Made by a program: the position numbers and the translations under genes
The notes under the pieces: generated by a model
The model's input: the letters and a program-made list of their open reading frames with translations, nothing else
What the model was told of the DNA's origin: nothing
The model's database searches: none
Source of the DNA: Patescibacteria group bacterium
Lineage (GTDB): Bacteria > Patescibacteriota > Minisyncoccia > Phycocordibacterales > JACOZG01
Direction of reading: 5' to 3'
Assembly (NCBI GenBank): GCA_038064935.1
Contig: JBBTRZ010000010.1
Span: 1 to 37,750 of the forward strand
Length of the DNA: 37,750 nucleotides
Shown here: positions 1 through 37,750 of the stretch, piece after piece
Numbering within the stretch: position 1 is the first letter of the stretch
How the letters are laid out: every line of letters starts with the position of its first letter

Positions 1-53
1 ATTTATTGTCTAACCGTGGACCGCTTGGTAACAGTTTCAAGTGGCTAAAGGGG
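1..53. repeat. Left copy of a 53-bp inverted repeat at the window ends
   Basis: 1-53 is the exact reverse complement of 37696-37748. Confidence 0.95.
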
Positions 54-58
54 GGAAT

Positions 59-87
59 TTGAACTTGATTTTAAAAGACGCTATACT
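59..87 (+). promoter_or_regulatory. Sigma70-type promoter upstream of the mini-ORF/pemK unit
   Basis: TTGAAC-17 nt-TATACT. Confidence 0.55.
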
Positions 88-115
88 TCGTTAACAAAGG
101 TAATCTAAAAATATT

Positions 116-175
116 ATGCTTGATAATTGGAAACGGATAATTCGGTCGGGGTTCGTTAATTTCTGGTGTCACTAG
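116..175 (+). pseudogene. Duplicated 5' end of ftsX, forming a 19-aa mini-ORF (MLDNWKRIIRSGFVNFWCH)
   Basis: First 17 codons encode the same peptide as ftsX 754-804; 47/51 nt identical and all 4 differences are synonymous. Confidence 0.85.
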
Positions 176-188
176 GGGGAGTTTTTGT

Positions 189-578
189 ATGCAAAAAGAT
201 TTTCAGAAGTGGCATAGGAAAAAGGAGTCAATCAATAATTTTTCTAAACCGCCGTTTTTTCATGAACGAGAAATTTGGTGGTGTAAAATTGGTGTAAATA
301 TTGGATTTGAGCAGGACGGCGGCGGTGAAGATTTTTTGCGACCAGTGATTGTGTTTAGAAAATTCAACAACGAAATTTTTTGGGCTATTCCACTTACTCA
401 CACCCGAAAGAAAACAAAATACTATTTTGAATTCGTCCTTGGTCAAAAGATTTCAAGCGTGGCTATTTTGTCGCAAATACGACTTATTGATGCTCGTCGT
501 TTGAGTCACAAGCTGGGTGATTTACGCGAGGTTGATTTCCTAGAATTAACAAAGCGGTTCAAGGCACTTTTACCTTGA
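189..578 (+). CDS. PemK/MazF-family endoribonuclease toxin (orphan)
   Basis: EIWW..G.N.G.EQ.G....RPV motif, AIPLT and SQIR.ID..RL are typical PemK/MazF signatures; GGGAG SD upstream. Confidence 0.88.
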   Translation: MQKDFQKWHRKKESINNFSKPPFFHEREIWWCKIGVNIGFEQDGGGEDFLRPVIVFRKFNNEIFWAIPLTHTRKKTKYYFEFVLGQKISSVAILSQIRLIDARRLSHKLGDLREVDFLELTKRFKALLP

Positions 579-634
579 ACCGCTTTGTTTTATTACCTCC
601 ACCTTTCGGCGGAGTCGGGCCGAAGCCATTTGTA
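548..634 (-). ncRNA. Candidate antisense sRNA overlapping the pemK 3' end
   Basis: Minus-strand promoter TTGACT(667-662)-16 nt-TATACT(645-640); small hairpins GGC-UUCG-GCC and CUCCGCC-GAAA-GGUGGAG; perfect 17-bp hairpin at 548-589. Confidence 0.5.
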
Positions 635-753
635 CTCCAAGTATAATCACCGGTGTTAATAAGTCAAGTGGTTGGGTTAATGATCCCGTGCTATAGTTTC
701 CATGTCTGATTAAAAACCAAATCCTCTCCACCTTCAAGTTCACAAAATAAATC

Positions 754-1668
754 ATGCTCGATAATTGGAAACGGATAATTCGGTCGGGGTTCGTCAACTT
801 TTGGCGAAGTGGCGTGGTGTCACTCTCTTCAGTTATTGTCCTCACGGTGACTCTGTTCGTGATTGGTAGCTTGATTTTAGCCCAAGCCTTTCTTGCCGCC
901 TCCCTTGAGGAGATTAAAGCTAAAGTGGATATTAGTGTTTCCTTCCAACCCGACGCAACCGAAGAAGAAGTGCTGGCTTTCAAACAGGATTTGCTTTCGT
1001 TGCCGGAAGTGGCAGAGGTGATCTATCGGTCGCGAGACCAAGAATATAACGATTTCAAAGCGCGGAACCAAGACAACGACCTCATCATGCGATCGCTCGA
1101 AGAGGTTGGCAATCCCTTCATGGCGCGGCTCAACATCACGGCGACCGACCCCTCACAGTATGAAAACATTGCCGCCTTCCTCCAAAGTGAGAGCGCTCTC
1201 GTGGCCGGCGGCCGCAACATTATTTATCAAGTCAATTTCAAGAAAGCGAGTGTTGACGCTCTTTCGACTATCATCATCGCAACCCAACGCGTGAGCTTCG
1301 CCCTTGCCCTTCTCGCTGTCTTCGTCTCCTTGATCGTCACTTTCAACACCATCTCGCTCACGATTTACATTTCCCGCGAAGAAATTTCGGTGATGCGATT
1401 GGTTGGAGCCGATAATCGTTATATTCGCGGACCCTTCATTGTGGAGGGGATTATTGCCGGCTTCTTCGCCGCCTGGCTTGCCCTTGCCCTCCTGTATCCC
1501 TCCGCGATCTGGGTGAAAAACGCGACCAGCGGCATTAGCGGGAGTCTCAATCTGGCCACCTACTATCTCGATCATTTCACTTCGCTCGCCTTAACCCTCC
1601 TACTCGCCGGTCTCTTCGTGAGCACCCTAGCAAGCGTGCTTGCGATTCGAAAACATCTCCGAATTTAA
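754..1668 (+). CDS. ftsX: Cell division permease-like protein FtsX
   Basis: N-terminal TM, extracellular loop, REEI.VMRLVGA...IRGPFIVEG motif, three C-terminal TMs. Confidence 0.9.
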   Translation: MLDNWKRIIRSGFVNFWRSGVVSLSSVIVLTVTLFVIGSLILAQAFLAASLEEIKAKVDISVSFQPDATEEEVLAFKQDLLSLPEVAEVIYRSRDQEYNDFKARNQDNDLIMRSLEEVGNPFMARLNITATDPSQYENIAAFLQSESALVAGGRNIIYQVNFKKASVDALSTIIIATQRVSFALALLAVFVSLIVTFNTISLTIYISREEISVMRLVGADNRYIRGPFIVEGIIAGFFAAWLALALLYPSAIWVKNATSGISGSLNLATYYLDHFTSLALTLLLAGLFVSTLASVLAIRKHLRI

Positions 1669-1678
1669 TTCACTCACC

Positions 1679-3370
1679 GTGATTCGCCATAAGTATATCT
1701 TCGTGATTGGGGGCGTGATGTCCGGGGTTGGGAAGGGTGTCACCACCTCTTCGCTCGGCAAGATTCTCGCCGCGCGCGGTTTCCGCTTGAACCCGCTTAA
1801 AATTGATCCCTATCTCAATGTGGACGCCGGAACGATGAATCCGATTGAACATGGGGAGGTTTTCGTCCTCGATTCCGGCCTCGAATGTGATCAGGATATG
1901 GGGAATTATGAACGCTTCCTCGACATCAATATCCCGGCCGAGAATTATATGACGAGTGGTATGGTCTATAAATATGTGATTGATAAGGAGCGTTCGCTCG
2001 GTTACGGCGGCAAGTGCGTTGATCCGGTGCCTTATATCTCGGAAGAGATTCTGCGGCGGATCAAACGCTCGATCGATAAGACTAAAGCCGATATTTCGAT
2101 TATCGAAATCGGCGGGACGGTCGGTGAATATCAAAACACCATTTTTTTTGAAGCGGCCCGGATTCTTAAACTGAAACATCCGACTGATGTCCTTTTCGTG
2201 CTCGTTAGCTATCTGCCGATTCCGAATAAGGTGGGCGAGATGAAGACGAAACCGACCCAGTACGCGGTGCGAACGCTTAATTCTTACGGCATTCATCCCG
2301 ATATTATTATCGCCCGGAGCGATCGGCCGCTCGATCAGAAGCGGAAAGAGAAACTAGCTTTCTCGAGTAATGTTCCATCAGAAAATATAATTTCCGCGCC
2401 AGATGTGGATAACATTTACGAGATTCCGCTCAACTTCGAGAAAGATGGTTTGAGCGCCACCGTTCTCAAATTATTGAAGGTTCGGCCCCGGCAAGAAGAC
2501 CTCCAAGATTGGCGGCGGATGGTGGAACGGATGAAAACTGCCACCAAAGAAGTGCGGATTGGGGTGGTCGGCAAATATTTCAAGACCGGCGACTATGTTC
2601 TCTCGGATGTTTACATATCGGTGATTGAAGCGTTAAAGCACGCCGCCGGCGCTTTGGGACGAAAATTAGTTCTTGACTGGTTGGATGCCGGTGATTACTT
2701 CGCCGAAGGCGGGGAAAATCAAGAGGTGAAAAAACTGACGGAATTATTCCGCTACGACGGCATCCTCGTCCCCGGCGGTTTCGGCGAGCGCGGGGTGGAG
2801 GGGAAGATCGCGGTGATCAATCTTGTCCGCGAGCGGAAGATTCCATACTTCGGTCTCTGTTATGGAATGCAACTCGCGGTTGTGGAATACGCGCGTCAGG
2901 TGGCGGGACTCGCGGGAGCGCACACGACTGAAATTAATCCTGAGACTCCGGCGCCGGTCATTGATATTTTACCCGAACAAAAAAGTAAATTAGCCGCCGC
3001 CCAATACGGCGGCTCGATGCGCCTCGGCGCTTACCCGGCCGTCCTCATGAAGGGGAGTCAGGCCGAGGCGGCATACTTGCCCGACGGAGCTTTGGCGAAG
3101 GCGGCCGGCGCGGGAGAGGTAAGTGAACGCCATCGTCATCGTTATGAAGTTAATCCGGATTATGTCGAGCGGCTCGAAGCGGCGGGGCTCGTCTTCTCGG
3201 GCCGATCGCCCGATGGTCGGCTAATGGAAATTGTGGAATTGCCAAAATCTCAACACCCCTTTTTTCTCGGCACCCAATTTCACCCCGAATTCAAATCAAC
3301 GCCGCTTCACCCCCATCCGCTTTTTGTAGCTTTTCTAAAAGCCACGATGATGCAATCAAGTAAGAAGTAA
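1679..3370 (+). CDS. pyrG: CTP synthase
   Basis: KYIFV.GGVMSGVGKG, KIDPYLNVDAGTMNP.EHGEVFV, GLCYGMQ, ERHRHRYE, QFHPEF; start taken at GTG 1679 after the ftsX stop. Confidence 0.97.
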   Translation: MIRHKYIFVIGGVMSGVGKGVTTSSLGKILAARGFRLNPLKIDPYLNVDAGTMNPIEHGEVFVLDSGLECDQDMGNYERFLDINIPAENYMTSGMVYKYVIDKERSLGYGGKCVDPVPYISEEILRRIKRSIDKTKADISIIEIGGTVGEYQNTIFFEAARILKLKHPTDVLFVLVSYLPIPNKVGEMKTKPTQYAVRTLNSYGIHPDIIIARSDRPLDQKRKEKLAFSSNVPSENIISAPDVDNIYEIPLNFEKDGLSATVLKLLKVRPRQEDLQDWRRMVERMKTATKEVRIGVVGKYFKTGDYVLSDVYISVIEALKHAAGALGRKLVLDWLDAGDYFAEGGENQEVKKLTELFRYDGILVPGGFGERGVEGKIAVINLVRERKIPYFGLCYGMQLAVVEYARQVAGLAGAHTTEINPETPAPVIDILPEQKSKLAAAQYGGSMRLGAYPAVLMKGSQAEAAYLPDGALAKAAGAGEVSERHRHRYEVNPDYVERLEAAGLVFSGRSPDGRLMEIVELPKSQHPFFLGTQFHPEFKSTPLHPHPLFVAFLKATMMQSSKK

Positions 3371-3372
3371 TA

Positions 3373-3410
3373 AAAAGACCCATTCCGTGAACCGGCGGAA
3401 TGGGTCTTTT
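3373..3410. terminator. Bidirectional intrinsic terminator
   Basis: AAAAGACCCATTCC-10 nt-GGAATGGGTCTTTT between convergent genes. Confidence 0.85.
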
Positions 3411-3438
3411 GGGGTCTGATGGGTTTTCAGCCAAGTTT

Positions 3439-3861
3439 TTAATCGAGGATTTTTGGTGGCGGTCGGTGGCGCTTTTTTCGTAGCGATTGGAGTGAACGAA
3501 TCACTTCACGGGGAAGATTAACTGATCCGTCAACGGAATAATTAATCCACCGAGTGTCAGCGATCTCTAATGGATTCGGTCGAATGATTCCATCATCTGT
3601 TTCCACTAGAAAGATTGTTATCTCTCGGTGATTGTGACCTGATGGGGCGAAGTGGCGAAAGACTTCGGGGACACCACAAATTGACAGTCCGATTAATTTC
3701 TCACTCAATTCGCGCAACAGAGTTTCCAAAGGACTCTCGTTTGGCTTGGCGGTGCCACCGGGTAGAGACCATTGGCCGTTTGGTTCACGAACGATCAATA
3801 CCTCGCTATTCTTCTCAAAAATCGCTCCACTGACTTTGACTAACTCTTTTACCTTGGACAT
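3439..3861 (-). CDS. NUDIX hydrolase
   Basis: WSLPGG.....E.......REL.EK, a Nudix box with the last Glu replaced by Lys; strong SD AGGGAGG. Confidence 0.8.
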   Translation of the reverse strand: MSKVKELVKVSGAIFEKNSEVLIVREPNGQWSLPGGTAKPNESPLETLLRELSEKLIGLSICGVPEVFRHFAPSGHNHREITIFLVETDDGIIRPNPLEIADTRWINYSVDGSVNLPREVIRSLQSLRKKRHRPPPKILD

Positions 3862-3932
3862 AAATGTCCTCCCTTCTTCAACTCTTATAGCACAATCATA
3901 TTATTTTTGCTACAATCGGTTTATAAAATTAT

Positions 3933-4127
3933 ATGTCAAAAGATTGGACTGAAATATACAGGAAATATAAGGGTTTATGGGTGGCGTTGGCCGAAGATGA
4001 GGAGACGGTTATCTCCTTTCATAGAATCGCCCGTCAAGCTTTGGAACAGGCCAAAAGTAAAGGTTGTAAAAACCCAATTCTTACTCGGGTCCCAGAAGAC
4101 TTGAAAACATTTGTCGGTAGTTTATGA
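3933..4127 (+). CDS. Small protein, DUF5678-like
   Basis: Y.KYKG.WVAL.....VI.......A...A...G...P pattern; stop overlaps the next ATG (ATGA). Confidence 0.7.
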   Translation: MSKDWTEIYRKYKGLWVALAEDEETVISFHRIARQALEQAKSKGCKNPILTRVPEDLKTFVGSL

Positions 4128-4525
4128 AATTTCGCTACAAAAGATATGGTAACGAAATAGTTAGACCAGTTATCCCGATTGGATTGAAGCTCGGTGATAG
4201 TAAGGTTGATTACGAAGTGTTGGTTGATTCCGGTGCCGACATATGTATCTTCCATGCAGAGATGGGAGAATTAATTGGTATTGATATTGCCAAAGGAAAA
4301 CCGCAAGAAATTTTTGGTGTGGGCGGAAAAGCATCGCTATATTATCTTCACAAGGTAATTATTGAAGTTGGTGGCTGGCCGCACGAAATTGAAGCTGGTT
4401 TTATGCCCAGCGTGGCTGGTCGAGTAATGAGATATGGGTTGGTTGGCCAGCGAGGATTTTTCGATATCTTTGTTGTCAAATTTGACCTTTTGAAAGAGGA
4501 AATTGAATTAAAAAAGAGAATCTGA
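4124..4525 (+). CDS. Retropepsin-like aspartyl protease
   Basis: RPVIPI, LVDSGAD catalytic motif, GVGG flap, GLVGQ.GFF. Confidence 0.8.
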   Translation: MKFRYKRYGNEIVRPVIPIGLKLGDSKVDYEVLVDSGADICIFHAEMGELIGIDIAKGKPQEIFGVGGKASLYYLHKVIIEVGGWPHEIEAGFMPSVAGRVMRYGLVGQRGFFDIFVVKFDLLKEEIELKKRI

Positions 4526-4527
4526 CT

Positions 4528-4718
4528 ATGAACCAAATAAAATTCGGGAAATATCAGCATTATAAAACCCAAAAAAATTACGAAGTGATTGGCGTGGCGC
4601 AGCATAGTGAGACGCTTTTGGCGAGAATGCTTTATGGGTCCGGCCGATAAAAATGTTTCTGGAGATGGTTGAATTTGAAGGTAAAAAAGTGCCGCGGTTT
4701 AAGTATCTAGAATTATGA
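4528..4718 (+). pseudogene. DUF1653-family gene with internal deletion and frameshift
   Basis: One frame gives MNQIKFGKYQHYKTQKNYEVIGVAQHSETL; a shifted frame gives GENALWVRPIKMFLEMVEFEGKKVPRFKYLEL; the usual EELVVY.ALY segment is missing. Confidence 0.75.
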
Positions 4719-5038
4719 TCACTTACGACGAATTTAAGAAAGTGGAACTCAAGATCGGGGAAATAAAAACCGCCGAGCGCGTGGTGGGGTCCGAGAAATT
4801 GCTTAAGCTCGCGGTGGAGATAGGCGGAGCCGCGCCGCGGCAGATTATCGCGGGGATTGGGAAAGTTTATGAGCCAGAAACTTTGCTGGGCAAGCAGATT
4901 GTGATCGTCACCAATCTCGAACCGCGGATAATTATGGGCCTCGAGAGTCAAGGTATGGTCCTCGCGGCCGACGGCGCGAGCGGCCCCGTTGTTCTTCTTC
5001 CCGAACGGTCAGTCGCGACTGGAGCGATGCTTAAGTAG
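4715..5038 (+). CDS. Stand-alone tRNA-binding OB-fold protein (MetG C-terminal/Trbp111/CsaA family)
   Basis: ITYDEF.KVELKIG.I..AE.V.GSEKLLKL, NLEPR..MGLESQGM.LAA. Confidence 0.9.
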   Translation: MITYDEFKKVELKIGEIKTAERVVGSEKLLKLAVEIGGAAPRQIIAGIGKVYEPETLLGKQIVIVTNLEPRIIMGLESQGMVLAADGASGPVVLLPERSVATGAMLK

Positions 5039-5045
5039 AATTTAA

Positions 5046-5624
5046 ATGAAAAAAGTTAAGCGTTGCGTTTGGCCCGGGACGGATCCGCTCATGATCGCTT
5101 ATCACGATACTGAATGGGGTGTGCCGTGTCGCAATGATCAGAAACTTTTTGAGTATATGATGCTCGACACTTTCCAAGCCGGTTTGAGTTGGCAAATTAT
5201 TTTGCGGAAACGCGAGAATTTCCGGCGCGCTTTTAGCAATTTCGACGCGTCGAAAATTGCCTGTTATTCCGAAGCGAAATTGGCTAAACTCTTGGCTGAT
5301 CCGGGTATCATTCGCAATCGCTTGAAAATTAAAGGGACGGTCAAGAATACCCAAGCCTATCTGCAAATCCAAAAAGAGTTCGGTTCTTTTGCCGACTACT
5401 TGTGGTCGTTTGTCGCTAACCAACCGATTATTCATCGACATCAGCGTGATAGCCAAATTGCCGCCTCCAATCGAGAGTCTGATGCTTTAAGTTTCGATCT
5501 CAAACATCGCGGTTTCTCGTTTGTCGGCACTACAATTTGTTATGCCTTCATGCAGGGTGCCGGCTTAATAAACGACCATTTAACAAGCTGTTTTAGACAT
5601 GTCCAAGTTTCTCCGCAGAAATAA
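5046..5624 (+). CDS. tag: DNA-3-methyladenine glycosylase I
   Basis: RC.W, YHD.EWG.P, FQAGLSW..IL.KRE.FR.AF, IIRNRLKI, NDH..SC. Confidence 0.95.
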   Translation: MKKVKRCVWPGTDPLMIAYHDTEWGVPCRNDQKLFEYMMLDTFQAGLSWQIILRKRENFRRAFSNFDASKIACYSEAKLAKLLADPGIIRNRLKIKGTVKNTQAYLQIQKEFGSFADYLWSFVANQPIIHRHQRDSQIAASNRESDALSFDLKHRGFSFVGTTICYAFMQGAGLINDHLTSCFRHVQVSPQK

Positions 5625-5630
5625 TATGAC

Positions 5631-6494
5631 TTATCGAGATTTGAACCCGCGTTGGAAGTCGGCGTAAGCCATCTCCCGCTTCCCTTCGGGTTTAACCTTT
5701 TCGATCACTAGTTGATTGTCGGTGAGGTAGGCCGCGGTAATAATGACTCGCACTTTTCTGCCGTGGCGTTCGACGAAAAAATAAGTGCCGACGGAGCCAT
5801 AATGGGCGAGGAATTTACGGTAATTAATTATCGGGTTCTCGGCTAAGTCAATCAAGCCATCTTCTTTTTTGATTTTCTTGGTGTAAGTGGCGCGATCATG
5901 ATCTTGGGGCGCGGATTTAATTCCCCCCTCGACGAAACGCACCGCGGTGTCGAGAAATAATTTAGCGCCTAGTTTAGCTAACTGGTCCCTAAGTTCAATA
6001 AAGTTTTGCGTTTTTAGTTTTACGCTTTCCATTTTTAGGCTCGGGCCGTGGTCGAGTTTCTCGTCAAGGAGCATGAGGGTGACGCCAGTTTCGGTGATGC
6101 CGTCTAAGATGGCGCTTTGAATTGGCGTTGGGCCCCGGTAGGCGGGCAAGAGCGAGGGATGAAGATTAAGCGTGCCGTGTTTAGGTAGGTCAAGAACGGC
6201 CGCGGGAATAAGTTTGCCGTAAGAAGCGACGAGAAATAACTTATAGGGGATAGCTTCTAGCTTATAGGGGATAGTTTTTAGATTATCGGGTTGAATGCAG
6301 GGGGTGCCATTATTTTCGGCCCAGAGTTTGACGGGTGGGGGAGTGAGTTGGAGATATTTGCCTCGTGGTTTATCGGGGATCGTGACAATAAGTTCCGGTC
6401 GACAATCAGCTTTTTTTAGTTCATCAAGGACCATGACGGCAAATTCGTCTGTCCCGAAAAAAGCGAAGTTGGGAAAGTTAATCAAATTAACCAT
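5631..6494 (-). CDS. fmt: Methionyl-tRNA formyltransferase
   Basis: FFGT..FA, NLHPSLLP.YRGP.PIQ, GVT.M..DE.LD.GP; follows def. Confidence 0.93.
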   Translation of the reverse strand: MVNLINFPNFAFFGTDEFAVMVLDELKKADCRPELIVTIPDKPRGKYLQLTPPPVKLWAENNGTPCIQPDNLKTIPYKLEAIPYKLFLVASYGKLIPAAVLDLPKHGTLNLHPSLLPAYRGPTPIQSAILDGITETGVTLMLLDEKLDHGPSLKMESVKLKTQNFIELRDQLAKLGAKLFLDTAVRFVEGGIKSAPQDHDRATYTKKIKKEDGLIDLAENPIINYRKFLAHYGSVGTYFFVERHGRKVRVIITAAYLTDNQLVIEKVKPEGKREMAYADFQRGFKSR

Positions 6495-6984
6495 GGACGA
6501 CATTGCGAGCATGATCAATGAAGAGAACTCCGTCGAGATGCTCGATCTCGTGCTGGAAGACTTGAGCCATTAACCCTGAGGCGTGGTGAATTAATTTCTT
6601 ACCCGTCGCGTCGAAGGCCGCGACACTGACTCGTTCATAGCGTCGAGTGACACCATAATAATCCTTGACGCTCAAACAGCCCTCGGTGCATTCGATTTGT
6701 CGGCGCGAGCGGCGAGTGATGATCGGGTTCACGAAGACGAGATCATGAGACCACGACTGTGTCAGATCGCGTTCGGGGAAGGCGCGCCGCCCGACGATAA
6801 ACACTCGCCACGCCTCGCCAATCTGCGGCGCGGCGAGAGCGACGCCATCAGGCGAGGCCGAGAGGGTGGCTGACATCTTGGCAATCAGTTGGTCAAGCCA
6901 CGGTGACGGCAGATCACTGATTGGCACCGCTTGAGCAAGTTGGCGGAGTACGGGATCGGGATTTTGTCTAACACGTAGGATCAT
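6487..6984 (-). CDS. def: Peptide deformylase
   Basis: GVALAAPQIG, EGCLS, QHEIEHLDG. Confidence 0.95.
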   Translation of the reverse strand: MILRVRQNPDPVLRQLAQAVPISDLPSPWLDQLIAKMSATLSASPDGVALAAPQIGEAWRVFIVGRRAFPERDLTQSWSHDLVFVNPIITRRSRRQIECTEGCLSVKDYYGVTRRYERVSVAAFDATGKKLIHHASGLMAQVFQHEIEHLDGVLFIDHARNVVHG

Positions 6985-6990
6985 AATAAT

Positions 6991-8886
6991 TTAGAGCAAA
7001 CTGTCCGGGTCGACATCAATGACGAAAGCTGGTGGCAGAGATTTCAATTGCTCGAGGAGAGCGGGTTCCGGCCAATCATTCGGCCGGCGTTTGATGAGGA
7101 GATGCAGGCGGTATTCGCCGGAGATGACCGGGATAAAAGCGGGGAAAACTTCCGGCTCGTAGCTTGCCAGTTGATCGGCCAAAGTTTTCATTGCGAGCCG
7201 CACTTGGGCTCGTTCACCGGAGAGAGCAACTTTGATAAAGGTTTGGAAGGGCGGATAGCCGTATTGTTTGCGTTCGGCAATTTCCGTTCGATAGAAATCG
7301 AGGAGATTTCCCTTGAGCGCCTGATCGAAGAGACGCACCCGGACATTCCTAGTTTGAATAATAAATTGTTTGGTCGTGAGCGCGCGGAGCCGGATTAGAA
7401 GCCCGAAGACTCGCTCATTGATACGATAGTCGGGAAGAGCGAAGAGCGAGTCCAGCGCGACGATGGCTACATTCTCAATCCGTTCCTTGAGATAATAGAG
7501 GGCGAGTTCGGTGCCGAGAAGGACACTACCGGGGGTCGAGAGGAAGCGTTTAATCGTGGCCCCCGGCACAGAGCCGCCGCGGACGCTGTCACTGTCGAGT
7601 TTGAAGAGGCGAAGTCGCGGAAAATGCTCTTCGAGTTCGCGGGCCACTCGATCAATGCCGATACCCAATTCCAAAAGCCGCCAGCCGCCGCAGTGGCGGC
7701 ACTTCTCGGCGGCACTCCGCCTCGCCCCACACCGATGACAGATAAAAATTGTTTCCGCGCCGTCTTCTTCCATCCCCGCAGGGTGAAGCACTGTCGGCGC
7801 TTCACAATTATCGCACTCGACGGTCGCGCCACAATCTTGACAGATGACGACTGGAGCCAAACCGCGACGGTGAGTGAAGAGAAAAATTTTCTCATTCCGT
7901 TTCTCCACTTCGGCAATAGTAATAAGGAGTTCATCGCTCAACACTCGGAACTCGGTCGTCGGCATCTTCTTGACGGCAATCAAGGTCTGGGTGGCATTGG
8001 AAGCGGCATGGTGCTTCAGGGTAGCGAGCGGCTCGATTTCACCTTGATCAGCCCGATAAGCCGTCTCGGTTCGAAGCACCGCATCACCTAAAACAAAAGT
8101 CGCTTCCGACGCTTCCGCCAGATACTCGGCGAACCGACGATGATCGAGGAAGGGGCGAGCTGAAGATTTATAAGTTTGAGTGTTTTCTCGATCAACGATA
8201 ATCGCCCGAATGTCGGTTCGCGGCAGGGATAAGAAGATCGGGGTGGCGATAATAAGGATCGGGTGAGTGAGATCGAGCGCGCGTTGCCAAGCGGTCGTGA
8301 GTTCACGGGTCGAGAGTTGGTGATGTAAAGCAATAGTGTATTCACTGATACCGCGCTCGAGTGACGCGACCGCACGCGTCACATCAATGACCGTTGGTAG
8401 ACACATGAAGACCGATCCGTGTTTGGCGAATTCGGCTCGGATCAAACTTTTATAATACGCTTGTCGTTCATCGTCGGGTTCTTGGAGGACAAATTTTTCG
8501 CCGGCCGCGCGCGGTTCGTCTTTGGATTCCTTGGCCACTCGGAGGGTGACTTTCGCCTCGAGAATTTTCGTCGGGACCAAACTCTTGAGTGTCAGACCAA
8601 GCGTTGCCGCGGCATAGTCGGCCGTCTGACGCGCGGCGACCATGAAAGAGGTAGTGAAGAATCGTTCGTGCTTGACGCGGATAATTTTCTTGAGTGGGTA
8701 ATCGGCCTTCTTGACTGCCAGCTTAAGTTCGTCCGCGGCTCGGACTTGGGTAACCAGAGCCGAAATCGTCCGACCCCGCAACGGGACCGAGACAATCGCT
8801 CCGGGTCCGACCGCCTCGCCGGTGAAATAAGTCAATTCTTCACGACTAATTCCCCTCGCGATGGGGATAACACTGACGATTTGCAT
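6991..8886 (-). CDS. priA: Primosomal protein N' (PriA-like, helicase motifs degenerate)
   Basis: N-terminal 3'-DNA-binding region, RRG plus four CxxC zinc pairs, IIQT, YPPF; no intact Walker A. Confidence 0.85.
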   Translation of the reverse strand: MQIVSVIPIARGISREELTYFTGEAVGPGAIVSVPLRGRTISALVTQVRAADELKLAVKKADYPLKKIIRVKHERFFTTSFMVAARQTADYAAATLGLTLKSLVPTKILEAKVTLRVAKESKDEPRAAGEKFVLQEPDDERQAYYKSLIRAEFAKHGSVFMCLPTVIDVTRAVASLERGISEYTIALHHQLSTRELTTAWQRALDLTHPILIIATPIFLSLPRTDIRAIIVDRENTQTYKSSARPFLDHRRFAEYLAEASEATFVLGDAVLRTETAYRADQGEIEPLATLKHHAASNATQTLIAVKKMPTTEFRVLSDELLITIAEVEKRNEKIFLFTHRRGLAPVVICQDCGATVECDNCEAPTVLHPAGMEEDGAETIFICHRCGARRSAAEKCRHCGGWRLLELGIGIDRVARELEEHFPRLRLFKLDSDSVRGGSVPGATIKRFLSTPGSVLLGTELALYYLKERIENVAIVALDSLFALPDYRINERVFGLLIRLRALTTKQFIIQTRNVRVRLFDQALKGNLLDFYRTEIAERKQYGYPPFQTFIKVALSGERAQVRLAMKTLADQLASYEPEVFPAFIPVISGEYRLHLLIKRRPNDWPEPALLEQLKSLPPAFVIDVDPDSLL

Positions 8887-8950
8887 TATTTCACCATAAC
8901 ATATTTTCTGTTTTTTTCCACTAAATCTGTTTTTGTATTATAATTCCAGT

Positions 8951-9802
8951 GTGTCTGCTGATTATGCAAATTCTTTGGGGAAACATTTTTTAGCGGCCGA
9001 GACGCTCGCCCGACGGGAGTCGGTGCCTCTCACTAACTTGATTGCTTGGTGCGAAGACGAGGAGTTGAGGGCGCGGCGGATTAAAGGGCAGTGGTTCATT
9101 GATTTGGCTGACTGGGCGGCGAATAATTCTCGGTTGGTTAAGAAACTTGATTCTAATCCAATTAAAAATATTTACTCGCCCCTTCTTCTCGCTACCATTT
9201 CCGTTTTTTTTATCGCGGTGATGGTCTTTACGCCACTACAAACTCGGTTTCGGGCGGGGAGCGCTTTGCTCGGCGCGTCGCTTAATACTGTCACCCAGAC
9301 GATCGCTCAAGATTCGTCCCTCGCGTCTCTCGCCGCGGTTTATGACGGACTCTGGCTTGACCTCGATCAGTTGTGGTTCTCGGTGCGACGATTTACCCAA
9401 ACGGTGCGAGATAATCTAATTTATTTCTGGCAGGCGGCGAGAGGCGAGTGGCGTGGGTTTATGAGTCGAGAGCCCCCCGAAATTTCCGCCACCCCTTCGA
9501 TCATGGATCCGACAACTTTAGAAAATTTGAAAGCCGAGATCAAGGCCGAATTGTTTCGCGAGTTGGGGGGAAGCCAAAATGTTAATTTACCTCGATCCGT
9601 CGCCAACCCGCCGGGCCTCGTGGTTCTACCTTCAAGCGGTAGTCCCGTGAGTGACGAAGCACTGAAGCTTGAGTTGAAAAATTCCTTTTCTGATCAAGTC
9701 GAAGTGAAGTTTGATGCTAGCGGTCAAGCCGGAATTATCACTCCCATTAACAGCGGCGAAAATTATCTGTTTATTCTGACGCCGCTTAAACGCCGTCCAT
9801 GA
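8951..9802 (+). CDS. Hypothetical membrane protein with an N-terminal excisionase/HTH-like segment
   Basis: L.ARRI.GQWFID resembles an HTH_17-type wing; one TM; GTG start 6 nt after TATAAT. Confidence 0.6.
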   Translation: MSADYANSLGKHFLAAETLARRESVPLTNLIAWCEDEELRARRIKGQWFIDLADWAANNSRLVKKLDSNPIKNIYSPLLLATISVFFIAVMVFTPLQTRFRAGSALLGASLNTVTQTIAQDSSLASLAAVYDGLWLDLDQLWFSVRRFTQTVRDNLIYFWQAARGEWRGFMSREPPEISATPSIMDPTTLENLKAEIKAELFRELGGSQNVNLPRSVANPPGLVVLPSSGSPVSDEALKLELKNSFSDQVEVKFDASGQAGIITPINSGENYLFILTPLKRRP

Positions 9803-11415
9803 TTCGTTATTTCTGTTACATCATTGCCGCGTTTATCATCTCGACCAATTTAGTTTGGGGGGCAGTGACGGGTTCGGTGATCGTCCGTCCCAGTAAACTT
9901 GAGATCACCGCCCGGCCGGGAGAAATTATCCAACGGGAATTTACGATCACCAATCAATCATCCGACAATCTCAACCTCACGCTTCGCTTTGAAAATTTAT
10001 CGGCGCCAACCGATCCGCTTGACGGCGCCATTCTCGCTGAAGACAGCGAGCCAATTTATCCATTGACACCTTATCTCGCGGCGCTGGAACGCGATTTTGT
10101 CCTACCAGCCAGTGGTCAAATAACAGTGCCAATTAGTCTTCAGTTACCGAAAAACATATCACCGGGTGGTTTCTACGGCGCGGCGGTCTTTTCGGTCACC
10201 ACCCCGCCTGCCCTCGAATCCAACACGCAATTGGTCACGCGCTTGGCACCGCTTATTTTTTTGCGAGTGTCTGGTGAAATGATCGAAGCGGGGAGTCTAT
10301 TAGATTTCGATCTCATTGGTCGGCATGTTCGATTTTCTAACACGATGCCAATTTTCTATTTAACTTACCAAAACACGGGCAACATATATGTTAATCCTCA
10401 TGGTTTGATTGAAGTCAAAAACCGATTGACCGGCCGACAAATTGATCTAGCCATTGATCCGTGGTTCGTCTTGCCCGGCACCACGCGAATTCGAGAGATT
10501 GGTGTGACCGATCCGCTAGCCGGCGGATTCCCAACCGGTTGGTATGAAGCGAATCTTGCTCTCAACCCCGGCTACGGTGACACCACTTCCGTTGGCCAAG
10601 CCAATTTTGTGATCGTCAGCCCAATAATTTTTGGATTAATTATAATACTACTATGCCTGATTTTAATTTTTGTGATTAAACGCTTTTGGAAAATAATTTT
10701 TATCCTGATTTTGTTTGCGACTGCCACTCACATCACTTGGGCGGAAGTGGCGAGCAGCACTAATTATCGTTTACAAAGCGACAGCTTAAATTTCGGCGGC
10801 AGACTCTCCACTTCCACTAATTACGGTTTGGAGTCAACCGCCGGCGAATTGGCAACCGGCACTAGCACCAGTTCGAATTATGGTTTGAATGCCGGCTATC
10901 AACAAATGGTTTCTTCATTCCTCTCGATCACCGCGCCAAGCGATGTAAGTTTAAGCGCCATTGCCGGTACTGGCGTGTCGAGCGGTTCCGTCGCCTGGAC
11001 GGTGACGACTGATAATTCCGCCGGCTACACTTTGGCAATCAAAGCGGGAAGTAGTCCGGCGCTCGTGTCAGGCGGCGATAGCTTCACCGATTACACGCCG
11101 AGCGGTGCCAATCCCGATTACAGTTGGTCGGTTGCCGCTTCTCTTTCCGCTTTTGGTTTCAGTCCCGAGGGTACTGATACGGCGAGTCGCTATCTCGACA
11201 ATGGTAGTAGTTGTGGCGTCAGCGCGAGTAATGCCGTCAATCAGTGCTGGGATGGTTTTAGCACCACCAATCGCACGATTGCCCAAAGTAGCGCCGCCAA
11301 CACGCCGAGCGGGGTCGCTACCACCGTCAAACTTCAAGCCGAGATCGGCGCGAGCAAAACCCAACCCGTCGGCAACTACACCTCGACCCTCACCGTCACC
11401 GCGACGCCGCGGTGA
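9799..11415 (+). CDS. Surface protein with a DUF916-like N-terminal region, two hydrophobic helices and a Ser/Thr-rich WxL-like C-terminal domain
   Basis: Signal peptide, PGGFYGA and NTGN....P.G motifs, S.NY.L repeats, C-terminal G.YT.TLT.T. Confidence 0.65.
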   Translation: MIRYFCYIIAAFIISTNLVWGAVTGSVIVRPSKLEITARPGEIIQREFTITNQSSDNLNLTLRFENLSAPTDPLDGAILAEDSEPIYPLTPYLAALERDFVLPASGQITVPISLQLPKNISPGGFYGAAVFSVTTPPALESNTQLVTRLAPLIFLRVSGEMIEAGSLLDFDLIGRHVRFSNTMPIFYLTYQNTGNIYVNPHGLIEVKNRLTGRQIDLAIDPWFVLPGTTRIREIGVTDPLAGGFPTGWYEANLALNPGYGDTTSVGQANFVIVSPIIFGLIIILLCLILIFVIKRFWKIIFILILFATATHITWAEVASSTNYRLQSDSLNFGGRLSTSTNYGLESTAGELATGTSTSSNYGLNAGYQQMVSSFLSITAPSDVSLSAIAGTGVSSGSVAWTVTTDNSAGYTLAIKAGSSPALVSGGDSFTDYTPSGANPDYSWSVAASLSAFGFSPEGTDTASRYLDNGSSCGVSASNAVNQCWDGFSTTNRTIAQSSAANTPSGVATTVKLQAEIGASKTQPVGNYTSTLTVTATPR

Positions 11416-11426
11416 TTTATAAAATT

Positions 11427-11771
11427 TTAGTCGGTAATGCCGAAAACGATCTTTAAATTTTCGACGACTTCTTTTTGGATATTTGGTCCAACCCGCCCCA
11501 ATTTGCCGAGAATTATTTTCTTGTTTATGGCAGCCATTTTTCGCAATCTGATAACCGAGTCAATCTTCAAACCAGTTTTCTCAAATTCGGGGGACGATTT
11601 TTTGATCAAAATATCAACTTGATCTCGGTAAATTAATTGTGAAGAAATAAACGCCACAATCACATCATCATCTTTTAGCTCGGACGATAATATCACGGCT
11701 GGCCTCACCTTTTCCCCCGACAGATCGGTGAAGGGGAAGACGGTCAGAACGATTTCCCACTTTTTATACAT
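11427..11771 (-). CDS. PemK/MazF-family toxin
   Basis: IVL..FPFTD.SG.K.RPAVILS, TGL..DSVIR. Confidence 0.9.
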   Translation of the reverse strand: MYKKWEIVLTVFPFTDLSGEKVRPAVILSSELKDDDVIVAFISSQLIYRDQVDILIKKSSPEFEKTGLKIDSVIRLRKMAAINKKIILGKLGRVGPNIQKEVVENLKIVFGITD

Positions 11772-11772
11772 G

Positions 11773-12015
11773 CTATTTCTTCAAATCGTCAACAGAATAC
11801 AATTCTGGCTCGTCTTTAAGGAAATCAAAGCCACCGGCATTGGCTACGAAGTTAGTCCATTCATCCAATTCCCGGTTTAAATAATCTGGGTATTTTATCA
11901 TCAGGACTTCTGGTCGATTATGCCGACCGATACCTAAGGTTAAATTGTTTTCCCTGACAGATGCGACAAACCGGCCCAATTGCTGTCGCGCGATAGTGGT
12001 GCTGACAATCTTCAT
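11773..12015 (-). CDS. Phd/YefM-like antitoxin
   Basis: MKIVSTT.AR..L...V..V......I.R..RP.V.M resembles the Phd N-terminus; acidic C-tail; directly upstream of the toxin. Confidence 0.7.
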   Translation of the reverse strand: MKIVSTTIARQQLGRFVASVRENNLTLGIGRHNRPEVLMIKYPDYLNRELDEWTNFVANAGGFDFLKDEPELYSVDDLKK

Positions 12016-12021
12016 GGGATG

Positions 12022-12049
12022 ATTGTACCTTTTGTACATTTATTGTCAA
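12022..12049 (-). promoter_or_regulatory. TA promoter with overlapping TGTAC-N5-GTACA operator
   Basis: TTGACA-16 nt-TACAAT, ATG 6 nt later; palindrome at 12024-12038. Confidence 0.7.
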
Positions 12050-12117
12050 TTAAAATATTTGAGTAGTTGGGGATAAACCAGATTGGCCGTTCTTGATCGG
12101 TGCTATAATTCAAGCCA

Positions 12118-14859
12118 ATGCCCCCATCCAAAATTCGCTGGCTCGGAACCTTCCTCCTCGGCCTCCCGATTTTCCTCTACGCCGTCTTTGCCGGTTCGAC
12201 CCTCGAACACAACTTGAACCCCCTCGGCCGTCTGTTTGGCGATCAGCCGACCGATCAACTCGCCGCGACCGTGCAACCGTCATCGGTTAGTCAACCCATT
12301 GTCGAAGTGGAAACGGCCGCTTCAGCTAAGCTCGCCGCCGCCTCCCGCTCGCTGTCTCTCGTCGCGGCGATCAATAATCAAATCACGACCAAAATTAATC
12401 AGCTCGCTCCCACCGAATTGAAATCCCTTTTGGTTCAGAGAAAAGTTGAGATGCTTACTCTCGCCCAGAATAATCCACGACTCTTCCTAACCCAAAAATT
12501 ATCACCCTCGACCATCCAGAAAATTCTACCCAACCTTCGCCCCAACCTCGAGCAAGCCGCCACCCTCACCGGCCGCCTCGAAGTGATGCACATCGACGAT
12601 TTCAAGCAGCCCCAGAATTCCGAGTTCGTTTATTCTCTCGTCGTCGGCAACGAAAAGTACGCTCTCTATCCCACCGAGCCAATCTATTCCGCCTCCGGCG
12701 CGGTGATGAAAGTTGATGGTTTCCAACTGGCAGAAGTGATTGTGGCCGAAGCCGGCAAATTTCAAATTATCACCGCCGCGCCGAAGCCGGAGGCCGTAGG
12801 AGATCAGAAGACCCTAGTTCTTATGATTGATTTCTTAGACTCCGGCCCGCGGCCTTTCACTAATCAACAAGCCCAAGATTTAATTTTAAATCCCAACAGC
12901 CAATTCCAGAAGTTTTATAAAGAGAACTCCTACAACCGAGTCTCATTTAGTGGAGATGTGAAAGGGTGGTATAAGCTAAATAGGAATAGGGGGGATGGAA
13001 TTGGAGGAGAGGAGTGCGGCAATCGTGTTTTTATAGGCAATGGTGATCCAGAAACCCAAAATATTTTGCGGGGTATATCTAATCTGTCTAGTTACGATCG
13101 CCTGGTATTCTTGTTTGGCCGAGGCGGCTATTGTTCAGAAGTGGGTAAAATACTTTTTAATTTAGATGGAATTGAATATAAAATGTCGGTGGCTTGGGTT
13201 GAAATTTATGATATTACTGATTCAAAAAATAATTTGAATCACACATTGACTCATGAAATAGGGCACAGTCTAGGCGTTTTTCATGCCAATGGCTGGGATT
13301 GTGGAGAAAATGTTTTACGAGGCGATTGCCATCATGAAGAATATGGTAATTACTTTGACACTATGGGGGTGGGAGATCATGCTCTGCATTTTAATTCTTT
13401 CTACAAAGAGTTATTAGGTTGGATTCCGCCAAGTGAAACTGTCCAAATTAATAGTTCTGGACGATATACACTTAACCCCCTTGAACTAGCCAGTAGTGGT
13501 AAAAAATTAGCCAAAGTTCAGTCGCCACTCGCTACCTCCACCACTCTTTATTTGGAGTATCGTAGGGGAGTAGGGTTTGATAGGAAGTTAAATGATCCGG
13601 CCGTATCTTCCAATCAGCAGGGATTATTTGTTAATGAAATTATTGATTACTTCCCGCGATTATTGGATATGCAGCCAACAACACAAACTTGGTACAATGA
13701 TATTTCCTTAGCGACCTTAAATTCTGCAACTACTCGATTTACTGACCCCGGCACCGGCATAAATTTAGGACCAATTATTGCGGCCAATAATTCGTCCATC
13801 ACTTTTGATGTAGAGATGACGGAACCCCAATGTGTAAGAGCCACGACAACCATTCCTTTTTTCAGTATCCCTCAACTTTTTCCAACCCCCGCCACTCATG
13901 GATTTGTTCCTGGTGGAAATGGTCGGGCTGATATTTTTTATCATAATGGTGACTCAAGCACTTGCGGTGGCTCGAGCTTTAAGGTTGAAACCAGTTTGCC
14001 GTCAACTTGGCAGCCAACGATTTCACCAGAGGATAATATGTTTTTATTTCCAGATTCCACATCATCGTTAGTCAGTATTAATTTTATTGTACCCATCAAT
14101 ACACCACCGGGTTTGTCTCCTATAACTATTGATGTTATCAATCTAAAAACTAACAGTAGGTCATCTAAAATTTTCCAATTACAAATTGTTAATCCACCAA
14201 GTATATCTGGTGTTGCTCCTCAATCTGGGCCGGTCGGGACAGCTATTACTATTTTTGGTGCTAATTTTTCCTCTTCTCCTCGGGTATCTTTTACTGATCC
14301 AACAACAGGAAATTATTTTTCGAAGATAGCAACATCTAATTTGGGTGGTAATATCACAAATTTTATTGTTCCAGATTATCTTTATGATCCTCCTCAGTTC
14401 CAAGATTCACCGCCGACCACTCCTGGAAGATACGAAATCTCTGTGTATGCCAATGGTGCCCAAAGCGATTCAGTTAGTTTTGAAGTCACTTCTACTAGCA
14501 CGACACCTATTACCCCTGGCATCGTGACCCCACCGGAGACAATCCCGCCCACGCCCTTGCCAGTTACTGTCCTCGCCCCAAACGGCGGAGAGAATTGGAA
14601 GTTGGGAGCGAAACAGGCAATCAGTTGGTTGGGCAATGGGCCGGTTAATGTGTCGGTGATGAAAACGACGGTCACTTCAGCCTCAATGAGTTATTTAATT
14701 GGCAAGCAAATCACTGGTTCTAATTTCTCGTGGACCGTGGGTCAAGGGAGTGAAGCGGGGGTGTCTGTGCCAGTTGGTTCCTATCGGCTAAAAATTTGTT
14801 CTCAAAATCAAGCATTGGTTTGTGATGAGTCAGATGCGGCATTTATGATTATTAAATGA
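12118..14859 (+). CDS. Secreted/surface zinc metalloprotease (M11/M6-like) with IPT/TIG and C-terminal Ig-like domains
   Basis: HEIGHSLGVFH (HExxHxxGxxH), EYG..FD.MG Met-turn, P.ISGVAP.SG.VGT.ITI.G.NF, V..PNGGE.W..G. Confidence 0.8.
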   Translation: MPPSKIRWLGTFLLGLPIFLYAVFAGSTLEHNLNPLGRLFGDQPTDQLAATVQPSSVSQPIVEVETAASAKLAAASRSLSLVAAINNQITTKINQLAPTELKSLLVQRKVEMLTLAQNNPRLFLTQKLSPSTIQKILPNLRPNLEQAATLTGRLEVMHIDDFKQPQNSEFVYSLVVGNEKYALYPTEPIYSASGAVMKVDGFQLAEVIVAEAGKFQIITAAPKPEAVGDQKTLVLMIDFLDSGPRPFTNQQAQDLILNPNSQFQKFYKENSYNRVSFSGDVKGWYKLNRNRGDGIGGEECGNRVFIGNGDPETQNILRGISNLSSYDRLVFLFGRGGYCSEVGKILFNLDGIEYKMSVAWVEIYDITDSKNNLNHTLTHEIGHSLGVFHANGWDCGENVLRGDCHHEEYGNYFDTMGVGDHALHFNSFYKELLGWIPPSETVQINSSGRYTLNPLELASSGKKLAKVQSPLATSTTLYLEYRRGVGFDRKLNDPAVSSNQQGLFVNEIIDYFPRLLDMQPTTQTWYNDISLATLNSATTRFTDPGTGINLGPIIAANNSSITFDVEMTEPQCVRATTTIPFFSIPQLFPTPATHGFVPGGNGRADIFYHNGDSSTCGGSSFKVETSLPSTWQPTISPEDNMFLFPDSTSSLVSINFIVPINTPPGLSPITIDVINLKTNSRSSKIFQLQIVNPPSISGVAPQSGPVGTAITIFGANFSSSPRVSFTDPTTGNYFSKIATSNLGGNITNFIVPDYLYDPPQFQDSPPTTPGRYEISVYANGAQSDSVSFEVTSTSTTPITPGIVTPPETIPPTPLPVTVLAPNGGENWKLGAKQAISWLGNGPVNVSVMKTTVTSASMSYLIGKQITGSNFSWTVGQGSEAGVSVPVGSYRLKICSQNQALVCDESDAAFMIIK

Positions 14860-14892
14860 GTTCCGATAACCTTAGAATACCCTAGGCCTCAA

Positions 14893-16938
14893 ATGACGCG
14901 CCGATCACCAATCCTTCAAGCTTTTTGTTTACTGTTTTTGCTTGATTTAAGTTTAGGTATTTGGGCGATTCAAAATGTGGTGGCCGCGACCGATGCGGTG
15001 CAGGTGAATCTGTCGGTAACGGCGGGTAGCGGGGGTGGCGGCGGACCAGATCCGGACCCGGATCCAGTCCCGATTCCCGGTTGCACCGATGCCGCGGCGA
15101 CTAATTACAATTCGGCGGCCACGGCGGACGACGGCAGTTGCGAGTATCCACCGATCGAGACCATCCCCAATGTCAATGGTTTCAACGCCGTACTCGAGGG
15201 TATAGATGTTCGTCTCTCGTGGCAGAATCCGAGTTTTGCTAATTTCGCGGCGGTGCGTATCGTTCGCCGAATTGGCAGTTTGCCGACCGGTCCAACCGAC
15301 GGCGAGCTCATCTATGACGGCAGTGGCGAAACGACACTCGATACTAGCGTCACCTTCAGCACCCAATATTATTATGTCGCTTTCGTCCGTGACACGGCGG
15401 GGGAGTATTCTTCGGGAGCGGTCTCGAATATCACCACGCCGGCCGAGGAAGAATTGCCGCCGGATGATGAACCACCGCCAGACGCCGAGCCGCCGGGCGG
15501 TGACGGTGATGATGACGGCTCCGGACCCGGTGGCGATGGTGACGAACCGCCGGGTGAAGTCAGTGATCCCTTTGCTAATTTGCCGGAGGTGATGGTCACT
15601 GATCCAATCACGGCTCTCTTGAAAGTTGGCGATTTCACTTTTTATCAGCCCGGGGAACGACAACAGTTTTTTACCGACGATGAAGATATTTTTGTGATTG
15701 GTCGCAAGCCACTGTCGGTCACCATTCCGGCGGGAAAGTTGCCGGAGGCCATGAAGACGATTGGTCTCACGATTATTGATCCCGCGACCCGCCGACCGCT
15801 CGGTTCCTATATTCTTAAAGTGACGCCTGACGGCGCGAATTATACCGCGAGTATCGGCAACACTTTCCCTAACGGGATTTATCCACTCCTCATTTACATT
15901 ATCAATTATCAAGATCAAACGATTAAACGCTTAACGGGTCGGCTGGTGGTGAGTGACGGCGTTGCGATGACTGCCATCGGACATACGCTCACGGACACGG
16001 CGCGAGTCTTGTCACCGGTCGCGATCACGATCGGTCTGGCTTCCGGCGTGATTCAGGGCTTGGCTCTCGCGGAGCGGGTCGGCTCGGCTTACGATCTCTA
16101 TCTCATTGTCCTTCACGGCTGGACTCTCTTATGGCAGACCCTAACCCTGCGTCGCCGGCCGCGGCCGTGGGGAGTTGTCTACGATTCAGTGACGAAGCGA
16201 CCGCTTGACCCGGCCTATGTGATTGTGAGAAAAAATGACGAAGATAAGGGGACGGCCATTACCGACCTCGACGGGCGTTACGCCTTTTTCCTGCCCGCCG
16301 ATACTTACCACATTATTGCCAATAAGACTCACTATCAATTCCCATCGCAGAAGTTAGTGGGCCGGACGCGCGATGAACTCTATGGCAATTTATATTTCGG
16401 CGAATCGCTCACGACGCGAAGTGATGAGGTGGTCAATCGCAATATCCCGCTTGACCCCATCGCCTTCGACTGGAATGAATTTGCCAAGCAAGCTGGGGGC
16501 TTTTTCATCCTTCACTCGCGCCGCGAAGCCAGACGGCGACGAATTCTCAACCTGCTTTACACCATCGGTTTCTCGGTTGGACTCTACAATTTCATTTTTC
16601 ACCCGAGCTCGTTCTCCATCATCATATTCTCACTCTATCTGCTCACGGCTCTAGGACAGTATCTTAAACATCGAATCGGCGCCCGAGCGATTAGTGTTAA
16701 ACGCGCGTCGGGATTGCCCGTACCCTTTGCGATTATTCGGGCTTTCATGCCGGAGGTTAATCAAGAGATTAAAGCGGTGGTGGCCGACGCGCTCGGCCGC
16801 TTCTTCCTGCTCACTCCGCCCGGCCGTTACTATATTACAGTTGAAGAGAAACTGCCCGACGAAACTTATCAGAAAATTTACCAATCACCCCCCCTCGATC
16901 TCAAAAATGGTGTGCTAACCACCGACTTGATTGTTTGA
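14893..16938 (+). CDS. Membrane-anchored surface protein (GCTD..A.NY...A..DDGSC motif, FN3-like domain, acidic Pro linker, carboxypeptidase-regulatory-like domains)
   Basis: Signal peptide, WGVVYDS.TK.PLDPA, TDLDGRY, D.LGRF motifs, TM helices. Confidence 0.7.
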   Translation: MTRRSPILQAFCLLFLLDLSLGIWAIQNVVAATDAVQVNLSVTAGSGGGGGPDPDPDPVPIPGCTDAAATNYNSAATADDGSCEYPPIETIPNVNGFNAVLEGIDVRLSWQNPSFANFAAVRIVRRIGSLPTGPTDGELIYDGSGETTLDTSVTFSTQYYYVAFVRDTAGEYSSGAVSNITTPAEEELPPDDEPPPDAEPPGGDGDDDGSGPGGDGDEPPGEVSDPFANLPEVMVTDPITALLKVGDFTFYQPGERQQFFTDDEDIFVIGRKPLSVTIPAGKLPEAMKTIGLTIIDPATRRPLGSYILKVTPDGANYTASIGNTFPNGIYPLLIYIINYQDQTIKRLTGRLVVSDGVAMTAIGHTLTDTARVLSPVAITIGLASGVIQGLALAERVGSAYDLYLIVLHGWTLLWQTLTLRRRPRPWGVVYDSVTKRPLDPAYVIVRKNDEDKGTAITDLDGRYAFFLPADTYHIIANKTHYQFPSQKLVGRTRDELYGNLYFGESLTTRSDEVVNRNIPLDPIAFDWNEFAKQAGGFFILHSRREARRRRILNLLYTIGFSVGLYNFIFHPSSFSIIIFSLYLLTALGQYLKHRIGARAISVKRASGLPVPFAIIRAFMPEVNQEIKAVVADALGRFFLLTPPGRYYITVEEKLPDETYQKIYQSPPLDLKNGVLTTDLIV

Positions 16939-16969
16939 ATATTTTCTCATTAAATTTTATAATGAAGAT

Positions 16970-17523
16970 ATGAAATTTAAGATGAGGGGGGGTTCACACT
17001 TGTCGAACTTCTCGTTGTCATTGCCATTATTTCACTCCTGTCGAGTATTGTTTTGGCGTCACTTCAAGGAGCTCGTTCCAAAGCCCGCGACAGTAAACGA
17101 GTGCAGGATTTGATCCAACTCCGCACCGCCCTTGAATTATATAAGGCCGATATTGGAAGATATCCCGGTCCTTATGTTGATCCTTCGGAAACTGATTCCA
17201 CAGCCATGAGAGATTGCTGGGATTGCACACCATCAACACCATCGCGTGATCCTAGCAGACTTAGTGCTTTAGATAATTATCTAAATCCTCGGCCGTCAGA
17301 TCCACAAACTCCACCGGGGGGATATCCAGGCAATCAAAGGGGTTACTGGTATAAATCAAACTGCAATGATTATAAAATAATAATTAATGATACTGCAGAA
17401 AATTTGAACAACATACCTTCAACAATGCACGACCCAACTTCATCTTTACGAATAGGAATTTGGTCGTCGGACGAATCCTCATCATGGGGTATCGTTTCAT
17501 CAATCATTTCGTATTGTCCTTAA
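16970..17523 (+). pseudogene. Type IV pilin/GspG-like protein, frameshifted at a G7 tract in the leader
   Basis: GFTLVELLVVIAIISLLSSIVLASL..AR.KARD..R..D; ATGs at 16970/16982 are out of frame with GFTL; in-frame TAA at 16978. Confidence 0.8.
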
Positions 17524-17659
17524 TTTTTTCCCCGTCAAGGGTTACCCTTAATCTCGATGCAATTCTTTCTTTGGTTGTGAGGTAAATAAACTCCCGAAAT
17601 CTAAGGTTCTAAAAAGAACCACCGACTTAATCATCTAGTAAAAATTTTTTTGAAAAAAG

Positions 17660-17684
17660 AAAAAGGGACACGCGATGTGTCCCT
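17660..17684 (-). terminator. Intrinsic terminator of the orphan cassette
   Basis: AGGGACAC-5 nt-GTGTCCCT followed by a U run on the minus strand. Confidence 0.75.
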
Positions 17685-17750
17685 GGTAATTTTTTCCACC
17701 CGCGGCGGACAGGTGCCTTACCATCGGCGACCTGATTTGGGATGTAGGTG

Positions 17751-18209
17751 TTAACTGGCGAGAAGAGATTCGAGATACTCGAGTTCTCGCTTGATCTCAT
17801 CTGGCGGCATTCGTCTTATTCGATAGAACTCTGCGAGCTCATCGGGATCGTTGGGATTAAATCCAGTTTCCTTAACCCGAACATCGCGCTCTAAAATAAT
17901 TATTTCATCTACCGACAGAGCGGAAAGGAGAAAGCGCTCAGCTTCGGTAACCCCCTCCATTGAAATCGAATAATACACATCATAACGCCCAGGATAGCCC
18001 GGCCTGATTTTCCCCACTTGATGACCAAGATTATCCGCCTTGGTGACACCAAGATTGATAAGTTTCTGTAGAGCCCAATCACTAACTAATCCCTCATTAT
18101 ACAAGCCATTAATGTGGTCTCTCCAAAATGTGGCGGATTGCCTCTGTTCGGCAATTTGATCCCTAATTTTCTTGTCTCCAGAACCATGTTGCCGGTTTTT
18201 CTTGGACAT
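17751..18209 (-). CDS. Hypothetical protein (orphan cassette)
   Basis: 152-aa ORF with AAGGA SD, own promoter (TTGACT-17-TTTAAT) and terminator. Confidence 0.7.
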   Translation of the reverse strand: MSKKNRQHGSGDKKIRDQIAEQRQSATFWRDHINGLYNEGLVSDWALQKLINLGVTKADNLGHQVGKIRPGYPGRYDVYYSISMEGVTEAERFLLSALSVDEIIILERDVRVKETGFNPNDPDELAEFYRIRRMPPDEIKRELEYLESLLAS

Positions 18210-18447
18210 GACTCATCCTTTCAAAATTGAATGTCAAAAGAACTTATCCGTTTCCAGCTTTCGCCTTCATCGGCTAGGACACACATCCTAGATTCAGTTC
18301 CATTAAATCACTATCAATGTGAAAAGTCAAGCGTTTAGGACTCGTTGAAATACCCTTATTTTGATTGCCAGAATTTACTAAAAGCTACCTGCCCGACGAC
18401 TTGCTTCGATTGGGCAAGGCGAGTAAGCTGAAGGCGGTGGAAATTGA

Positions 18448-18519
18448 GGCCCTATCGTCTAACGGTTAGGACATCGCCTTCTCAAGGCGGCAATCCGGGT
18501 TCGATTCCCGGTGGGGTCA
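18448..18519 (+). tRNA. tRNA-Glu (anticodon CTC), CCA not encoded
   Basis: Cloverleaf: GGCCCTA/TGGGGTC acceptor, TCGCC-TTCTCAA-GGCGG anticodon arm, CCGGG-TTCGATT-CCCGG T arm. Confidence 0.96.
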
Positions 18520-18692
18520 AAAAGCGTTAAGAATAAAGTGAACTGCTTCACTTTTTTAGCTTTTTGAAGCCGCAGGCCTATTTCGCCAGCAGGCGAAAAG
18601 CCGAGGCGAGGTCGACAAGTACTTACATTTTTTACGAATTTATGAAGTAAAAAATTTAGTAACTTGTGACCATAATATGTTAAACTCGAGTC

Positions 18693-19793
18693 ATGGCTGA
18701 TTCTTTTTCTTTTATCACCCTCGCAATTGTTGCGGTTGTTGGAATTGGCGTGGGAATTGTCGTCACGCGACGGCTGATACGGAGTAAAGGGGAGGGGAAT
18801 GATGGGATGGGCAATCAGAGTTTGCTCCTAATCCAAAATCAGTTGAATGAGTTGGCGCGGACCAATACTGAACTCTCGCGCGTGCTCGACGCGCGGCTAG
18901 TGGAATCTAATCGCACCGTCCATCAATCACTCGAAAAGCAATTTGGGGAAACCAACAAAATTGTGCGCGATGTGACCGAGCGCTTGACCAAACTCGACGA
19001 GACGAATAAACAAGTGGTCTCTTTCGCTGACCAACTCCAGTCGCTCCAGGATATTCTCAAGAATCCGAAACAGCGCGGGATTTTGGGTGAGTATTATCTC
19101 GAAACCTTGTTAAAAAATGTTCTCCCGACCGGCAGTTATCAGATGCAATACCCATTCGCCGACGGCACGATTGTGGATGCGGTGGTGTTCGTCAAAGATA
19201 AAATTATTCCGATTGATTCTAAGTTTTCGCTGGATAATTATAATCGGTTAGCAGAAGAAAAAAATCCAGCCGAGCGAGAGCGGTTAGAAAAACTGTTTAA
19301 GGCCGATTTAAAAAATAGAATTGACGAGACGGCAAAATATGTGAAGCCCACCGAGCGGACGATGGATTTTGCCTTCATGTTTATCCCGCACGAAGCGATT
19401 TATTACGATTTGCTCGTGGCCCAAGTCGGCACGGTTAAAATCAATACCCGCGACCTGATCGAGTACGCTTTCAAAGAAAAACATGTTATCATTGTCTCGC
19501 CGACTTCCTTCCTCGCTTATCTCCAGACGGTTCTGCAGGGATTGAAAGCGCTTCAAATTGAAGAATCGGCTAAAGAAATCCGAGCGCGAGTGGAAGATTT
19601 GGGACGACATCTAGGTTCCTACGAGGCCTATATGACGAAATTGGGCAATGCTCTCGGGACGAGCGTCGGTCATTACAACGCCGCTTACCGTGAACTCAAA
19701 AAAGTGGATAAAGATGTGACGCGGATTGTCGGCGCGAGTCCGGGCATTGAAGCGATCACGATCGAGAAACCGGATGCCGAAGACGGAGATTAA
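18693..19793 (+). CDS. rmuC: DNA recombination protein RmuC
   Basis: N-terminal TM, coiled coil, K.RG..GE..LE, IPIDSKF, DFAFMFIP.E, SPT. Confidence 0.93.
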   Translation: MADSFSFITLAIVAVVGIGVGIVVTRRLIRSKGEGNDGMGNQSLLLIQNQLNELARTNTELSRVLDARLVESNRTVHQSLEKQFGETNKIVRDVTERLTKLDETNKQVVSFADQLQSLQDILKNPKQRGILGEYYLETLLKNVLPTGSYQMQYPFADGTIVDAVVFVKDKIIPIDSKFSLDNYNRLAEEKNPAERERLEKLFKADLKNRIDETAKYVKPTERTMDFAFMFIPHEAIYYDLLVAQVGTVKINTRDLIEYAFKEKHVIIVSPTSFLAYLQTVLQGLKALQIEESAKEIRARVEDLGRHLGSYEAYMTKLGNALGTSVGHYNAAYRELKKVDKDVTRIVGASPGIEAITIEKPDAEDGD

Positions 19794-19807
19794 CTATAAA
19801 TTAAAAA

Positions 19808-19924
19808 ATGAAAAATTACGACAAGACAGGGAAGCAAGATGGTCGGCCGGCGTACCGCACGCCGTCGTGGTTCCGCTCCCAAAAAACACAATTCAAGAAA
19901 AGTTTCCGCAAACCGAGTTTATAA
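19808..19924 (+). CDS. Possible small basic protein (38 aa)
   Basis: ATG 14 nt after the rmuC stop; stop coincides with the start of the terminator hairpin. Confidence 0.3.
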   Translation: MKNYDKTGKQDGRPAYRTPSWFRSQKTQFKKSFRKPSL

Positions 19925-19950
19925 AAAAACCGCCATCAGGAGACAGCGGT
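19923..19950 (-). terminator. Intrinsic terminator
   Basis: ACCGC...GCGGT stem followed by a U run on the minus strand. Confidence 0.6.
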
Positions 19951-19973
19951 AGTTGGGGAATCAAGCCCTTCGG

Positions 19974-20516
19974 TTAGCAAATACATTGGCGGGGGAATAT
20001 GTCTATGCCTTCTTGAACCAATCGCAACATCGCTACGCCGATAGAAACATTGAATTCTTGCGCCACGGGGCCAGCTTTTAGAAGACAAGTTGGTAAAACC
20101 AAACTCAAGTATCTGCGAGGAAGTCTACTTTCACCAACATGATCCACCAACATTCGCTTTTCGTGGGCTAGAGTGAGTTTGAATTCGACAAAATCTGCAT
20201 CATCCATAGTTTCGGCTACAGCCAAAGCGTCGTCAGCAAAAGGACTTAATTCTTTCAAACCTTGACGCAAATCCTCCAGAGTCTGTACCTTGCTAAGAAA
20301 ATGAGCATAATCTTCTTCTTCGTATTCTACCCCGTTGCCATCCCGGTTATCCCCAAAAGAATAGATGTCTCCTGACCATCTCCCTGTCACACGGCAAATG
20401 GTGGGGAGAGAAAATTCCCCGAGAGGGTAACTTATATTATTTAGTTTTTTCTCTATTTCTTTTTCCCGTAGCTCTAATTTTTTGGGACCAATTCTTAGTT
20501 TTCTTGGTTGGTTCAT
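19974..20516 (-). CDS. Hypothetical protein (orphan cassette)
   Basis: 180-aa ORF, strong SD AAGGAGAGGT, promoter-like TTGCTT-17-TAGTGT. Confidence 0.7.
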   Translation of the reverse strand: MNQPRKLRIGPKKLELREKEIEKKLNNISYPLGEFSLPTICRVTGRWSGDIYSFGDNRDGNGVEYEEEDYAHFLSKVQTLEDLRQGLKELSPFADDALAVAETMDDADFVEFKLTLAHEKRMLVDHVGESRLPRRYLSLVLPTCLLKAGPVAQEFNVSIGVAMLRLVQEGIDIFPRQCIC

Positions 20517-20584
20517 CCACCTCTCCTTTCAAAGATCAAATGGTTACAATAACACTACCTAACTTCTTTTTGAAAAGCAATGTT

Positions 20585-21661
20585 TTAAAGCAACTTTCGT
20601 TCCGCTACTTTGAGCGCCACGGCGCGTGGAGAATCGCCAGTTTTTTTCGACTCGGTGAGAACGGCGGTGACGCTTTTGGTAATTTTTTGTTTGACCAACT
20701 CAAACATTTTTTCGGCCGTATAACCGCGATGTTCGGCGTAGGAAGAGATGACTCCACCGGCGTTCGCCACAATGTCGGGAATAATGAGAACGCCGCGCTT
20801 GATTAGTTTAGTTTCGGCTTCGGGAGTAACAGCAATATTCGCGCCTTCGACAATTACCGACGCGTTGACTTCATCGGTGTTCGTTGCATTAATCACATCC
20901 GGCAAAGCGGCGGGAATAAGCACATCAACCGGCAAAGTGAAAATCTGGTCATTACTTAATTTTTCACTATTCAAAAAGTTAATCACCGATCCCTTCGCCT
21001 TTTTCACCCCCAGCAATTCTTTCCACGGCAGACCATTTTGATTGTAAATGGTACCCTTCGAATCGGAGACGGCCACAATTTTCAAACCGGCCTCGGTGAG
21101 AAATCGCGCGGCGAAAACTCCCACATTGCCGAAGCCTTCAACCGCCACTCGCGCGCCAGGGAGTGGCAAACCGCGGTGGGTGAGCGCAAGTTTGACCGCC
21201 TCGGCGACGCCGTAACCGGTGGAACCTAATTCATGAGGCAGGCCGCCTAAGCGCGCGGGTTTACCGGTCGCGGCTTGACGGTCGTTCACCGCCCGAACGA
21301 AAATGGCCATCTCTTTTTCAGTCATATTGATGTCCGGACCGGCGATGTAGAGCTTAGGGAGGAAGGGTTTGAGTTCGCGGGCAAACCATTCAACTACTTT
21401 TTTCTTCGTCACGGCATCTGATGTTTTAGGATCGAAAACGATGCCGGCTTTAGCTCCACCGAAGGGAATGCCGGCGAGAGCATTCTTATAAGTCATCGCC
21501 CGGGCTAATCGCGCCACTTCTTCTTCACTCACGGTCGGCGTCATACGAATTCCGCCTTTGCCGGGTCCGAGTTTAGTATTGTCAATTACTAAAATACCGT
21601 GAACACCAAATTCATGATTATAAACCTTCACCACATATCGCGGCCCAATGTTGTCGGTCAT
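20585..21661 (-). CDS. Glu/Leu/Phe/Val dehydrogenase
   Basis: GPGKGGIR, MTYKNA, GGAKAG, TGYGV, VEGFGNVG, EGAN, PD.VANAGGV. Confidence 0.93.
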   Translation of the reverse strand: MTDNIGPRYVVKVYNHEFGVHGILVIDNTKLGPGKGGIRMTPTVSEEEVARLARAMTYKNALAGIPFGGAKAGIVFDPKTSDAVTKKKVVEWFARELKPFLPKLYIAGPDINMTEKEMAIFVRAVNDRQAATGKPARLGGLPHELGSTGYGVAEAVKLALTHRGLPLPGARVAVEGFGNVGVFAARFLTEAGLKIVAVSDSKGTIYNQNGLPWKELLGVKKAKGSVINFLNSEKLSNDQIFTLPVDVLIPAALPDVINATNTDEVNASVIVEGANIAVTPEAETKLIKRGVLIIPDIVANAGGVISSYAEHRGYTAEKMFELVKQKITKSVTAVLTESKKTGDSPRAVALKVAERKLL

Positions 21662-21719
21662 AAAAATAACTCTAACTTTTCTAAATCATTTTGGCAAGAA
21701 AAAAGCCACGCCTAATTTA

Positions 21720-21757
21720 ATTGTCAAGTGGGCGGGGAGGGGATTGTAGGGTAGGAT
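21720..21757 (+). repeat. Direct repeat copy 1 (promoter segment upstream of the PIN TA module)
   Basis: 32/38 identical to 22441-22478. Confidence 0.8.
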
Positions 21758-21764
21758 GGGGGGC

Positions 21765-21956
21765 ATGCTTACTACTATCGAAAAACCTATTTTGCAAGCG
21801 CGACGGGAGATTGCCACTGTTTTGCGTCGTTATCGATTGGGGTGGGAAGAAGTTGCTCCCGATCGTGATTATTTGATTTGGAAAAAATTAAAGCCCTTGG
21901 CTAAAAGGGTGCGCAAGGAATTATTCCGCCAGTCGTATCCGTCTTTGGTTAAATGA
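21765..21956 (+). CDS. Putative antitoxin
   Basis: Small basic ORF translationally coupled (ATGA) to the PIN gene. Confidence 0.6.
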   Translation: MLTTIEKPILQARREIATVLRRYRLGWEEVAPDRDYLIWKKLKPLAKRVRKELFRQSYPSLVK

Positions 21957-22399
21957 TTGAGTCGTCGCCGGTCAAAGTTTTTCTCGATTCAAGTGTTATC
22001 ATTGCCGCCACTCTTTCTTCAACGGGCGGCTCTTTTCGTTTATGTCGCGAATGTCGAGACCACCATTTAATCGCTTACATTAATCAGTATGTTCAAGATG
22101 AAGTGCGCGAGGCGTTTGCCCGTAAGTATGTCTCTACTATCGATAAAATAAATTTACTGTTGGAATGGAGTAAAATTAATATTATCCCTAATCCCAAACC
22201 AGATTTTGTTAGAAAGATTGGGAATTTAATAAATTTAGAAGATGCTCCAATATTGGCTGGCGCATTAGGTAGCGAAGTTGATTTTTTGGTTACCCTGGAT
22301 CGCAAGGATTTCATGACACCAAAATTAAAGAAGTTTTCTCTTCCAACCATTATCACCACGCCTCAAGATTTTTTTCAACAACATTGGAATGGAAAATAA
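21953..22399 (+). CDS. PIN-domain (VapC-like) toxin
   Basis: VFLDSSVIIAA, E, DAPILAGA, LVTLD.KDF. Confidence 0.88.
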   Translation: MIESSPVKVFLDSSVIIAATLSSTGGSFRLCRECRDHHLIAYINQYVQDEVREAFARKYVSTIDKINLLLEWSKINIIPNPKPDFVRKIGNLINLEDAPILAGALGSEVDFLVTLDRKDFMTPKLKKFSLPTIITTPQDFFQQHWNGK

Positions 22400-22440
22400 A
22401 AAAAAGCCGCCGGCACGAATCGCCGACATGAGCAGCTTGC

Positions 22441-22478
22441 ATTGTCAAGTGGGCGGGAGCGGGAGAATAGGGTAGGAT
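22441..22478 (+). repeat. Direct repeat copy 2 (rplU promoter segment)
   Basis: Ends in TAGGAT 7 nt before the rplU ATG. Confidence 0.8.
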
Positions 22479-22485
22479 TAAGAAC

Positions 22486-22833
22486 ATGAAATTTGCGGTG
22501 ATTAAAACGGGAGGGAAACAATATAAAGTCGCCGATGGCGATGTTTTGACGATCGAGAAATTGCTTGCTTCGACGAAGCCACAGCGAGGCGAGCCCGCTT
22601 TGCCCGCTGTTGGAGAAGAAGTGACTTTCAAAGAAGTCCTTTTGACAGACGATGGCGAGAAGACAATTTTAGGCACTCCGACCATCACTGGCGTCGCGGT
22701 CACGGCTGAAGTGATCGCTGTTGGGCGTGCTAAGAAAGTGACCGTCATTAAATATAAACCTAAAGTCCGCTACCGCGTGAAGCGCGGCCACCGCCAGCCG
22801 TATATGAAGGTTAAGATAACCTCGATTAAATAA
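22486..22833 (+). CDS. rplU: 50S ribosomal protein L21 with a 10-aa insertion
   Basis: FAVIKTGGKQYKV..GD...IEKL, KYKPK..Y..K.GHRQ. Confidence 0.96.
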   Translation: MKFAVIKTGGKQYKVADGDVLTIEKLLASTKPQRGEPALPAVGEEVTFKEVLLTDDGEKTILGTPTITGVAVTAEVIAVGRAKKVTVIKYKPKVRYRVKRGHRQPYMKVKITSIK

Positions 22834-22869
22834 AAAAGACTCGAGCGTGCTTTCGCACGATCGAGTCTT
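22832..22869. terminator. Terminator between rplU and the orphan operon
   Basis: AAGACTCGA-G-CGTGC-TTTC-GCACG-A-TCGAGTCTT with an A run (U run on the minus strand). Confidence 0.8.
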
Positions 22870-22920
22870 GATGAGGTTTCAGTACGAAGTCGTCCTTCCG
22901 AACTCTGTATTGCTTTCCTG

Positions 22921-23406
22921 CTAGATCGTTGCATCCGAGTAACGCACACACTCCACAGCATCGTCCTTATCTTGCAAAAATGCTTGGAATTTCTCGTAGT
23001 CATGGACTACCAAGGTTACAACAGCGCAACCCTTGGTACCGTTGTCCAAGTATCTCACATTGACCTGACGGATAAAAAGAACTTTTTCCTCCGCATCAAC
23101 CATCTCCCGGAGCTTGGTGAAAACTGCCCGAGCTCGCGGTATACGCAAGTGACGACACAAGTCTTTGAATACTGTTTCCACAAGATCTTGGACTATGTCA
23201 AAGTCTGTGAGTTTGTCCGAATGGACCGCCTGATGGAGTTCACGGAGGTACTCCGCGGTAAATTCATCTCGGAAGATACCGCGGTCAATCTCTCCGCGCA
23301 ACTCTATCAACATCTTGATCCCGTCTGCCGTCAGTTCCGTATCGCGGATGAGAAAAGCCAAGACGCCCCAGAATTGAAGCAACTTCTCAATCTCAATCTT
23401 CTTCAT
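22921..23406 (-). CDS. Hypothetical protein (orphan cassette)
   Basis: ATG preceded by AAGGAG SD; alternative in-frame ATG at 23439. Confidence 0.7.
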   Translation of the reverse strand: MKKIEIEKLLQFWGVLAFLIRDTELTADGIKMLIELRGEIDRGIFRDEFTAEYLRELHQAVHSDKLTDFDIVQDLVETVFKDLCRHLRIPRARAVFTKLREMVDAEEKVLFIRQVNVRYLDNGTKGCAVVTLVVHDYEKFQAFLQDKDDAVECVRYSDATI

Positions 23407-23418
23407 TACAAACTCCTT

Positions 23419-23475
23419 TGGCGTTAAGGTTATCGCCATACCTAAGCTGTTTTAAGACGATTGCTTAAACGTCTT
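23419..23475 (-). ncRNA. Tandem H-type pseudoknot leader, copy 1
   Basis: 46/57 identical to 23914-23970; 8 of 11 differences are compensatory. Confidence 0.7.
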
Positions 23476-23583
23476 TGGTTTAAAAGAACTTCCGATTCAT
23501 CCTTTTGGAATCATCAGTCGAGATACACATCTCGATTCGGAGAGAGTTTTAATGGTTAACTCTCGAACCCAGTGGCGATACCA

Positions 23584-23901
23584 CTATTCAACCTCCTCCA
23601 CCTTTAGGCCGATCACTTTGCCGATAGTTTCCAGGGCATTTTTACCCTGGTGGTTCGGCAGGCCGTTTGGCAGGAAGATCCAACCCCCAAGGACAGATAC
23701 TAGGTGTCCAAGCCCCTCACTGTTCAGACGATGTGTAATCTGTTTAACCCTTGATTCACAAGTCTCACAGAAACAGCACATGATCTGACAAGCGGTAAAT
23801 TGGGCACTGACGAGAACCTGTCTCGGCCTATTCCAACCTTCCACCTTGACCTTAATGACGTGGGCGTCGTTGTCATTTCCGATACGAAGGTCTGCAAGCA
23901 T
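23584..23901 (-). CDS. Hypothetical Cys-rich protein (orphan cassette)
   Basis: CQIMCCFCETC cluster; AAAGAG SD-like; alternative in-frame ATG at 23934. Confidence 0.65.
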   Translation of the reverse strand: MLADLRIGNDNDAHVIKVKVEGWNRPRQVLVSAQFTACQIMCCFCETCESRVKQITHRLNSEGLGHLVSVLGGWIFLPNGLPNHQGKNALETIGKVIGLKVEEVE

Positions 23902-23913
23902 GGGAACTCTTTC

Positions 23914-23970
23914 TGGCGTTAAGGTTATCGCCATACCTGTCCTGTTTTGAAACGAGTGGACAAACGTTTG
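23914..23970 (-). ncRNA. Tandem H-type pseudoknot leader, copy 2
   Basis: Covarying copy of 23419-23475. Confidence 0.7.
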
Positions 23971-24022
23971 CTGTTACTGCCAACGCGACAATTACAGCCA
24001 AAATCAAAAAACTACCTGTTCC

Positions 24023-24053
24023 TAGCTTAGCATAAGTGATGGCTATTTGTCAA
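24023..24053 (-). promoter_or_regulatory. Promoter of the orphan operon
   Basis: TTGACA-18 nt-TAAGCT with a TG extension. Confidence 0.6.
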
Positions 24054-24085
24054 TAGCGGAAAAAAGGACTCAAAACAAGGATATT

Positions 24086-24733
24086 CTAGGACCGATTCGC
24101 TAAGGCGTTTTTGAGGGTATCAGTATCGGAGTATTCGAGCTCCGTGCCGGTCGAGAGGCCGCGGCCTAAGACGGTTAAGTGTAAACCCTCGTCGGTAAAT
24201 TGTTTTAGTGTTTGCTTGAGAAATTCGATGGTGTGATCGCCCTCGGGATTAACGGCCAAGGCGATAATCATTTCCTTAATTTTACGCGGGGAATTGTCAG
24301 CCATTCGTTTAGTTACGGCCGCCGTGAGTTCTCGGAGTCGGACTTTCAACTGTGGCTCCTTCTCTAAAATAGGGATAAGGCCGCCTAAGACGAAGAAGTG
24401 CCCGTTATAAGTGTCCGACTGGCGCACGGCTTCCAAGTCGGCGTCTTTCTCCACCACCATGAGGAGACTATTATCTCGTTCCAGATCCTGGCAAAGATCG
24501 CAAGTTTTGGCTGGCCCACCCGACTCTGGTCGGACGGGAGCGGAATAGAAACGGAAACATTGCTGGCATTGAGCCACCGCTTTACCTAATTCATGGAGTT
24601 CTGCGGTTAGACGATCAATTTGATTTTGCCCTTCACGAAGCAAATGATAGACAAAACGGCGCGCCTGCCGTGGTCCGATCCCCGGAAAACGGCGGAAAGT
24701 CTCGGTTAAGCGATCAACGATATTGTGAGCCAT
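24086..24733 (-). CDS. recR: Recombination protein RecR
   Basis: PGIG.RQA.R HhH, C..C...C..C zinc finger, VVE..D Toprim, G.ELEY.D..TL..AL. Confidence 0.95.
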   Translation of the reverse strand: MAHNIVDRLTETFRRFPGIGPRQARRFVYHLLREGQNQIDRLTAELHELGKAVAQCQQCFRFYSAPVRPESGGPAKTCDLCQDLERDNSLLMVVEKDADLEAVRQSDTYNGHFFVLGGLIPILEKEPQLKVRLRELTAAVTKRMADNSPRKIKEMIIALAVNPEGDHTIEFLKQTLKQFTDEGLHLTVLGRGLSTGTELEYSDTDTLKNALANRS

Positions 24734-24762
24734 TGGATCAAACCAAAATTTTTTAAAATAAA

Positions 24763-26127
24763 TTAACTAAACGCGCCAAAATCATTCTTATCAACACTGG
24801 TGAAGCTCACTCGCTGTTCATCAAAATAAAGTTCAATCGAGCCGGTCGGGCCATTGCGATGTTTCTCAATCATAATCTCAGCGATATTCTTCTTGTCGGA
24901 GGCCTCGTCATATTTATCCGGCCGGTGAATAAACATCACGACATCGGCATCCTGTTCGATTGAGCCAGAATCTCGGAGATCGGAGAGTCGCGGTCGCCCG
25001 CCGCGTTGCTCGACGGCTCGATTTAACTGTGATAAGGCCAAAACCGGAATATCAAGTTCGCGCGCCAAGCCTTTGAGTGACCGCGAAATCTCGGTGACTT
25101 GCTGGACTAAAGAATCGCTGTCACGGCGGGGAACCATTAGTTGAAGATAATCAACCACCACCAATCCCAAATTATGTTCGGCTTTCAATCGGCGAGCGAC
25201 CGATTTCATTTTTGTAATGTTGTTCCCGGCATCATCGTCAATGAAGAGCGGCGCTTTCGATAATGAGTCGAGGGCATCGCGGATCCGTGAGAATTCGTCA
25301 TCAGCGGACAGTCGTCCCGTGCGGAGTTTCCAAGAATCCACATGACTTTCGGCGGCGATCAGACGATCAACTAATTGTTGAGAGCTCATTTCGAGCGAAA
25401 AAACGCAAACGGGCATTTGTTGTTTAGCCACATGGCGGGCGATATCGAGGGCGAGCGAAGTCTTGCCCATAGACGGTCGGGCGGCGAGAATAATTAAATC
25501 AGATTTTTGCAAACCGGCCAATTTATCATCAAGTTGTTTGAATCCGGTCGGTATGCCGCGGAGCGTGTCGCCGGTTTTATGCAATCGTTCGAAGCGTTCC
25601 CAGGCCTCGGCCAAACTGTCTTTAAGAGTGATAAAACTTTTTTTGGAAAAATTAATGAGGCCGAGGATCGCTTTTTCCGCCGACTCAAAAACATTATCAA
25701 TATCCTGACTTTCATCGTAACCCAATTGAGAAATGTGTTCGGCCGACTCGATCAAATTGCGAAGCTGGGCTTTTTTCCGCACCAAAGCGGCGTAAAATCC
25801 CAAATTGCTCGCTGACGGAACAGTATTCACCATCTCGGCGAGGTAAGCCGCGCCGCCGATTGATTCCAATTGTTTGGCATTCTTAAGCGCCGAGGTCATG
25901 GAGACGAGATCAATCGGCTCGCTTTTGTCAAAAAGTTTGAGCATGGCCTGATAAATACGATGGTGTTTTTCGGCGTAGAAGTCATTGGGTTTAATCATCG
26001 TGACCACTTCATTTAGGCCAGCCGGCTTCACCATAATCGAGCCAAGCAAGGCTTGCTCGGCCGAGAGATCCTGCGGTGGGACGCGGAGTGGAGTTTTTAT
26101 AAACGGCGCGCTGTTGGTTGTAGCCAT
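24763..26127 (-). CDS. dnaB: Replicative DNA helicase
   Basis: PPQ...AEQA.LG, AARPSMGKT, VVDYLQLM, LSQLNRA, DLRDSGSIEQDAD, KHRNGPTG. Confidence 0.97.
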   Translation of the reverse strand: MATTNSAPFIKTPLRVPPQDLSAEQALLGSIMVKPAGLNEVVTMIKPNDFYAEKHHRIYQAMLKLFDKSEPIDLVSMTSALKNAKQLESIGGAAYLAEMVNTVPSASNLGFYAALVRKKAQLRNLIESAEHISQLGYDESQDIDNVFESAEKAILGLINFSKKSFITLKDSLAEAWERFERLHKTGDTLRGIPTGFKQLDDKLAGLQKSDLIILAARPSMGKTSLALDIARHVAKQQMPVCVFSLEMSSQQLVDRLIAAESHVDSWKLRTGRLSADDEFSRIRDALDSLSKAPLFIDDDAGNNITKMKSVARRLKAEHNLGLVVVDYLQLMVPRRDSDSLVQQVTEISRSLKGLARELDIPVLALSQLNRAVEQRGGRPRLSDLRDSGSIEQDADVVMFIHRPDKYDEASDKKNIAEIMIEKHRNGPTGSIELYFDEQRVSFTSVDKNDFGAFS

Positions 26128-26209
26128 AGCTTCTGATTGTAGCACAGACCCGAAGTGGCAAAAGCCCCTTGAGTTAATCAAAAGGGGATGGTTGGGGGAC
26201 AAAAATTAA

Positions 26210-27568
26210 CTAGAATTTCTTCAACTTTGCTCCAGTTTCGGTGTCGTCAATCGAATAGCCAAGATTTTTGATTTGTTGGCGGATTTTGTCTGCGCTGACA
26301 AAATCGTGAGCGACTCGAGCCGCTTCGCGACGAGCGAGGAGTTGAATAACCTCGGGTGGAATCTCAAGTGGTTGGGTGGCCGAAATCAGATCAAGTCCCA
26401 GTACTTTATCAAACTCAAGCAGAGTGGCGAGAACATCATTTGGGGCCGGGGAGTGATCATCGAGAAGTTGCCAGATAATAGAGACAGCCACGGGTAAATT
26501 AAGATCGTCGTTTATCGCCTCGGTAAATTTATTTAGGTAATCGGTAAGCAACTGGCCCTCCTGGCTCGACATCGAAGGTTGGACTAGATCAATCACGCGT
26601 TGGCGGAGTTTTTGGTCAGCCGCCGCCGCGCCGCCCAAACTCTCCCAAGTGAAGTTGAGCAAAGAGCGATAATGAGCCGTGAGAAGAAGATAACGATAAG
26701 CGAGCGGGGAGAAATTTTTCTCGGCAAGATTTTTAAGGGTCAGAATATTATTCAGCGACTTGGACATTTTATTTTCAGCCACATTGACGAACGCCGAATG
26801 AAGCCAAAAACGCGCGAGCGGCGCGCCAGTCACACTCTCCGATTGAGCAATTTCATTTTCATGATGAGGAAAAATTAAATCCGTGCCGCCCAAGTGAATA
26901 TCAATCGTGTCGCCGAGGGTGGCACGAATCATGGCCGAGCATTCGATATGCCAACCGGGCCGACCGCGCCCGAAGGGCGCATCCCAAGCCACCTCGGCCT
27001 CGGCCGGTTCAAATTTCCACAAAGCGAAATCGGCCGCGTTTTCCTTGTCATACTCGTCATTATCAATTCGGCTTTTAATTTCTCGGTCGGTCATAAGTTT
27101 GGCCAATGCCCCGTAGCGCGGGAAGGAACTAATTTTAAAATAAATACCATCCGTCGCCGCATAAGCCGCGCCGCGGCTGATTAACATCTCGATCATCGCG
27201 ACCATCGCCGGAATATATTCGGTGGCGTGAGGGATGGCATCGGGCAACTCAACATTCAAGCGCTTAAGATCAGCCAGAAAAACTTTCTCATGTTGTTTCG
27301 TGAAATCGGCGAGCGTCACCCCGGCTACTTCACTGCCCTTGATTGTCTTATCATCCACATCGGTCACATTCATCACCGCCCTGACTTCATAGCCGTTCCA
27401 CTTGAGTGTCCGACGACACAAGTCGCTCGTCACGAAAGTGCGTAAATTACCAATGTGGGCCGGCGCGTAGACGGTCGGGCCACAAGTGTAAAAACTAACC
27501 CGCTCCGGTTTTAATGGTTCAAATTTTTCTTTTTGTCGCGTCGCCGTATTGTATAAAGTCAGAGCCAT
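26210..27568 (-). CDS. cysS: Cysteine--tRNA ligase
   Basis: CGPTVY..AHIGN, DFALWK, GRPGWHIECS, FPHHENE, KMSKSL. Confidence 0.97.
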   Translation of the reverse strand: MALTLYNTATRQKEKFEPLKPERVSFYTCGPTVYAPAHIGNLRTFVTSDLCRRTLKWNGYEVRAVMNVTDVDDKTIKGSEVAGVTLADFTKQHEKVFLADLKRLNVELPDAIPHATEYIPAMVAMIEMLISRGAAYAATDGIYFKISSFPRYGALAKLMTDREIKSRIDNDEYDKENAADFALWKFEPAEAEVAWDAPFGRGRPGWHIECSAMIRATLGDTIDIHLGGTDLIFPHHENEIAQSESVTGAPLARFWLHSAFVNVAENKMSKSLNNILTLKNLAEKNFSPLAYRYLLLTAHYRSLLNFTWESLGGAAAADQKLRQRVIDLVQPSMSSQEGQLLTDYLNKFTEAINDDLNLPVAVSIIWQLLDDHSPAPNDVLATLLEFDKVLGLDLISATQPLEIPPEVIQLLARREAARVAHDFVSADKIRQQIKNLGYSIDDTETGAKLKKF

Positions 27569-28509
27569 CGGCGATATTTAGCCAAGACGAGCATCCCAAA
27601 GAGGGTCGCCAACATGAGCGCGATGACAAAATAATAACTCTGTGGCGACGCGGCGAAAGGCAACGACATATTCATGCCGAAGAATTGAGTGATCAGCGTG
27701 AGAGGGAAAAAGATGAAGGCCATGACGGTAAAAACCTTCATGGTTTCGTTGGTCTTAATTGAGAGGAGGGATTCGTTGGTCTCTCGCAGATCAATGAAGG
27801 TCTCGTGGTTACTTTCGAGGAGGGACCAAATCCGATTATACTCACCGGTCACGGCCTCAAGATAATAGCGGAAATTGTCGTCGAAAAATTCTTGACCGAC
27901 TATTTGCAGGGAAGCCAACACCTCGCGGTGATGCTTGAGCGCCCAACGGCAGTCAAGCAGATTGCGATTAACCTCGGCGAGCAGTTTAACCATCGCCCGT
28001 TCCTCGTCGGCAAATACTTTCTTCTCGGCTTGTTTCAAAATGCCATTAATATAATCGAGGCCGGGAACTAAGTCGCTGTAGAGTTGACGGATTAGATGGT
28101 AAAACAAGAGGCCAGCATGAGTCTTACTTTTACCTCGATTCTCCAATTGGTTAGGGTGGAAGACGCTGCCGAATTCGCTTAATCCGGTGATCGGTTGATA
28201 ATGGGTGGTGATTAGAAAATTATGTCCGATAATGAAATCGATCTCTTCGGTATCGGAATTATTATTATTGGACTCGCCTCGCGTCGAAGCGGGTCTTTTA
28301 CCATAACAGATTTGACAGACCGGGAAGTGAAGAATCAAATAAATGAAATCGCTATAGCGATCAACTTTGGATCGGAGTGAGGGATTAGTGAGCTCGCCGA
28401 TGACGAGCGGGTGAATTTTATATTCGCCAGCGACCGCGGTAAGTTCCTCTTCGTTTGGCGATTCCAAATCAATCCAAGTCACTCCCTTATATTCGCGACG
28501 CGTGAGCAT
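27559..28509 (-). CDS. corA: CorA-family Mg2+ transporter
   Basis: TWIDL..P..EE, NE.MK..T, FGMN signature, two C-terminal TMs. Confidence 0.9.
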   Translation of the reverse strand: MLTRREYKGVTWIDLESPNEEELTAVAGEYKIHPLVIGELTNPSLRSKVDRYSDFIYLILHFPVCQICYGKRPASTRGESNNNNSDTEEIDFIIGHNFLITTHYQPITGLSEFGSVFHPNQLENRGKSKTHAGLLFYHLIRQLYSDLVPGLDYINGILKQAEKKVFADEERAMVKLLAEVNRNLLDCRWALKHHREVLASLQIVGQEFFDDNFRYYLEAVTGEYNRIWSLLESNHETFIDLRETNESLLSIKTNETMKVFTVMAFIFFPLTLITQFFGMNMSLPFAASPQSYYFVIALMLATLFGMLVLAKYRRWL

Positions 28510-28590
28510 ATGAACTTGTCCCCCAGTATATCGCCCGCTCTCGTTGACCGCAAGCGAGCAAGGTGCAATAATCTTCTTAAGTTTTACTTT

Positions 28591-29838
28591 ATGTCCCGCC
28601 CCATTAAACATTTAGTAATTGGATTCATCTTTCCACTCCTTCTCGTCGTCGCTTTCGGCGGCGGTTTAATTGCCGGGTCGCTCCGATCTTCGGTGGCCGC
28701 CGGCGCAACGATCGTTACGGGTGATGCCGCCGCCATCAACCTGGCACCCTTCTGGAAGGCCTGGCAAATACTTGATGATAAATTCATTGATACGCACTCG
28801 AGCACTTCGACCGTAACCGACCTTACCGAAAAGCGCATTTGGGGGGCGATTAGCGGGATGACCGCCGCCCTCGGTGATCCTTACACTACCTTCTTGCCGC
28901 CGGAAGAGAAGAAAGGTTTTGAAGAGAATATCAGTGGTAATTTCGGCGGCGTGGGTCTCGAAATTGATGTGCGTGATCATAACTTGACGGTCGTCACCGC
29001 GCTCAAAGACACCCCGGCGAAACAGGCTGGGTTCAAGTCCGGTGATCAAATTATAAAAATTGATGAGACGGAGACGAGCGGCTTGTCACTCGTCGAAGCG
29101 GTCAAGCTCATCCGTGGTCCGGTCGGGAGCGAGGTGACGATCACGATTCGTCGGGCTGATGAACCGGATCGGCCGATCACCGTGACCCGGGCGAAAATTT
29201 CGATCCCGACGCTTGAGACCAAGAAACAAGACGGGGTGTTTATCATTCAGCTCTATAACTTTAATTCCAACGCGTCAAAAGCTTTCCGCTCCGCCCTCCG
29301 CGAATTCATCGCTACGAAGAGTGACAAACTAATTATTGATCTGCGCGGCGATCCCGGGGGACTGCTCGAGTCGGCGGTCGACATGGCTTCTTGGTTTTTA
29401 CCGTCCGGGGAGCCGGTCGTGATTGAACGCCGTGGCAATGATGAAGAAGATAAAATCTATCGCAGCTATGGTTATAATGTTTTCACTGATAAATTAAAGC
29501 TTGCCATTCTAATTGATGGGGGTAGCGCTTCGGCCTCCGAGATACTCGCCGGCGCGCTCTCGGAACACGGCCTCGCCACCTTGATCGGAGAGAAGAGTTT
29601 CGGTAAGGGGTCGGTGCAAGAATTGATCCCGGTGACTAAAAATAGTTCGCTTAAAGTAACGGTAGCTAAATGGCTCACACCCAAACACCGGTCGCTCGTG
29701 GATAATGGTCTTGAACCTGATATCGTCGTCAAGGCAGCGACCAGTACACCCAACACTGCCGACCGCAATAATGACAAAACTAAGGCCGATGATCCCGTCC
29801 TTACCCGCGCCATTGACTTTCTAAAGCACAAAAAATAA
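28591..29838 (+). CDS. S41 carboxy-terminal processing protease (CtpA-like, PDZ)
   Basis: DPYT, GVG.EI PDZ, IDLR.DPGG, SASASEI.AGAL, FGKGSVQ. Confidence 0.93.
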   Translation: MSRPIKHLVIGFIFPLLLVVAFGGGLIAGSLRSSVAAGATIVTGDAAAINLAPFWKAWQILDDKFIDTHSSTSTVTDLTEKRIWGAISGMTAALGDPYTTFLPPEEKKGFEENISGNFGGVGLEIDVRDHNLTVVTALKDTPAKQAGFKSGDQIIKIDETETSGLSLVEAVKLIRGPVGSEVTITIRRADEPDRPITVTRAKISIPTLETKKQDGVFIIQLYNFNSNASKAFRSALREFIATKSDKLIIDLRGDPGGLLESAVDMASWFLPSGEPVVIERRGNDEEDKIYRSYGYNVFTDKLKLAILIDGGSASASEILAGALSEHGLATLIGEKSFGKGSVQELIPVTKNSSLKVTVAKWLTPKHRSLVDNGLEPDIVVKAATSTPNTADRNNDKTKADDPVLTRAIDFLKHKK

Positions 29839-29874
29839 CTTGATCGCGGAGAGGGGATAGGGTATATTAGCGGG

Positions 29875-30384
29875 ATGAAAGTTATCTTACTTAAAGATGT
29901 GCCAAAGCTGGGGCGACAATACGAAGTGAAAGAAGTTAAGCCGGGTTACGCCCGGAACTTCATTTTAGCGCGCGGGTTGGGAGCAATGGCGACGAAAATA
30001 ACTTTAGCCCAAGCTGATTTCAAACGGCAGGGGAGGGAAGCGGCCCTGATCGAGAAACGTGAACGATTAGCTAAAGAAGCTAGCGAACTGGAGAAGGTCA
30101 CAATCCGACTTACGAGGCGGGCTAATGATTTGGGTCACCTCTTCGACGGACTTGATGCTAATGATTTGATCAAAGCTCTGCGGTCGCAAACTAATTTTGA
30201 TCTCGAATCTGATTGGATCGCATTGCCACGCCCGATCAAAGAGTTGGGAACGCACACCATTCCCGTGAGTCACGGCGAGACAAAAACCAGCTTCCAGCTC
30301 ATCGTCGAACCGGAAGCCGACGCCACGGCAATCAAAAAGGCGATGGCTAAGAAACGCTCACCTGCTTCACCAATCGCTGGCTAG
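29875..30384 (+). CDS. rplI: 50S ribosomal protein L9
   Basis: [11 protein letters not shown]....V.EVK.GYARNF. Confidence 0.95.
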
Positions 30385-30619
30385 AGTCGTAATTAGTTTT
30401 TCGCTTCGTTTTAAAATTAACGGTGCCGTTGGTTAAAGCAAAAATCGTATGATCCTTGCCAAGCCCGACATTTTTCCCCACCGTGAAGTAAGTCCCGCGT
30501 TGGCGGATAATAATTGCGCCGGGCTTCGCGAGGGCACCGTGAGGAAGCTTCACCCCCAGATATTTGGGATTGGAGTCGCGCAAATTCCGCGCGGTACCGC
30601 CAGCTTTACGATGGGCCAT
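30347..30619 (-). CDS. rpmA: 50S ribosomal protein L27
   Basis: MAHRKAGG...[28 protein letters not shown]. Confidence 0.96.
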
Positions 30620-30624
30620 AGACC

Positions 30625-31002
30625 ATGAGCATAACTGAACGCTTAAATAAAATCAAGCCCGTGATTCTGCCACTTAACCTCGTCCTCATTGGGACGCTCG
30701 GTTTCGGCCTCGGGCGTTATACGCGGATTGAGGAGGCGAAGGTACCGGTCATGATTGAGCAGACAACTTCGACAACAGCTTCAGGAACTTCGGTCACGGC
30801 TTCACCTAAAGAAGCTTCTGAAACTATCGAAGCTAAATCTGCCGGAACCTTGGTTGGTTCGAAAAACGGCACGAAGTATCACTACCCGTGGTGTGGTGGT
30901 GCCTCGCGGATTAAAGAAGAAAATAAAGTGTGGTTCGCTTCCAAAGAAGAAGCGTTAAGTAGGGGATATACCCCCGCCGCCAACTGCCCGGGGTTGAAAT
31001 AA
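30625..31002 (+). CDS. Membrane-anchored protein with an Ada-type metal-binding C-terminal domain
   Basis: TM, Thr/Ser linker, GSK.G.KYH.PWC...I...N..WF.S.EEA...GY.P..NC. Confidence 0.75.
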
Positions 31003-31418
31003 AAAACCCTGAAACCACGTAAGTGATTCCAGGGTAACCCACGCACCTTGTCTACCCCGACAGCGGAGCGTTTCTTTGGGGGTCTGGGAATTTTGACCCT
31101 TGTAGCTTCCAGTTGTAACGGGTAAGAAGCAAACCCGGCATCGAATCGATCGTTTCAGTAGCTTCAGTAATCGTTGGGGTTTAGATGGTCTAGCGTTCGA
31201 TGCCCGACCTTTTCCATTTTCACCACAACGGTCAATTCATCTGGTGGCGGATGAATCAACAAGACAACACCCGCGTGCCACCAATCCCTTGCTTGCTTCC
31301 GGCCTATACGGGTTATAGGGCAGAAGGAGGAGGGACAAATTGGGGGCTCATTTCCAAGCTTGCACCTCGTTAGCCAGGAAACTTAATACATTCATGTATC
31401 TTGAGCCCTCAACTTCTA
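31001..31418 (-). ncRNA. Candidate large structured ncRNA (about 420 nt)
   Basis: TTGACA(31452-31447)-16-TATACT(31430-31425) promoter, terminator 31001-31035, many helices, no ORF of 60 aa or more. Confidence 0.55.
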
Positions 31419-31528
31419 CCAGCCAGTATACACGAATACTAAATCCTGTCAAGGTCGGGGAGTGGAAGGGTTTAATTATTTAGATTGGGTCGCACAATAT
31501 ACCTTTTCCGTCCTGACCCAGTTGATTT

Positions 31529-31978
31529 TTATACACCCCAGCATTTTTCGCTCCAGTGCCAAGGCCGATCGCCGTCGCGGGCCATGAGCCACATGGCGTA
31601 GCCGATATTCCCTTCGGCCGTGTAAATATCGAAGCCAACCGTGCGACTCTGTTCTAAGTGATATTTCTCATTAATCTGGAAGACACCGACATCGCTCCGA
31701 TTTTTCCGACCACGCACTAATGACCCATCGGGATGGTATTGCTGGAGACGACTCTCACACCGGGCAATTTCGAGCGCCGCGGTCCCATCCACGCCGTAAT
31801 GGGCGCTGGACTCCTTAATGAGCTCGGAGACGGTATAGCCGCGCATTTCCACCACCGCCGGTTGGGTGGCAAAATTTGCGCTCGGGGGATTGACCGTGCC
31901 ACCCACGGCTCCAGTGGCCAAAGAAGCTAGTTGAGACAGAGCCGTCAAGCCGGTTAGACCAATAGTGTTGAAGTTCAT
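31529..31978 (-). CDS. Secreted lysozyme-like/lytic transglycosylase domain protein
   Basis: IARCES catalytic Glu, GVFQIN, NI.YA..L....G..PW..S..CW. Confidence 0.8.
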   Translation of the reverse strand: MNFNTIGLTGLTALSQLASLATGAVGGTVNPPSANFATQPAVVEMRGYTVSELIKESSAHYGVDGTAALEIARCESRLQQYHPDGSLVRGRKNRSDVGVFQINEKYHLEQSRTVGFDIYTAEGNIGYAMWLMARDGDRPWHWSEKCWGV

Positions 31979-31989
31979 AATTTAAGTAG

Positions 31990-32085
31990 CAAAACAGGTC
32001 AGGCAGTAATGCCTAACCTGTCAAATTAGCTTTGTAATATAAGGGTATTTGGTCAACCTAATCTAATCACCCCAAACACCCAAGC
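31990..32085 (-). promoter_or_regulatory. Structured 5' leader with a terminator-like hairpin before the transglycosylase gene
   Basis: Promoter TAGACA-17-TAGGTT; hairpin GGGUGUUUGG/CCAAAUACCC; 12-bp hairpin 31994-32021 followed by UUU. Confidence 0.5.
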
Positions 32086-32113
32086 CAAACCTAGCATACT
32101 TCCCTCCCCTTGT

Positions 32114-32221
32114 CTAGTTTTGAAACACCGACACTATTTTGTCAATAATGGGTCGCAAGTCAATGTCAAAGTAGATTAGAGCCGCGACCACGATGACAAT
32201 TAATAGAATAAACTTAATCAT
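32114..32221 (-). CDS. Small membrane protein (35 aa, MIKFILLIVIVVAALIYFDIDLRPIIDKIVSVFQN)
   Basis: Single TM; ATG 13 nt after the M23 gene stop; below the ORF-track cutoff. Confidence 0.6.
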   Translation of the reverse strand: MIKFILLIVIVVAALIYFDIDLRPIIDKIVSVFQN

Positions 32222-32234
32222 ACTGGCAAATTTA

Positions 32235-33512
32235 TCATAAATAGATCAGGGGATCAAGGTAGGCATCGACACTGATGAGAGGCATGTTGATTTTAGCCCC
32301 GGTACAAGATTTGAAAGCATATTCGCCGACCTTCACCCCTTGAGTCGCGACCACTCCCAAATGTAAATGCGGACCGGTTGAGTAACCGGAGTTGCCGCTA
32401 TAGGCAATCACTTCGCCCGTTGCGATCGTGGCCCCGGCCACGGCCTTAATCAGTGAGAGGTGGCCGTAGACAGTGCTCAAGCCGTTCGCGTGCTTCATGA
32501 GCACCCACTTACCGTATGAAGCGCCAGGGCAAGCGCGATCGGTATCTCCCACAGCGGTAATTACCCCAGTGAGAGTGGCTTTGACCGGTGTGCCAAGAGC
32601 GGCCCGAAAGTCAACACCATTGTGCGTCCCCGAGACATAGAGTCGCTTGGCATCAACCGTTTTGCCGAAGCGTTGGGTGATAAAAATATTATCGAGTGGC
32701 CAGGCAAGGATTCCCTTCCCGGCTGGCGGGATGCTCTTAGGATCAATAATAATTCTTAATTGTGACTCGAAATCAAAGAGTTCCCGCTCGAACGCTTCCT
32801 TCTTGGCCTCCGTCGAGGTCAGAAGGGTTCGATAATTGGCTTCTTTATTCTTTGTTAATTTAAGCAAGCGATCCTTCTCGGTCTTGTTCTCTTCGGCCAA
32901 CACTTTCTGATCGGCGAGTCGCAGCCGCAGACGGTTGAGTTCGAGTTGCTCCTTCTCGGTCGCCGACTTCGAGACTTCCAGCTCATCTCGCAGGGAACGG
33001 AGACTGGAGATGTCGCTCTGGACCTGACCCTGGAGGACCGCCGACCGGTCAAGCTCATTCCAGAAATCGGCGAGGTGGGAAAATCCAAGCATGATCTCAA
33101 ACAAGGATTCGTGGTCGCGATCACGCCACTGCCGCAGACTCTCGCCCAAGGCGATTCGCCGATCACTCACCGTCTGATTTTTACGCCCGATCTCGAGGGC
33201 GATCTTCTCGATCTCGAGTCGGGCGCGTTCAATCTTATTCTCGGTCACTTGAATATCAGCCGCGAATTTCTTGCGAGTCGTCTCAAGTCGCTTGATCTCG
33301 CCTTCTAGCCCCGAGGCCGTTTTCACCGTCGCCGAGAGCTCTCGCCTGAAGCCCTCGATCTCGACTTCCAACCGCTTGATCTCGTTAGTATGGTCGCCAA
33401 TGCGGGAGCGCAGTTCTTCGACCGTGGCAGAATTCGCCGTGCCGAACGCGGCGATAAACGCAAGTGTCGCGACCAAAAATAATATGGTCACTCCCCTACT
33501 ATTGCGAATCAT
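32235..33512 (-). CDS. Coiled-coil M23 peptidase (EnvC/murein hydrolase activator-like, metal ligands intact)
   Basis: Signal peptide, long coiled coil, HNGVD, YGHL, STGPHLH. Confidence 0.88.
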   Translation of the reverse strand: MIRNSRGVTILFLVATLAFIAAFGTANSATVEELRSRIGDHTNEIKRLEVEIEGFRRELSATVKTASGLEGEIKRLETTRKKFAADIQVTENKIERARLEIEKIALEIGRKNQTVSDRRIALGESLRQWRDRDHESLFEIMLGFSHLADFWNELDRSAVLQGQVQSDISSLRSLRDELEVSKSATEKEQLELNRLRLRLADQKVLAEENKTEKDRLLKLTKNKEANYRTLLTSTEAKKEAFERELFDFESQLRIIIDPKSIPPAGKGILAWPLDNIFITQRFGKTVDAKRLYVSGTHNGVDFRAALGTPVKATLTGVITAVGDTDRACPGASYGKWVLMKHANGLSTVYGHLSLIKAVAGATIATGEVIAYSGNSGYSTGPHLHLGVVATQGVKVGEYAFKSCTGAKINMPLISVDAYLDPLIYL

Positions 33513-34800
33513 GAAAAATTTTTCGCAAACGCGCCAGCGTTTCGGCTTGGCCTAGAATCTCGGCTAGGGTGAAGGGATCCGGCGATCGCTCCTTCCCGGT
33601 TAAAACTACGCGCATGGTGGAGAGAACCGCCGCTCGACCCGCCTCATCAGCGTAAGGCATAAGCACCGATTTGATTATTTGGCTTTGGAAATCGGCGCCG
33701 GGGATAGATTCTAGCAAGGTGATAGTCTTGCTTAAGGTGGTTGGGGCCTTCAATAAATTTTTATCCACGATTGGCGGGGCTAGAAAATAATCATATTCAC
33801 CGCTTTCAATTAGGGTGTGGCCTTCGGTCAAAGTCGAGACGCGCTCGCGGATAATTGGCGTTACTTTGGCGCGGAGTGCTGACGGCCAATCGTTGGGAAA
33901 AATGTCGTCCCAGATTGATTCCGGTACCCGGCGCAAGTATTCGCGGTTTAGCCAGTTAAGTTTCTCAAGATTGAAAATTGCCCCCCCTTTTTGAATACGG
34001 TCGAGTGAAAATTGTTTGATTAATTCTGACCTAGAAAATATTTCTTGATCCGTGCCGGGGTTCCAACCGAGCAAAGCCAGATAATTTAGGAGTGCGTCGG
34101 GTAGAAATCCTTGACCGCGATATTCGGTAACGCTCACTGCGCCATGTCTTTTTGATAATTTAGATCGATCGGGCGCAAGGATAAGCGGGATGTGAGCGTA
34201 GATTGGCCGCAGCACTTTAAGCGCCTCTTGGATCAAGATTTGTCGCGGCGTGTTGGAGATGTGATCTTCGCCGCGAATCACATGGGTCACCCCCATCTGC
34301 CAATCGTCCACCACGACCGCGAAGTGGTAGAGTGGCTCGTCGAGACTCTTGGCGATGACGAAGTCACCGAGCTCGGTGGTATCAAAACTGATCTCACCCC
34401 GAATCAGATCTTGGAAAATAATTCTCTGCCCCGGATTGCGCAGGCGAATCACCTCTCCCCTCTTCGTCTTGTCGTTGTTGGTATTATTAATGTCTTCTTT
34501 AGAAATATAAGCCGTGCCAGCCGAAATTAATTTCTCCAACGCTTCACGATAAATTGCCGTCCGCTCCGATTGGCGGTAAATTTCGTCAAAATCGAGCTCG
34601 AGCCACTTGAGACTTTCGAGAATATCCGCCTCAAACTCGGAGTTAGATCGTTCGCGGTCAGTGTCTTCGAAACGCAAAATAATTTTACCACCCATTTGCT
34701 TGGCAAATAAATAATTAAACAGCGCGGTTCTAGCGCTACCGACATGGAGCGGCCCCGTCGGACTCGGCGCAAACCGCACAATCACTGGTGTTGTTGGCAT
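33499..34800 (-). CDS. gltX: Glutamate--tRNA ligase
   Basis: RFAPSPTG.LHVG.ARTAL, HVIRGEDH, KLSKRHG. Confidence 0.95.
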   Translation of the reverse strand: MPTTPVIVRFAPSPTGPLHVGSARTALFNYLFAKQMGGKIILRFEDTDRERSNSEFEADILESLKWLELDFDEIYRQSERTAIYREALEKLISAGTAYISKEDINNTNNDKTKRGEVIRLRNPGQRIIFQDLIRGEISFDTTELGDFVIAKSLDEPLYHFAVVVDDWQMGVTHVIRGEDHISNTPRQILIQEALKVLRPIYAHIPLILAPDRSKLSKRHGAVSVTEYRGQGFLPDALLNYLALLGWNPGTDQEIFSRSELIKQFSLDRIQKGGAIFNLEKLNWLNREYLRRVPESIWDDIFPNDWPSALRAKVTPIIRERVSTLTEGHTLIESGEYDYFLAPPIVDKNLLKAPTTLSKTITLLESIPGADFQSQIIKSVLMPYADEAGRAAVLSTMRVVLTGKERSPDPFTLAEILGQAETLARLRKIFHDSQ

Positions 34801-34953
34801 ATTGCGTCCATTCTAGCAACCAGTTCAATTTTAAGGAAATCAAATATTTTAACCATCGCTAAAAAACATTATTATAAGCCATATTCTATCAATTTACCCA
34901 CAAAATCATCTACAAACGCTTGACAATATTTATGGTTTGTGTATACTGGTGGG

Positions 34954-35325
34954 TAGACTTGAAAATTAAGTAGTTGCAGAAGAGGGTAAGGATCGGTAGC
35001 TCCAAAAAAGCCAGCGTGGTGCTCAGTCACGAAACACTGGGCGTTCCAAAATGAACAGGTTAGGGTTTTCTGTCTTTGGCCCAAAAGCACCAACCCCCTA
35101 CCTTATTCTGTATGCTTCCGAGTAACGCCATGAATTCCACTGGGAAGTGTTATGTCTACCAATCGATACAGTCACAGCCCTGTGCTGATTTATGCTGCCA
35201 ACGATTGGATCAAGGATGTATTACAAGTGGAAACTCTCTGATTTAGGGAAAGTCTAGCCAACTAACCCAATGAGATCAGCGAGTAATGGTTGAACCCCCG
35301 CTATGGCGATGGGGGTTTTTCTTTT
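34954..35325 (+). ncRNA. Candidate large structured ncRNA (about 370 nt)
   Basis: TTGACA(34920-34925)-16-TATACT(34942-34947), plus-oriented terminator 35293-35325, nested helices, only short ORFs. Confidence 0.5.
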
Positions 35326-35332
35326 GCAAAAA

Positions 35333-36346
35333 TTAGCGTTTAGAAAGAATCGTGCGTTTGTAAACCGAGAGGTGTTCGAGGGCAATGCCGGTGCCCTTGG
35401 CGACGCAGAAGAGCGCTTCATCGGCGAGAATGGCTTTGACACCGGTGCGCCGATAAACCAGCTCCGGCAGATTGCGGAGCATCGAAGAACCGCCGGTCAT
35501 AATAATTCCATGATCAATGATGTCCGCCGAAAGTTCGGGCGGCGTGTCTTGGAAAACGGTTTTGATCGCTCGAATAATTTCTTTGAGTTCCCCGTCAATC
35601 GCTCGGACAATCTCATTGGTTTTAATTTCAGCAAACCGCGGCAGGCCGCTCATGAAATCGCGGCCCTTAATGGTGTAGACCAACTCATTTTCGATCGGAA
35701 TGGCCGAGCCGATCTCAATCTTCACTTCCTCGGCCGTCCGATCACCGATCGCCAAACTAAAGGCCTTTTTAATATAATCCGCGATCGCCTGATCAATCTT
35801 ATTGCCGGCATATTTAACCGAGGTCGAAGCGACAATACCCCCGAGCGAGATCACCGCCACATCGGTCGTGCCGCCGCCGATGTCCACAATCATGTGCCCA
35901 CGCGCTTCATGAATTGGGACGCCGGCGCCCAAGGCCGCAAGAATCGGTTCCTTGACCACATAAGCATTTTTGGCCCCGGCCTTAATCGCCGCCTCGATCA
36001 CCGCTCGCCGTTCGGTGGAGGTGACGCCGGCCGGCACCGAGATCATCACCTCCGGCCGGAAGAGGTTCCAACGCCCGAGCGCTTTATTAATATAATATTT
36101 TAGCATCGTCTCGGTCACGCGATAGTCCGCAATCACGCCGTCGCGCATCGGCCGATAGGCAATGATACTGTCGGGCGTCTTGCCAATCATATCTTTGGCT
36201 TCACTCCCCACCGCGAGCACGCGATTGTCAATTTGGGAAATTGCGACGACCGACGGCTCGCTCAAGACAATCCCCCGCCCGGGCATGAAGACCAAGGTGT
36301 TGGCCGTACCGAGGTCAATTCCTAATTTAGTGACGAAGAAGTTCAT
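35333..36346 (-). CDS. mreB: Rod shape-determining protein MreB
   Basis: GIDLGTANT, EPSVVA, RPM.DGVIAD, VDIGGGTT, TGG. Confidence 0.96.
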   Translation of the reverse strand: MNFFVTKLGIDLGTANTLVFMPGRGIVLSEPSVVAISQIDNRVLAVGSEAKDMIGKTPDSIIAYRPMRDGVIADYRVTETMLKYYINKALGRWNLFRPEVMISVPAGVTSTERRAVIEAAIKAGAKNAYVVKEPILAALGAGVPIHEARGHMIVDIGGGTTDVAVISLGGIVASTSVKYAGNKIDQAIADYIKKAFSLAIGDRTAEEVKIEIGSAIPIENELVYTIKGRDFMSGLPRFAEIKTNEIVRAIDGELKEIIRAIKTVFQDTPPELSADIIDHGIIMTGGSSMLRNLPELVYRRTGVKAILADEALFCVAKGTGIALEHLSVYKRTILSKR

Positions 36347-37656
36347 GGCGAATGATGGCGTTTGATATTAAACCCGAGCATCGCGAGCCGCTCATCGATC
36401 TTTTCATAACCACGATCGATGCAGTGGACATTATGAATGATTGTCTCGGCCTTAGCCACGAGGCCGGCGATAAGATAGGCGAGGCCGGCGCGCAGATCAG
36501 GGCTGGTCACTTCCCGGCCGGTAAGGAGCGTGGGACCCCCCACGGTCGCTTGATGCTGATTGTGGATGTGGACTTCTGCTCCCATTCGCGCGAGCGTCTC
36601 GAGATACCCTAATCGCCCCTCAAAGATAGTTTCGAAAATGCGACTCTCGCCCGTCGCTTGAGTCAGGAAGACAGCCATGAGCGCTTGAAGATCGGTGGGG
36701 AAACCCGGGTATTCGTGGGTCGTAAGCGGTAGCGCTCGGTATGATTGGCGCGGCGTGGCGCGAATAATTATTTGCCGCGGCTCAATCTTAATTGTTGCCC
36801 CAGCCGAACGGAGAAACGCAATCACGGCGTCGAGATGGCCCGGTTCGCAGCGAGTGATGGTAAGTTCGCGCATAAGCAGGGCGCCGAGAATTAAGAAACT
36901 CCCGGCCTCGATCCGGTCAGGAATTATTTCATAACTCGGCCGAAGTGATTTGAGTAGAGGACCGCCGTCGATTGTGATGGTCGTGGTGCCAAGTCCCCTA
37001 ATCCTCGCCCCTTCTCGGACCAAGAATTTTCCCAAACTTTCGATCTCGGGTTCGAGCGCGCAATTTTTCAAAACGGTTTGACCCTTGGTGAGAACCGCCG
37101 TGAGCATAAAACACTCCGTCCCGGTAACTGTCTGATTACGGAAAAAAATTTCCGCGCCCCGCAACCCGTCGCGAGGCGCCGTGAGATGATATCGGCCATT
37201 GCGGATGGTGATCGAGGCACCCAACTTAGCGAAGCCGTCGAGGAAGAGATCAATCGGCCTTTCGCCGATCACGCAACCGCCCGGGTGGGGGAAATGCGCT
37301 TCACCCCGTCGGGCAAGCAAGGGGCCGGTGAGAATGATCGAGGCGCGCAATTTCTTAGCGATATCATCGTCGAGAGTGGCGCTATGAAGTTGGCTCGTAT
37401 CGAGAGTTAAGGATTTTTTGCCCAATTTTTTATCCTCGGTAATTGCCACCCCGAGGGCGGTGAGTAAATTTCCCAGTCGAGCAATGTCTTCAATCGCTGG
37501 GACATTGGTGAGTGTCAACGGCGAGCCGAAAAGGAGAGAGGCCGCGAGCGCCTGGAGAGCGTCATTCTTCGAGCCCTTGACAACGATTGTTCCTTTCAAC
37601 TTCCTGGCCCCGTGACAACCTTTAGCGACCAAGATGTCATGATTAGTGTTATTCAC
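36343..37656 (-). CDS. murA: UDP-N-acetylglucosamine 1-carboxyvinyltransferase
   Basis: GSKN, LRAS...GPLL, PGGC.IG.RP, PDRIEAG, YPGFPTDLQ, DLRAG, IDRGYE. Confidence 0.96.
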   Translation of the reverse strand: MNNTNHDILVAKGCHGARKLKGTIVVKGSKNDALQALAASLLFGSPLTLTNVPAIEDIARLGNLLTALGVAITEDKKLGKKSLTLDTSQLHSATLDDDIAKKLRASIILTGPLLARRGEAHFPHPGGCVIGERPIDLFLDGFAKLGASITIRNGRYHLTAPRDGLRGAEIFFRNQTVTGTECFMLTAVLTKGQTVLKNCALEPEIESLGKFLVREGARIRGLGTTTITIDGGPLLKSLRPSYEIIPDRIEAGSFLILGALLMRELTITRCEPGHLDAVIAFLRSAGATIKIEPRQIIIRATPRQSYRALPLTTHEYPGFPTDLQALMAVFLTQATGESRIFETIFEGRLGYLETLARMGAEVHIHNQHQATVGGPTLLTGREVTSPDLRAGLAYLIAGLVAKAETIIHNVHCIDRGYEKIDERLAMLGFNIKRHHSP

Positions 37657-37695
37657 CTACGCATTCTAGTCTCCCCCGCCCCTTTTTACAACCTT

Positions 37696-37748
37696 CCCCT
37701 TTAGCCACTTGAAACTGTTACCAAGCGGTCCACGGTTAGACAATAAAT
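37696..37748. repeat. Right copy of the 53-bp inverted repeat
   Basis: Reverse complement of 1-53. Confidence 0.95.
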
Positions 37749-37750
37749 AG

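Follow-up and report, generated by a model that had tools for sequence, protein, structure and literature searches.

A MazF-family toxin gene and a convergent predicted small-RNA gene as a candidate toxin-antitoxin cassette in Patescibacteria

The window analysed here is a stretch of 37,750 nucleotides at the start of one contig (C10; GenBank JBBTRZ010000010.1) of a Patescibacteria genome of 640 kb in 40 contigs. Near its beginning it carries a gene of the MazF/PemK toxin family, opposed on the minus strand by a convergent predicted small-RNA gene, and the two are flanked on either side by a copy of the 5' end of ftsX. The features, in order of their position, are as follows.

107..166, plus strand: duplicate of the 5' end of ftsX on the left side of the cassette, with a truncated 19-codon ftsX' at 116-175
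189..578, plus strand: toxin gene, encoding a 129-aa MazF/PemK-family endoribonuclease with an N-terminal extension of ~22 residues (predicted helix 5-16)
541..633, minus strand: predicted small RNA, starting at 633 with its 3' end at ~548-541, 86-93 nt
548..589, both strands: 17-bp hairpin spanning the stop codon of the toxin, a putative shared two-way intrinsic terminator
597..614, minus strand: hairpin A, CUCCGCC-GAAA-GGUGGAG, with a 7-bp stem, a GAAA loop and one G.U pair
618..627, minus strand: hairpin B, GGC-UUCG-GCC, 6 nt from the RNA 5' end
640..645, minus strand: -10 hexamer TATACT, 6 nt upstream of the predicted start
662..667, minus strand: -35 hexamer TTGACT of the small-RNA promoter
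745..804, plus strand: right copy of the repeat, the true start of ftsX (754-1668; Pfam FtsX_ECD, FtsX)

The ORF at 189-578 scored 39.3 bits against the Pfam profile PemK_toxin (PF02452; cut-off 23.1, E 8.3e-10, residues 27-127), and a profile of the toxin family found its best solved relatives in B. subtilis MazF/EndoA (4mdx, E 2.2e-9) and in the MazF proteins of B. anthracis and S. aureus (E ~2e-9). An AlphaFold2 model (pLDDT 85.7), in which the additional N-terminal helix comprises residues 5-16, was used for a Foldseek search whose top matches were all MazF (E 8e-7 to 5e-5, TM 0.6-0.79). Through alignment of 38 sequences, positions W8, G35, N37, G39, E41, G44, R51-P52, Q96 and R104 were found to be invariant; E41, Q42 and G44 are conserved together with P68-L-T/S70, and R51 aligns to the RPV of 4mdx. 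The Arg of the G-x-E-Q-x-G...R-P motif and the Thr/Ser of the P-L-T motif are taken by us to be the catalytic residues, following the roles assigned to them in the MazF proteins of B. subtilis and E. coli. Judged by the score above the Pfam cut-off, the modelled MazF/Kid/CcdB-type SH3-like barrel and the Arg and Thr motifs, the product of 189-578 is a MazF-family protein, and the PemK/MazF identity proposed in the first-pass annotation is upheld by Pfam, profile and Foldseek searches alike. Apart from these, NCBIfam returned a MazF match only, below its threshold, and PADLOC returned no match.

The signals for expression of the toxin are poor. Across the loci that were compared, the toxin starts mostly lack a Shine-Dalgarno sequence, and in many of them a -10-like box precedes the ATG by 6-10 nt; neither a promoter nor a good ribosome-binding site is kept across loci, and the gene usually rides on an upstream housekeeping gene. 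These start regions suggest that expression of the toxin would be weak, leaderless or coupled to the upstream gene.

To our knowledge, MazF and PemK are textbook type II toxins that are always described with a protein antidote. The adjacent and co-transcribed protein antitoxin of the type II MazEF/PemIK systems is lacking at 189-578, as none of the inspected ORFs of the window that lie beside the gene resembles an antitoxin. In 84 related loci, no small ORF recurs near the toxin and no MazE/PemI-type gene adjoins it (0/84). The upstream neighbours in these loci are unrelated housekeeping genes, whose ends are rpoD-, mreB-, pheS-, atpG-, pyrG-, polA-, ftsE-, rpoB- and rpsI-like and often terminate -4 to +16 nt from the toxin start. 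The orphan status that had been claimed for 189-578 is thus borne out both in the window and by the unrelated upstream neighbours of the 84 loci.

The window contains one canonical MazEF/PemIK pair at 11427-12039, composed of another MazF gene (11427-11771, minus strand, PemK_toxin E 1e-12) and of a Phd/YefM-like gene directly upstream of it (11773-12039, minus strand). The first-pass annotation had named 11773-12015 as a protein that might neutralise the orphan toxin; the actual ORF covers 11773-12039 and adjoins its own MazF partner. The toxin at 189-578 shares with canonical MazEF/PemIK systems the toxin fold, the conserved Arg-Pro and the Thr/Ser positions, but it differs from them in its extra N-terminal helix and in having a predicted RNA gene as its partner.

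Read on the minus strand, the element consists of ACAAAUGG-CUUCGG-CC, CGA, hairpin A, an A-rich spacer, the 17-bp hairpin and UUAAUUCU. Its promoter, TTGACT-16-TATACT (667..640), has 10/12 matches to the consensus and ranks first among the 6 promoter-like sites of region 1-1200, shuffles of which contained 2.0 +/- 1.7 such sites. The minus-strand RNA of 90 nt folds into exactly three hairpins with a minimum free energy (MFE) of -47.9 kcal/mol (z -8.8); the plus-strand counterpart reaches -39.5 kcal/mol (z -7.0), and the G.U pair of hairpin A becomes an A.C mismatch there. The third hairpin is an inverted repeat of 548-564 and 573-589 (17 nt, 100% complementary, 8-nt loop) that takes in the final codons of the toxin together with its TGA (576-578). 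The promoter, the RNA of about 90 nt with UUCG and GAAA hairpins, the perfect 17-bp hairpin over the last codons and stop, and the reading of both tetraloops (GGC-UUCG-GCC and GAAA) as stable classes on the minus strand had all been pointed out in the first-pass annotation, and each was reproduced here. A standard terminator scan of 1-1200 returned 0 sites because the U tract begins within the long stem, and the minus-strand U tract that follows the terminator in the window is weak (UUAAUUCU). An Rfam scan of the same 1-1200 region at E up to 10 gave only chance plus-strand microRNA and sRNA matches, far below the gathering scores.

The same layout was looked for at other toxin genes. In the genome itself, further toxin copies lie at C13:533-916, C29:11071-11448 and C39:164-502 (a pseudogene with an internal TAG), each of which has a similar element on its 3' side, and a distant copy lies on contig C26. 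Among the paralogues, all three that are full-length have this layout behind the toxin gene. A scan of one genome per species yielded 513 toxin relatives, and the best 80 of these were fetched for locus analysis. Nearly all of the 80 come from Patescibacteria MAGs, one being labelled Omnitrophota and one Alphaproteobacteria; a few of the loci have frame problems. Comparison of the regions downstream of these orphan PemK homologues, as had been proposed in the first-pass annotation, uncovered a 16-nt core, GGCCGAAGCC[AG]TTT[GA]T (up to 3 substitutions), 23-57 nt past the stop codon in 77/80 loci and, in the remaining 3, a variant hairpin B with CATTTGT after it, where it has to be borne in mind that the loci are mutually related and counts across them therefore overstate independence.

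As MAFFT with RNAalifold recovered only hairpin B and 4 terminator pairs from a 105-nt alignment, a covariance model (R1; 42 positions, 10 pairs) was built from the 26 gap-free sequences among the 84. R1 scored 65.9 bits at the element of the window and matched 82 of 85 sources, with a single match per source that lay where it was expected and in every case opposite to the toxin; it missed the C29 copy, the distant C26 paralogue and one other locus (L072). Within the genome it matched only beside the toxin copies on C10, C39 and C13, the two other matches having E values of 1.9 and 7.9. The possibility of a dispersed palindromic repeat was rejected, as the R1 copies lie only beside toxin paralogues. 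A search of viral contigs with the exact 16-nt motif gave 18 matches, none of which (0/18) is accompanied by the toxin gene or the surrounding layout, and these were put down to chance.

Several lines of evidence point to an RNA gene that is read from the minus strand. Among the 82 loci with complete flanks, the -35 hexamer agrees with the consensus at 4/6 positions or more in 71 (TTGACT in 31, TTGACA in 31) and the -10 hexamer in 75 (TATACT in 29). The spacer between them measures 16 or 17 nt in 70 of these loci, 46 carry the TG of an extended -10, and the distance from the -10 to a conserved A, taken as +1, is 6 nt in 62. In the R1 alignment, which was fitted to the model and so favours pairing, 99.6% of the cells pair, against 82.8% after shuffling and 42-56% with a slid partner. 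Double-sided changes were found in 8 of the 10 R1 pairs, including all 7 of hairpin A, and the middle pair of hairpin B is GC in 76 loci, CG in 2, AU in 1 and UA in 1. The non-Watson-Crick transitions of hairpin A comprise 15 G.T against 2 A.C, which argues that the G.U pairs form only in the minus-strand RNA. Whole MFE folds have the opposite trend (G.U in 60/999 pairs on the minus strand and 101/1083 on the plus strand), which we attribute to the U-rich tract of the plus strand.

Besides, the loop of hairpin A is of the GNRA type in at least 41/84 loci, a lower bound since the hairpin finder chose another hairpin in ~20 of the 84 rows. The minus strand folds better than the plus strand in 63/84 loci and worse in 18. 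The predicted small RNA has a median length of 80 nt in the 84 loci (10th-90th percentile 71-88), and its positions A1, A3-A5, G7-C9 and G14-C16 are conserved in at least 90% of them, with toxins that are 46-74% identical. On these sequence patterns, the element is predicted to be a conserved small-RNA gene on the minus strand that is linked exclusively to the toxin gene.

The 3' ends of the two genes appear to be built from the same nucleotides. The hairpin lies over the toxin stop codon in 66/84 loci, and in most of the others it is placed just within the last codons. According to a custom terminator scan, used instead of the standard one, the 73 hairpins of at least 8 bp are followed by a U tract for the small RNA in 71 cases, for the toxin mRNA in 61 and for both in 59. 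With U tracts on both sides of a stop-codon hairpin, the C-terminal codons of the toxin would also serve as a terminator that works in both directions. GNRA terminator loops occur in 20 loci when the hairpin is read as small RNA and in 0 when it is read as mRNA, and the predicted overlap of the two transcripts in the window extends over ~548-589 plus the tracts.

Further away, the toxin subfamily was detected in 15/150 other sampled Patescibacteria genomes (E up to 1e-10), some of which have 3-5 copies. With strict filters, R1 located the RNA in only 2/150 of these genomes, and with the filters off it did so in 4 of the 11 distant toxin loci that were fetched. By eye, a convergent two-hairpin element could be made out in 10/11 of these loci, with recognisable hexamers in 9 of the 10, and one locus (L096) had no element; R1 is therefore too narrow for the distant members. 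In several of the distant loci hairpin A is itself the terminator and the overlap shrinks to ~20 nt.

We consider it likely, from the arrangement of the sequence, that 189-578 and the convergent RNA gene constitute a toxin-antitoxin cassette in which the RNA is the antitoxin. Such a cassette would comprise the MazF-family gene at 189-578 and a gene for a structured RNA of ~85-90 nt running from 633 down to ~545 under its own strong sigma-70 promoter, both transcripts ending in a common terminator made of the last codons and the stop of the toxin. As the terminator would be shared and work both ways, the transcripts would be perfectly complementary over ~40 nt at their 3' ends, and as the RNA promoter is near-consensus and toxin expression appears weak, the RNA should be in excess.

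Type I-like action of the antitoxin RNA, by antisense pairing with the toxin mRNA, is the likeliest mode, though we hold it only tentatively. The small RNA would pair with the 3' end of the toxin mRNA, making first contact at the terminator loops, and RNase III, which is encoded in the genome, would cut the duplex of RNA and mRNA; deprived in this way of its stop codon and its protective 3' hairpin, the mRNA would no longer support toxin synthesis. A cis RNA on the opposite strand that overlaps the toxin mRNA, by which type I systems are defined, is predicted here. The arrangement is also like that of txpA/RatA, bsrG/SR4, bsrE/SR5 and yonT/SR6 of B. subtilis and of par (fst/RNAII) of Enterococcus, all of which have convergent genes and pairing at the 3' ends, and par has a shared two-way terminator as well. 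In contrast, the toxins of these pairs are small hydrophobic membrane peptides, as is typical of type I, whereas the present one is a soluble 129-aa nuclease of the MazF fold; they also differ in that here the part of the RNA that is best conserved is its non-overlapping 5' domain. In B. subtilis 3'-overlap type I systems, contact is described in passages of one source as beginning at the terminator loop and RNase III as cutting the duplex, with cleavage near the stop codon in one case (PMC6562991).

Antisense pairing leaves the conservation of the 5' domain unexplained. Conservation within the RNA is highest in nt 1-40, which are not part of the predicted overlap with the toxin mRNA, and pairing energies of the 5' domain with the toxin mRNA and its start region gave no signal (own -27.7, crossed -27.5, shuffled -27.8 kcal/mol). 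A direct RNA-protein mode therefore stays a serious alternative, if an unlikely one: the RNA would be an antitoxin that binds the toxin protein in a type III-like manner, instead of antisense action or besides it, and its invariant single-stranded 5'-ACAAAU, held by two capped hairpins, would fill the RNA groove of MazF. Short single strands of the ACA type are bound by MazF enzymes, and nucleases with a related fold (ToxN) are known to be inhibited by RNA. Binding to the protein would account for a 5' domain that is best conserved although the toxins are only 46-74% identical, that has no target in the toxin mRNA, that lies outside the predicted overlap of the transcripts, and that persists in the distant members where overlap is minimal. 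However, protein binding alone has no need of the strictly convergent and overlapping position, the resemblance to ACA is only a lead, and the 5' hairpin may be kept merely for the stability of the RNA.

The two modes may also be joined in one molecule, a hybrid of type I and type III that we regard as rather doubtful, in which the RNA would serve as an uncleavable substrate mimic in the MazF groove and the shared terminator would add antisense control. As the 5' end of the RNA starts exactly at ACA, the nucleotide upstream of the usual MazF cut would be missing from it. The type III systems ToxIN, AbiQ and CptIN are comparable in having an endoribonuclease toxin and an RNA as its counterpart, here a proposed one. 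Their antitoxins, in the part of PMC8860590 that treats them, are 'multiple repeats of RNA', in tandem, upstream and on the same strand; the RNA here is, unlike them, single-copy, downstream and convergent. The toxin had no ToxN/AbiQ-family match (Pfam gives only PemK_toxin, and the top Foldseek matches listed are all MazF), and region 1-1200 contains no tandem repeat array. The analogy with ToxN drawn in the first-pass annotation consequently finds no support as a statement of family membership.

The small RNA may be real and have a function other than that of an antitoxin, for example as an insulating or terminating module that protects the housekeeping genes downstream of it, or as another kind of regulator, with the toxin being restrained by its weak leaderless expression, its N-terminal extension or a protein encoded elsewhere. 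We judge this improbable. It would suit the toxin genes that mostly lack a Shine-Dalgarno sequence and have in many cases a -10 box near the ATG, and the family-specific N-terminal helix to which no role has been assigned; a homologue on a Nitratiruptor plasmid is, moreover, followed by a small ORF that looks by eye ribbon-helix-helix-like. Against it stand the occurrence of the RNA gene only beside this toxin family and the want of a recurrent protein partner among the loci, and an insulator could do without a promoter of consensus type, a fixed start site and a pair of covarying capped hairpins.

Action of the element as DNA, that is, as a site similar to an integron attC at which a mobile cassette recombines or inserts, with incidental hexamers, is very improbable. 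The cassettes do lie at many different housekeeping loci, and G.T pairs are tolerated in folded single-stranded DNA also. Direct repeats flank them in part: exact repeats of 13-42 nt were found in 13/79 loci, the mean after shuffling being 7.4, and the copies flanking the cassette of the window (107-166/745-804) form a repeat of 60 nt with 88% identity. However, the length of these flanking repeats is not constant and the element does not include them, and the cassette has neither an integrase nor a transposase. The -35, the spacer, the extended -10 and the 6-nt distance to +1 are conserved in the manner of a promoter, U tracts come after the hairpins, and loops of the UUCG and GNRA types are motifs that stabilise RNA. 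That the 17-bp hairpin is a plain terminator of the toxin gene and the remainder a chance resemblance has a negligible likelihood: the hairpin followed by UUUGUUUUAUUA does make a good plus-strand terminator, but the entire layout and its covariation recur in 82/85 sources.

An antisense RNA opposed to a protein toxin, as we propose for the cassette, has a counterpart on the plasmid pVir of C. jejuni 81-176. The sole toxin-annotated gene of the pVir record, at 30630-31034 of NC_005012.1, is a homologue of the window toxin (34.8% identity over 88%, E 4e-10), and by eye it is faced by a convergent TTGATT-17-TATAAT promoter and has a hairpin at its stop codon. This MazF-like gene is presumably CjpT. 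A cjrA/cjpT pair of pVir was reportedly described by Shen et al. 2016 (Mol Microbiol 101:909). The pVir system is like the present one in setting an antisense small RNA against a protein toxin, which in the pVir homologue also has the N-terminal extension. In contrast, the RNA region of pVir shares the layout and not the sequence, lacking the ACAAAUGG-cUUCGg motif, and its host is a plasmid of Campylobacterota, where here it is a Patescibacteria chromosome. The antisense RNA CjrA is named as a type I antitoxin on pVir in two papers (PMC10470494, PMC7826846), and cjrA was not found in the supplements of PMC7826846.

Our literature searches turned up no account of a Patescibacteria MazF/PemK toxin accompanied by a convergent small RNA, and the toxin/RNA cassettes of this group are a new and large branch of a kind that is probably known already and barely described. 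An entire MazF subfamily is tied, instead of to a protein antidote, to a conserved predicted small-RNA gene for which promoter, start, fold and terminator can all be defined. The gene is a candidate for a new family of RNAs, one that Rfam does not contain. Many 'orphan' MazF annotations would find their explanation and be connected with the single published Campylobacter case. The cassettes show how such systems settle in minimal genomes, namely at the 3' ends of essential genes, and with ~570 bp they offer a compact system in which direct inhibition of a MazF enzyme by RNA can be tested. If binding to the protein proved true, the best-studied toxin family would have a hybrid type I/III system across the Candidate Phyla Radiation and Campylobacterota.

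Through tblastn, homologues of the toxin were encountered on 16 plasmid records, from Campylobacter (7), Helicobacter (7) and Nitratiruptor (2), and on 7 Campylobacter phage or prophage records. Four of these plasmid and phage homologues were examined by eye; in each of them the protein has the N-terminal extension, the hairpin at the stop codon is rich in GC and a -10 box lies in convergent orientation, and none of the four has an annotated antitoxin. The predicted RNA of the Nitratiruptor copy, as far as can be seen by eye, begins with AUAAAU and continues with two hairpins.

The cassette, comprising the MazF/PemK-family toxin gene and the predicted convergent small-RNA gene, is bracketed in the window by a 60-nt direct repeat (copies 107-166 and 745-804, 88% identical). 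The repeated sequence is the 5' end of ftsX, of which the upstream remnant is a truncated 19-codon ftsX'. Exact direct repeats of 13-42 nt bracket the cassette in 13 of the 79 loci, against a mean of 7.4 in shuffles, and the loci named for flanking repeats include the window, L085, L061, L020, L041, L015, L072 and others. The repeat at such loci often corresponds to the 3' terminus of the gene that precedes the cassette. Judged from sequence, the repeat-bracketed cassettes look like the outcome of integration via short homology.

Other loci of the same genome that carry MazF-type genes include:
C39:1-700 (L003), toxin pseudogene with an internal TAG, 11 nt past ftsE, at the contig end
Window 11427-12039, minus strand, canonical type II pair of PemK/MazF toxin and Phd/YefM-like antitoxin
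C26:18405-18680 (L005), distant MazF paralogue that lacks the N-terminal extension

The C39 pseudogene probably lies just upstream of the window start. The predicted RNA body is retained beside it (29.9 bits with covariance model R1) and its -35 is degenerate, with GTAGCT in place of TTGACT. A cassette likewise follows an ftsE-like gene at L037, in a different genome. In the metagenome runs containing the window, a 68-nt contig spanning positions 1-53 has a depth of 47-78 whereas contigs over the remainder have about 10-14; positions 1-53 are probably a repeat and the cause of the contig ending there. Separate short contigs match the window only at about 593-635, which is the conserved 5' domain of the predicted RNA, and then run into unlike sequence, so further copies are present in the same community.

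The type II pair encodes a PemK/MazF toxin of 114 aa and a Phd/YefM-like antitoxin of 88 aa (E 1e-4, under Pfam's cut-off) whose ORF ends 1 nt ahead of the toxin gene. The C26 paralogue is overlapped and preceded by a small ORF, which is the canonical layout, and the small-RNA element is absent at this locus.

In the 45 nt that precede each toxin start at loci L006-L085, most genes lack a Shine-Dalgarno sequence. A TATAAT-like box lies 6-10 nt ahead of the ATG in many of them, a proximity which suggests that their mRNAs are leaderless, and others start no more than a few nt from the stop codon of the upstream gene.

Two loci with distant toxin homologues lie on a plasmid and in a prophage:
L122 (Nitratiruptor plasmid) 1655-1843, 62-aa ORF, 73 nt 3' of the toxin homologue
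L124 (Campylobacter prophage CJIE4-3) 1180-1614, toxin homologue between terminase and portal genes

The plasmid ORF, whose start overlaps the expected site of the convergent RNA promoter, reads like a ribbon-helix-helix protein; its candidate roles are plasmid regulator and protein antitoxin. At the prophage homologue a hairpin spans the stop codon, and a TATAAT box is present in convergent orientation.

Follow-up and report, generated by a model that had tools for sequence, protein, structure and literature searches.

Predicted stand-alone transcription units at core-gene 3' ends of a groundwater Patescibacteria contig include a probable hammerhead-operon remnant and a structured RNA outside known families

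Introduction

Patescibacteria (CPR) account for much of bacterial diversity, and gene expression in them has barely been studied. The window analyzed here (37,750 nt) is one entire contig of a tiny groundwater bacterium of this group with a genome of 640 kb. Six small units are scattered along it between core genes, and the question is whether they form one system, as the original prediction proposed, describing them as a single modular class of expression cassettes with shared RNA elements, each convergent with a neighboring gene and possibly dispersed by an RNA-mediated mechanism or by transformation.

Results

Arrangement of the units

The units were confirmed at their predicted positions, which comprise ORFs 3439-3861, 17751-18209, 19974-20516, 22921-23439 and 23584-23934 and two ORF-poor stretches. 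Every unit lies tail-to-tail with an adjacent gene, but the proposed neighbor of U3, rmuC, has to be replaced by a small conserved ORF of 38 aa (19808-19924, plus strand). The units had also been credited with promoters and terminators of their own. Terminators are present in all six, four of them coming from the scan (3373-3410, 17664-17684, 19929-19950 and 31006-31035) and two having been read directly in the sequence (22837-22872 and about 35296-35325), while the promoters are uneven. The promoters of units 5 and 6 score 11/12 against the consensus and that of the NUDIX unit 9/12; the U4 promoter, TTGACA-18-TAAGCT (24024-24053, minus strand), was read directly; the one of U2, TTGACT-17-TTTAAT, was recognized by eye and is not on the promoter-scan list; and for U3 the scan lists none. 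Since gdh is located 68 nt upstream of U3 with no terminator between them, U3 may be co-transcribed with gdh.

The GC content of the units (0.43-0.50) is inside the genome range (0.485 +/- 0.064). Among the 41 window ORFs scanned there is no integrase or transposase domain (Pfam), as had been noted before, and no reverse transcriptase domain. The self-contained character of the units is supported, and they are real stand-alone units with starts and ends of transcription predicted from the sequence.

SD-led and leaderless starts

The contrast in translation starts between the units and the core genes is real. In most core genes a -10-like box precedes the start codon by 5-12 nt, whereas SD sequences precede NUDIX, U2, U3 and U4b (with the ATG at codon 12), that is, four of the five flagged coding ORFs; the fifth, U4a, has only a weak one. 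Judging by motif position alone, core mRNAs look mostly leaderless. Genome-wide, 21 of 698 greedy ORFs have an SD 6-mer or longer at their first start vs 0.78% of random positions, and the motifs show the two marks of a leaderless-dominated genome, SD being rare at starts and the -10 box lying directly upstream. Such leaderless-rich genomes are reportedly labelled 'group C' in the GeneMarkS-2 paper. The 16S rRNA is absent from the assembly.

SD-led genes are poorer in known families, the contrast being modest: Pfam matches were obtained for 11 of 26 SD-led ORFs vs 35 of 52 length-matched non-SD ORFs, some of these controls being spurious (Fisher p = 0.05 outside the window). Transcripts with a 5' leader would need an SD in an organism where SD use is rare, and therefore lineage-specific genes with their own promoter and leader would also bring an SD and a terminator. 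One genome would then contain two translation-start styles, the SD-led one marking orphan and strain-variable genes, which may aid gene calling and accessory-gene detection in CPR genomes. Our literature search found no paper linking such a split to Patescibacteria.

The NUDIX unit, U2 and U3

The NUDIX hydrolase gene (unit 1; 3439-3861, minus strand; Pfam NUDIX, E 6e-13) has the SD GAAGGGAGGA six nucleotides upstream of its ATG, and has in common with pyrG (plus strand) a bidirectional hairpin terminator (3373-3410) with a 15-pair stem, found by the scan and visible as an inverted self-match. A stretch of 66% identity lies downstream of pyrG in one congener (G001, contig C25), the only one in which this unit is syntenic. 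The protein matches phage NUDIX families (PHROGs) and one PADLOC candidate model.

U2 (17751-18209, minus strand), a 152-aa ORFan, has a leader of roughly 90 nt and the SD AAAGGATGAG, and a bidirectional terminator (17664-17684), listed by the scan on both strands, lies between it and the pilin gene. Among 5.8 billion clusters it has no relatives except itself. Neither U2 nor the similarly orphan U4a belongs to any family in Pfam, PHROGs, NCBIfam or PADLOC; codon-usage scores do not separate the orphans from antisense ORFs, and both are predicted ORFs.

U3 (19974-20516, minus strand) encodes a lineage-restricted protein of 180 aa preceded by the SD GAAAGGAGAGGTGG, and its terminator (19929-19950, minus strand, from the scan) faces the 38-aa ORF. 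One homologue (72% identity) occupies the same site in G005, the one syntenic congener, and another shows 39% identity. With dN/dS of 0.155 over 150 codons, U3 is by this measure under purifying selection. It is absent from G001, where the flanking matches are 57 nt apart.

U4, a probable remnant of a hammerhead operon

U4 lies on the minus strand and is predicted to run from its promoter through a leader, U4a, a hammerhead-like element, a structured leader, an SD and U4b to the terminator. A search of 1.84 billion representatives gave six distant relatives of U4a (23584-23934; 116 aa, with an alternative start at codon 12) at E<=1e-3. U4b (22921-23406) starts at an SD-led ATG, codon 12 of the longer ORF 22921-23439, and the gene callers agree on its length of 161 aa; one relative is 68% identical to it, and it matches the last gene of a hammerhead array in G018, a genome of another genus, with 34% identity (E 2e-26). 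The terminator hairpin (22837-22872) could be aligned as well.

The conserved structured leader before U4b (23404-23488) consists of a helix UAAGC/GCUUA and a hairpin GGCG/CGCC, followed by the SD. It contains a 54-nt repeat, D3, present twice in U4, and the second leader copy, before U4a (23899-23975), was recognized from this repeat and from an alignment of six modules, in which four of the five pairs of the first helix are compensatory.

The element at 23489-23546 was assigned to the hammerhead type III-like group by homology (89% identity to a Hammerhead_3 match in G004) and by alignment with ten relatives. The conserved CUGAUGA core on the 5' side of stem II is present. Type III hammerheads have three helices, of which stems I and II are closed and stem III is open; the window copy preserves stem I as well as stem III, the latter through compensatory changes, and the first pair of its stem II is U.U. 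In the 11-sequence alignment 12 of the 16 pairs are compensatory. Hammerheads have the core GAAA, an A15.1 paired with U16.1 and an NUH cleavage triplet. The window copy has GAA-U, U/A as the 15.1/16.1 pair and the triplet GAA, whereas all ten relatives have GAAA and U at 16.1. It has no Rfam match even at E<=10, and RF00008 has no match anywhere in the genome of the window (G000); the gathering threshold of this family is 48.5 bits, with the best relative, from G018, at 48.5 bits and the one from G004 at 36.6 bits. The window copy is probably decayed.

In G018 a promoter comes after recR, then three hammerheads, each with the same leader and an ORF behind it, then the U4b homologue and finally rplU; this is a four-gene array whose three type III hammerheads are intact in sequence. 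Of 150 other genomes of the order, 29 have Hammerhead_3 matches; type III arrays are located between housekeeping genes in about a fifth of the genomes sampled from it. Nine of ten ORFs from the arrays of relatives have no PHROG match, and in G032 one gene of an array has a match to an RNA-binding (TROVE) family of PHROGs. In the intact relatives the ribozymes would cut the polycistronic RNA just 5' of each leader, and the presumed products of this processing would be single-gene mRNAs with defined 5' ends. U4 is probably a two-gene remnant of a hammerhead-punctuated operon.

Unit 5, a structured RNA, and unit 6

Unit 5 (31006-31418, minus strand) is a structured ncRNA of about 410 nt with a conserved core (31219-31386), the terminator at 31006-31035 and a promoter TTGACA-16-TATACT (31425-31452, minus strand), listed by the scan and conserved in G003 and G002. 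Its fold has a z-score of -3.44. Covariance models detect it in 5 of the 31 family genomes and, among 150 others of the order, in 1. The set comprises eight distinct sequences; in their alignment 96.4% of the cells are paired and compensatory changes occur in 13 of 38 pairs, which none of 500 shuffles reaches. The alignment contains a covarying H-type pseudoknot, an invariant SD-like loop and an anti-SD-like strand. None of 4227 Rfam families matches unit 5, its pattern has no matches in viral contigs, and it has been found in groundwater Patescibacteria only. By these features unit 5 is a new structured RNA gene that stands alone, has good support for its pseudoknot and belongs to no known family. 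Our guess is that it acts in trans, binding the ribosome or mRNAs.

Unit 6 (34954-35325, plus strand; terminator hairpin at about 35296-35325), read from the sequence as an ORF-poor transcript candidate, follows a scan-listed promoter TTGACA-16-TATACT (34920-34947, plus strand), and the same promoter is present between gltX and mreB in G003 (contig C27). Its fold z-score is only -0.84, it has no Rfam match, and the body of the unit has no match in 40 relatives; it may be a strain-specific transcript. Neither unit 5 nor unit 6 has an SRP or 6S match at E<=10. RNase P RNA and tmRNA were also rejected as candidates for these two units, both RNAs being mapped elsewhere, on contigs C2 and C19.

Shared modules

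The proposal that several units share RNA modules was not confirmed. The best match between units has 24.3 bits, the controls averaging 22.6 with their 95th percentile at 26.3, and the boxA-like element has 7 matches vs 10.25 expected, with none standing out. The hammerhead-like motif is real but confined to U4, as is the leader motif within G000; pseudoknots are supported in unit 5 but in no other unit. Modularity and RNA punctuation did prove correct for U4, with its hammerhead, structured leader, SD and ORF. Units 5 and 6 have in common a promoter stretch of 39 nt (79% identity), and this likeness is a family-wide strong-promoter consensus: 22 of the 31 family genomes contain promoters of this type, 53 in all vs none for the reversed control, and these drive genes of RRM proteins, ORF-less units and SD-led orphans, some of them lying next to tRNA genes. 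A single modular cassette class or mobilization system is not borne out, as common modules are lacking and the phylogenetic distributions of the units differ.

Junction states among relatives

The expected variability among relatives was observed. U4 is missing in 5/5 congeners, where recR and rplU overlap, and U2 has no DNA match in the five. Between AdaZn and SLT, unit 5 is present in G000, G024 and L067, a methyltransferase gene takes its place in G005, and the junction is empty in G001-G004; unit 5 is missing at its own site in at least three of five congeners and occurs at three other sites in G002, G003 and G045, and also in a distant family (G129). The gltX|mreB junction of G003 carries a different SD-led orphan. 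Synteny in relatives, by which the idea of dispersed cassettes was to be judged, is mixed: NUDIX and U3 each keep their position in a single congener; U4 and unit 5 keep theirs in other genera and are lacking in most congeners.

Discussion

The members of the set are mutually unrelated: orphan genes, a probably decayed hammerhead operon, a structured RNA that is new (unit 5) and an unexplained transcript candidate (unit 6). On balance we favor, with moderate confidence, the reading that the units are a mixed, independently transcribed accessory set at the 3' ends of core genes, with U4 as a hammerhead-operon remnant and unit 5 as a structured RNA, gained and lost by recombination. Junctions at 3' ends tolerate insertions, so units would collect there and look convergent with the neighbor; gain and loss would take place at a few junctions, with no dedicated recombinase involved.

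The units could instead be old residents of the family, their patchiness resulting from deletion during genome reduction. U4-type arrays at recR|rplU in two genera (G000 and G018), unit 5 between AdaZn and SLT in three lineages, the syntenic NUDIX and U3 copies and the unremarkable GC content are in line with this, and for the shared U4 and unit 5 junctions ancestry with repeated loss is an equally good explanation. However, the tightly overlapping recR and rplU of five congeners require one clean early deletion or several later ones, unit 5 also occupies other sites, including one in a distant family, and U2 has no relative in the clusters searched. For the set as a whole we regard this explanation as unlikely.

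An origin from phages, with the units as morons or as relics of prophages or other mobile elements, seems improbable. Clustered hammerheads flanking single genes do occur in prophages, according to the sections cited of Perreault et al. (2011, PMC3088659), and the phage-family matches of NUDIX, its PADLOC candidate model and the TROVE match in G032 agree with such an origin. Against it are flanks made of housekeeping genes (pyrG, rplU, recR, gltX, mreB), the missing PHROG matches of U2, U3, U4a, U4b and nine of ten array ORFs, the unit 5 pattern not found in viral contigs, and GC content typical of the genome.

That all six units are one family of portable cassettes with a common RNA- or recombinase-based mobilization is very improbable, for although the units are self-contained, lie at 3' junctions, are in several cases missing at empty sites in congeners, and include an alike promoter stretch (units 5 and 6) and repeated RNA modules (U4), the similarity between units is no greater than chance, the promoter likeness is explained by the family consensus, hammerhead and leader are restricted to U4, domains of integrase, transposase and reverse transcriptase are absent from the window ORFs, and the units differ in distribution; nothing here supports a new mobile-element class.

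Given the favored accessory set, one can speculate, though the idea is doubtful as yet, that hammerhead, structured leader and SD form a portable expression adaptor in this CPR order: cleavage would free an accessory ORF with a defined 5' end, leader and SD would allow its translation in a leaderless-mRNA cell, arrays would, once DNA has been taken up, move in and out between core genes through homologous recombination in their flanks, and unit 5 could be a trans-acting RNA tuning translation of the SD-led minority.

Comparison with known systems

Integron cassettes are promoterless, carry attC at each cassette end and have the tyrosine recombinase IntI nearby. They were rejected as a model, with no IntI domain in the 41 window ORFs, promoters belonging to the units themselves and no common end motif. 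Phage morons are stand-alone promoter-gene-terminator units between conserved genes; the units resemble them in being self-contained, located between conserved genes and variable among relatives, but prophage context is absent and the orphans have no phage-family match (PHROGs). The flexible genomic islets of the pangenome concept lie at recombination hotspots between core genes, and recR|rplU, AdaZn|SLT and gltX|mreB likewise hold different cargo or none across relatives. Unlike in islets, the cargo is an RNA gene or between one and four tiny genes, with no integrase or tRNA attachment site.

Unit 5 is similar to orphan bacterial ncRNAs from the Breaker-laboratory surveys, as far as the cited parts describe them (PMC5737381, PMC8632094), in its intergenic position, its predicted own transcription, covarying helices, pseudoknot and narrow distribution; it differs from those RNAs in being outside Rfam and limited to groundwater Patescibacteria. 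The GeneMarkS-2 paper uses two gene-start models for leaderless-rich bacterial genomes (PMC6028130). As in the genomes described in that part of the paper, most genes here have no SD and a promoter box just 5' of the start, next to a leadered, SD-led minority, but here, in contrast to that description, orphan and strain-variable genes are overrepresented in this minority.

The closest parallel to U4 and its relatives is provided by the hammerhead clusters of prophages (PMC3088659). In the sections cited, these also are same-strand hammerheads flanking single genes or short, varied gene blocks, with a proposed role in processing a long transcript to gene-length mRNAs, and some copies there have core changes and are slow or inactive, just as the window copy breaks the core rules by its sequence. 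As compared with the clusters described there, the CPR arrays are flanked by housekeeping genes (recR|rplU) and have no phage genes in their vicinity, they consist of type III copies throughout, and nearly all of their ORFs are orphans; within the U4/G018 family a conserved structured leader and an SD come after every ribozyme. Such chromosomal arrays with leaders would extend ribozyme-based mRNA processing beyond prophages.

Genomic setting and expression signals

The window is the entire contig C10 of the source genome G000, whose assembly (639,780 bases in 40 contigs) is 94% complete. According to Pfam, its long ORFs are mostly housekeeping genes (ftsX, pyrG, fmt, def, priA, rmuC, gdh, rplU, recR, dnaB, cysS, corA, S41 protease, rplI, M23 peptidase, gltX, mreB and murA), and a tRNA-Glu gene lies at 18448-18519. 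All ORFs and both ORF-poor stretches of the original prediction were recovered at their positions, namely, on the minus strand, the NUDIX gene (unit 1, 3439-3861), U2 (17751-18209), U3 (19974-20516), U4 (22921-23934, comprised of U4a at 23584-23934 and U4b at 22921-23406) and unit 5 (ORF-poor, 31006-31418), and on the plus strand unit 6 (ORF-poor, 34954-35325). The GC content of the units does not differ from that of the genome, and was rejected as a sign of foreign origin.

The window also carries toxin-antitoxin-like pairs and toxin domains, a dense set for 38 kb: at 3933-4525 a retropepsin-like protein and its 64-aa partner, at 11427-12039 PemK and Phd, at 21756-22399 PIN and its 66-aa partner, and at 189-578 another PemK. 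The ends of the window, 1-53 and 37696-37748, match perfectly in inverted orientation over 53 nt; this is most likely due to the assembly, and a true terminal repeat is less likely. A 60-nt stretch occurs at 107-166 and, 88% identical, at 745-804, repeating the start of ftsX upstream of a PemK-like ORF; it is possibly a duplicated gene start or else an assembly effect near the contig end.

Each unit was predicted to have its own promoter and terminator. Terminator hairpins indeed close all six units (four listed by the terminator scan, two read directly from the sequence), while the promoters are uneven. The promoter scan yields near-consensus TTGACA-16-TATACT for units 5 and 6, the U4 promoter is TTGACA-18-TAAGCT, and that of the NUDIX gene matches the consensus in 9 of 12 positions; U2 has a weaker match, seen by eye only, and the scan lists none for U3, which may be co-transcribed with gdh. 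The contrast in translation signals was confirmed: NUDIX, U2, U3 and U4b have a strong Shine-Dalgarno (SD) site after a leader, whereas in most core genes there is no SD, and a -10-like box stands 5-12 nt ahead of the start (leaderless-style genes). The U4b SD stands at an internal ATG, the same one that is selected by gene callers.

U3 does face a gene tail-to-tail, but this gene is a small ORF encoding 38 aa (19808-19924, plus strand), and rmuC, named in the prediction, is not the immediate neighbour. The product of this ORF, situated between rmuC and U3, is basic; a -10 box lies just upstream, and the opening codons are nearly identical at the corresponding place in the congener G002. Elsewhere, a 38-nt repeat (21720-21757 and 22441-22478, 84% identical) directly precedes the antitoxin-like 66-aa gene and rplU, and looks like a shared leaderless-type promoter ending a few bases before the ATG. 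No RNA sequencing run was found that contains 30600-35400, and four DNA sequencing runs gave short low-depth contigs only, with no reliable joint across any unit.

No support for a common cassette system

The idea of a single modular cassette system with common RNA modules is unsupported, as the sequences of the six units resemble each other no more than by chance. The best match between units scores 24.3 bits, within the range of random window segments (mean 22.6, 95th percentile 26.3), and boxA-like elements are rarer than expected by chance (7 matches vs 10.25). Units 5 and 6 resemble each other over 39 nt at their promoters, and this likeness fits a family-wide consensus, TTGACA-N11-TYGTG-TATAMT, with 53 occurrences spread over 22 of the 31 family genomes (0 for the reversed control). 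At 6 loci the consensus precedes genes of RRM proteins; it also precedes SD-led orphans and units without ORFs, and tRNA genes are present in three loci bearing it. It represents a type of strong promoter rather than a mobile module.

The six units are best read as a mixed group, each an accessory unit placed at a permissive junction in a genome of leaderless style, one of them being a relic of a hammerhead-processed operon and another one a new RNA gene.

Junctions in congeners

The window was compared with five genomes of the same genus (G001-G005). The picture is mixed: the site of U4 is empty in all five and that of unit 5 in G002, G003 and G004; the NUDIX gene and U3 are each syntenic in one congener. 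In particular, recR and rplU matches in the congeners are 3-24 nt apart with overlapping 3' ends of both genes, and in G000 about 1.25 kb is placed exactly in this overlap, with an imperfect 9-10-nt duplication. The gaps at the unit 5 site are 27-36 nt, and its homologues are found elsewhere in G002 and G003. Immediately downstream of pyrG in G001 there is a 66%-identical match to NUDIX; U3 occupies the same site in G005 and is missing from G001 (a gap of 57 nt), while U2 has no match in G001-G005.

Only the promoter of unit 6 recurs, at the same gltX/mreB site in G003, which additionally contains another SD-led orphan, roughly 170 aa long. The junction of AdaZn and SLT, holding unit 5 in G000, contains a methyltransferase-like gene in G005 and is almost empty in G001. 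Since the contents of the same junctions differ among congeners, a few junctions are hotspots with changing cargo.

Orphan proteins and SD-led genes

U2, U3, U4a and U4b belong to no family in Pfam, PHROG, NCBIfam or PADLOC. U2 has no relative in 5.8 billion clusters, U4b has a single one (68% identity), and U4a has six distant ones among 1.84 billion representatives. The relatives of U3 are 72% and 39% identical, and its dN/dS ratio relative to G005 is 0.155 (150 codons), hence U3 is a real gene. The codon-usage coding score is uninformative, as orphans (0.10-0.22) and antisense ORFs (0.04-0.21) overlap. In the ESM Atlas neither U2 nor U4b has a usable match, the U2 model having pLDDT 0.47.

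Genome-wide SD usage was estimated for a crude greedy set of 698 ORFs in G000, scored at the first start. An SD of 5 nt or longer precedes 45 of them, compared with 4.0% of random positions, and one of 6 nt or longer precedes 21, compared with 0.78% of random positions. Outside the window, SD-led ORFs (80 aa or longer, with a GGAG-containing SD of at least 6 nt and a spacer of 4-9) match Pfam at E<=0.001 in 11 of 26 cases, compared with 35 of 52 length-matched non-SD ORFs (Fisher p = 0.05), a difference that spurious-looking ORFs among the controls would understate. Within the window the fractions are 1/4 and 26/34, counted after an antisense ORF and two that lie within unit 6 had been left out; the pooled p of 0.004 is approximate, as 27/35 was entered instead of 26/34. 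Given this lower match rate, SD-led genes are enriched for unknown families, though ordinary genes (holB, a methyltransferase, a radical-SAM enzyme) are among them as well. The anti-SD was looked for in 16S rRNA, which the G000 assembly lacks; in a relative, a group I intron splits a partial 16S locus, from which no 3' end was recovered. A group I intron match is located in the 3' region of 16S rRNA of a relative (L075, G012:C23, about 1743-2702). No paper was found that links the pattern of SD-led and leaderless genes with Patescibacteria.

Unit 5 and other ORF-less units

Unit 5 is predicted to be a new structured RNA gene. It folds better than its shuffles (z = -3.44), and in the alignment of six sequences 96.4% of cells pair, with 13 of 38 pairs compensatory, a level reached by none of 500 shuffles; in slid controls pairing is 31-51%. 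A pseudoknot outside the model is fully paired (100% of cells) and shows two compensatory changes, and further changes in it were read by eye in two extra sequences. A covariance model built from three sequences finds unit 5 in 5 of 31 family genomes, and a second model adds one copy among 150 other genomes of the order. The exact pattern occurs in five stretches among 185,579 species genomes, five times in metagenome contigs and never in viral contigs. All searches pooled yield eight distinct sequences, and the distribution is narrow and patchy. The neighbours vary among genomes, with the AdaZn/SLT site common to three lineages (G000, G024, L067).

A known RNA was rejected as the identity of units 5 and 6, as Rfam gives no match at the gathering score over the window or at E<=10 over either unit; RNase P RNA and tmRNA of G000 are on other contigs. 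A slight resemblance between one block of unit 5 and SRP RNA domain IV was dropped, since this block is a helix strand rather than a tetraloop hairpin and SRP models do not match. A 12-aa PPP-containing peptide was also rejected, being present in only 4 or 5 of 8 homologues, whereas the others lack it or have it in another frame. Among the invariant elements of unit 5 are an SD-like loop and a strand resembling an anti-SD, and one may speculate that they link unit 5 to translation. No paper describing a Patescibacteria RNA like unit 5 was found.

Unit 6 has a predicted strong promoter and terminator, but no folding signal (z = -0.84), and its body is not conserved in relatives. A further unit without an ORF, some 350 nt long, occurs in two relatives (L016, G004:C53:1269-1640; L039, G010:C1, minus strand from 38452), with the consensus promoter and a terminator, adjoining the same ORF6N-like gene in both cases. 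It has no Rfam match, and is possibly a second such RNA family.

U4 as a probable relic of a hammerhead operon

The hammerhead-like motif of the original prediction (23489-23546) proved real and, like the leader described below, is confined to U4 in G000. Between U4a and U4b, a stretch of 57 nt has 89% identity with a part of G004 that Rfam scores as Hammerhead_3 at 36.6 bits (E 1e-5), short of the 48.5-bit cut-off. RF00008 has 19 matches at E<=0.01, distributed over 8 of the 30 relatives searched, and G000 has none. Elsewhere in the order 29 of 150 genomes contain 53 matches at E<=1e-4, often in same-strand clusters with spacing of roughly 0.3 to 1.3 kb, compared with none in 14 control genomes. 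In the alignment of 11 copies CUGAUGA is invariant, GAAA is present in ten, and 12 of 16 pairs show compensatory changes.

At the same recR/rplU junction, G018, from another genus of the family, has a hammerhead array in the order recR, consensus promoter, leader with ORF1, three hammerhead-leader-ORF modules, a NUDIX gene and convergent rplU. U4b and the ORF of the last module share 34% identity (E 2e-26). The structured leader, kept across six modules, begins with a helix in which 4 of 5 pairs are compensatory; a GGCG/CGCC hairpin comes next, and the SD follows. This leader precedes both U4 ORFs (as the 54-nt repeat D3). A similarity of the G000 and G018 NUDIX genes was rejected, as only the NUDIX box is common to their proteins. 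Most of the ORFs in hammerhead arrays of relatives are orphans (9 of 10 without a PHROG match, 8 of 10 without a Pfam match). In one relative (L104, G032:C1) a gene of a TROVE-domain (Ro60-like) protein, ORF 1665-3053, lies about 110 nt downstream of a hammerhead.

The G000 copy, for which Rfam gives no match, retains stems I and III, while stem II is weakened, U/A replaces A/U at 15.1/16.1, and the triplet at the predicted cleavage site is GAA. The cleavage-site triplet of hammerheads has to follow the NUH rule, by which this copy is probably inactive. U4 is thus best read, from its sequence features, as a decayed form of a hammerhead-processed operon.

The closest known case to U4-type arrays, described in PMC3088659, is the hammerhead clusters flanking genes in prophages, whose proposed role is to divide long transcripts into mRNAs the length of single genes.

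Follow-up and report, generated by a model that had tools for sequence, protein, structure and literature searches.

Hammerhead ribozymes in prophages and bacteria occur as clusters of same-strand copies between changing, often hypothetical genes, bordering one gene or a small block of genes, and their proposed role is to cut long transcripts into single-gene mRNAs; native fragments of ~2 kb, in three arrangements, were cleaved in vitro (Perreault et al., 2011, PMC3088659, parts on clusters and core variants). The same parts of that paper describe natural variants with a U15.1-A16.1 pair, which show low but detectable cleavage, report U·U as the best tolerated mismatch at 10.1-11.1, with natural U10.1-U11.1 variants cleaving at reduced activity, and mention a U4C viroid variant that remains infectious.

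The window, i.e. the whole stretch of 37,750 nucleotides that was analyzed, carries a related motif in two minus-strand leaders, referred to as copies A and B. Both sequences read as spelled in the initial annotation, except that the letters given for copy A cover 18297-18247 (51 nt) and end 2 nt short of the 18245 stated there. Copy B begins at either 23542 or 23541. A MAFFT alignment of 18234-18300 with 23480-23545 comprises 68 columns, 40 of them invariant, has a mean column identity of 79%, and includes the 3' tail AAGTTCTTTT already recognized as common to both copies. The covariation described for the first hairpin was recovered (4/7 pairs changed on both sides), and two of the three stem II pairs differ in the same way. 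For the two-hairpin structure as a whole, 28/28 cells are paired and 6/14 pairs are changed on both sides; this covariation value was attained by 13 of 500 control shuffles, and sliding the partner by 1 to 3 columns left 15-46% of cells paired. A covariance model built solely from copies A and B (R1) picked up a third copy elsewhere in the genome (C17:49269-49337, E 1.9e-8), one of the further copies that the initial annotation had proposed to look for, as well as matches in 15 of 60 related genomes, and the resemblance therefore exceeds chance.

With the own genome counted, R1 matched 16 of 61 genomes, and the copies that this two-sequence model retrieved include canonical hammerheads. In the alignment, the relatives have the sequence CUGUC / stem I / CUGAUGAG / stem II / CGAAACAG, with GUC, GUA or GUU as the cleavage-site context and a nearly fixed stem I loop, GAUGUGUAUC. 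Across 102 copies the three-stem structure has 97.7% of cells paired and 14/15 pairs changed on both sides, a covariation reached by none of 500 shuffles; slid versions had 23-44% of cells paired. A scan with the Rfam hammerhead models, suggested initially, gave no match to copy A or B even at E ≤ 10, and neither copy produced a row at the RF00008 gathering score of 48.5 bits. On the loci of 20 relatives, RF00008 returned 18 rows at E ≤ 1, the best of which equals the gathering score (48.5 bits).

Of 151 genomes drawn from the order, 40 also matched, as did 14 of 151 drawn from the phylum, and the named records with the family are mostly Patescibacteria, Paceibacterota, Parcubacteria or Saccharibacteria. 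Family arrays keep to a single strand, e.g. the six copies in G014:C3. An ORF of at least 50 aa starts no more than 260 nt downstream of 30 of the 35 copies, and only 2 homologous pairs were found among the 30 proteins downstream of family copies. Judged from sequence, copies A and B belong to one large covarying family of type III hammerheads ahead of small, fast-changing orphan genes; its hosts are Patescibacteria-type small genomes with copies often in same-strand arrays. The original proposal that the cassette leaders contain a self-cleaving ribozyme in variant or decayed form holds for homology, cleavage by either copy being putative. A look for RNA runs covering the stretch gave none. 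The features of both loci are listed in Table 1.

Table 1. Positions of the hammerhead-related leaders, their parts and the neighboring features in the window.
Feature	Position	Strand	Basis or remark
Copy A, hammerhead-derived leader without stem III	18234..18300	-	sequence; R2 score; parse
Copy A stem I with GUGU loop	18274-18291	-	
Copy A core CCGAUGA (U4C)	18267-18273	-	
Copy A stem II hairpin AGGC-GAAA-GCUG	18255-18266	-	
Copy A G12A13A14	18252-18254	-	
Copy A former stem III 3' strand ACGG	18248-18251	-	
Copy A conserved tail AAGUUCUUUUGA	18234-18245	-	
Promoter-like site for copy A: TTGACT (18325-18330), 14 nt, TGA, TTTAAT (18302-18307)	18302..18330	-	read by eye
Orphan ORF152, 152 aa (P0001), served by copy A	17751..18209	-	AAAGGA Shine-Dalgarno-like motif upstream of ATG
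Terminator-like hairpin, T runs on both strands	17664..17684	.	downstream of ORF152; listed by consensus scan on both strands
Copy B, complete type III hammerhead topology, variant core	23480..23545	-	sequence; parse; R2 score
Copy B stem III 5' strand UCCGA	23537-23541	-	
Copy B N17 = A23536	23536	-	predicted cut between 23536 and 23535
Copy B stem I with GUGU loop	23518-23535	-	
Copy B core CUGAUGA	23511-23517	-	
Copy B stem II UUCC-AAAA-GGAU, U10.1·U11.1	23499-23510	-	
Copy B GAA	23496-23498	-	
Copy B stem III 3' strand UCGGA, U15.1-A16.1	23491-23495	-	
Copy B tail	23480-23490	-	
Strain-specific insertion, ~1,285 bp: promoter, leader X, ORF116, copy B, leader X, ORF161, terminator	22799..24083	.	
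Promoter-like site heading insertion: TTGACA (24048-24053), 15 nt, TGC, TAAGCT (24024-24029)	24024..24053	-	read by eye
Upstream ORF116, 116 aa	23584..23934	-	mechanical listing; leader-X-aligned start later
Leader X, second module from copy B to start codon: hairpin AGACG...CGUCU, AAAACAGCUUAGGUAUGGCG...CGCC, GGAG, ATG at 23406	23407..23479	-	alignment A7
Orphan ORF161, 161 aa	22921..23406	-	aligned ATG and database form P0003
Terminator-like hairpin AGACUCGA.CGUGC-GAAA-GCACG.UCGAGUCU and U run, closing insertion	22829..22869 (approximate)	-	read by eye

Copy B, of the UUCC-GGAU subtype, has the full type III topology originally ascribed to it, with 7 bp in stem I, 4 in stem II (U·U included) and 5 in stem III. 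All 16 stem pairs are intact, and apart from its variant positions the core is consensus, including CUGAUGA and GAA; N17 is not G. Stem II, initially described as weak, opens with a U·U mismatch, and the 15.1-16.1 pair is inverted, as had been read. The A15.1-U16.1 pair beside the cleavage site is present in neither window copy. In alignment A5, 98 copies have U-A as the 16.1-15.1 pair, one has A-U (copy B, alone among 100 copies), one falls in another class (copy A) and two are gapped there; of the 142 copies parsed, just 2 show the inversion. Copy B scored 80.4 bits against model R2, though it is among the sequences from which R2 was built. Its forced hammerhead fold lies 1.3 kcal/mol above the alternative fold, inside the family range.

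The insertion that contains copy B has the recR stop on one side and the gene at 22353-22748 on the other, and is absent from five of five same-genus genomes, in which the flanks are 3-24 bp apart. With its promoter-like hexamers and terminator-like hairpin, neither listed by the consensus scan, this two-gene insertion looks self-contained. ORF116, which has no Pfam or PHROGs family, stops 38 nt ahead of copy B. For ORF161, mechanically listed as a 172-aa form starting at 23439 (P0002), one database protein (68% identical) was found, along with a homologue in genome G018 (33% identical) that likewise lies behind a hammerhead. Phage genes were sought beside the window copies with PHROGs, which gave 0 matches for the 5 window proteins scanned. 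Leader X is also found ahead of ORF116 and of three hammerhead-led cassettes in G018; it follows a promoter-like site in the case of ORF116, and a hammerhead in the case of ORF161 and the three G018 cassettes. Promoter and hammerhead occupy the same position relative to leader X.

Since the stems of copy B are kept, its variants are weak-cleaving in the literature, and the site lies between the two genes of a self-contained-looking unit, copy B probably cuts slowly or weakly, separating ORF116 from ORF161. It may instead be dead, given that two weakening changes are combined in it and that the inversion is rare.

Copy A, of the subtype AGGC-GAAA-GCCA / CCGAUGA / ACGG, presents a different case. 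Stems I and II are present, the core reads CCGAUGA and GAA, and the U4C change is as first reported; a point absent from the initial annotation is that copy A lacks any stem III (h3=0 in the parse), with no contiguous pairs and no 5' strand. A15.1 faces A instead of U16.1, and N17 is U18292, not G, if stem I is taken as 7 bp. Copy A scored 55.8 bits against R2 (E 5.5e-16, filters off), being one of the R2 training rows. When forced into the hammerhead fold, it lies 12.7 kcal/mol above its two-hairpin fold, at the 99th percentile of 142 copies, in nearest-neighbor energies that leave tertiary contacts aside. With the stem III 5' strand absent, copy A very probably cannot cleave. U4C by itself does not point to decay, as 53 of 55 distinct CCGAUGA metagenome copies form a stem III of 3 bp or longer.

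The tRNA gene upstream of copy A is divergently oriented, and the copy A unit therefore needs its own promoter. Stem I starts 10 nt past the second hexamer of the promoter-like site, which the consensus scan did not list because this hexamer has no A at position 2. The same TTGACT-N14-TGn-hexamer site is shared with a related stem-III-less copy in G017, a different genus, where CTTGACTTTT with the TGn-hexamer arrangement likewise precedes a copy whose hairpins and core sequence are intact. Because this promoter-plus-relic arrangement recurs in another genus, copy A is most likely a non-cleaving, retained leader. The gene behind it, ORF152, has no Pfam or PHROGs family and no homologue but itself among 5.8 billion proteins in a near-length search, and an atlas search gave no usable match.

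Our overall reading, to which we assign a probability of roughly 0.78, is that both copies descend from a type III hammerhead family, copy B being a probable weak cutter and copy A a non-cleaving relic leader. Observed are the place of the copies in the family, their structure with its covariation, the gene surroundings, the insertion, and the promoter-relic arrangement, which is conserved. Our inferences concern cleavage and refolding, use of the promoter-like sites, and whatever influence these have on how stable or how well translated the mRNA is; they are as follows. Canonical members would self-cleave after N17, directly 5' of the first stem I base, during multi-gene transcription, and the downstream mRNA would then start exactly at stem I. 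After the cut, C3-N4-G5 would pair with the freed stem III 3' strand (15.2-15.4), so that the mRNA 5' end would consist of two adjacent hairpins followed by the conserved tail AAGUUCUUUGAA; such refolding would disfavor re-ligation and provide a structured 5' end. Hammerhead self-cleavage leaves 2',3'-cyclic phosphate and 5'-OH ends, and RNase J, encoded in 60 of 61 relatives, can attack 5'-OH ends, as in glmS mRNA decay; protection by cleavage is therefore not a given. Copy B would act as the inter-cistronic hammerhead of its two-gene insertion. Copy A would head a one-gene unit whose 5' end is made by transcription initiation, not by cleavage, and this, with the stem III 5' strand absent, would make it a non-cleaving relic serving as a two-hairpin-plus-tail leader.

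The C(C/U)G...CGG pairing pointed out in the initial annotation is real, and looks like an alternative helix under selection in this ribozyme family. Among A[C/U]NG copies (15.1-15.4) of the unbiased set, C4 is accompanied by G15.3 in 7/7 and U4 by A15.3 in 63/65; in the pooled set, G15.3 is found in 37 of 58 C4 copies versus 22 of 131 U4 copies, all these counts including shared ancestry among copies. Counterexamples include two C4 copies with A15.3 and one CCGU/ACGG copy with U4 (L131). In the family, stem III keeps to CUGU/ACAG or CCGU/ACGG. When the 3' cleavage product is folded to minimum energy, 103 of 142 copies pair C3-N4-G5 with the 3' strand of stem III; in 27 of 53 C4 metagenome copies the stem III sequence is unable to form the alternative helix in the same register. 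The covariation of position 4 with 15.3, as read from these alignments, suggests a selected alternative two-hairpin fold. Pairing of the conserved tail with downstream sequence (mean z -0.24) or upstream sequence (mean z -0.63, below -1.5 in only 12 of 61 copies) was not evident.

A further idea, which we put forward tentatively and regard as rather doubtful, is that what selection maintains as the end product is the mRNA 5' end refolded into two hairpins plus tail, with cleavage as only one way of making it. It is raised because N4 covaries with 15.3, which lets C3-N4-G5 capture the stem III 3' strand after the cut, because stem III is fixed at two sequences, and because promoter-led copies (A and that of G017) lose the cutting geometry and keep hairpins, core sequence and tail across genera. 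If true, the ribozyme would be made to cut once and then switch to a stable leader, and its exaptation as a non-catalytic mRNA leader would be documented.

Among the alternatives, the strongest, although unlikely, is that both window copies are dead, functionless relics whose likeness and apparent covariation reflect descent from two once-active hammerhead subtypes. Copies A and B indeed fall in different subtypes, so that their compensatory differences were produced within the family rather than between this pair of loci; RF00008 matches neither, and the cargo gene of each is an orphan located in strain-specific DNA. However, copy B retains every stem pair and an otherwise consensus core, the tail is kept in both copies, and the stem-III-less form persists with the same promoter-like site in another genus, where neutral decay should have eroded hairpins and core. 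It is far less probable that both copies are fully active, with copy A using an unconventional stem III. CUG (18295-18297) can pair with CGG (18248-18250) around an AA bulge, or 5' GGAAC (18297-18301) with the tail GUUCU (duplex -7.5 kcal/mol, z -1.2), and U4C is viable in a viroid according to the core-variant part of PMC3088659. Either pairing, however, leaves A15.1 without U16.1, a contact kept in 98 of 100 A5 copies, and introduces a 2x1 loop or 6-nt bulge next to the core; transcription from the predicted start would leave out most of the 5' strand, and a z of -1.2 is indistinguishable from shuffled tails. The chance of a K-turn-like or other protein-binding site with an incidental hammerhead likeness, the other branch of the initial annotation, is negligible: the two-hairpin fold has tandem G·A pairs flanked by helices and the conserved single-stranded tail could bind protein, but there is no 3-nt bulge, the relatives are canonical hammerheads recognized by RF00008, covariation extends to all three stems while a K-turn needs no stem III, and the L7Ae/YbxF family (PF01248) has 0 matches in the own assembly, whose completeness of 94% leaves room for a gap. 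The tandem G·A pairs are the hammerhead's own G8·A13 and A9·G12, and the predicted alternative hairpins contain symmetric, bulge-free internal loops, of 5x5 in copy A and of 3x3 in copy B.

Terminal 5' stem-loops stabilize bacterial mRNAs in the ompA, ermC and aprE leaders. With hairpins at or a few nt from the 5' end, these leaders resemble the predicted cleaved product, which would start at stem I, and the predicted copy A transcript, which would start a few nt before it; unlike them, the structure of the window copies is ribozyme-derived. The relatives share with the type III hammerhead (RF00008, clan CL00010) a three-way junction with an open stem III and the core CUGAUGA...GAA, whereas the near-fixed stem I loop and conserved 3' tail of the family lie outside the Rfam consensus, copy A has C4 and no stem III, and copy B has U15.1-A16.1 and U10.1·U11.1. 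As in the prophage and bacterial clusters described in the corresponding part of PMC3088659, several same-strand ribozymes lie between changing genes, but the host lineage here is Patescibacteria-like, and one copy is fused to a promoter-like site with the cutting geometry lost. The core variants covered in that paper recur as U15.1-A16.1 and U10.1-U11.1 in copy B and as U4C in copy A; in contrast to the published cases, copy B joins two changes in one ribozyme, and U4C is frequent in this family (55 distinct copies in one metagenome scan) and tied to G15.3.

Copies A (18234-18300, in the leader of an orphan ORF of 152 aa) and B (23480-23545, between ORF116 and ORF161), both on the minus strand, were aligned with MAFFT. 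The alignment had 68 columns, 40 of them invariant, and a mean column identity of 79%. The letters given for both copies in the initial annotation agree with the sequence read here, although the end of copy A was stated as 18245 and its written letters stop at 18247; the tail common to the two copies, AAGTTCTTTT, was also recovered. The proposed covariation of the first hairpin was borne out: 6 of 14 pairs were changed on both sides, four of them in this hairpin and two in stem II. A two-hairpin structure left 28/28 cells paired in the two copies; the covariation value was reached in 13 of 500 shuffles, and slid partners paired 15-46% of cells.

A BLASTN-short search of both copies against their own genome returned nothing except the copies themselves. 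A covariance model was therefore needed, since BLASTN-short was blind to further own-genome copies. Model R1, built from copies A and B only, provided the genome-wide search that had been suggested and found a third copy in the same genome (contig C17, 49269-49337). Matches to R1 were present in 16 of 61 genomes (the own genome and 15 of 60 relatives), frequently in same-strand clusters, e.g., six within 3.1 kb in one relative (G014, contig C3). The majority of the aligned relatives read as canonical type III hammerheads, in the order CUGUC, stem I (7 bp, GUGU loop), CUGAUGAG, stem II (4 bp) and CGAAACAG; the C17 copy is near this consensus. In 102 copies from 58 sources, 97.7% of the cells of the three-stem structure were paired and 14 of 15 pairs were changed on both sides, in an alignment that was fitted to the model and is thus biased towards the structure. 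None of 500 shuffles reached the observed value, and slid versions gave 23-44%.

In the comparison with Rfam that the initial annotation had suggested, neither copy matched a hammerhead model, even with the threshold relaxed to E≤10. At this threshold, the rows for copy A were snoR09 and mir-9412 alone, both at chance level; at gathering scores, the tRNA at 18448-18519 (+) was the sole match in the window. When model RF00008 was run on 20 relatives' loci (two of which overlap, so that one copy is counted twice), it returned 18 rows at E≤1, the top row of 48.5 bits being at the gathering score. The Rfam hammerhead model is blind to entire subtypes of the family, namely those with C4 and those with U.U or A/C.A at 10.1-11.1. 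A search of the window with the family model R2, with filters off, found no convincing decayed copies besides A and B; the next-best match (15.6 bits, 23715-23791, plus strand) is without stem I.

Copy B, parsed as a hammerhead in the table below, departs from the consensus in two respects: it has U.U at 10.1-11.1, and the U-A inversion of the A-U pair at 15.1-16.1 that the initial annotation had pointed out. The U.U subtype is recurrent, with eight copies visible in the family alignment. The inversion occurs in copy B alone among the 100 copies with letters in A5, the model-derived family alignment, and in two of the 142 parsed copies (copy B and locus L119). Next to its nearest subtype (CUGAUA...GAAAUCAG), copy B gives the impression that the A15.1-U16.1 pair had been deleted on both sides. 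In Perreault et al. (2011; PMC3088659), a natural U15.1-A16.1 hammerhead is described as self-cleaving less efficiently than a typical one, and the U10.1-U11.1 mismatch as natural and more active than other mismatches. In view of these findings, copy B would plausibly be a slow ribozyme that carries both published changes combined.

Copy A retains stem I (18274-18291), the CCGAUGA core with the U4C change noted earlier, stem II (AGGC-GAAA-GCUG), GAA and ACGG. The sequence 5' of stem I, ACUGAAU, has no in-register pairing with ACGG. As judged by nearest-neighbour energies only, forcing the hammerhead fold on copy A places it 12.7 kcal/mol above the two-hairpin fold, at the 99th percentile of 142 copies; on the same basis copy B stands at +1.3, against a family median of -0.65 kcal/mol. 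Copy A is divergent to the tRNA gene and thus heads its own transcription unit. A promoter-like site ends ten nt upstream of its stem I, from which transcription would start about 3-4 nt before the stem. A copy in genome G017, which represents another genus within the same taxonomic family, is of the same subtype, also lacks a stem III partner and carries the same CTTGACTTTT followed by N-TGC-TAATCT, in a position matching the copy A site. Position 4 is U in the RF00008 consensus. A scan of metagenomes for CCGAUGA showed that such hammerheads, with the three-stem architecture otherwise intact, are common there: it gave 72 stretches (L215-L286) with 55 distinct copies, and in 53 of these stem III has 3 bp or more. 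U4C by itself is therefore no lesion specific to copy A. Perreault et al. (2011; PMC3088659) cite a viroid that remains infectious with U4C.

The minimum-energy folds of copies A and B consist of two adjacent hairpins, the second closed by pairing of C3-N4-G5 with C15.2-N15.3-G15.4. This helix is the 'C(C/U)G...CGG' pairing seen in the initial annotation; its reading as a K-turn was rejected, the 'K-turn-like' helix being explained by an alternative pairing between positions 4 and 15.3. In A5, a set unselected for position 4, copies with A[C/U]NG at 15.1-15.4 were taken. Among these, C4 copies had G at 15.3 in seven cases and A or C in none, whereas U4 copies had G in one, A in 63 and C in one (Fisher test for G versus not-G, p = 5e-9, a value that overstates the evidence, given the non-independence of related copies). 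Of the C4 copies from metagenomes, 20 of 26 in the A[C/U]NG class had G15.3, other stem III sequences making up 27 of the 53. Pooled, G15.3 was present in 37/58 C4 copies versus 22/131 U4 copies. Counter-examples include L131 (U4 with CCGU/ACGG) and two C4 copies that carry ACAG. Of 142 copies, 103 have the helix between C3-N4-G5 and the stem III 3' strand in the minimum-energy fold predicted for their 3' cleavage product. Cleavage would let the short stem III 5' strand depart, and the core would then fold onto the 3' strand.

In all five same-genus genomes, only 3-24 bp separate the recR stop from the sequence upstream of the gene at 22353-22748. In the window, 22799-24083 (about 1,285 bp) sits between these flanks and is absent from 5/5 of those genomes. 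On the minus strand, this insert comprises a promoter-like site, a leader, ORF116, copy B (38 nt past ORF116), a second leader, ORF161 and a hairpin with a U run; a consensus scan listed neither the promoter-like site nor the hairpin. Both leaders represent a single module, leader X, about 70 nt long, with a hairpin AGACG...CGUCU, AAAACAGCUUAGGUAUGGCG...CGCC, then GGAG and ATG. Leader X implies that translation would start downstream of the start codons listed mechanically. It is preceded either by a promoter-like site or by a hammerhead with its tail, which fits both devices serving to create a 5' end. A PIN-domain ORF (PIN_3; 21953-22399, plus strand) is convergent with the 131-aa ORF at 22353-22748 (minus strand), their 3' ends overlapping by 47 bases.

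Features of copies A and B, the insert and leader X (window coordinates unless a locus is named)
Feature	Position	Strand	Basis or context
Copy B, stem III 5' strand UCCGA	23537-23541	-	parse
Copy B, N17 = A	23536	-	parse
Copy B, stem I, 7 bp, GUGU loop	23518-23535	-	parse
Copy B, core CUGAUGA	23511-23517	-	parse
Copy B, stem II UUCC-AAAA-GGAU	23499-23510	-	parse
Copy B, G12-A13-A14 = GAA	23496-23498	-	parse
Copy B, stem III 3' strand UCGGA	23491-23495	-	parse
Copy A, promoter-like TTGACT-N14-TGA-TTTAAT	18330-18302	-	ends ten nt upstream of stem I
Insert, promoter-like TTGACA-N15-TGC-TAAGCT	24053-24024	-	read by eye
Insert, terminator-like hairpin with U run	about 22869-22829	-	read by eye
Leader X copies	23407-23479 and about 23935-24010	-	before ORF161 and ORF116, respectively
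Leader X copies	L033, about 5873-5975, 6646-6750, 7100-7200		three cassettes of genome G018, behind hammerheads

Homology to the same-genus genomes ends at 18364, which makes the copy A cassette strain-specific on that side too. There it adjoins a conserved tRNA/promoter block: a promoter-like TTGAAA-18-CAGAAT at 18345-18374 (plus strand), preceding the tRNA gene, is conserved in same-genus genomes. The N-terminus of a 156-aa ORF (17053-17523, plus strand) weakly resembles type II secretion/pilin proteins (T2SSG, below cut-off); the first 130 bases or so of this ORF match many places in same-genus genomes, as expected of a conserved pilin leader.

Matches to R2 were found in 40 of 151 genomes of an order sample (E≤1e-3) and in 14 of 151 of a phylum sample (E≤1e-5), the own genome being included in both. 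Named genome records, scanned for a pattern, gave at least 127 stretches; R2, used to score 80 of these loci, produced 56 matches in them. Among the matches listed, most record titles are Patescibacteria group, Paceibacterota, Parcubacteria (Kaiser-, Adler-, Vogel-, Colwell-, Uhr- and Nomurabacteria) or Saccharibacteria, and a few are otherwise labelled. An ORF of at least 50 aa starts within 260 nt downstream in 30 of the 35 copies examined, many of these cargo ORFs beginning 17-45 nt past the model end, behind an AAGGA/GGAG motif. The cargo is diverse and mostly orphan, as only two pairs among 30 proteins are homologous and 3 of 28 relatives' proteins reach a Pfam cut-off (PemK/MazF, Ro60 with TROVE plus vWA, and DnaJ). 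Pfam and PHROGs assigned no function to the window's cargo proteins, and the Atlas yielded no usable match; in a search for near-length homologues, the copy A product (P0001) matched itself only and the ORF161 product (P0002) one relative.

Other roles for the elements were also considered. An integron attC reading was set aside: the tail does not match the core-site consensus, and the element consists of two adjacent hairpins, an integron attC being one long bulged hairpin. Ribozymes as stand-ins for missing RNases are contradicted by the relatives, 60/61 of which have RNase J and 57/61 RNase Y. In the own assembly (640 kb, 94% complete), models for RNase J, RNase Y, RNase E/G and RtcB had no match and RNase III was found; these blanks are probably assembly gaps, with the genes in unassembled parts. 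In the minimum-energy fold of the copy A leader, the tail masks the Shine-Dalgarno site. As a family rule, this pairing was discarded, the tails of 61 copies pairing with downstream sequence no better than shuffled tails (mean z -0.24). Pairing of the tail with sequence upstream of the ribozyme showed a weak shift (mean z -0.63; z fell below -1.5 in 12 of 61 copies, and some helices reached 9-12 bp) and may hold for a subset. In 12/61 copies, e.g., L069:2508-2571, L050:2232-2297 and, on contig C17 of the own genome, L037:5269-5338, a complement of 8-12 bp to the conserved tail (AAGAUCUUUGAA or AAGUUCUUUGAA) lies 8-90 nt before the ribozyme; the GATC form of the tail includes the palindrome AAGATCTT.

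One family and one genome offer a natural comparison of a near-consensus copy (C17), a weakened inter-cistronic one (B) and a promoter-fused one (A) that is complete except for the loss of stem III, which bears on what bacterial hammerheads are for. The link between positions 4 and 15.3 leads to a model, concrete and testable, in which the RNA cuts itself and then refolds. If this model fails, two orphan-gene leaders are still annotated as hammerhead derivatives. Our search of the open literature found no paper linking the hammerhead with the candidate phyla radiation. For Patescibacteria, the two papers containing both words did not look relevant from their titles and abstract openings, and for Saccharibacteria, Parcubacteria or TM7, none of the 15 papers listed of 130 linked these taxa with hammerheads. 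Type III hammerheads and clustered, gene-flanking hammerheads were already known (Perreault et al. 2011; PMC3088659). Specific to the present case are the two core changes that make copy B a variant, the loss of stem III from a promoter-fused copy A, a form that occurs also in another genus, and the covariation of N4 with 15.3.

Follow-up and report, generated by a model that had tools for sequence, protein, structure and literature searches.

A ~57-nt leader that occurs twice on the minus strand of the 37,750-nt stretch of DNA analysed here (the window, taken at its full length) is, judged from the way its helices covary, a conserved sense-strand RNA element predicted to fold into two consecutive H-type pseudoknots. 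In tiny groundwater bacteria (Saccharibacteria and other Patescibacteria), the motif resides in small operons of orphan genes, the intergenic regions of which carry type III hammerheads and sometimes a twister. As far as the alignment of related loci indicates, it forms part of a larger intergenic cassette that is conserved and consists of a hairpin, a putative type III hammerhead, a U-rich box and the pseudoknots. Located at the translation start, it probably shapes the translation of the adjoining genes.

Both 57-nt copies of the window (23475-23419 and 23970-23914, minus strand) were re-read, and their sequences are exactly those given in the preliminary description. They share a 24-nt core, GGTATGGCGATAACCTTAACGCCA, which has two exact occurrences in the window and no others across the whole 640-kb, 40-contig genome; with up to three mismatches allowed, it had no match in any of 100 shuffles of the window. 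Eight of the 11 differences between the copies were indeed compensatory, as had been claimed, and correspond to three loop-to-tail pairs and one stem 1 pair changed from G-C to A-U. Copies 1 and 2 are single copies, 495 nt apart and each before its own ORF. An SD-like run adjoins the end of each motif (AAGGAG in copy 1, GAAAGAG in copy 2), and the ATG follows 12 nt past the motif. The two downstream genes, coding for 161 and 105 amino acids, had been described as unrelated, and BLASTP likewise gave no match between the two proteins. The 105-aa product has no Pfam or PHROG family. In the order of transcription, the features are:

24024-24053, minus strand: promoter-like site of the two-gene operon, placed by eye (TTGACA 24053-24048, 18-nt spacer, TG-extended TAAGCT 24032-24024)
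23970-23999, minus strand: predicted hairpin P0, adjoining copy 2 (outer stem GGCUGU/ACAGC plus an inner stem; MFE fold)
23914-23970, minus strand: tandem-pseudoknot leader, copy 2 (covariance-model score of 83.5 bits, and pair counts)
copy 2 helices, minus strand: P1 23969-23965/23954-23950; P2 23962-23958/23942-23938
copy 2 helices, minus strand: S1 23937-23935/23925-23923; S2 23933-23929/23918-23914
23584-23913, minus strand: SD-like GAAAGAG (23913-23907) and 105-aa orphan ORF (ATG 23901, stop 23584; five cysteines)
23419-23475, minus strand: tandem-pseudoknot leader, copy 1 (covariance-model score of 81.2 bits, and pair counts)
copy 1 helices, minus strand: P1 23475-23470/23459-23454; P2 23467-23463/23447-23443
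copy 1 helices, minus strand: S1 23442-23440/23430-23428; S2 23438-23434/23423-23419
22921-23418, minus strand: SD AAGGAG (23418-23413) and 161-aa family D gene (ATG 23406, stop 22921)
22832-22867, minus strand: terminator-like hairpin followed by a U run, placed by eye (13-nt arms with one mismatch, GAAA loop)

The promoter-like arrangement at 24024-24053 is also present upstream of first-gene copies in G259 and other loci. It was missed by a consensus scan, its -10 hexamer fitting at only three of six positions, and the terminator-like hairpin at 22832-22867 was not called by a consensus scan either. Hairpins are found at the place of P0 in G259, G419, G397a, L032a and L031, with stems that differ yet are complementary (judged by eye, with no formal count). 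The base composition of the locus does not indicate an island.

The fold proposed in the preliminary description, two pseudoknots one after the other, held up when further copies were aligned: all four helices are kept and covary among 19 copies. The first pseudoknot (PK1) consists of helices P1 and P2 with an A-rich loop 3, and the second (PK2) of helices S1 and S2. A pair count over the four helices of the 19 copies gave 92.7% paired cells compared to 77.3% in shuffled alignments, and both sides change in 11 of the 19 pairs. None of 500 shuffles reached either the observed percentage paired or the observed covariation score, and sliding the 3' partners by one to three columns lowered pairing to 27-44%. 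Helix P2 is 100% paired, all five of its pairs covary and it occurs in at least nine different complementary versions, three of the six P1 pairs covary, and S1 shows a flip from G-C to C-G in five copies. S2 is nearly invariant, with one double change each in G202 and G183b. The alignment was fitted to a model containing P2 and S2 and therefore leans towards structure at these two helices; P1 and S1 lay outside the search model, so that their support is independent of the alignment method. RNAalifold alone picks P2 and S2. G-U pairs are found at five pairs and on this strand only, which fits an RNA on the sense strand.

Conservation is not restricted to the helices. Near-invariance extends over about half of the 57 nt and takes in unpaired positions, with the AAAC of loop 3 (19/19 copies), a U in loop 1 and the junction between S1 and S2 all very conserved, and loop 2 is variable (ACU, AAC, AAU, AGU, AAA, GAC or UUU). 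In G319, PK1 alone and then an SD stand before a gene weakly related to the downstream gene (assigned by eye), which suggests that the two pseudoknots are separable. In each of the five operons with at least two copies, the neighbouring copies differ in P2, as would fit selection against cross-pairing within one precursor transcript. The 19-copy alignment contains no conserved alternative pairing that would mask the SD and no conserved alternative fold. The CCUU found in the S2 loop in copies 1 and 2 was considered as an anti-SD, a role that was rejected because CCUU is not kept in the other copies.

The 19 distinct copies, from 12 genomes or contigs, were collected by covariance-model searches, a step suggested in the preliminary description, together with pattern scans, and are the set left after removal of duplicates and of one chance match. 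The hosts are recorded as Candidatus Saccharibacteria, Patescibacteria group and Paceibacterota. A first covariance model, built from three copies, gave strong matches in four genomes among 151 relatives, and a second one in four of the 31 genomes of the family, the source genome being included in both cases; the five other genomes of the genus gave no strong match with the second model. The core with at most three mismatches was found in two of 401 genomes sampled from the order, and a degenerate pattern in seven metagenome loci, six genome loci and no viral locus. A protein search with the downstream gene, in which the RNA was not used, added G183 and G202 and found G323 again. The motif is rare, with no match at E <= 1e-4 in the 150 other genomes of a phylum-wide sample. 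Motif-bearing genomes contain one to four copies, always at one locus; the maximum is in G397, with four copies within 2 kb. Several candidates were dropped. The weak matches of the first model (15 rows, at most 25.7 bits) include six that were inspected, all in GC-rich or coding sequence without the helices, and the two weak rows of the second model, in G422 and G421, were likewise GC-rich or coding sequence without them. A pattern match in Dielma fastidiosa was attributed to chance, since the covariance model gives no match there. Among viral contigs, the first pattern gave no match and a looser one gave a single match that the model does not recognise, so that the motif is in no viral contig searched. 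When the locus was compared with phage records, the hammerhead part alone matched, and with plasmid records nothing did.

The claim of novelty stood with respect to Rfam 15. At the gathering score, the full window yields only a tRNA elsewhere, and at E <= 10 the region 23300-24100 gives three chance snoRNA or lncRNA rows, none of them on the motif. Searches of the loci of the other copies, with E thresholds from 0.01 to 1, returned matches to the hammerhead, twister and tRNA models and to nothing else. The double-pseudoknot leader is thus absent from Rfam 15; the ribozyme arrays themselves are of a known kind. It was not found among the best-ranked matches in the literature on self-cleaving ribozymes, Saccharibacteria or broader topics, supplementary motif lists being outside the scope of that search. 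A 2015 study by Weinberg et al. is said to have screened intergenic regions near ribozymes, and its motif lists could bear on novelty.

The region between the two genes of the operon contains, upstream of copy 1, the other parts of the cassette:

23542-23564, minus strand: hairpin just upstream of the predicted hammerhead cleavage site (GAGAG/CUCUC, loop UUAACCAUUAAAA)
23492-23540, minus strand: putative core-variant type III hammerhead, aligning with Rfam-scored hammerheads of relatives
hammerhead parts, minus strand: stem I 23535-23518; CUGAUGA 23517-23511; stem II 23510-23499; GAA 23498-23496
hammerhead stem III, minus strand: CCGA/UCGG, with U15.1-A16.1; predicted cut after A 23536
23482-23489, minus strand: U-rich box GUUCUUUU, between ribozyme and pseudoknots

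The element at 23540-23492 keeps CUGAUGA, GAA and three stems, of which I and II are loop-closed, and fits the Rfam-scored hammerheads of relatives column for column. It departs from the canonical core by U15.1-A16.1 for A15.1-U16.1, reached via two compensatory double changes in stem III, and by U.U at 10.1/11.1. RF00008 did not score it at E <= 10 locally or at E <= 1 genome-wide. Over 47 nt it is 87% identical to an element located between genes in 66 Pseudomonas phage records, stem II being the same. The legend of Figure S6 in PMC3088659 lists the intergenic hammerhead of phage PaP3 among the active core variants, a statement that concerns PaP3 only. Since a natural hammerhead variant with U15.1-A16.1 still cleaves, although weakly, according to the account in Perreault et al. 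(2011, PMC3088659), the element is regarded here as a putative hammerhead core variant of uncertain activity and not necessarily a dead one.

Nine of the 19 copies lie ~15-25 nt past a hammerhead (four scored by Rfam, five placed by alignment or by eye) and one further copy ~95 nt past one, and nine (copy 2 and eight other first-gene copies) follow a promoter-like site, assigned by eye, and a hairpin adjoining PK1. All nine Rfam hammerheads of G397, G183, G202 and G818 are on the motif-bearing contig. The G397 locus is syntenic with the source locus, with dnaB-like and recR-like genes, the operon and a convergent rplU-like gene (named by eye from the translations). Its operon has four genes, each with a leader, and each of the three internal leaders comes after a type III hammerhead, two of which score 48.5 and 47.7 bits in Rfam and the third of which was placed by alignment. 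G202 has three Rfam hammerheads, G818 has three plus a twister-P1 match below the gathering score, and the source locus has its one variant hammerhead; other loci contain further hammerheads and twister-P1 matches, the latter again below the gathering score. A U-rich box follows seven of the eight aligned hammerheads upstream of pseudoknot copies, and a similar one follows seven of the eight ribozymes inspected in L035 and L032. In the alignment, relatives also keep a hairpin at the position of 23564-23542, with other complementary stems and a similar loop. The pseudoknots are an optional part of these arrays, as in other cistrons the start codon comes directly after the U-rich box: G202 has one motif-bearing cistron, the family D cistron, among three hammerheads, and L035, a 2956-bp contig of genome G818, has one among at least four ribozymes.

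The reuse of the leader before unrelated genes, put forward from the two copies of the window, extends to the whole set, as the 19 copies front two small protein families and nine singletons. Eight of the 19 downstream genes, including the 161-aa gene, form one family, named family D here, the members of which are 153-178 aa long and ~30-40% identical. The leader precedes all eight strong family D genes, including the two that the protein search had revealed, with no use of the RNA, in G183 and G202. The other 11 downstream genes, which form one two-member cysteine-rich family and singletons, are all without annotation. Family D comprises 143 clusters (at 50% identity) at E <= 1e-3 in a library of 1.8 billion proteins, and occurs in one of 401 genomes of the phylum sample, the source genome only, and in eight of 401 genomes of the order sample. 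Its members are acidic (pI 4.6-6.0, with one at 7.8), belong to no Pfam or PHROG family and have homologues annotated only as 'hypothetical protein'. No relative was found among PDB sequences, the best match having E = 0.13. An AF2 model predicts a helical bundle with a mean pLDDT of 75.7; Foldseek gave nothing at E <= 0.001, the best VIA matches (Z 6.2) were generic helical bundles and the ESM Atlas gave no usable match. The motif is also found without a D gene on the 3951-nt contig L034, and the motif-bearing assembly G818 has no D gene anywhere.

In all 19 copies, an ORF of 59-188 aa comes directly after the motif, two of these ORFs being cut by contig ends, and the distance from the motif end to the start codon is 7-14 nt. 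An SD-like run follows S2 in 11 copies, with a gap of 9-14 nt between S2 and the start; of the eight copies without such a run, seven have a gap of 7-9 nt and one has a gap of 12 nt. The starts of G202 and G183b and the SD of L032a were set by eye. By a crude count that took in ORFs of 150 aa or more, SD-like runs precede 6-12% of the first ATGs in G000, G323, G183, G202 and G818, and in G397 they occur at two of 10 first ATGs, with 3-13% at control sites. As the SD is rare in these genomes, the copies without one represent the default and are not special. The idea that the pseudoknot replaces a missing SD, when drawn from the SD-less copies alone, is weakened accordingly, since the genomes rarely use an SD anyway. 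The AUG within the motif had been suggested as an alternative start. It is in frame 33 nt (11 codons) upstream in copies 1 and 2, as described, but is not supported as a start in general: of the 19 copies, 10 have this AUG, and six, all close relatives, have it both open and in frame; in four copies it is stopped or out of frame, and in the other nine it is replaced by CUG or AUA.

The role that we favour, with clear reservations, is that of a translation-start or insulator module that acts in cis for cistrons separated by ribozymes. The leader would act in cis at translation initiation as a constitutive, self-contained folding unit, which would fold locally just after the transcription start or just after the ribozyme. 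Such a fold would lock the whole leader up to the start region and would thereby keep the upstream ribozyme and the interchangeable ORF from pairing with the short single strand that contains the start codon and, where there is one, the SD, holding a rigid helix stack at a fixed distance from the start. It would probably also shield the 5'-OH fragment that results from ribozyme cleavage against 5'-to-3' decay. A constitutive role is favoured because both pseudoknots are short-range and able to fold locally, because there is no conserved alternative pairing or expression platform, because the downstream genes are interchangeable and because P2 differs between neighbouring copies in all five multi-copy operons. 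The order ribozyme, structure and RBS is moreover that of the RiboJ design as given in PMC6206723, and the leader would be a natural equivalent of the hairpin in that design. Several observations nevertheless argue against a constitutive module or hint at a more specific role. The conserved unpaired positions exceed the apparent need of a spacer or insulator, although triple-helix pseudoknots do constrain their loops, and the motif is missing from other cistrons of the same arrays (G202, L035). The tight tie to family D hints at a specific rather than a generic role, and a stable structure 7-9 nt from the start, inside the 30S footprint, could equally repress translation.

The main alternative, possible if doubtful, is that the double pseudoknot is an operator or aptamer, which would gate 30S loading by binding a ligand or a trans-acting protein, possibly encoded by the operon, each ribozyme-separated cistron then having its own copy of one switch. 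The near-invariance of about half of the 57 nt, unpaired positions included, is typical of aptamers and protein operators, and the distance of 7-14 nt from the start is suited to such gating. PK1 has a topology also seen in small pseudoknot riboswitches, and autogenous operators such as those of T4 gene 32 and of the S15 and S4 leaders consist of a pseudoknot located at the RBS. The leader stands before all eight strong D genes, and the G202 array has it at the D cistron alone; against this, the motif is present without a D gene on contig L034 and in genome G818, and the D proteins are acidic and lack any Pfam assignment, sequence relative in the PDB or informative structural match. An expression platform is moreover missing, the SD being outside all conserved pairings, and with unrelated orphans downstream there is no coherent metabolic theme that would point to a ligand.

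It is unlikely that the leader represents a new functional RNA class, either as a structure-driven start-site element, in which S2 would dock in the place of the SD duplex and recruit the 30S subunit, or as a new orphan riboswitch. In the first case, the G/C-rich S2, located 7-9 nt from the start codon, would recruit 30S in genomes that barely use the SD, which would make the element a small, naturally occurring equivalent of an IRES in bacteria. In the second, the riboswitch would control each ribozyme-released cistron.

That the leader is a decay barrier only appears distinctly unlikely. The 5'-OH product of the glmS ribozyme is a substrate of RNase J, and exonucleases can be stopped by RNA structure; pseudoknots of the triple-helix type might thus halt a 5'-to-3' exonuclease on a 5'-OH mRNA without any role in initiation. 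The association of the motif with ribozyme cleavage sites and its compact stacked helices with an A-rich loop 3 are consistent with this. However, the distance to the start codon varies little, a constraint that would be superfluous for a pure roadblock, stem I of the hammerhead is already a 5'-terminal hairpin after type III cleavage, and nine copies follow promoters and not ribozymes.

The last two alternatives are both very improbable. A new self-cleaving ribozyme, or part of one, would suit the arrays with their hammerhead and twister matches and the size and pseudoknot content of the motif, which are in the range of small ribozymes (several small classes are small double pseudoknots, and pistol, hatchet and twister-sister were found via ribozyme association), but a second cut ~15-25 nt past the hammerhead, as in nine copies, would free only a tiny fragment, a cut inside a motif that adjoins the RBS would strip the leader, and no Rfam ribozyme model matched it at E <= 10. 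Conservation at the level of protein (an N-terminal extension, MAITLTP...) or of DNA (a repeat for gene-cassette recombination) is consistent with the six copies with an in-frame, open ATG and with an intergenic cassette ~85-90% identical between the source and G259, compared to ~30% for the genes, which could favour cassette exchange, but a peptide is largely refuted by the nine copies that lack the AUG and the four in which it is out of frame or meets a stop, the SD-like runs belong to the start downstream, and interleaved compensatory changes and strand-specific G-U pairs are unexpected for a peptide or a DNA site.

The surroundings of the motif invite comparison with arrays of ribozymes described previously. 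Where hammerheads are clustered around single genes, they have been proposed to process long transcripts into mRNAs of one gene each, and such arrays sit in prophage-type contexts (PMC3088659); the roles of self-cleaving ribozymes in bacterial and phage operons are still called elusive in PMC6765202. In relatives of the locus studied here, short genes on the same strand, all of unknown function, are likewise separated by type III hammerheads. In contrast to prophage-type arrays, the locus lies between recR/dnaB-like and rplU-like genes (named by eye), and does so in two genera, and it carries a double-pseudoknot leader, a feature that is not mentioned in the passages of PMC3088659 covering the clustered hammerhead operons. 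The order of parts, a hammerhead, a small stable structure and then the RBS, is that of RiboJ, in which a 23-nt hairpin comes after the ribozyme and is believed to make the RBS accessible and the transcript more stable (PMC6206723). Unlike RiboJ, which is engineered and has a simple hairpin, the element here is a natural, conserved tandem pseudoknot that also occurs without a ribozyme. In its design logic, the cassette is similar to synthetic insulators, of which RiboJ is one (PMC6206723).

Ribozyme, U-rich box and covariation-supported double pseudoknot together make up one conserved cassette before interchangeable genes, a compact natural system, and the locus makes it testable what an mRNA fragment needs for translation and survival after ribozyme cleavage. 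The motif also adds a structured RNA from Patescibacteria, as a candidate riboswitch, operator or start-site element, and flags family D as an unannotated protein family tied to it (8/8 strong members).

The double-pseudoknot leader belongs among the pseudoknotted 5'-leader elements. In type III toxin-antitoxin systems, ToxI consists of short repeats arranged head to tail ahead of the gene for a ToxN-type nuclease. The leader is similar in being a repeated pseudoknot-forming RNA upstream of a gene, but copies 1 and 2 are single copies, 495 nt apart, before different ORFs, neither of which matches Pfam at E <= 1. The T4 gene 32, rpsO/S15 and S4 alpha-operon leaders, the last a double pseudoknot, are RBS-adjacent operators that bind an RNA-binding protein encoded by the operon. 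As in these, a pseudoknot is at or by the RBS, and the S4 site shares with the motif its double nature. The S4 site is, however, nested and includes the start codon, whereas the motif is tandem and ends before the SD. In contrast to all three, no RNA-binding protein is evident here; family D, a candidate in that all eight strong members follow the motif, is acidic and without a recognisable RNA-binding fold.

PreQ1-I and SAM-II are small H-type pseudoknot riboswitches; in preQ1-I, a conserved loop 2 C pairs with the ligand and the SD is in the 3' strand of P2. PK1 resembles both in its stem of 5-6 bp, short loop 1, loop-to-tail helix, A-rich loop 3 and location in a 5' leader. It differs from preQ1-I in that loop 2 is variable and in that the SD, where present, is past PK2, at least 25 nt beyond P2. 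It differs from both in that there is no covariance-model match, that a second pseudoknot intervenes before the SD and that the downstream genes are orphans. The A-rich loop 3 along P1 is present here, as it is in many pseudoknots, and is not a family-defining feature of preQ1-I.

The protein genes that accompany the pseudoknot leaders in the window operon, and two further first genes from related loci (L026, the operon of genome G397, and L032), are as follows.

Window 22921-23406, minus strand: family D gene
Window 23584-23901, minus strand: small cysteine-rich orphan first gene
L026 3835-4239: small cysteine-rich orphan first gene
L032 8589-8954: small cysteine-rich orphan first gene

Family D, whose members were aligned with the window protein, comprises 143 clusters at 50% identity and consists of unannotated, acidic proteins of about 160 aa, for which AF2 models a helical bundle and a beta hairpin. 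The pseudoknot leader lies 5' of the gene in all strong members seen (8/8). The first-gene protein contains five cysteines in the window and six in the two-member family of G397 and L032. The variable first gene and the conserved last gene look like a putative two-partner module. In the operon of G397, the third gene (L026 5224-5502) has two weak Pfam matches: Lectin_C at 22.9 bits, against a cut-off of 22.6, and Lcl_C, below the cut-off of that family.

The alignment of leader copies showed that neighbouring pseudoknot leaders differ in P2 within every operon holding at least two copies (window, G397, L032, G183 and L029), and that P1, S1 and S2 stay similar between neighbouring copies of one operon. 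More distant first-gene leaders were found in five loci.

L045 1300-1436
L046, upstream of 2462, minus strand
L029, upstream of 724, minus strand
L049, upstream of a D-like gene
L047 1335-1428

In these leaders, the stretch between the U-rich box and the first pseudoknot (PK1) contains two hairpins, a long one whose base is conserved (about CAUAGCC...GGCUAUG) and a mini-hairpin (ACC....GGU), and because of these additional elements the full first-gene leader may be a structured RNA of ~150 nucleotides.

Between the two window genes, three further elements were located.

23542-23564, minus strand: hairpin directly 5' of the hammerhead cut site
23492-23540, minus strand: type III hammerhead with U15.1-A16.1 and U.U at 10.1/11.1
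23482-23489, minus strand: U-rich box, GUUCUUU(A/G)

The hammerhead received no score from the Rfam model. Its stem III is preserved relative to its relatives through two compensatory double changes, and 66 Pseudomonas phage records contain an intergenic element with 87% identity to it over 47 nucleotides. In the alignment of hammerhead-containing intergenic regions, the hairpin has covarying stems and a loop kept across genera (about CCAUU..UAAAA); once the ribozyme has cut, this hairpin would become the 3' terminus of the mRNA fragment on the upstream side. The conserved U-rich box follows most hammerheads in this alignment and is found 3' of 7/8 hammerhead and twister ribozymes inspected in L035 and L032. 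Its candidate roles are as a binding site or as an enhancer of translation. A run resembling it is located 3' of the promoter in first-gene leaders. Two twister-P1 matches score 49-50.6 bits, short of the gathering score (67.2), and share their arrays with the hammerheads.

L032 4591-4648: twister-P1 match
L035 1714-1785: twister-P1 match

In a crude count covering the window and loci L057-L065, a Shine-Dalgarno sequence precedes 6-12% of first ATGs in five Patescibacteria genomes and 2/10 in G397, with 3-13% at control sites, which suggests from sequence counts that its use is very low in these genomes. Within the window's own family, genes led by a pseudoknot nonetheless have strong Shine-Dalgarno sequences.

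Follow-up and report, generated by a model that had tools for sequence, protein, structure and literature searches.

A putative structured non-coding RNA gene of about 415 nt with a patchy distribution in groundwater Parcubacteria

The window analysed here is a 37,750-nucleotide stretch of a Patescibacteria group genome (GenBank assembly GCA_038064935.1, contig JBBTRZ010000010.1, positions 1 to 37,750). Between a 125-aa hypothetical gene (30625-31002, plus strand) and a 149-aa hypothetical gene (31529-31978), neither of which has a Pfam match and which show 56–69% identity across the genus, it holds a spacer that raises a simple question: what does this DNA encode? The original prediction, made from the letters of the window, was a densely structured transcription unit without an open reading frame, interpreted as a novel large non-coding RNA. 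Support for that reading came from comparison with Rfam, from shuffled sequences, from stop codons in the reading frames and from compensatory changes between homologues. In our view there is roughly a 75% probability that positions 31452-31000 of the window (minus strand) constitute an independent gene for a structured non-coding RNA of ~415 nt, belonging to a family outside Rfam. The host genome (G000 below) comprises 639,780 bases in 40 contigs and is 94% complete.

The unit is delimited by the following signals, where the homologues referred to are the six distinct sequences described further below.

31447..31452, minus strand: -35 box TTGACA, found as TTGACA at the same place in 6/6 homologues
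31425..31430, minus strand: -10 box TATACT after a 16-nt spacer; TATACT, TATAAT or GATACT in the five homologues of family f1
31000..31420, minus strand: predicted RNA of ~415 nt, bracketed by promoter and terminator and indicated by folding energy
31000..31035, minus strand: intrinsic terminator with its stem at 31006-31035 and its U run at 31000-31005; the stem covaries in the homologues

The near-consensus promoter noted at the outset (TTGACA-16-TATACT, 31452..31425) matches 11 of the 12 consensus positions, and it ranks best among the three promoter-like sites found in 1.7 kb, against a chance expectation of 1.3. The terminator, whose orientation had also been read correctly, consists of a hairpin with a 13-bp stem (31035..31006, minus strand) followed by a U run, and it adjoins the convergent 125-aa gene at its stop codon. 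Both the -35 box and the terminator are present in all six homologues, among which the terminator stem differs in sequence; a clear -10 box is seen in the five that belong to family f1. The RNA would be transcribed from a strong promoter of its own, with a predicted start near 31417-31420. The GC content of the RNA region resembles that of its flanks, and no tandem repeats were found within it.

The description of the unit as lacking open reading frames proved accurate. The longest frame on the minus strand encodes 34 aa and overlaps the promoter, and stop codons interrupt all six frames of all six homologues. Under the alternative genetic code 25 there are stop-free frames of 166 and 174 aa, each of which reads through two TGA codons; this code was rejected, as the neighbouring genes are normal under table 11 and no such frame is kept in the homologues. 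A decayed protein gene is likewise not what we find, since every frame is stopped in every homologue and the substitutions are of the kind that compensate within RNA helices. The folding energy of the region is better than that of shuffled sequence. Positions 31001-31425 have a minimum free energy (MFE) of -150.9 kcal/mol, compared with -129.0 ± 6.7 kcal/mol for 100 dinucleotide shuffles (z = -3.25, with none as good), and repeating the calculation for the 417-nt unit yielded z = -3.67 (none of 60 shuffles as good). The z-scores of the six homologues are -3.7, -4.3, -6.8, -4.3, -4.4 and -1.4, the last being that of the G129 copy.

The fold that we propose would comprise a 5' domain (P1/P1b), a core (P2, P3 with the pseudoknot PK1, and P4) and a 3' domain (P6, P7, P8 and the terminator). 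Its elements are given below in 5' to 3' order of the RNA, apart from the second strand of each pseudoknot, which follows the first.

31337..31415, minus strand: 5' domain; P1 (31402-31415 with 31337-31350) encloses P1a and P1b
31385-31400, minus strand: P1a, a lineage-specific hairpin inside P1
31351-31381, minus strand: P1b, a hairpin inside P1
31361..31371, minus strand: P1b loop AACGAGGUGCA, 11 nt, nearly invariant, containing GAGGUG (AYGAGGURCA in 6/6)
31285..31335, minus strand: P2, formed by a pyrimidine strand, UCCCUCCUCCUUC (31323-31335), and a purine strand, GGAAGCAAGCAAGGGA (31285-31300)
31277..31283, minus strand: PK1 5' strand UGGUGGC, in the strand joining P2 and P3
31242..31248, minus strand: PK1 3' strand GCCACCA, in the loop of P3
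31231..31260, minus strand: P3 hairpin (31250-31260 with 31231-31241); 11 pairs, 4 changed on both sides
31172..31230, minus strand: P4, a long hairpin (31222-31230 with 31172-31180, plus an inner helix)
31196..31204, minus strand: 5' strand of the proposed PK2, GGCAUCGAA, at the tip of P4, complementary to 31137-31145
31137..31145, minus strand: 3' strand of the proposed PK2, UUCGAUGCC, 50 nt downstream of the 5' strand
31119..31137, minus strand: P6 hairpin; 5 pairs, 2 changed on both sides; missing in G002
31080..31099, minus strand: P7 hairpin with a conserved A-rich loop, AAAAUYCC
31041..31071, minus strand: P8 hairpin, of which the outer 5 pairs covary

In the 5' domain, folding each sequence singly yields P1 and P1b in the MFE structures of all six homologues, and their stem sequences differ from one homologue to the next. 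P2 contains two identical C/CA internal loops and has an invariant pyrimidine strand; its 12 pairs are 100% paired, with three changed on both sides, and its apical hairpin (31302-31321) is variable and covaries. We regard PK1 as the most telling structural element of the predicted fold. Its seven pairs are 100% paired and include two independent compensatory changes (in G024 and in G129), and it was absent from the model that made the alignment. PK1 takes the place of a long-range GGCA/UGCC pairing suggested by RNAalifold, which is broken in G129, where PK1 is compensated. The helices of P4 contain 15 pairs, eight of them changed on both sides. The apical part of P4 carries GGAAAAGG as well as the 5' strand of PK2, and the P4 region is not alignable in G129. 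The tip of P4 probably pairs with the downstream 9-mer to form PK2. This pairing had already been listed as a helix in the original prediction, and both strands are indeed kept without variation in five of the six homologues, but they are absent in G129; covariation is uninformative for PK2, since its strands never vary.

The multi-domain fold appears, from the aligned homologues, to be conserved through compensatory changes. In the core alignment (A9, six sequences) 95.3% of 299 cells are paired, and 18 of 54 pairs have changed on both sides, a number reached by 0 of 500 shuffles and compared with 1–5 for slid controls; these counts come from a hand-drawn structure on a model-made alignment, which was fitted to a model with helices 1 and 3–6 (P2, P3 and P4) and so leans towards them, and with six distinct sequences, of which four are close, the counts do not represent independent events. 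In the 3' domain (P6, P7, P8 and the terminator), 14 of the 26 predicted pairs are compensatory. The most conserved letters sit in loops, junctions and pseudoknots. Among the other helices proposed originally, GGGCUCA/UGAGCCC, CCUAUA/UAUAGG, AUUCAUC/GAUGAAU, CGGGU/ACCCG and GGGUC/GACCC are conserved and covary, and UCCCU/AGGGA is conserved in all six sequences but is invariant and so shows no covariation. GAUACA/UGUAUU turned out to be specific to this genome, and the long-range helix UUGUCU/AGACAA is lost in the closest homologue, that of G003.

The RNA resembles no family in Rfam 15. When the whole window was searched against its 4,227 families at the gathering score, one tRNA was returned, outside the RNA region; ARAGORN likewise places the tRNA of the window (tRNA-Glu) at 18448-18519 and finds neither a tmRNA nor a tRNA at the RNA region. 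With E values up to 10 the sole match in the RNA region is to the terminator-like NsiR1, at 18.8 bits compared with a cut-off of 39, and at E values up to 1 the five homologous loci gave one tRNA and nothing else. The spacer of G005 described below was likewise without an Rfam match. There is no covariance-model match in Rfam 15 to OLE, ROOL, GOLLD, raiA, HEARO, group I or group II introns or the small ribozymes. A literature search, with subscription journals and supplements outside its scope, found no description of such an RNA. Since there is neither a match in Rfam nor an account in the literature searched, we rate it as a new RNA family, and the newness is at the level of the family, mechanism aside.

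Six distinct homologues were identified, five of them in the family of the window (31 genomes) and the sixth in a different family within the order. BLAST searches of 60 relatives detected the RNA, in full or in part, in G003 (78% identity), G002 and G027. Further matches in G010, G004 and, for a second time, G002 are limited to 29–41 nt in the promoter region and were excluded from the homologues. A covariance model of the core (R1) identified the RNA in five of the 31 family genomes (G000, G002, G003, G027 and G024), the G024 copy being more divergent at 82.8 bits. A second model (R2), run on 151 genomes, added the copy in G129 (43 bits), which belongs to the other family (f100), where one of ten genomes has a match; a 20.7-bit match in G089 is a false positive inside a protein-coding frame that was judged by eye to be FtsK-like. 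In the class sample of 151 genomes R2 matched G000 alone. Scans with an exact pattern gave a similar picture, with matches in two of the 401 genomes of the order sample. Among the contigs of all species-representative genomes the pattern occurs at four true loci and at two others that we did not count as true (L022, with no model match, and L024, at 14.2 bits). Eight stretches of metagenome contigs contain it; three of these are genuine and duplicate the sequence of G002 or that of G027, and five have no model match. There were no matches among viral contigs. The carriers are labelled as Patescibacteria-group MAGs. The RNA is restricted to a few groundwater Parcubacteria, with a narrow and patchy distribution.

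The genes that flank the RNA at the six loci are as follows, where names without a Pfam call were read from translations.

G000 and G024: the 149-aa and 125-aa hypothetical genes, near rpmA, rplI and an M23 peptidase gene
G027: a TatD-like gene and the MetRS gene
G003: a holB-like gene and murG
G002: an SMC-like gene and the RNase R gene
G129: a YafQ/RelB pair and miaA

Neighbours differ in four of the six loci, the downstream gene is convergent in five of six, and no protein gene is constant beside the RNA. Two spacers could be compared in filled and empty form. Site A, between the 149-aa and 125-aa genes, which also occur in G024, holds the RNA in G000 and G024 and is empty in three members of the genus of the window (~38 nt in G003 and 60–70 nt in G002 and G001). 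Site B, between murG and the holB-like gene, is filled with the RNA in G003 and is empty, at 16 nt, in G000. Such reciprocity between two species of one genus indicates an accessory, relocating cassette, and the promoter, RNA and terminator change place as one unit. By eye, neither target-site duplications nor consistent terminal repeats are seen when the filled and empty forms of sites A and B are compared, and with borders lacking consistent repeats in this comparison the cassette was not classed as a transposable element or MITE. Given its patchy occurrence and changes of place, the RNA may form part of the flexible gene pool that these small genomes exchange horizontally. The original prediction of a non-coding RNA is supported, but it missed the two pseudoknots, did not show how narrow and patchy the distribution is, and overlooked that the location of the gene varies between genomes.

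We note that in G005 site A is occupied by a gene for a 193-aa class I SAM-dependent methyltransferase (L039:2013-2591), and that ~40 nt of left-junction sequence are common to G005 and G000; taken together, these two observations make site A look like a hot spot for cargo exchange. At the G129 locus, the YafQ-like toxin and RelB-like antitoxin pair (L035:614-1161) lies directly upstream of the RNA gene, and a tRNA gene is located at L035:2684-2767.

Parts of the window stretch are contained in seven sequencing runs, of which one is a metatranscriptome and X4–X6 are DNA. The metatranscriptome supplies a single contig of 215 nt that matches 31191-31405 with three differences, lies wholly inside the RNA and is accompanied by none from the flanking genes. 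Since strand and ends cannot be read from a contig and DNA may have been carried over into the library, we take it as a weak hint that the RNA is expressed.

What the RNA does can be approached through its architecture. Its best-conserved letters are those of loops, junctions and pseudoknots, and none of the flanking genes is common to all loci; on these grounds it would act in trans as a folded molecule, forming either the core of a ribonucleoprotein or a machine or assembly made of RNA alone, and would be neither an antisense RNA nor a cis regulator. A whole-genome search for complements of the conserved loops found nothing beyond chance, and the analysis brought up no partner protein or activity. 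A more far-reaching reading, which we consider rather unlikely, is that of a protein-free RNA cassette that is spreading among co-occurring groundwater Parcubacteria, comes to lie in intergenic spacers and has a product, a ribozyme or an RNA-only assembly comparable to those of ROOL, GOLLD and OLE, that serves an accessory function.

It is also conceivable, if rather doubtful, that the gene is a non-autonomous mobile element or encodes the RNA of a conflict system (defence or counter-defence) whose protein partner is located elsewhere. The patchy presence, the reciprocal filled and empty sites within one genus, the methyltransferase cargo that G005 carries in the same spacer and the toxin–antitoxin pair next to the G129 copy all point in this direction. 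Against it, no gene for a transposase, integrase, reverse transcriptase or nuclease was found within 2 kb of the RNA at any of the six loci, and the missing repeats and duplications at the borders and the lack of viral-contig matches described above also tell against such an element. This explanation overlaps with our main one, a trans-acting folded RNA, rather than excluding it.

An association with the ribosome or with translation, in which the RNA docks on the 30S subunit or sequesters ribosome-binding sites, is unlikely. It is suggested by a Shine–Dalgarno-like GAGGUR in the P1b loop of all six homologues, by CCCUCCUC, likewise in 6/6, and by the CCUCC-rich strand of P2, which we take to resemble the anti-Shine–Dalgarno core of 16S rRNA. 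However, the CCUCC strand is already paired within P2, the loop has no complement elsewhere in the genome, and GGAGG precedes only one of the 31 long ORFs of the window, as judged from crude start calls. The 3' end of 16S rRNA is unassembled in G000 and the carriers checked: the G000 assembly gave no 16S match, and those of G003 and G024 contain 5' parts only. As a separate observation, several ORF starts in the window have a TAnAAT-like box 6–8 nt upstream of the ATG, which suggests, with the same crude start calls, that many mRNAs are leaderless.

It is highly improbable that the RNA is a cis-acting leader or riboswitch, the 3' UTR of a neighbour or a messenger for a very short peptide. Downstream of the GAGGUG there is a 12-codon ORF (31315-31353, minus strand) that includes three consecutive prolines, but it is found in G000 and G003 only; G027, G024 and G129 have no AUG for it, in G002 the conserved tract lies in another frame, and the tract itself is invariant at every codon position. 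In G027 the TatD-like gene follows on the same strand, but a strong terminator closes the unit, and at the other five loci the gene that comes next is convergent.

We give virtually no weight to a divergent housekeeping RNA (RNase P RNA, tmRNA, SRP RNA or 6S RNA), for which the size of the transcript, near that of RNase P RNA and tmRNA, and the failure to detect SRP RNA and 6S RNA in the genome could be cited, but which is refuted for the first two by full-length copies elsewhere and is at odds with a presence in five of 31 family genomes and with the lack of a relevant Rfam match at E values up to 10. The RNase P RNA (RF00010) of G000 is located at C2:41413-41806 (92 bits, covering the full model) and its tmRNA (RF00023) at C19:28930-29343 (97.5 bits); neither model matches the RNA region, and both of these RNAs are encoded on other contigs. 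We note that the RNase P RNA, although the whole model is covered, scores below the Rfam gathering score of 100 bits, so standard annotation would miss it. For 6S RNA (RF00013), whose ~185 nt form a rod with a central bubble, there is no match in the RNA region at E values up to 10 and none was found in G000, and the fold predicted here is multi-domain, not a rod. The SRP RNA models (RF00169 and RF01854) have no match in G000, even at E values up to 10, and SRP RNA is likewise absent from all 31 family genomes. G000 has no SRP_SPB or SRP54 domain (Ffh, FtsY) and no Ffh M domain, the latter search covering G000 alone. SRP54-type GTPases above the cut-off occur in none of the 31 family genomes, and in the order sample of 31 genomes the same search gave partial P-loop matches only. 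That Parcubacteria have lost SRP was published in 2015 (PMC4508563). The lineage thus lacks the SRP GTPases, the loss is on record and the RNA occurs in few of the genomes, and for these reasons the view that this RNA is the missing SRP RNA was dropped.

In several respects the RNA is like the ornate non-coding RNAs OLE, ROOL, GOLLD and raiA. Its length is several hundred nucleotides, and helices and pseudoknots are numerous; loops and junctions hold the invariant letters; the gene comes with a promoter and a terminator of its own; and its distribution is patchy and lineage-restricted, with no obligatory adjacent protein gene. OLE, ROOL and GOLLD are larger than this 415-nt RNA. ROOL, GOLLD and OLE form RNA-only or RNA-rich assemblies (PMC12286853). 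The present RNA differs from the four in that it has no sequence or structure match to them (Rfam 15, E values up to 10), that its hosts are Parcubacteria, not Bacillota or phages, and that it is a single-gene cassette which relocates. With RNase P RNA and tmRNA it shares a similar length, a pseudoknotted fold and a stand-alone gene with its own promoter and terminator, but it matches neither model and is found in a minority of related genomes. It can also be compared with the IscB/TnpB omega RNAs, the IS110 bridge RNAs, the retron and DRT non-coding RNAs and the TIGR arrays, which are structured and linked to the flexible genome. These guide and template RNAs of mobile and defence systems adjoin their protein gene, whereas here no such gene is found within ~2 kb at any of the six loci, there are no tandem repeats and there is no Rfam match.

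To our knowledge, large and elaborately folded bacterial RNAs of no known function are rare, and each new class of which we are aware has led to new biochemistry. The Parcubacteria (Patescibacteria/CPR) live as episymbionts, have not been cultured and, with genomes of ~0.6 Mb, have dispensed even with the SRP pathway. An RNA gene of 415 nt under a strong promoter is therefore unlikely to be idle in them. A mobile cassette consisting of a single gene, without any protein gene, would be unusual, and if the reading as an RNA-only cassette is correct, the RNA would represent a new ornate class with an accessory function in some of the smallest bacterial genomes known.

Just past the stop codon of the 149-aa gene at site A lies a further hairpin (31487-31519, minus strand), outside the RNA gene, whose loop and 3' arm (AAAAGRUAUAUUGUGCGAC) are conserved. 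It is kept in the six genomes compared (L039–L042 and L025 included), with or without the RNA gene, and may terminate the 149-aa gene or serve in regulation or recombination at the hot spot.

Follow-up and report, generated by a model that had tools for sequence, protein, structure and literature searches.

The 530-nt non-coding gap between mreB and gltX in this patescibacterial genome contains what is very probably a noncoding, autonomous orphan cassette: a predicted transcript of about 368 nt (34955..35322, plus strand) that has a promoter and a terminator of its own, and is without an Rfam match or a homologue. At a probability of roughly 0.55, the best overall explanation is a self-contained orphan cassette that employs a reused promoter and performs a cis function independent of its sequence. 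As neither a relative nor a convincing fold nor a conserved peptide was detected, the unit looks like a young orphan RNA unit and not a new RNA class, and with no detectable conservation it is unable to define such a class. A sequence-only reading of this region had viewed it as the second of two co-regulated, large and structured noncoding RNAs, the first being located at about 31.4 kb, or alternatively as the mRNA of a small peptide. The noncoding interpretation is borne out as more likely than the coding one, given an autonomous promoter-to-terminator organization over about 368 nt. The unit itself is real but ordinary, being neither a peptide gene nor the partner of the 31.4-kb unit in a pair of structured RNAs, and among the sequences compared it appears to be restricted to the species of this genome and its nearest relatives.

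The genome (labeled G000 below) comprises 640 kb in 40 contigs and is 94% complete, and the window, namely the whole stretch of DNA that was analysed, is an entire contig of 37.75 kb (C10). DNA of the window is also present in groundwater metagenome runs; of the eight runs listed as containing it, none is recorded as RNA. The glutamyl-tRNA synthetase gene gltX occupies 33499..34800 on the minus strand (Pfam tRNA-synt_1c, E 8e-89), and the cell-shape gene mreB occupies 35333..36346 on the same strand (Pfam MreB_Mbl, E 1e-130). The two genes are codirectional, and the unit is divergent from gltX and convergent with mreB.

The unit begins with a sigma-70-type promoter at 34920..34947 on the plus strand, which combines TTGACA (34920-34925), a 16-nt spacer and TATACT (34942-34947), just as the sequence-only reading had described. 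It matches the consensus at 11 of 12 positions, has a GTG abutting the -10 element, and is not surpassed by any other site in 30500-36000, with the minus-strand site 31452-31425 of the 31.4-kb unit scoring equally well. Downstream of it lie the discriminator and start region GGTGGGTAGACTTGAAAA (34948..34965), and we infer that transcription starts at A34955. Upstream of it, 34860..34919 form the distal part of a reused promoter module (see below), with the block ATAAGCCATATT at 34875-34886 and an A-rich stretch adjoining the -35 element. A DnaA-box-like sequence in this part, TTACCCACA at 34894-34902, matches the consensus by eye at eight of nine positions, which is no more than chance would produce in a genome this large, and was rejected as a candidate feature.

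At the other end, an intrinsic terminator spans 35292..35322 on the plus strand, with a hairpin (AACCCCCGC...GGGGGUU) of -14.7 kcal/mol followed by UUUUUCUUUU, and ends 11 nt from the mreB stop. This confirms the earlier proposal of a plus-oriented terminator facing mreB. The minus-strand version of the hairpin has -12.1 kcal/mol and is followed by CAACCAU, without a U-run; hence, the hairpin terminates transcription of the plus strand and is not a canonical mreB terminator. No minus-strand terminator with a U-run was found after mreB.

The promoter and start region had been described as near-identical to those of the 31.4-kb unit. The likeness itself stands, with similar start regions (GGTGGGTAGACTTGA in the mreB-side unit and GGCTGGTAGAAGTTGA in the 31.4-kb unit) and 79% identity over 34919-34957 (blastn, E 0.006), but it is not special to the two units and represents a family-wide promoter trait. 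An extended promoter pattern, TTGACA-N13-GTGTATAMT with at most one mismatch, was detected in all but one of the 31 family genomes, with site counts that range from 0 to 17 per genome; G000 has six sites versus none for the reversed pattern used as a control, and the control also gave no sites in nearly all family genomes. With the exact pattern TTGACA-N15-18-TATA[CA]T, nine sites were obtained in G000. Inspection of 54 distinct promoters of the extended type, taken from G000 and from fetched loci of relatives, showed an ORF of at least 100 codons led by a Shine-Dalgarno (SD) sequence and starting within about 190 nt in 24 cases. Furthermore, GG-GGCAG or GGTAG is found at an equal distance from the -10 element in at least 12 protein-gene promoters of relatives. 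As the promoters of protein genes bear the matching start motif, the "start region" is best understood as the discriminator and +1 context of the strong promoter of this lineage. The suggestion of co-regulation with the 31.4-kb unit is thus not supported, since the common -35, -10 and start motifs are those of a generic strong promoter that is present in 30 of the 31 genomes and often precedes protein genes.

A subset of the units shares a longer module, extending from about -85 to +12 and including the TTATTTTAAGCCATATTT block, in front of unrelated downstream sequences. Blocks of the form TTATTTTAAGCCATATTT ... CACAATCYGGAAAAnCGC precede unrelated sequences in four relatives (G002, G003, G004 and G005) and on another contig of G000 (C8). 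The module alignment comprises 10 units, and the downstream bodies (G000 versus G003) cannot be aligned, so that the module has the properties of a reused or "mobile" promoter. Such sharing of a longer module is compatible with common regulation of the units, rather than a demonstration of it. Promoter reuse in prokaryotes is a published concept (Nijveen, Matus-Garcia, van Passel; PMC3575422), and in the form outlined in that source the present case resembles it in having a module of about 100 nt in front of unrelated sequences, both within and between genomes of a genus. Relative to the same outline (PMC3575422), it differs in that the cargo of the unit is noncoding and that no transposition mechanism was found. 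The unit is most likely a cassette made by reuse of this approximately 100-nt promoter module, several copies of which occur in the genus before unrelated sequences. An origin as a mobile element was rejected, as searches for terminal inverted repeats and a target duplication at the unit found none, with only repeats of chance size.

The 31.4-kb unit (31006..31452, minus strand) provides an informative comparison, being similar to the mreB-side unit in its promoter type, start motif, approximate size, and a terminator that abuts a convergent gene. The sequence-only reading held that the bodies of the two are not obviously homologous, and this is upheld by a local alignment that scores close to shuffled sequences (z 0.9). 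In addition, a covariance model that represents the 31.4-kb RNA by its 182 5'-terminal positions (R1) matched only 31230-31417 at E <=10 when run over the window and 14 loci, and retrieved neither the mreB-side unit, nor the unit of G003, nor other candidates. A hairpin of the G003 unit (UUUCCUAGCU...AGCCGGGAA) seemed by eye akin to one in the 31.4-kb RNA; its z of 1.1-1.2 and the missing R1 match led us to discard the resemblance. Unlike the mreB-side unit, the 31.4-kb RNA is conserved and structured: its fold has a z of -3.39 (none of 100 shuffles as good), its G003 copy is 78% identical over the full length, R1 recovers it in 5 of the 31 family genomes, from three genera, and compensatory changes occur at 8 of 33 pairs. 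Accordingly, the behavior of the 31.4-kb unit is that of a genuine, conserved and structured RNA, unrelated to the mreB-side unit, whereas the latter behaves like a young or neutral transcript. The contrast indicates that a strong promoter, a terminator and plausible helices are insufficient for calling a structured noncoding RNA in such genomes.

Five helices had been named in the body of the mreB-side unit. Four of these are included in the minimum-energy fold, namely GCAGAAG.AGGGUA/UACCUU.AUUCUGU, GCUCAGU/ACUGGGC, CCAAUCG/CGAUUGG and CUGAUUU/GAGAUCAG, whereas UAACGC/GUGUUA can pair but is not part of that fold. The description of the unit as structured fares less well, as the fold of the whole unit is inside the shuffled range, with a z of -1.28 relative to dinucleotide-shuffled sequences, 9 of 100 of which fold as well. 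When the terminator is left off, the body likewise gives a z of -1.28 (16 of 100 shuffles as good), and the opposite strand gives -0.82. A mild folding signal is confined to the 5' 139 nt; the variable 3' half (35126..35270) has a z of 0.03, and structure is not detectable in it. This 5' domain (34975..35113), which is predicted to form four hairpins inside a long closing helix, has a minimum free energy of -44.3 kcal/mol and a z of -2.13, with 6 of 200 shuffles as good, for limits that were picked after inspection of the fold.

The 5' domain forms the core of an alternative that we regard as unlikely, in which the unit is a trans-acting regulatory or protein-binding RNA that functions through this domain, perhaps with single-stranded CCAA motifs, while the 3' half is a spacer. 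The domain out-folds 194 of the 200 shuffles, is also the part that is kept at about 90% identity in a near relative (the X6 contig described below), and lies behind a very strong promoter. The mild fold signal and this level of identity fit an RNA that acts via its own sequence, and in this respect they argue against a cis function; the weight of the fold signal is lessened by the choice of the domain limits after the fold had been seen. The tetramer CCAA occurs eight times in the unit against 1.4 expected, and six of the eight copies are in unpaired stretches as read off the predicted fold. This excess hints at a motif-based role. Its count exceeds the 95th percentile (7) of the top tetramer count in 1000 shuffles, which amounts to a borderline enrichment when all tetramers are considered, and CCAA is not known to serve as a binding motif. 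Protein-sponge RNAs such as CsrB and CrcZ have a length of about 370-410 nt and repeated short motifs, and the unit is similar to them in its length and its eight mostly unpaired CCAA copies. It differs from them in the borderline nature of the enrichment, in the lack of the motif in the G003 unit, and in that neither CsrA nor Hfq was found in the 94%-complete genome. RNA-RNA target prediction against 420 translation-start regions also speaks against a trans-acting RNA, in that the best duplex (-42.4) falls within the range of 15 shuffles (-37.0 to -47.6).

A further point against a trans-acting RNA is that no homologue was recovered even within the genus. In blastn searches of the unit against 41 relatives, the matches, which were in seven other genomes, were restricted to the promoter and start region (query 15-66) or to fragments of the terminator. 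The body yielded five short hits in 401 genomes of the order, with E of 0.003-0.01, as predicted by chance. No match was found in phage records, viral contigs or plasmids, and nothing in the rest of the genome, including by tblastx. None of 80 metagenome loci fetched via the glutamyl-tRNA synthetase (best 74% identity) had mreB in the flanks or matched either unit. R2, a covariance model made from the one available sequence of the 5' domain, found nothing in the 31 family genomes beyond one hit with E 0.14, and gave a best E of 0.13 on 11 candidate loci with filters off.

Stand-alone, trans-encoded sRNA genes are intergenic and possess a housekeeping-sigma promoter and an intrinsic terminator. 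The unit is comparable to these in its intergenic position, its own promoter and terminator, and the lack of a credible ORF. It differs from them in its predicted length of about 368 nt, which is greater than that of most, and in having no homologue, standout target or Hfq.

Comparison of the site across relatives shows that the region between mreB and gltX is highly variable. The relatives compared here (G003, G005 and a metagenomic contig from run X8) have mreB DNA with about 84% identity to that of G000, with 83.7% identity for G003 and differences at 51 of 332 letters for the X8 contig. In G003 a promoter of the same type and a terminator next to mreB flank a body of about 270 nt that cannot be aligned to that of G000, and an extra ORF cassette is also present. 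In G005 an ORF cassette is found together with a terminator. In the X8 contig (record 25), position 34773 is joined to 35334, so that only 76 letters separate gltX and mreB. In this relative mreB and gltX are adjacent and the unit is absent, which indicates that it is dispensable. Elsewhere, mreB is directly followed by another ORF at 25 of 30 family loci; in G001 the ORFs found there are the DNA_pol3_delta2 and RRF genes, and as the G000 versions of both are on another contig (C17), the unit is situated at a synteny break. A pseudogene remnant was rejected as a source of the unit, given that tblastx against the genome found nothing and that both genes are intact on C17, with no trace of them at the unit.

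Phage morons are cassettes of promoter, gene and terminator that are inserted between two adjacent genes. The unit resembles them as an autonomous cassette inserted between mreB and gltX, two genes with only 76 letters between them in a relative. It is unlike them in that it has no protein gene and no similarity to phage records or viral contigs.

Another alternative that we likewise consider improbable is that the unit is a functionless by-product, which arose when a copy of the promoter module came to lie at a rearrangement-prone site and used the nearest hairpin as a terminator, and which persists as neutral, tolerated noise. In its favor, the G000 and G003 bodies are unalignable despite 83.7% identity in mreB DNA, near relatives have other sequence in place of the 3' half, one relative is without the unit, the overall fold is no better than that of shuffles, and the promoter module stands before unrelated sequences. 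Opposed to this are the cost of a 530-nt non-coding gap and a near-consensus promoter in a 640-kb genome, the intactness of both promoter and terminator in G000, G003 and a more distant relative (G014), and a terminator that is placed exactly so as to shield mreB from antisense transcription.

G014 belongs to another genus with the older gene order, and its mreB is followed by a convergent noncoding promoter-to-terminator unit of about 215 nt, for which no Rfam match was obtained. By a rough estimate, the probability of finding one more such unit after mreB by chance among 25 other genomes is about 0.15-0.2, and the recurrence in G014 therefore only weakly suggests more than chance.

Proceeding from the preferred reading, that of a self-contained orphan cassette with a sequence-independent cis function, we favor the following mechanism. 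The promoter, which is very strong and of the housekeeping type, would start an RNA at about 34955, and the intrinsic terminator would stop it at about 35322, just short of an antisense run into mreB. The unit would thus fire head-on against mreB read-through heading to gltX, and its RNA would be fully complementary to that read-through. Given this complementarity, the RNA would uncouple mreB from gltX or mark the read-through RNA for cleavage. Any function would be largely independent of the RNA sequence and act in cis: since the features that recur are position, orientation, promoter and terminator, and the bodies are different, a function is more likely to reside in the act or the antisense nature of transcription. 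We infer the transcription of the unit, its ends and its cis effect from the DNA. Since promoters of this type also precede units that do not run antisense to any operon, the 31.4-kb unit among them, the position of the mreB-side unit may be accidental. Within the reading of the unit as an orphan cassette, a cis or antisense role can be put forward tentatively, the absence of any function is a possibility of limited likelihood, and a trans-acting RNA operating via the 5' domain is doubtful.

A broader and rather speculative proposal, to which we attach little confidence, is that Patescibacteria with ultra-small genomes make new RNA genes by spreading the approximately 100-nt promoter module of high strength to permissive sites, that the spot after mreB has been hit repeatedly, with unrelated bodies in G000, G003 and G014 that all converge on mreB, and that the resulting fast-evolving RNAs of 200-400 nt are retained because they influence the neighboring operon in cis, independently of their sequence. 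If this were true, the unit would be a snapshot of the birth of an RNA gene and not an isolated oddity. Should the recurrence after mreB exceed chance, promoter reuse and the de novo birth of RNA genes would become testable in genomes that are thought to be under strong reduction. Taken by itself, the unit is one more lineage-restricted orphan transcription unit, whose value is that of a contrast and a data point.

The alternative of an mRNA for a small cysteine-rich peptide rests on an ORF of 44 codons with five cysteines at 35112..35246 (plus strand), which is present as the sequence-only reading had reported and has no SD core, or on a 56-aa version that starts at a TTG at 35076. We consider this alternative very improbable and the ORF probably not a gene. 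A 4-nt SD core located 4-12 nt before the start was found in none of the 15 ORFs of at least eight codons in the unit. This argument is weak in G000, because few of its genes have such a core: only 19% of 346 long ORFs show one near an early start, versus 6.6% at internal starts, and as most genes of G000 lack an SD sequence, its absence is not decisive against a small-peptide mRNA. In relatives, the units that precede gap (L009, L024 and L091) also contain small SD-led ORFs, which lends such an mRNA some plausibility. Against it, a search among proteins of 30-98 residues yielded no homologue of the ORF, Pfam gave no match, and the same is true of its 56-aa version; a 73-aa antisense ORF also has no Pfam match. 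Moreover, the G003 unit at the equivalent site contains no ORF corresponding to the 44-codon one.

Contigs of near relatives from two metagenome runs of another study (X6 and X8), which possibly derive from more than one organism, provide additional evidence against a peptide gene. The best-supported differences include 1-nt indels at 34973, 35048, 35059, 35082, 35094, 35103 and 35106 and a 5-nt deletion at 34967, with a further 626 substitutions and 10 indels beyond these, and the indel sets of the X6 and X8 contigs are not the same. In an X8 contig, 35158-35218 are swapped for nine letters, a 59-to-9-nt replacement by which a net 50 nt are lost inside the 44-codon ORF and the CCAAUCG/CGAUUGG hairpin disappears. 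The X6 contig (record 10) can be aligned to 34919-35158, from which it differs at 24 letters and by 12 gap positions, and shows no alignment beyond 35158, so that similarity is lost within the ORF. The indels and the 59-to-9-nt replacement together break every frame on both strands, and with the lack of a homologue or Pfam match the small-peptide reading finds no support.

The length of about 370 nt and the strong promoter also recall genes of stable RNAs, and 6S and SRP RNA are found nowhere in the genome, which raises the question of whether the unit might be a diverged housekeeping RNA (RNase P RNA, tmRNA, 6S RNA or SRP RNA) or a paralogue of the 31.4-kb RNA. We regard the probability of this as negligible. 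Searches with Rfam 15 at gathering scores identified only a tRNA at 18448 in the window, and at E <=10 over 30900-35400 the sole match within the unit was to ctRNA_p42d (19.6 bits, E 1.2, compared with a gathering score of 50), which covers the terminator hairpin alone. Hence, the comparison with known RNA families, by which the noncoding-RNA proposal was to be checked, assigns the unit to none. A T-box or another gltX leader on the minus strand was rejected as well, based on the lack of an Rfam hit on either strand and the minus-strand fold z of -0.82. RNase P RNA (RF00010) is encoded at C2:41413-41806 (92 bits, E 3e-29) and tmRNA (RF00023) at C19:28930-29343 (97.5 bits), and ARAGORN found no tmRNA in the window. 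6S RNA (RF00013) gave no match in G000, and none in the region at E <=10. The predicted fold of the 368-nt unit, with two multibranched or long-hairpin domains, also departs from a 6S-like rod of about 185 nt with a central bubble. A housekeeping RNA would further be expected to show conservation in the genus, which is not seen for the unit, and the failure of R1 to match it speaks against a paralogue of the 31.4-kb RNA.

With regard to SRP RNA (RF00169/RF01854), no match was found in G000, in the region or in any of the 31 family genomes. Ffh was equally undetectable, with PF02978 in 0 of 31 genomes, TIGR00959 in 0 of 5 and PF00448 in 0 of 4, and no SRP-GTPase motif string occurs in the six frames of G000. 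As neither Ffh nor FtsY is detectable, an SRP RNA that would serve them is not expected. The SRP pathway is thus apparently absent in G000, and this apparent absence, along with the conserved 31.4-kb RNA, is of more interest than the mreB-side unit.

Within the genus, a ~100-nt promoter module occurs repeatedly ahead of unrelated sequences. Its blocks 5' of the -35 element are TTATTTTAAGCCATATTT and CACAATCYGGAAAAnCGC, and copies were aligned from contig C8 of the source genome G000 (6779-6922), from the window itself (34860-34919, upstream of the noncoding cassette that converges with mreB) and from further loci of the genus. A near-consensus promoter (TTGACA-16-TATACT, with one mismatch to the extended pattern TTGACA-N13-GTGTATAMT) is also present on the minus strand of another G000 contig, C17, at ~16700-17096. 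The sequence that follows it contains no ORF led by a Shine-Dalgarno (SD) sequence and has no Rfam match at E <= 0.1; this C17 locus may represent another orphan RNA unit.

The 31.4-kb unit, on the minus strand of the window (31006-31452), specifies a conserved and structured RNA of ~410 nt, for which a covariance-model search of the region recovered no Rfam family. Its fold has a z-score of -3.39 relative to shuffled sequences, the copy in the related genome G003 is 78% identical, and compensatory changes were observed in 8 of its 33 pairs, while GUCCCUCCUCCUU and GCCACCAG show no variation among the four closest sequences. A covariance model of the 5' 182 positions matched 5 of the 31 genomes of the family, patchily spread over three genera. 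The unit is a candidate for a new RNA family. A weak match to NsiR1 at 30999-31045 on the minus strand (18.8 bits, E 2.7) covers only the terminator hairpin of this unit and provides no evidence for a cyanobacterial sRNA.

In G014, a genome of another genus, the interval between mreB and the next gene likewise holds a convergent noncoding unit, which lies directly 3' of mreB and comprises a promoter (TTGACA-N18-TATAAT), a body of ~215 nt and a terminator formed by GCCCATCCGCCGCGGATGGGC followed by a T-run. It has no Rfam match and is a second convergent noncoding unit after mreB, unrelated to the G000 cassette.

By the searches made, the signal recognition particle (SRP) pathway was not detectable in G000 and its relatives. 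Neither the SRP RNA model RF00169 nor the Ffh M domain (PF02978) was found in any of the 31 family genomes; RF01854 was absent from the one genome searched, TIGR00959 from five genomes, closed ones among them, and PF00448 from four. When PF00448 was searched in 121 genomes from across the order, the only matches were short and N-terminal (profile positions 2-59 of 196, <=25.5 bits), and the six-frame translation of G000 lacks the SRP-GTPase motif string. The protein families used in this search were recovered in all 14 positive-control genomes. No statement on SRP absence was found in the literature searched, including a passage search of PMC8321541. If real, an order-wide loss of Ffh, FtsY and the SRP RNA would be notable.

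Homologous promoter-to-terminator units of ~330 nt were found in G003, G002 and G005 (loci L009, L024 and L091, respectively), in each case 5' of one gene whose product starts with M(K/R)KIRVxINGLGRIGR, and which we take to be GAPDH-like. All three contain, at an equivalent place, an SD-led ORF of 27-32 codons; when translated, the ORFs from G003 and G002 have an RARGRP motif in common. SD use across G000 is low: a 4-nt AGGAGG core occurs near an early start in 19% of 346 long ORFs, as against 6.6% for internal starts. In contrast to this low genome-wide use, clear SDs are often seen at genes behind the strong promoters.
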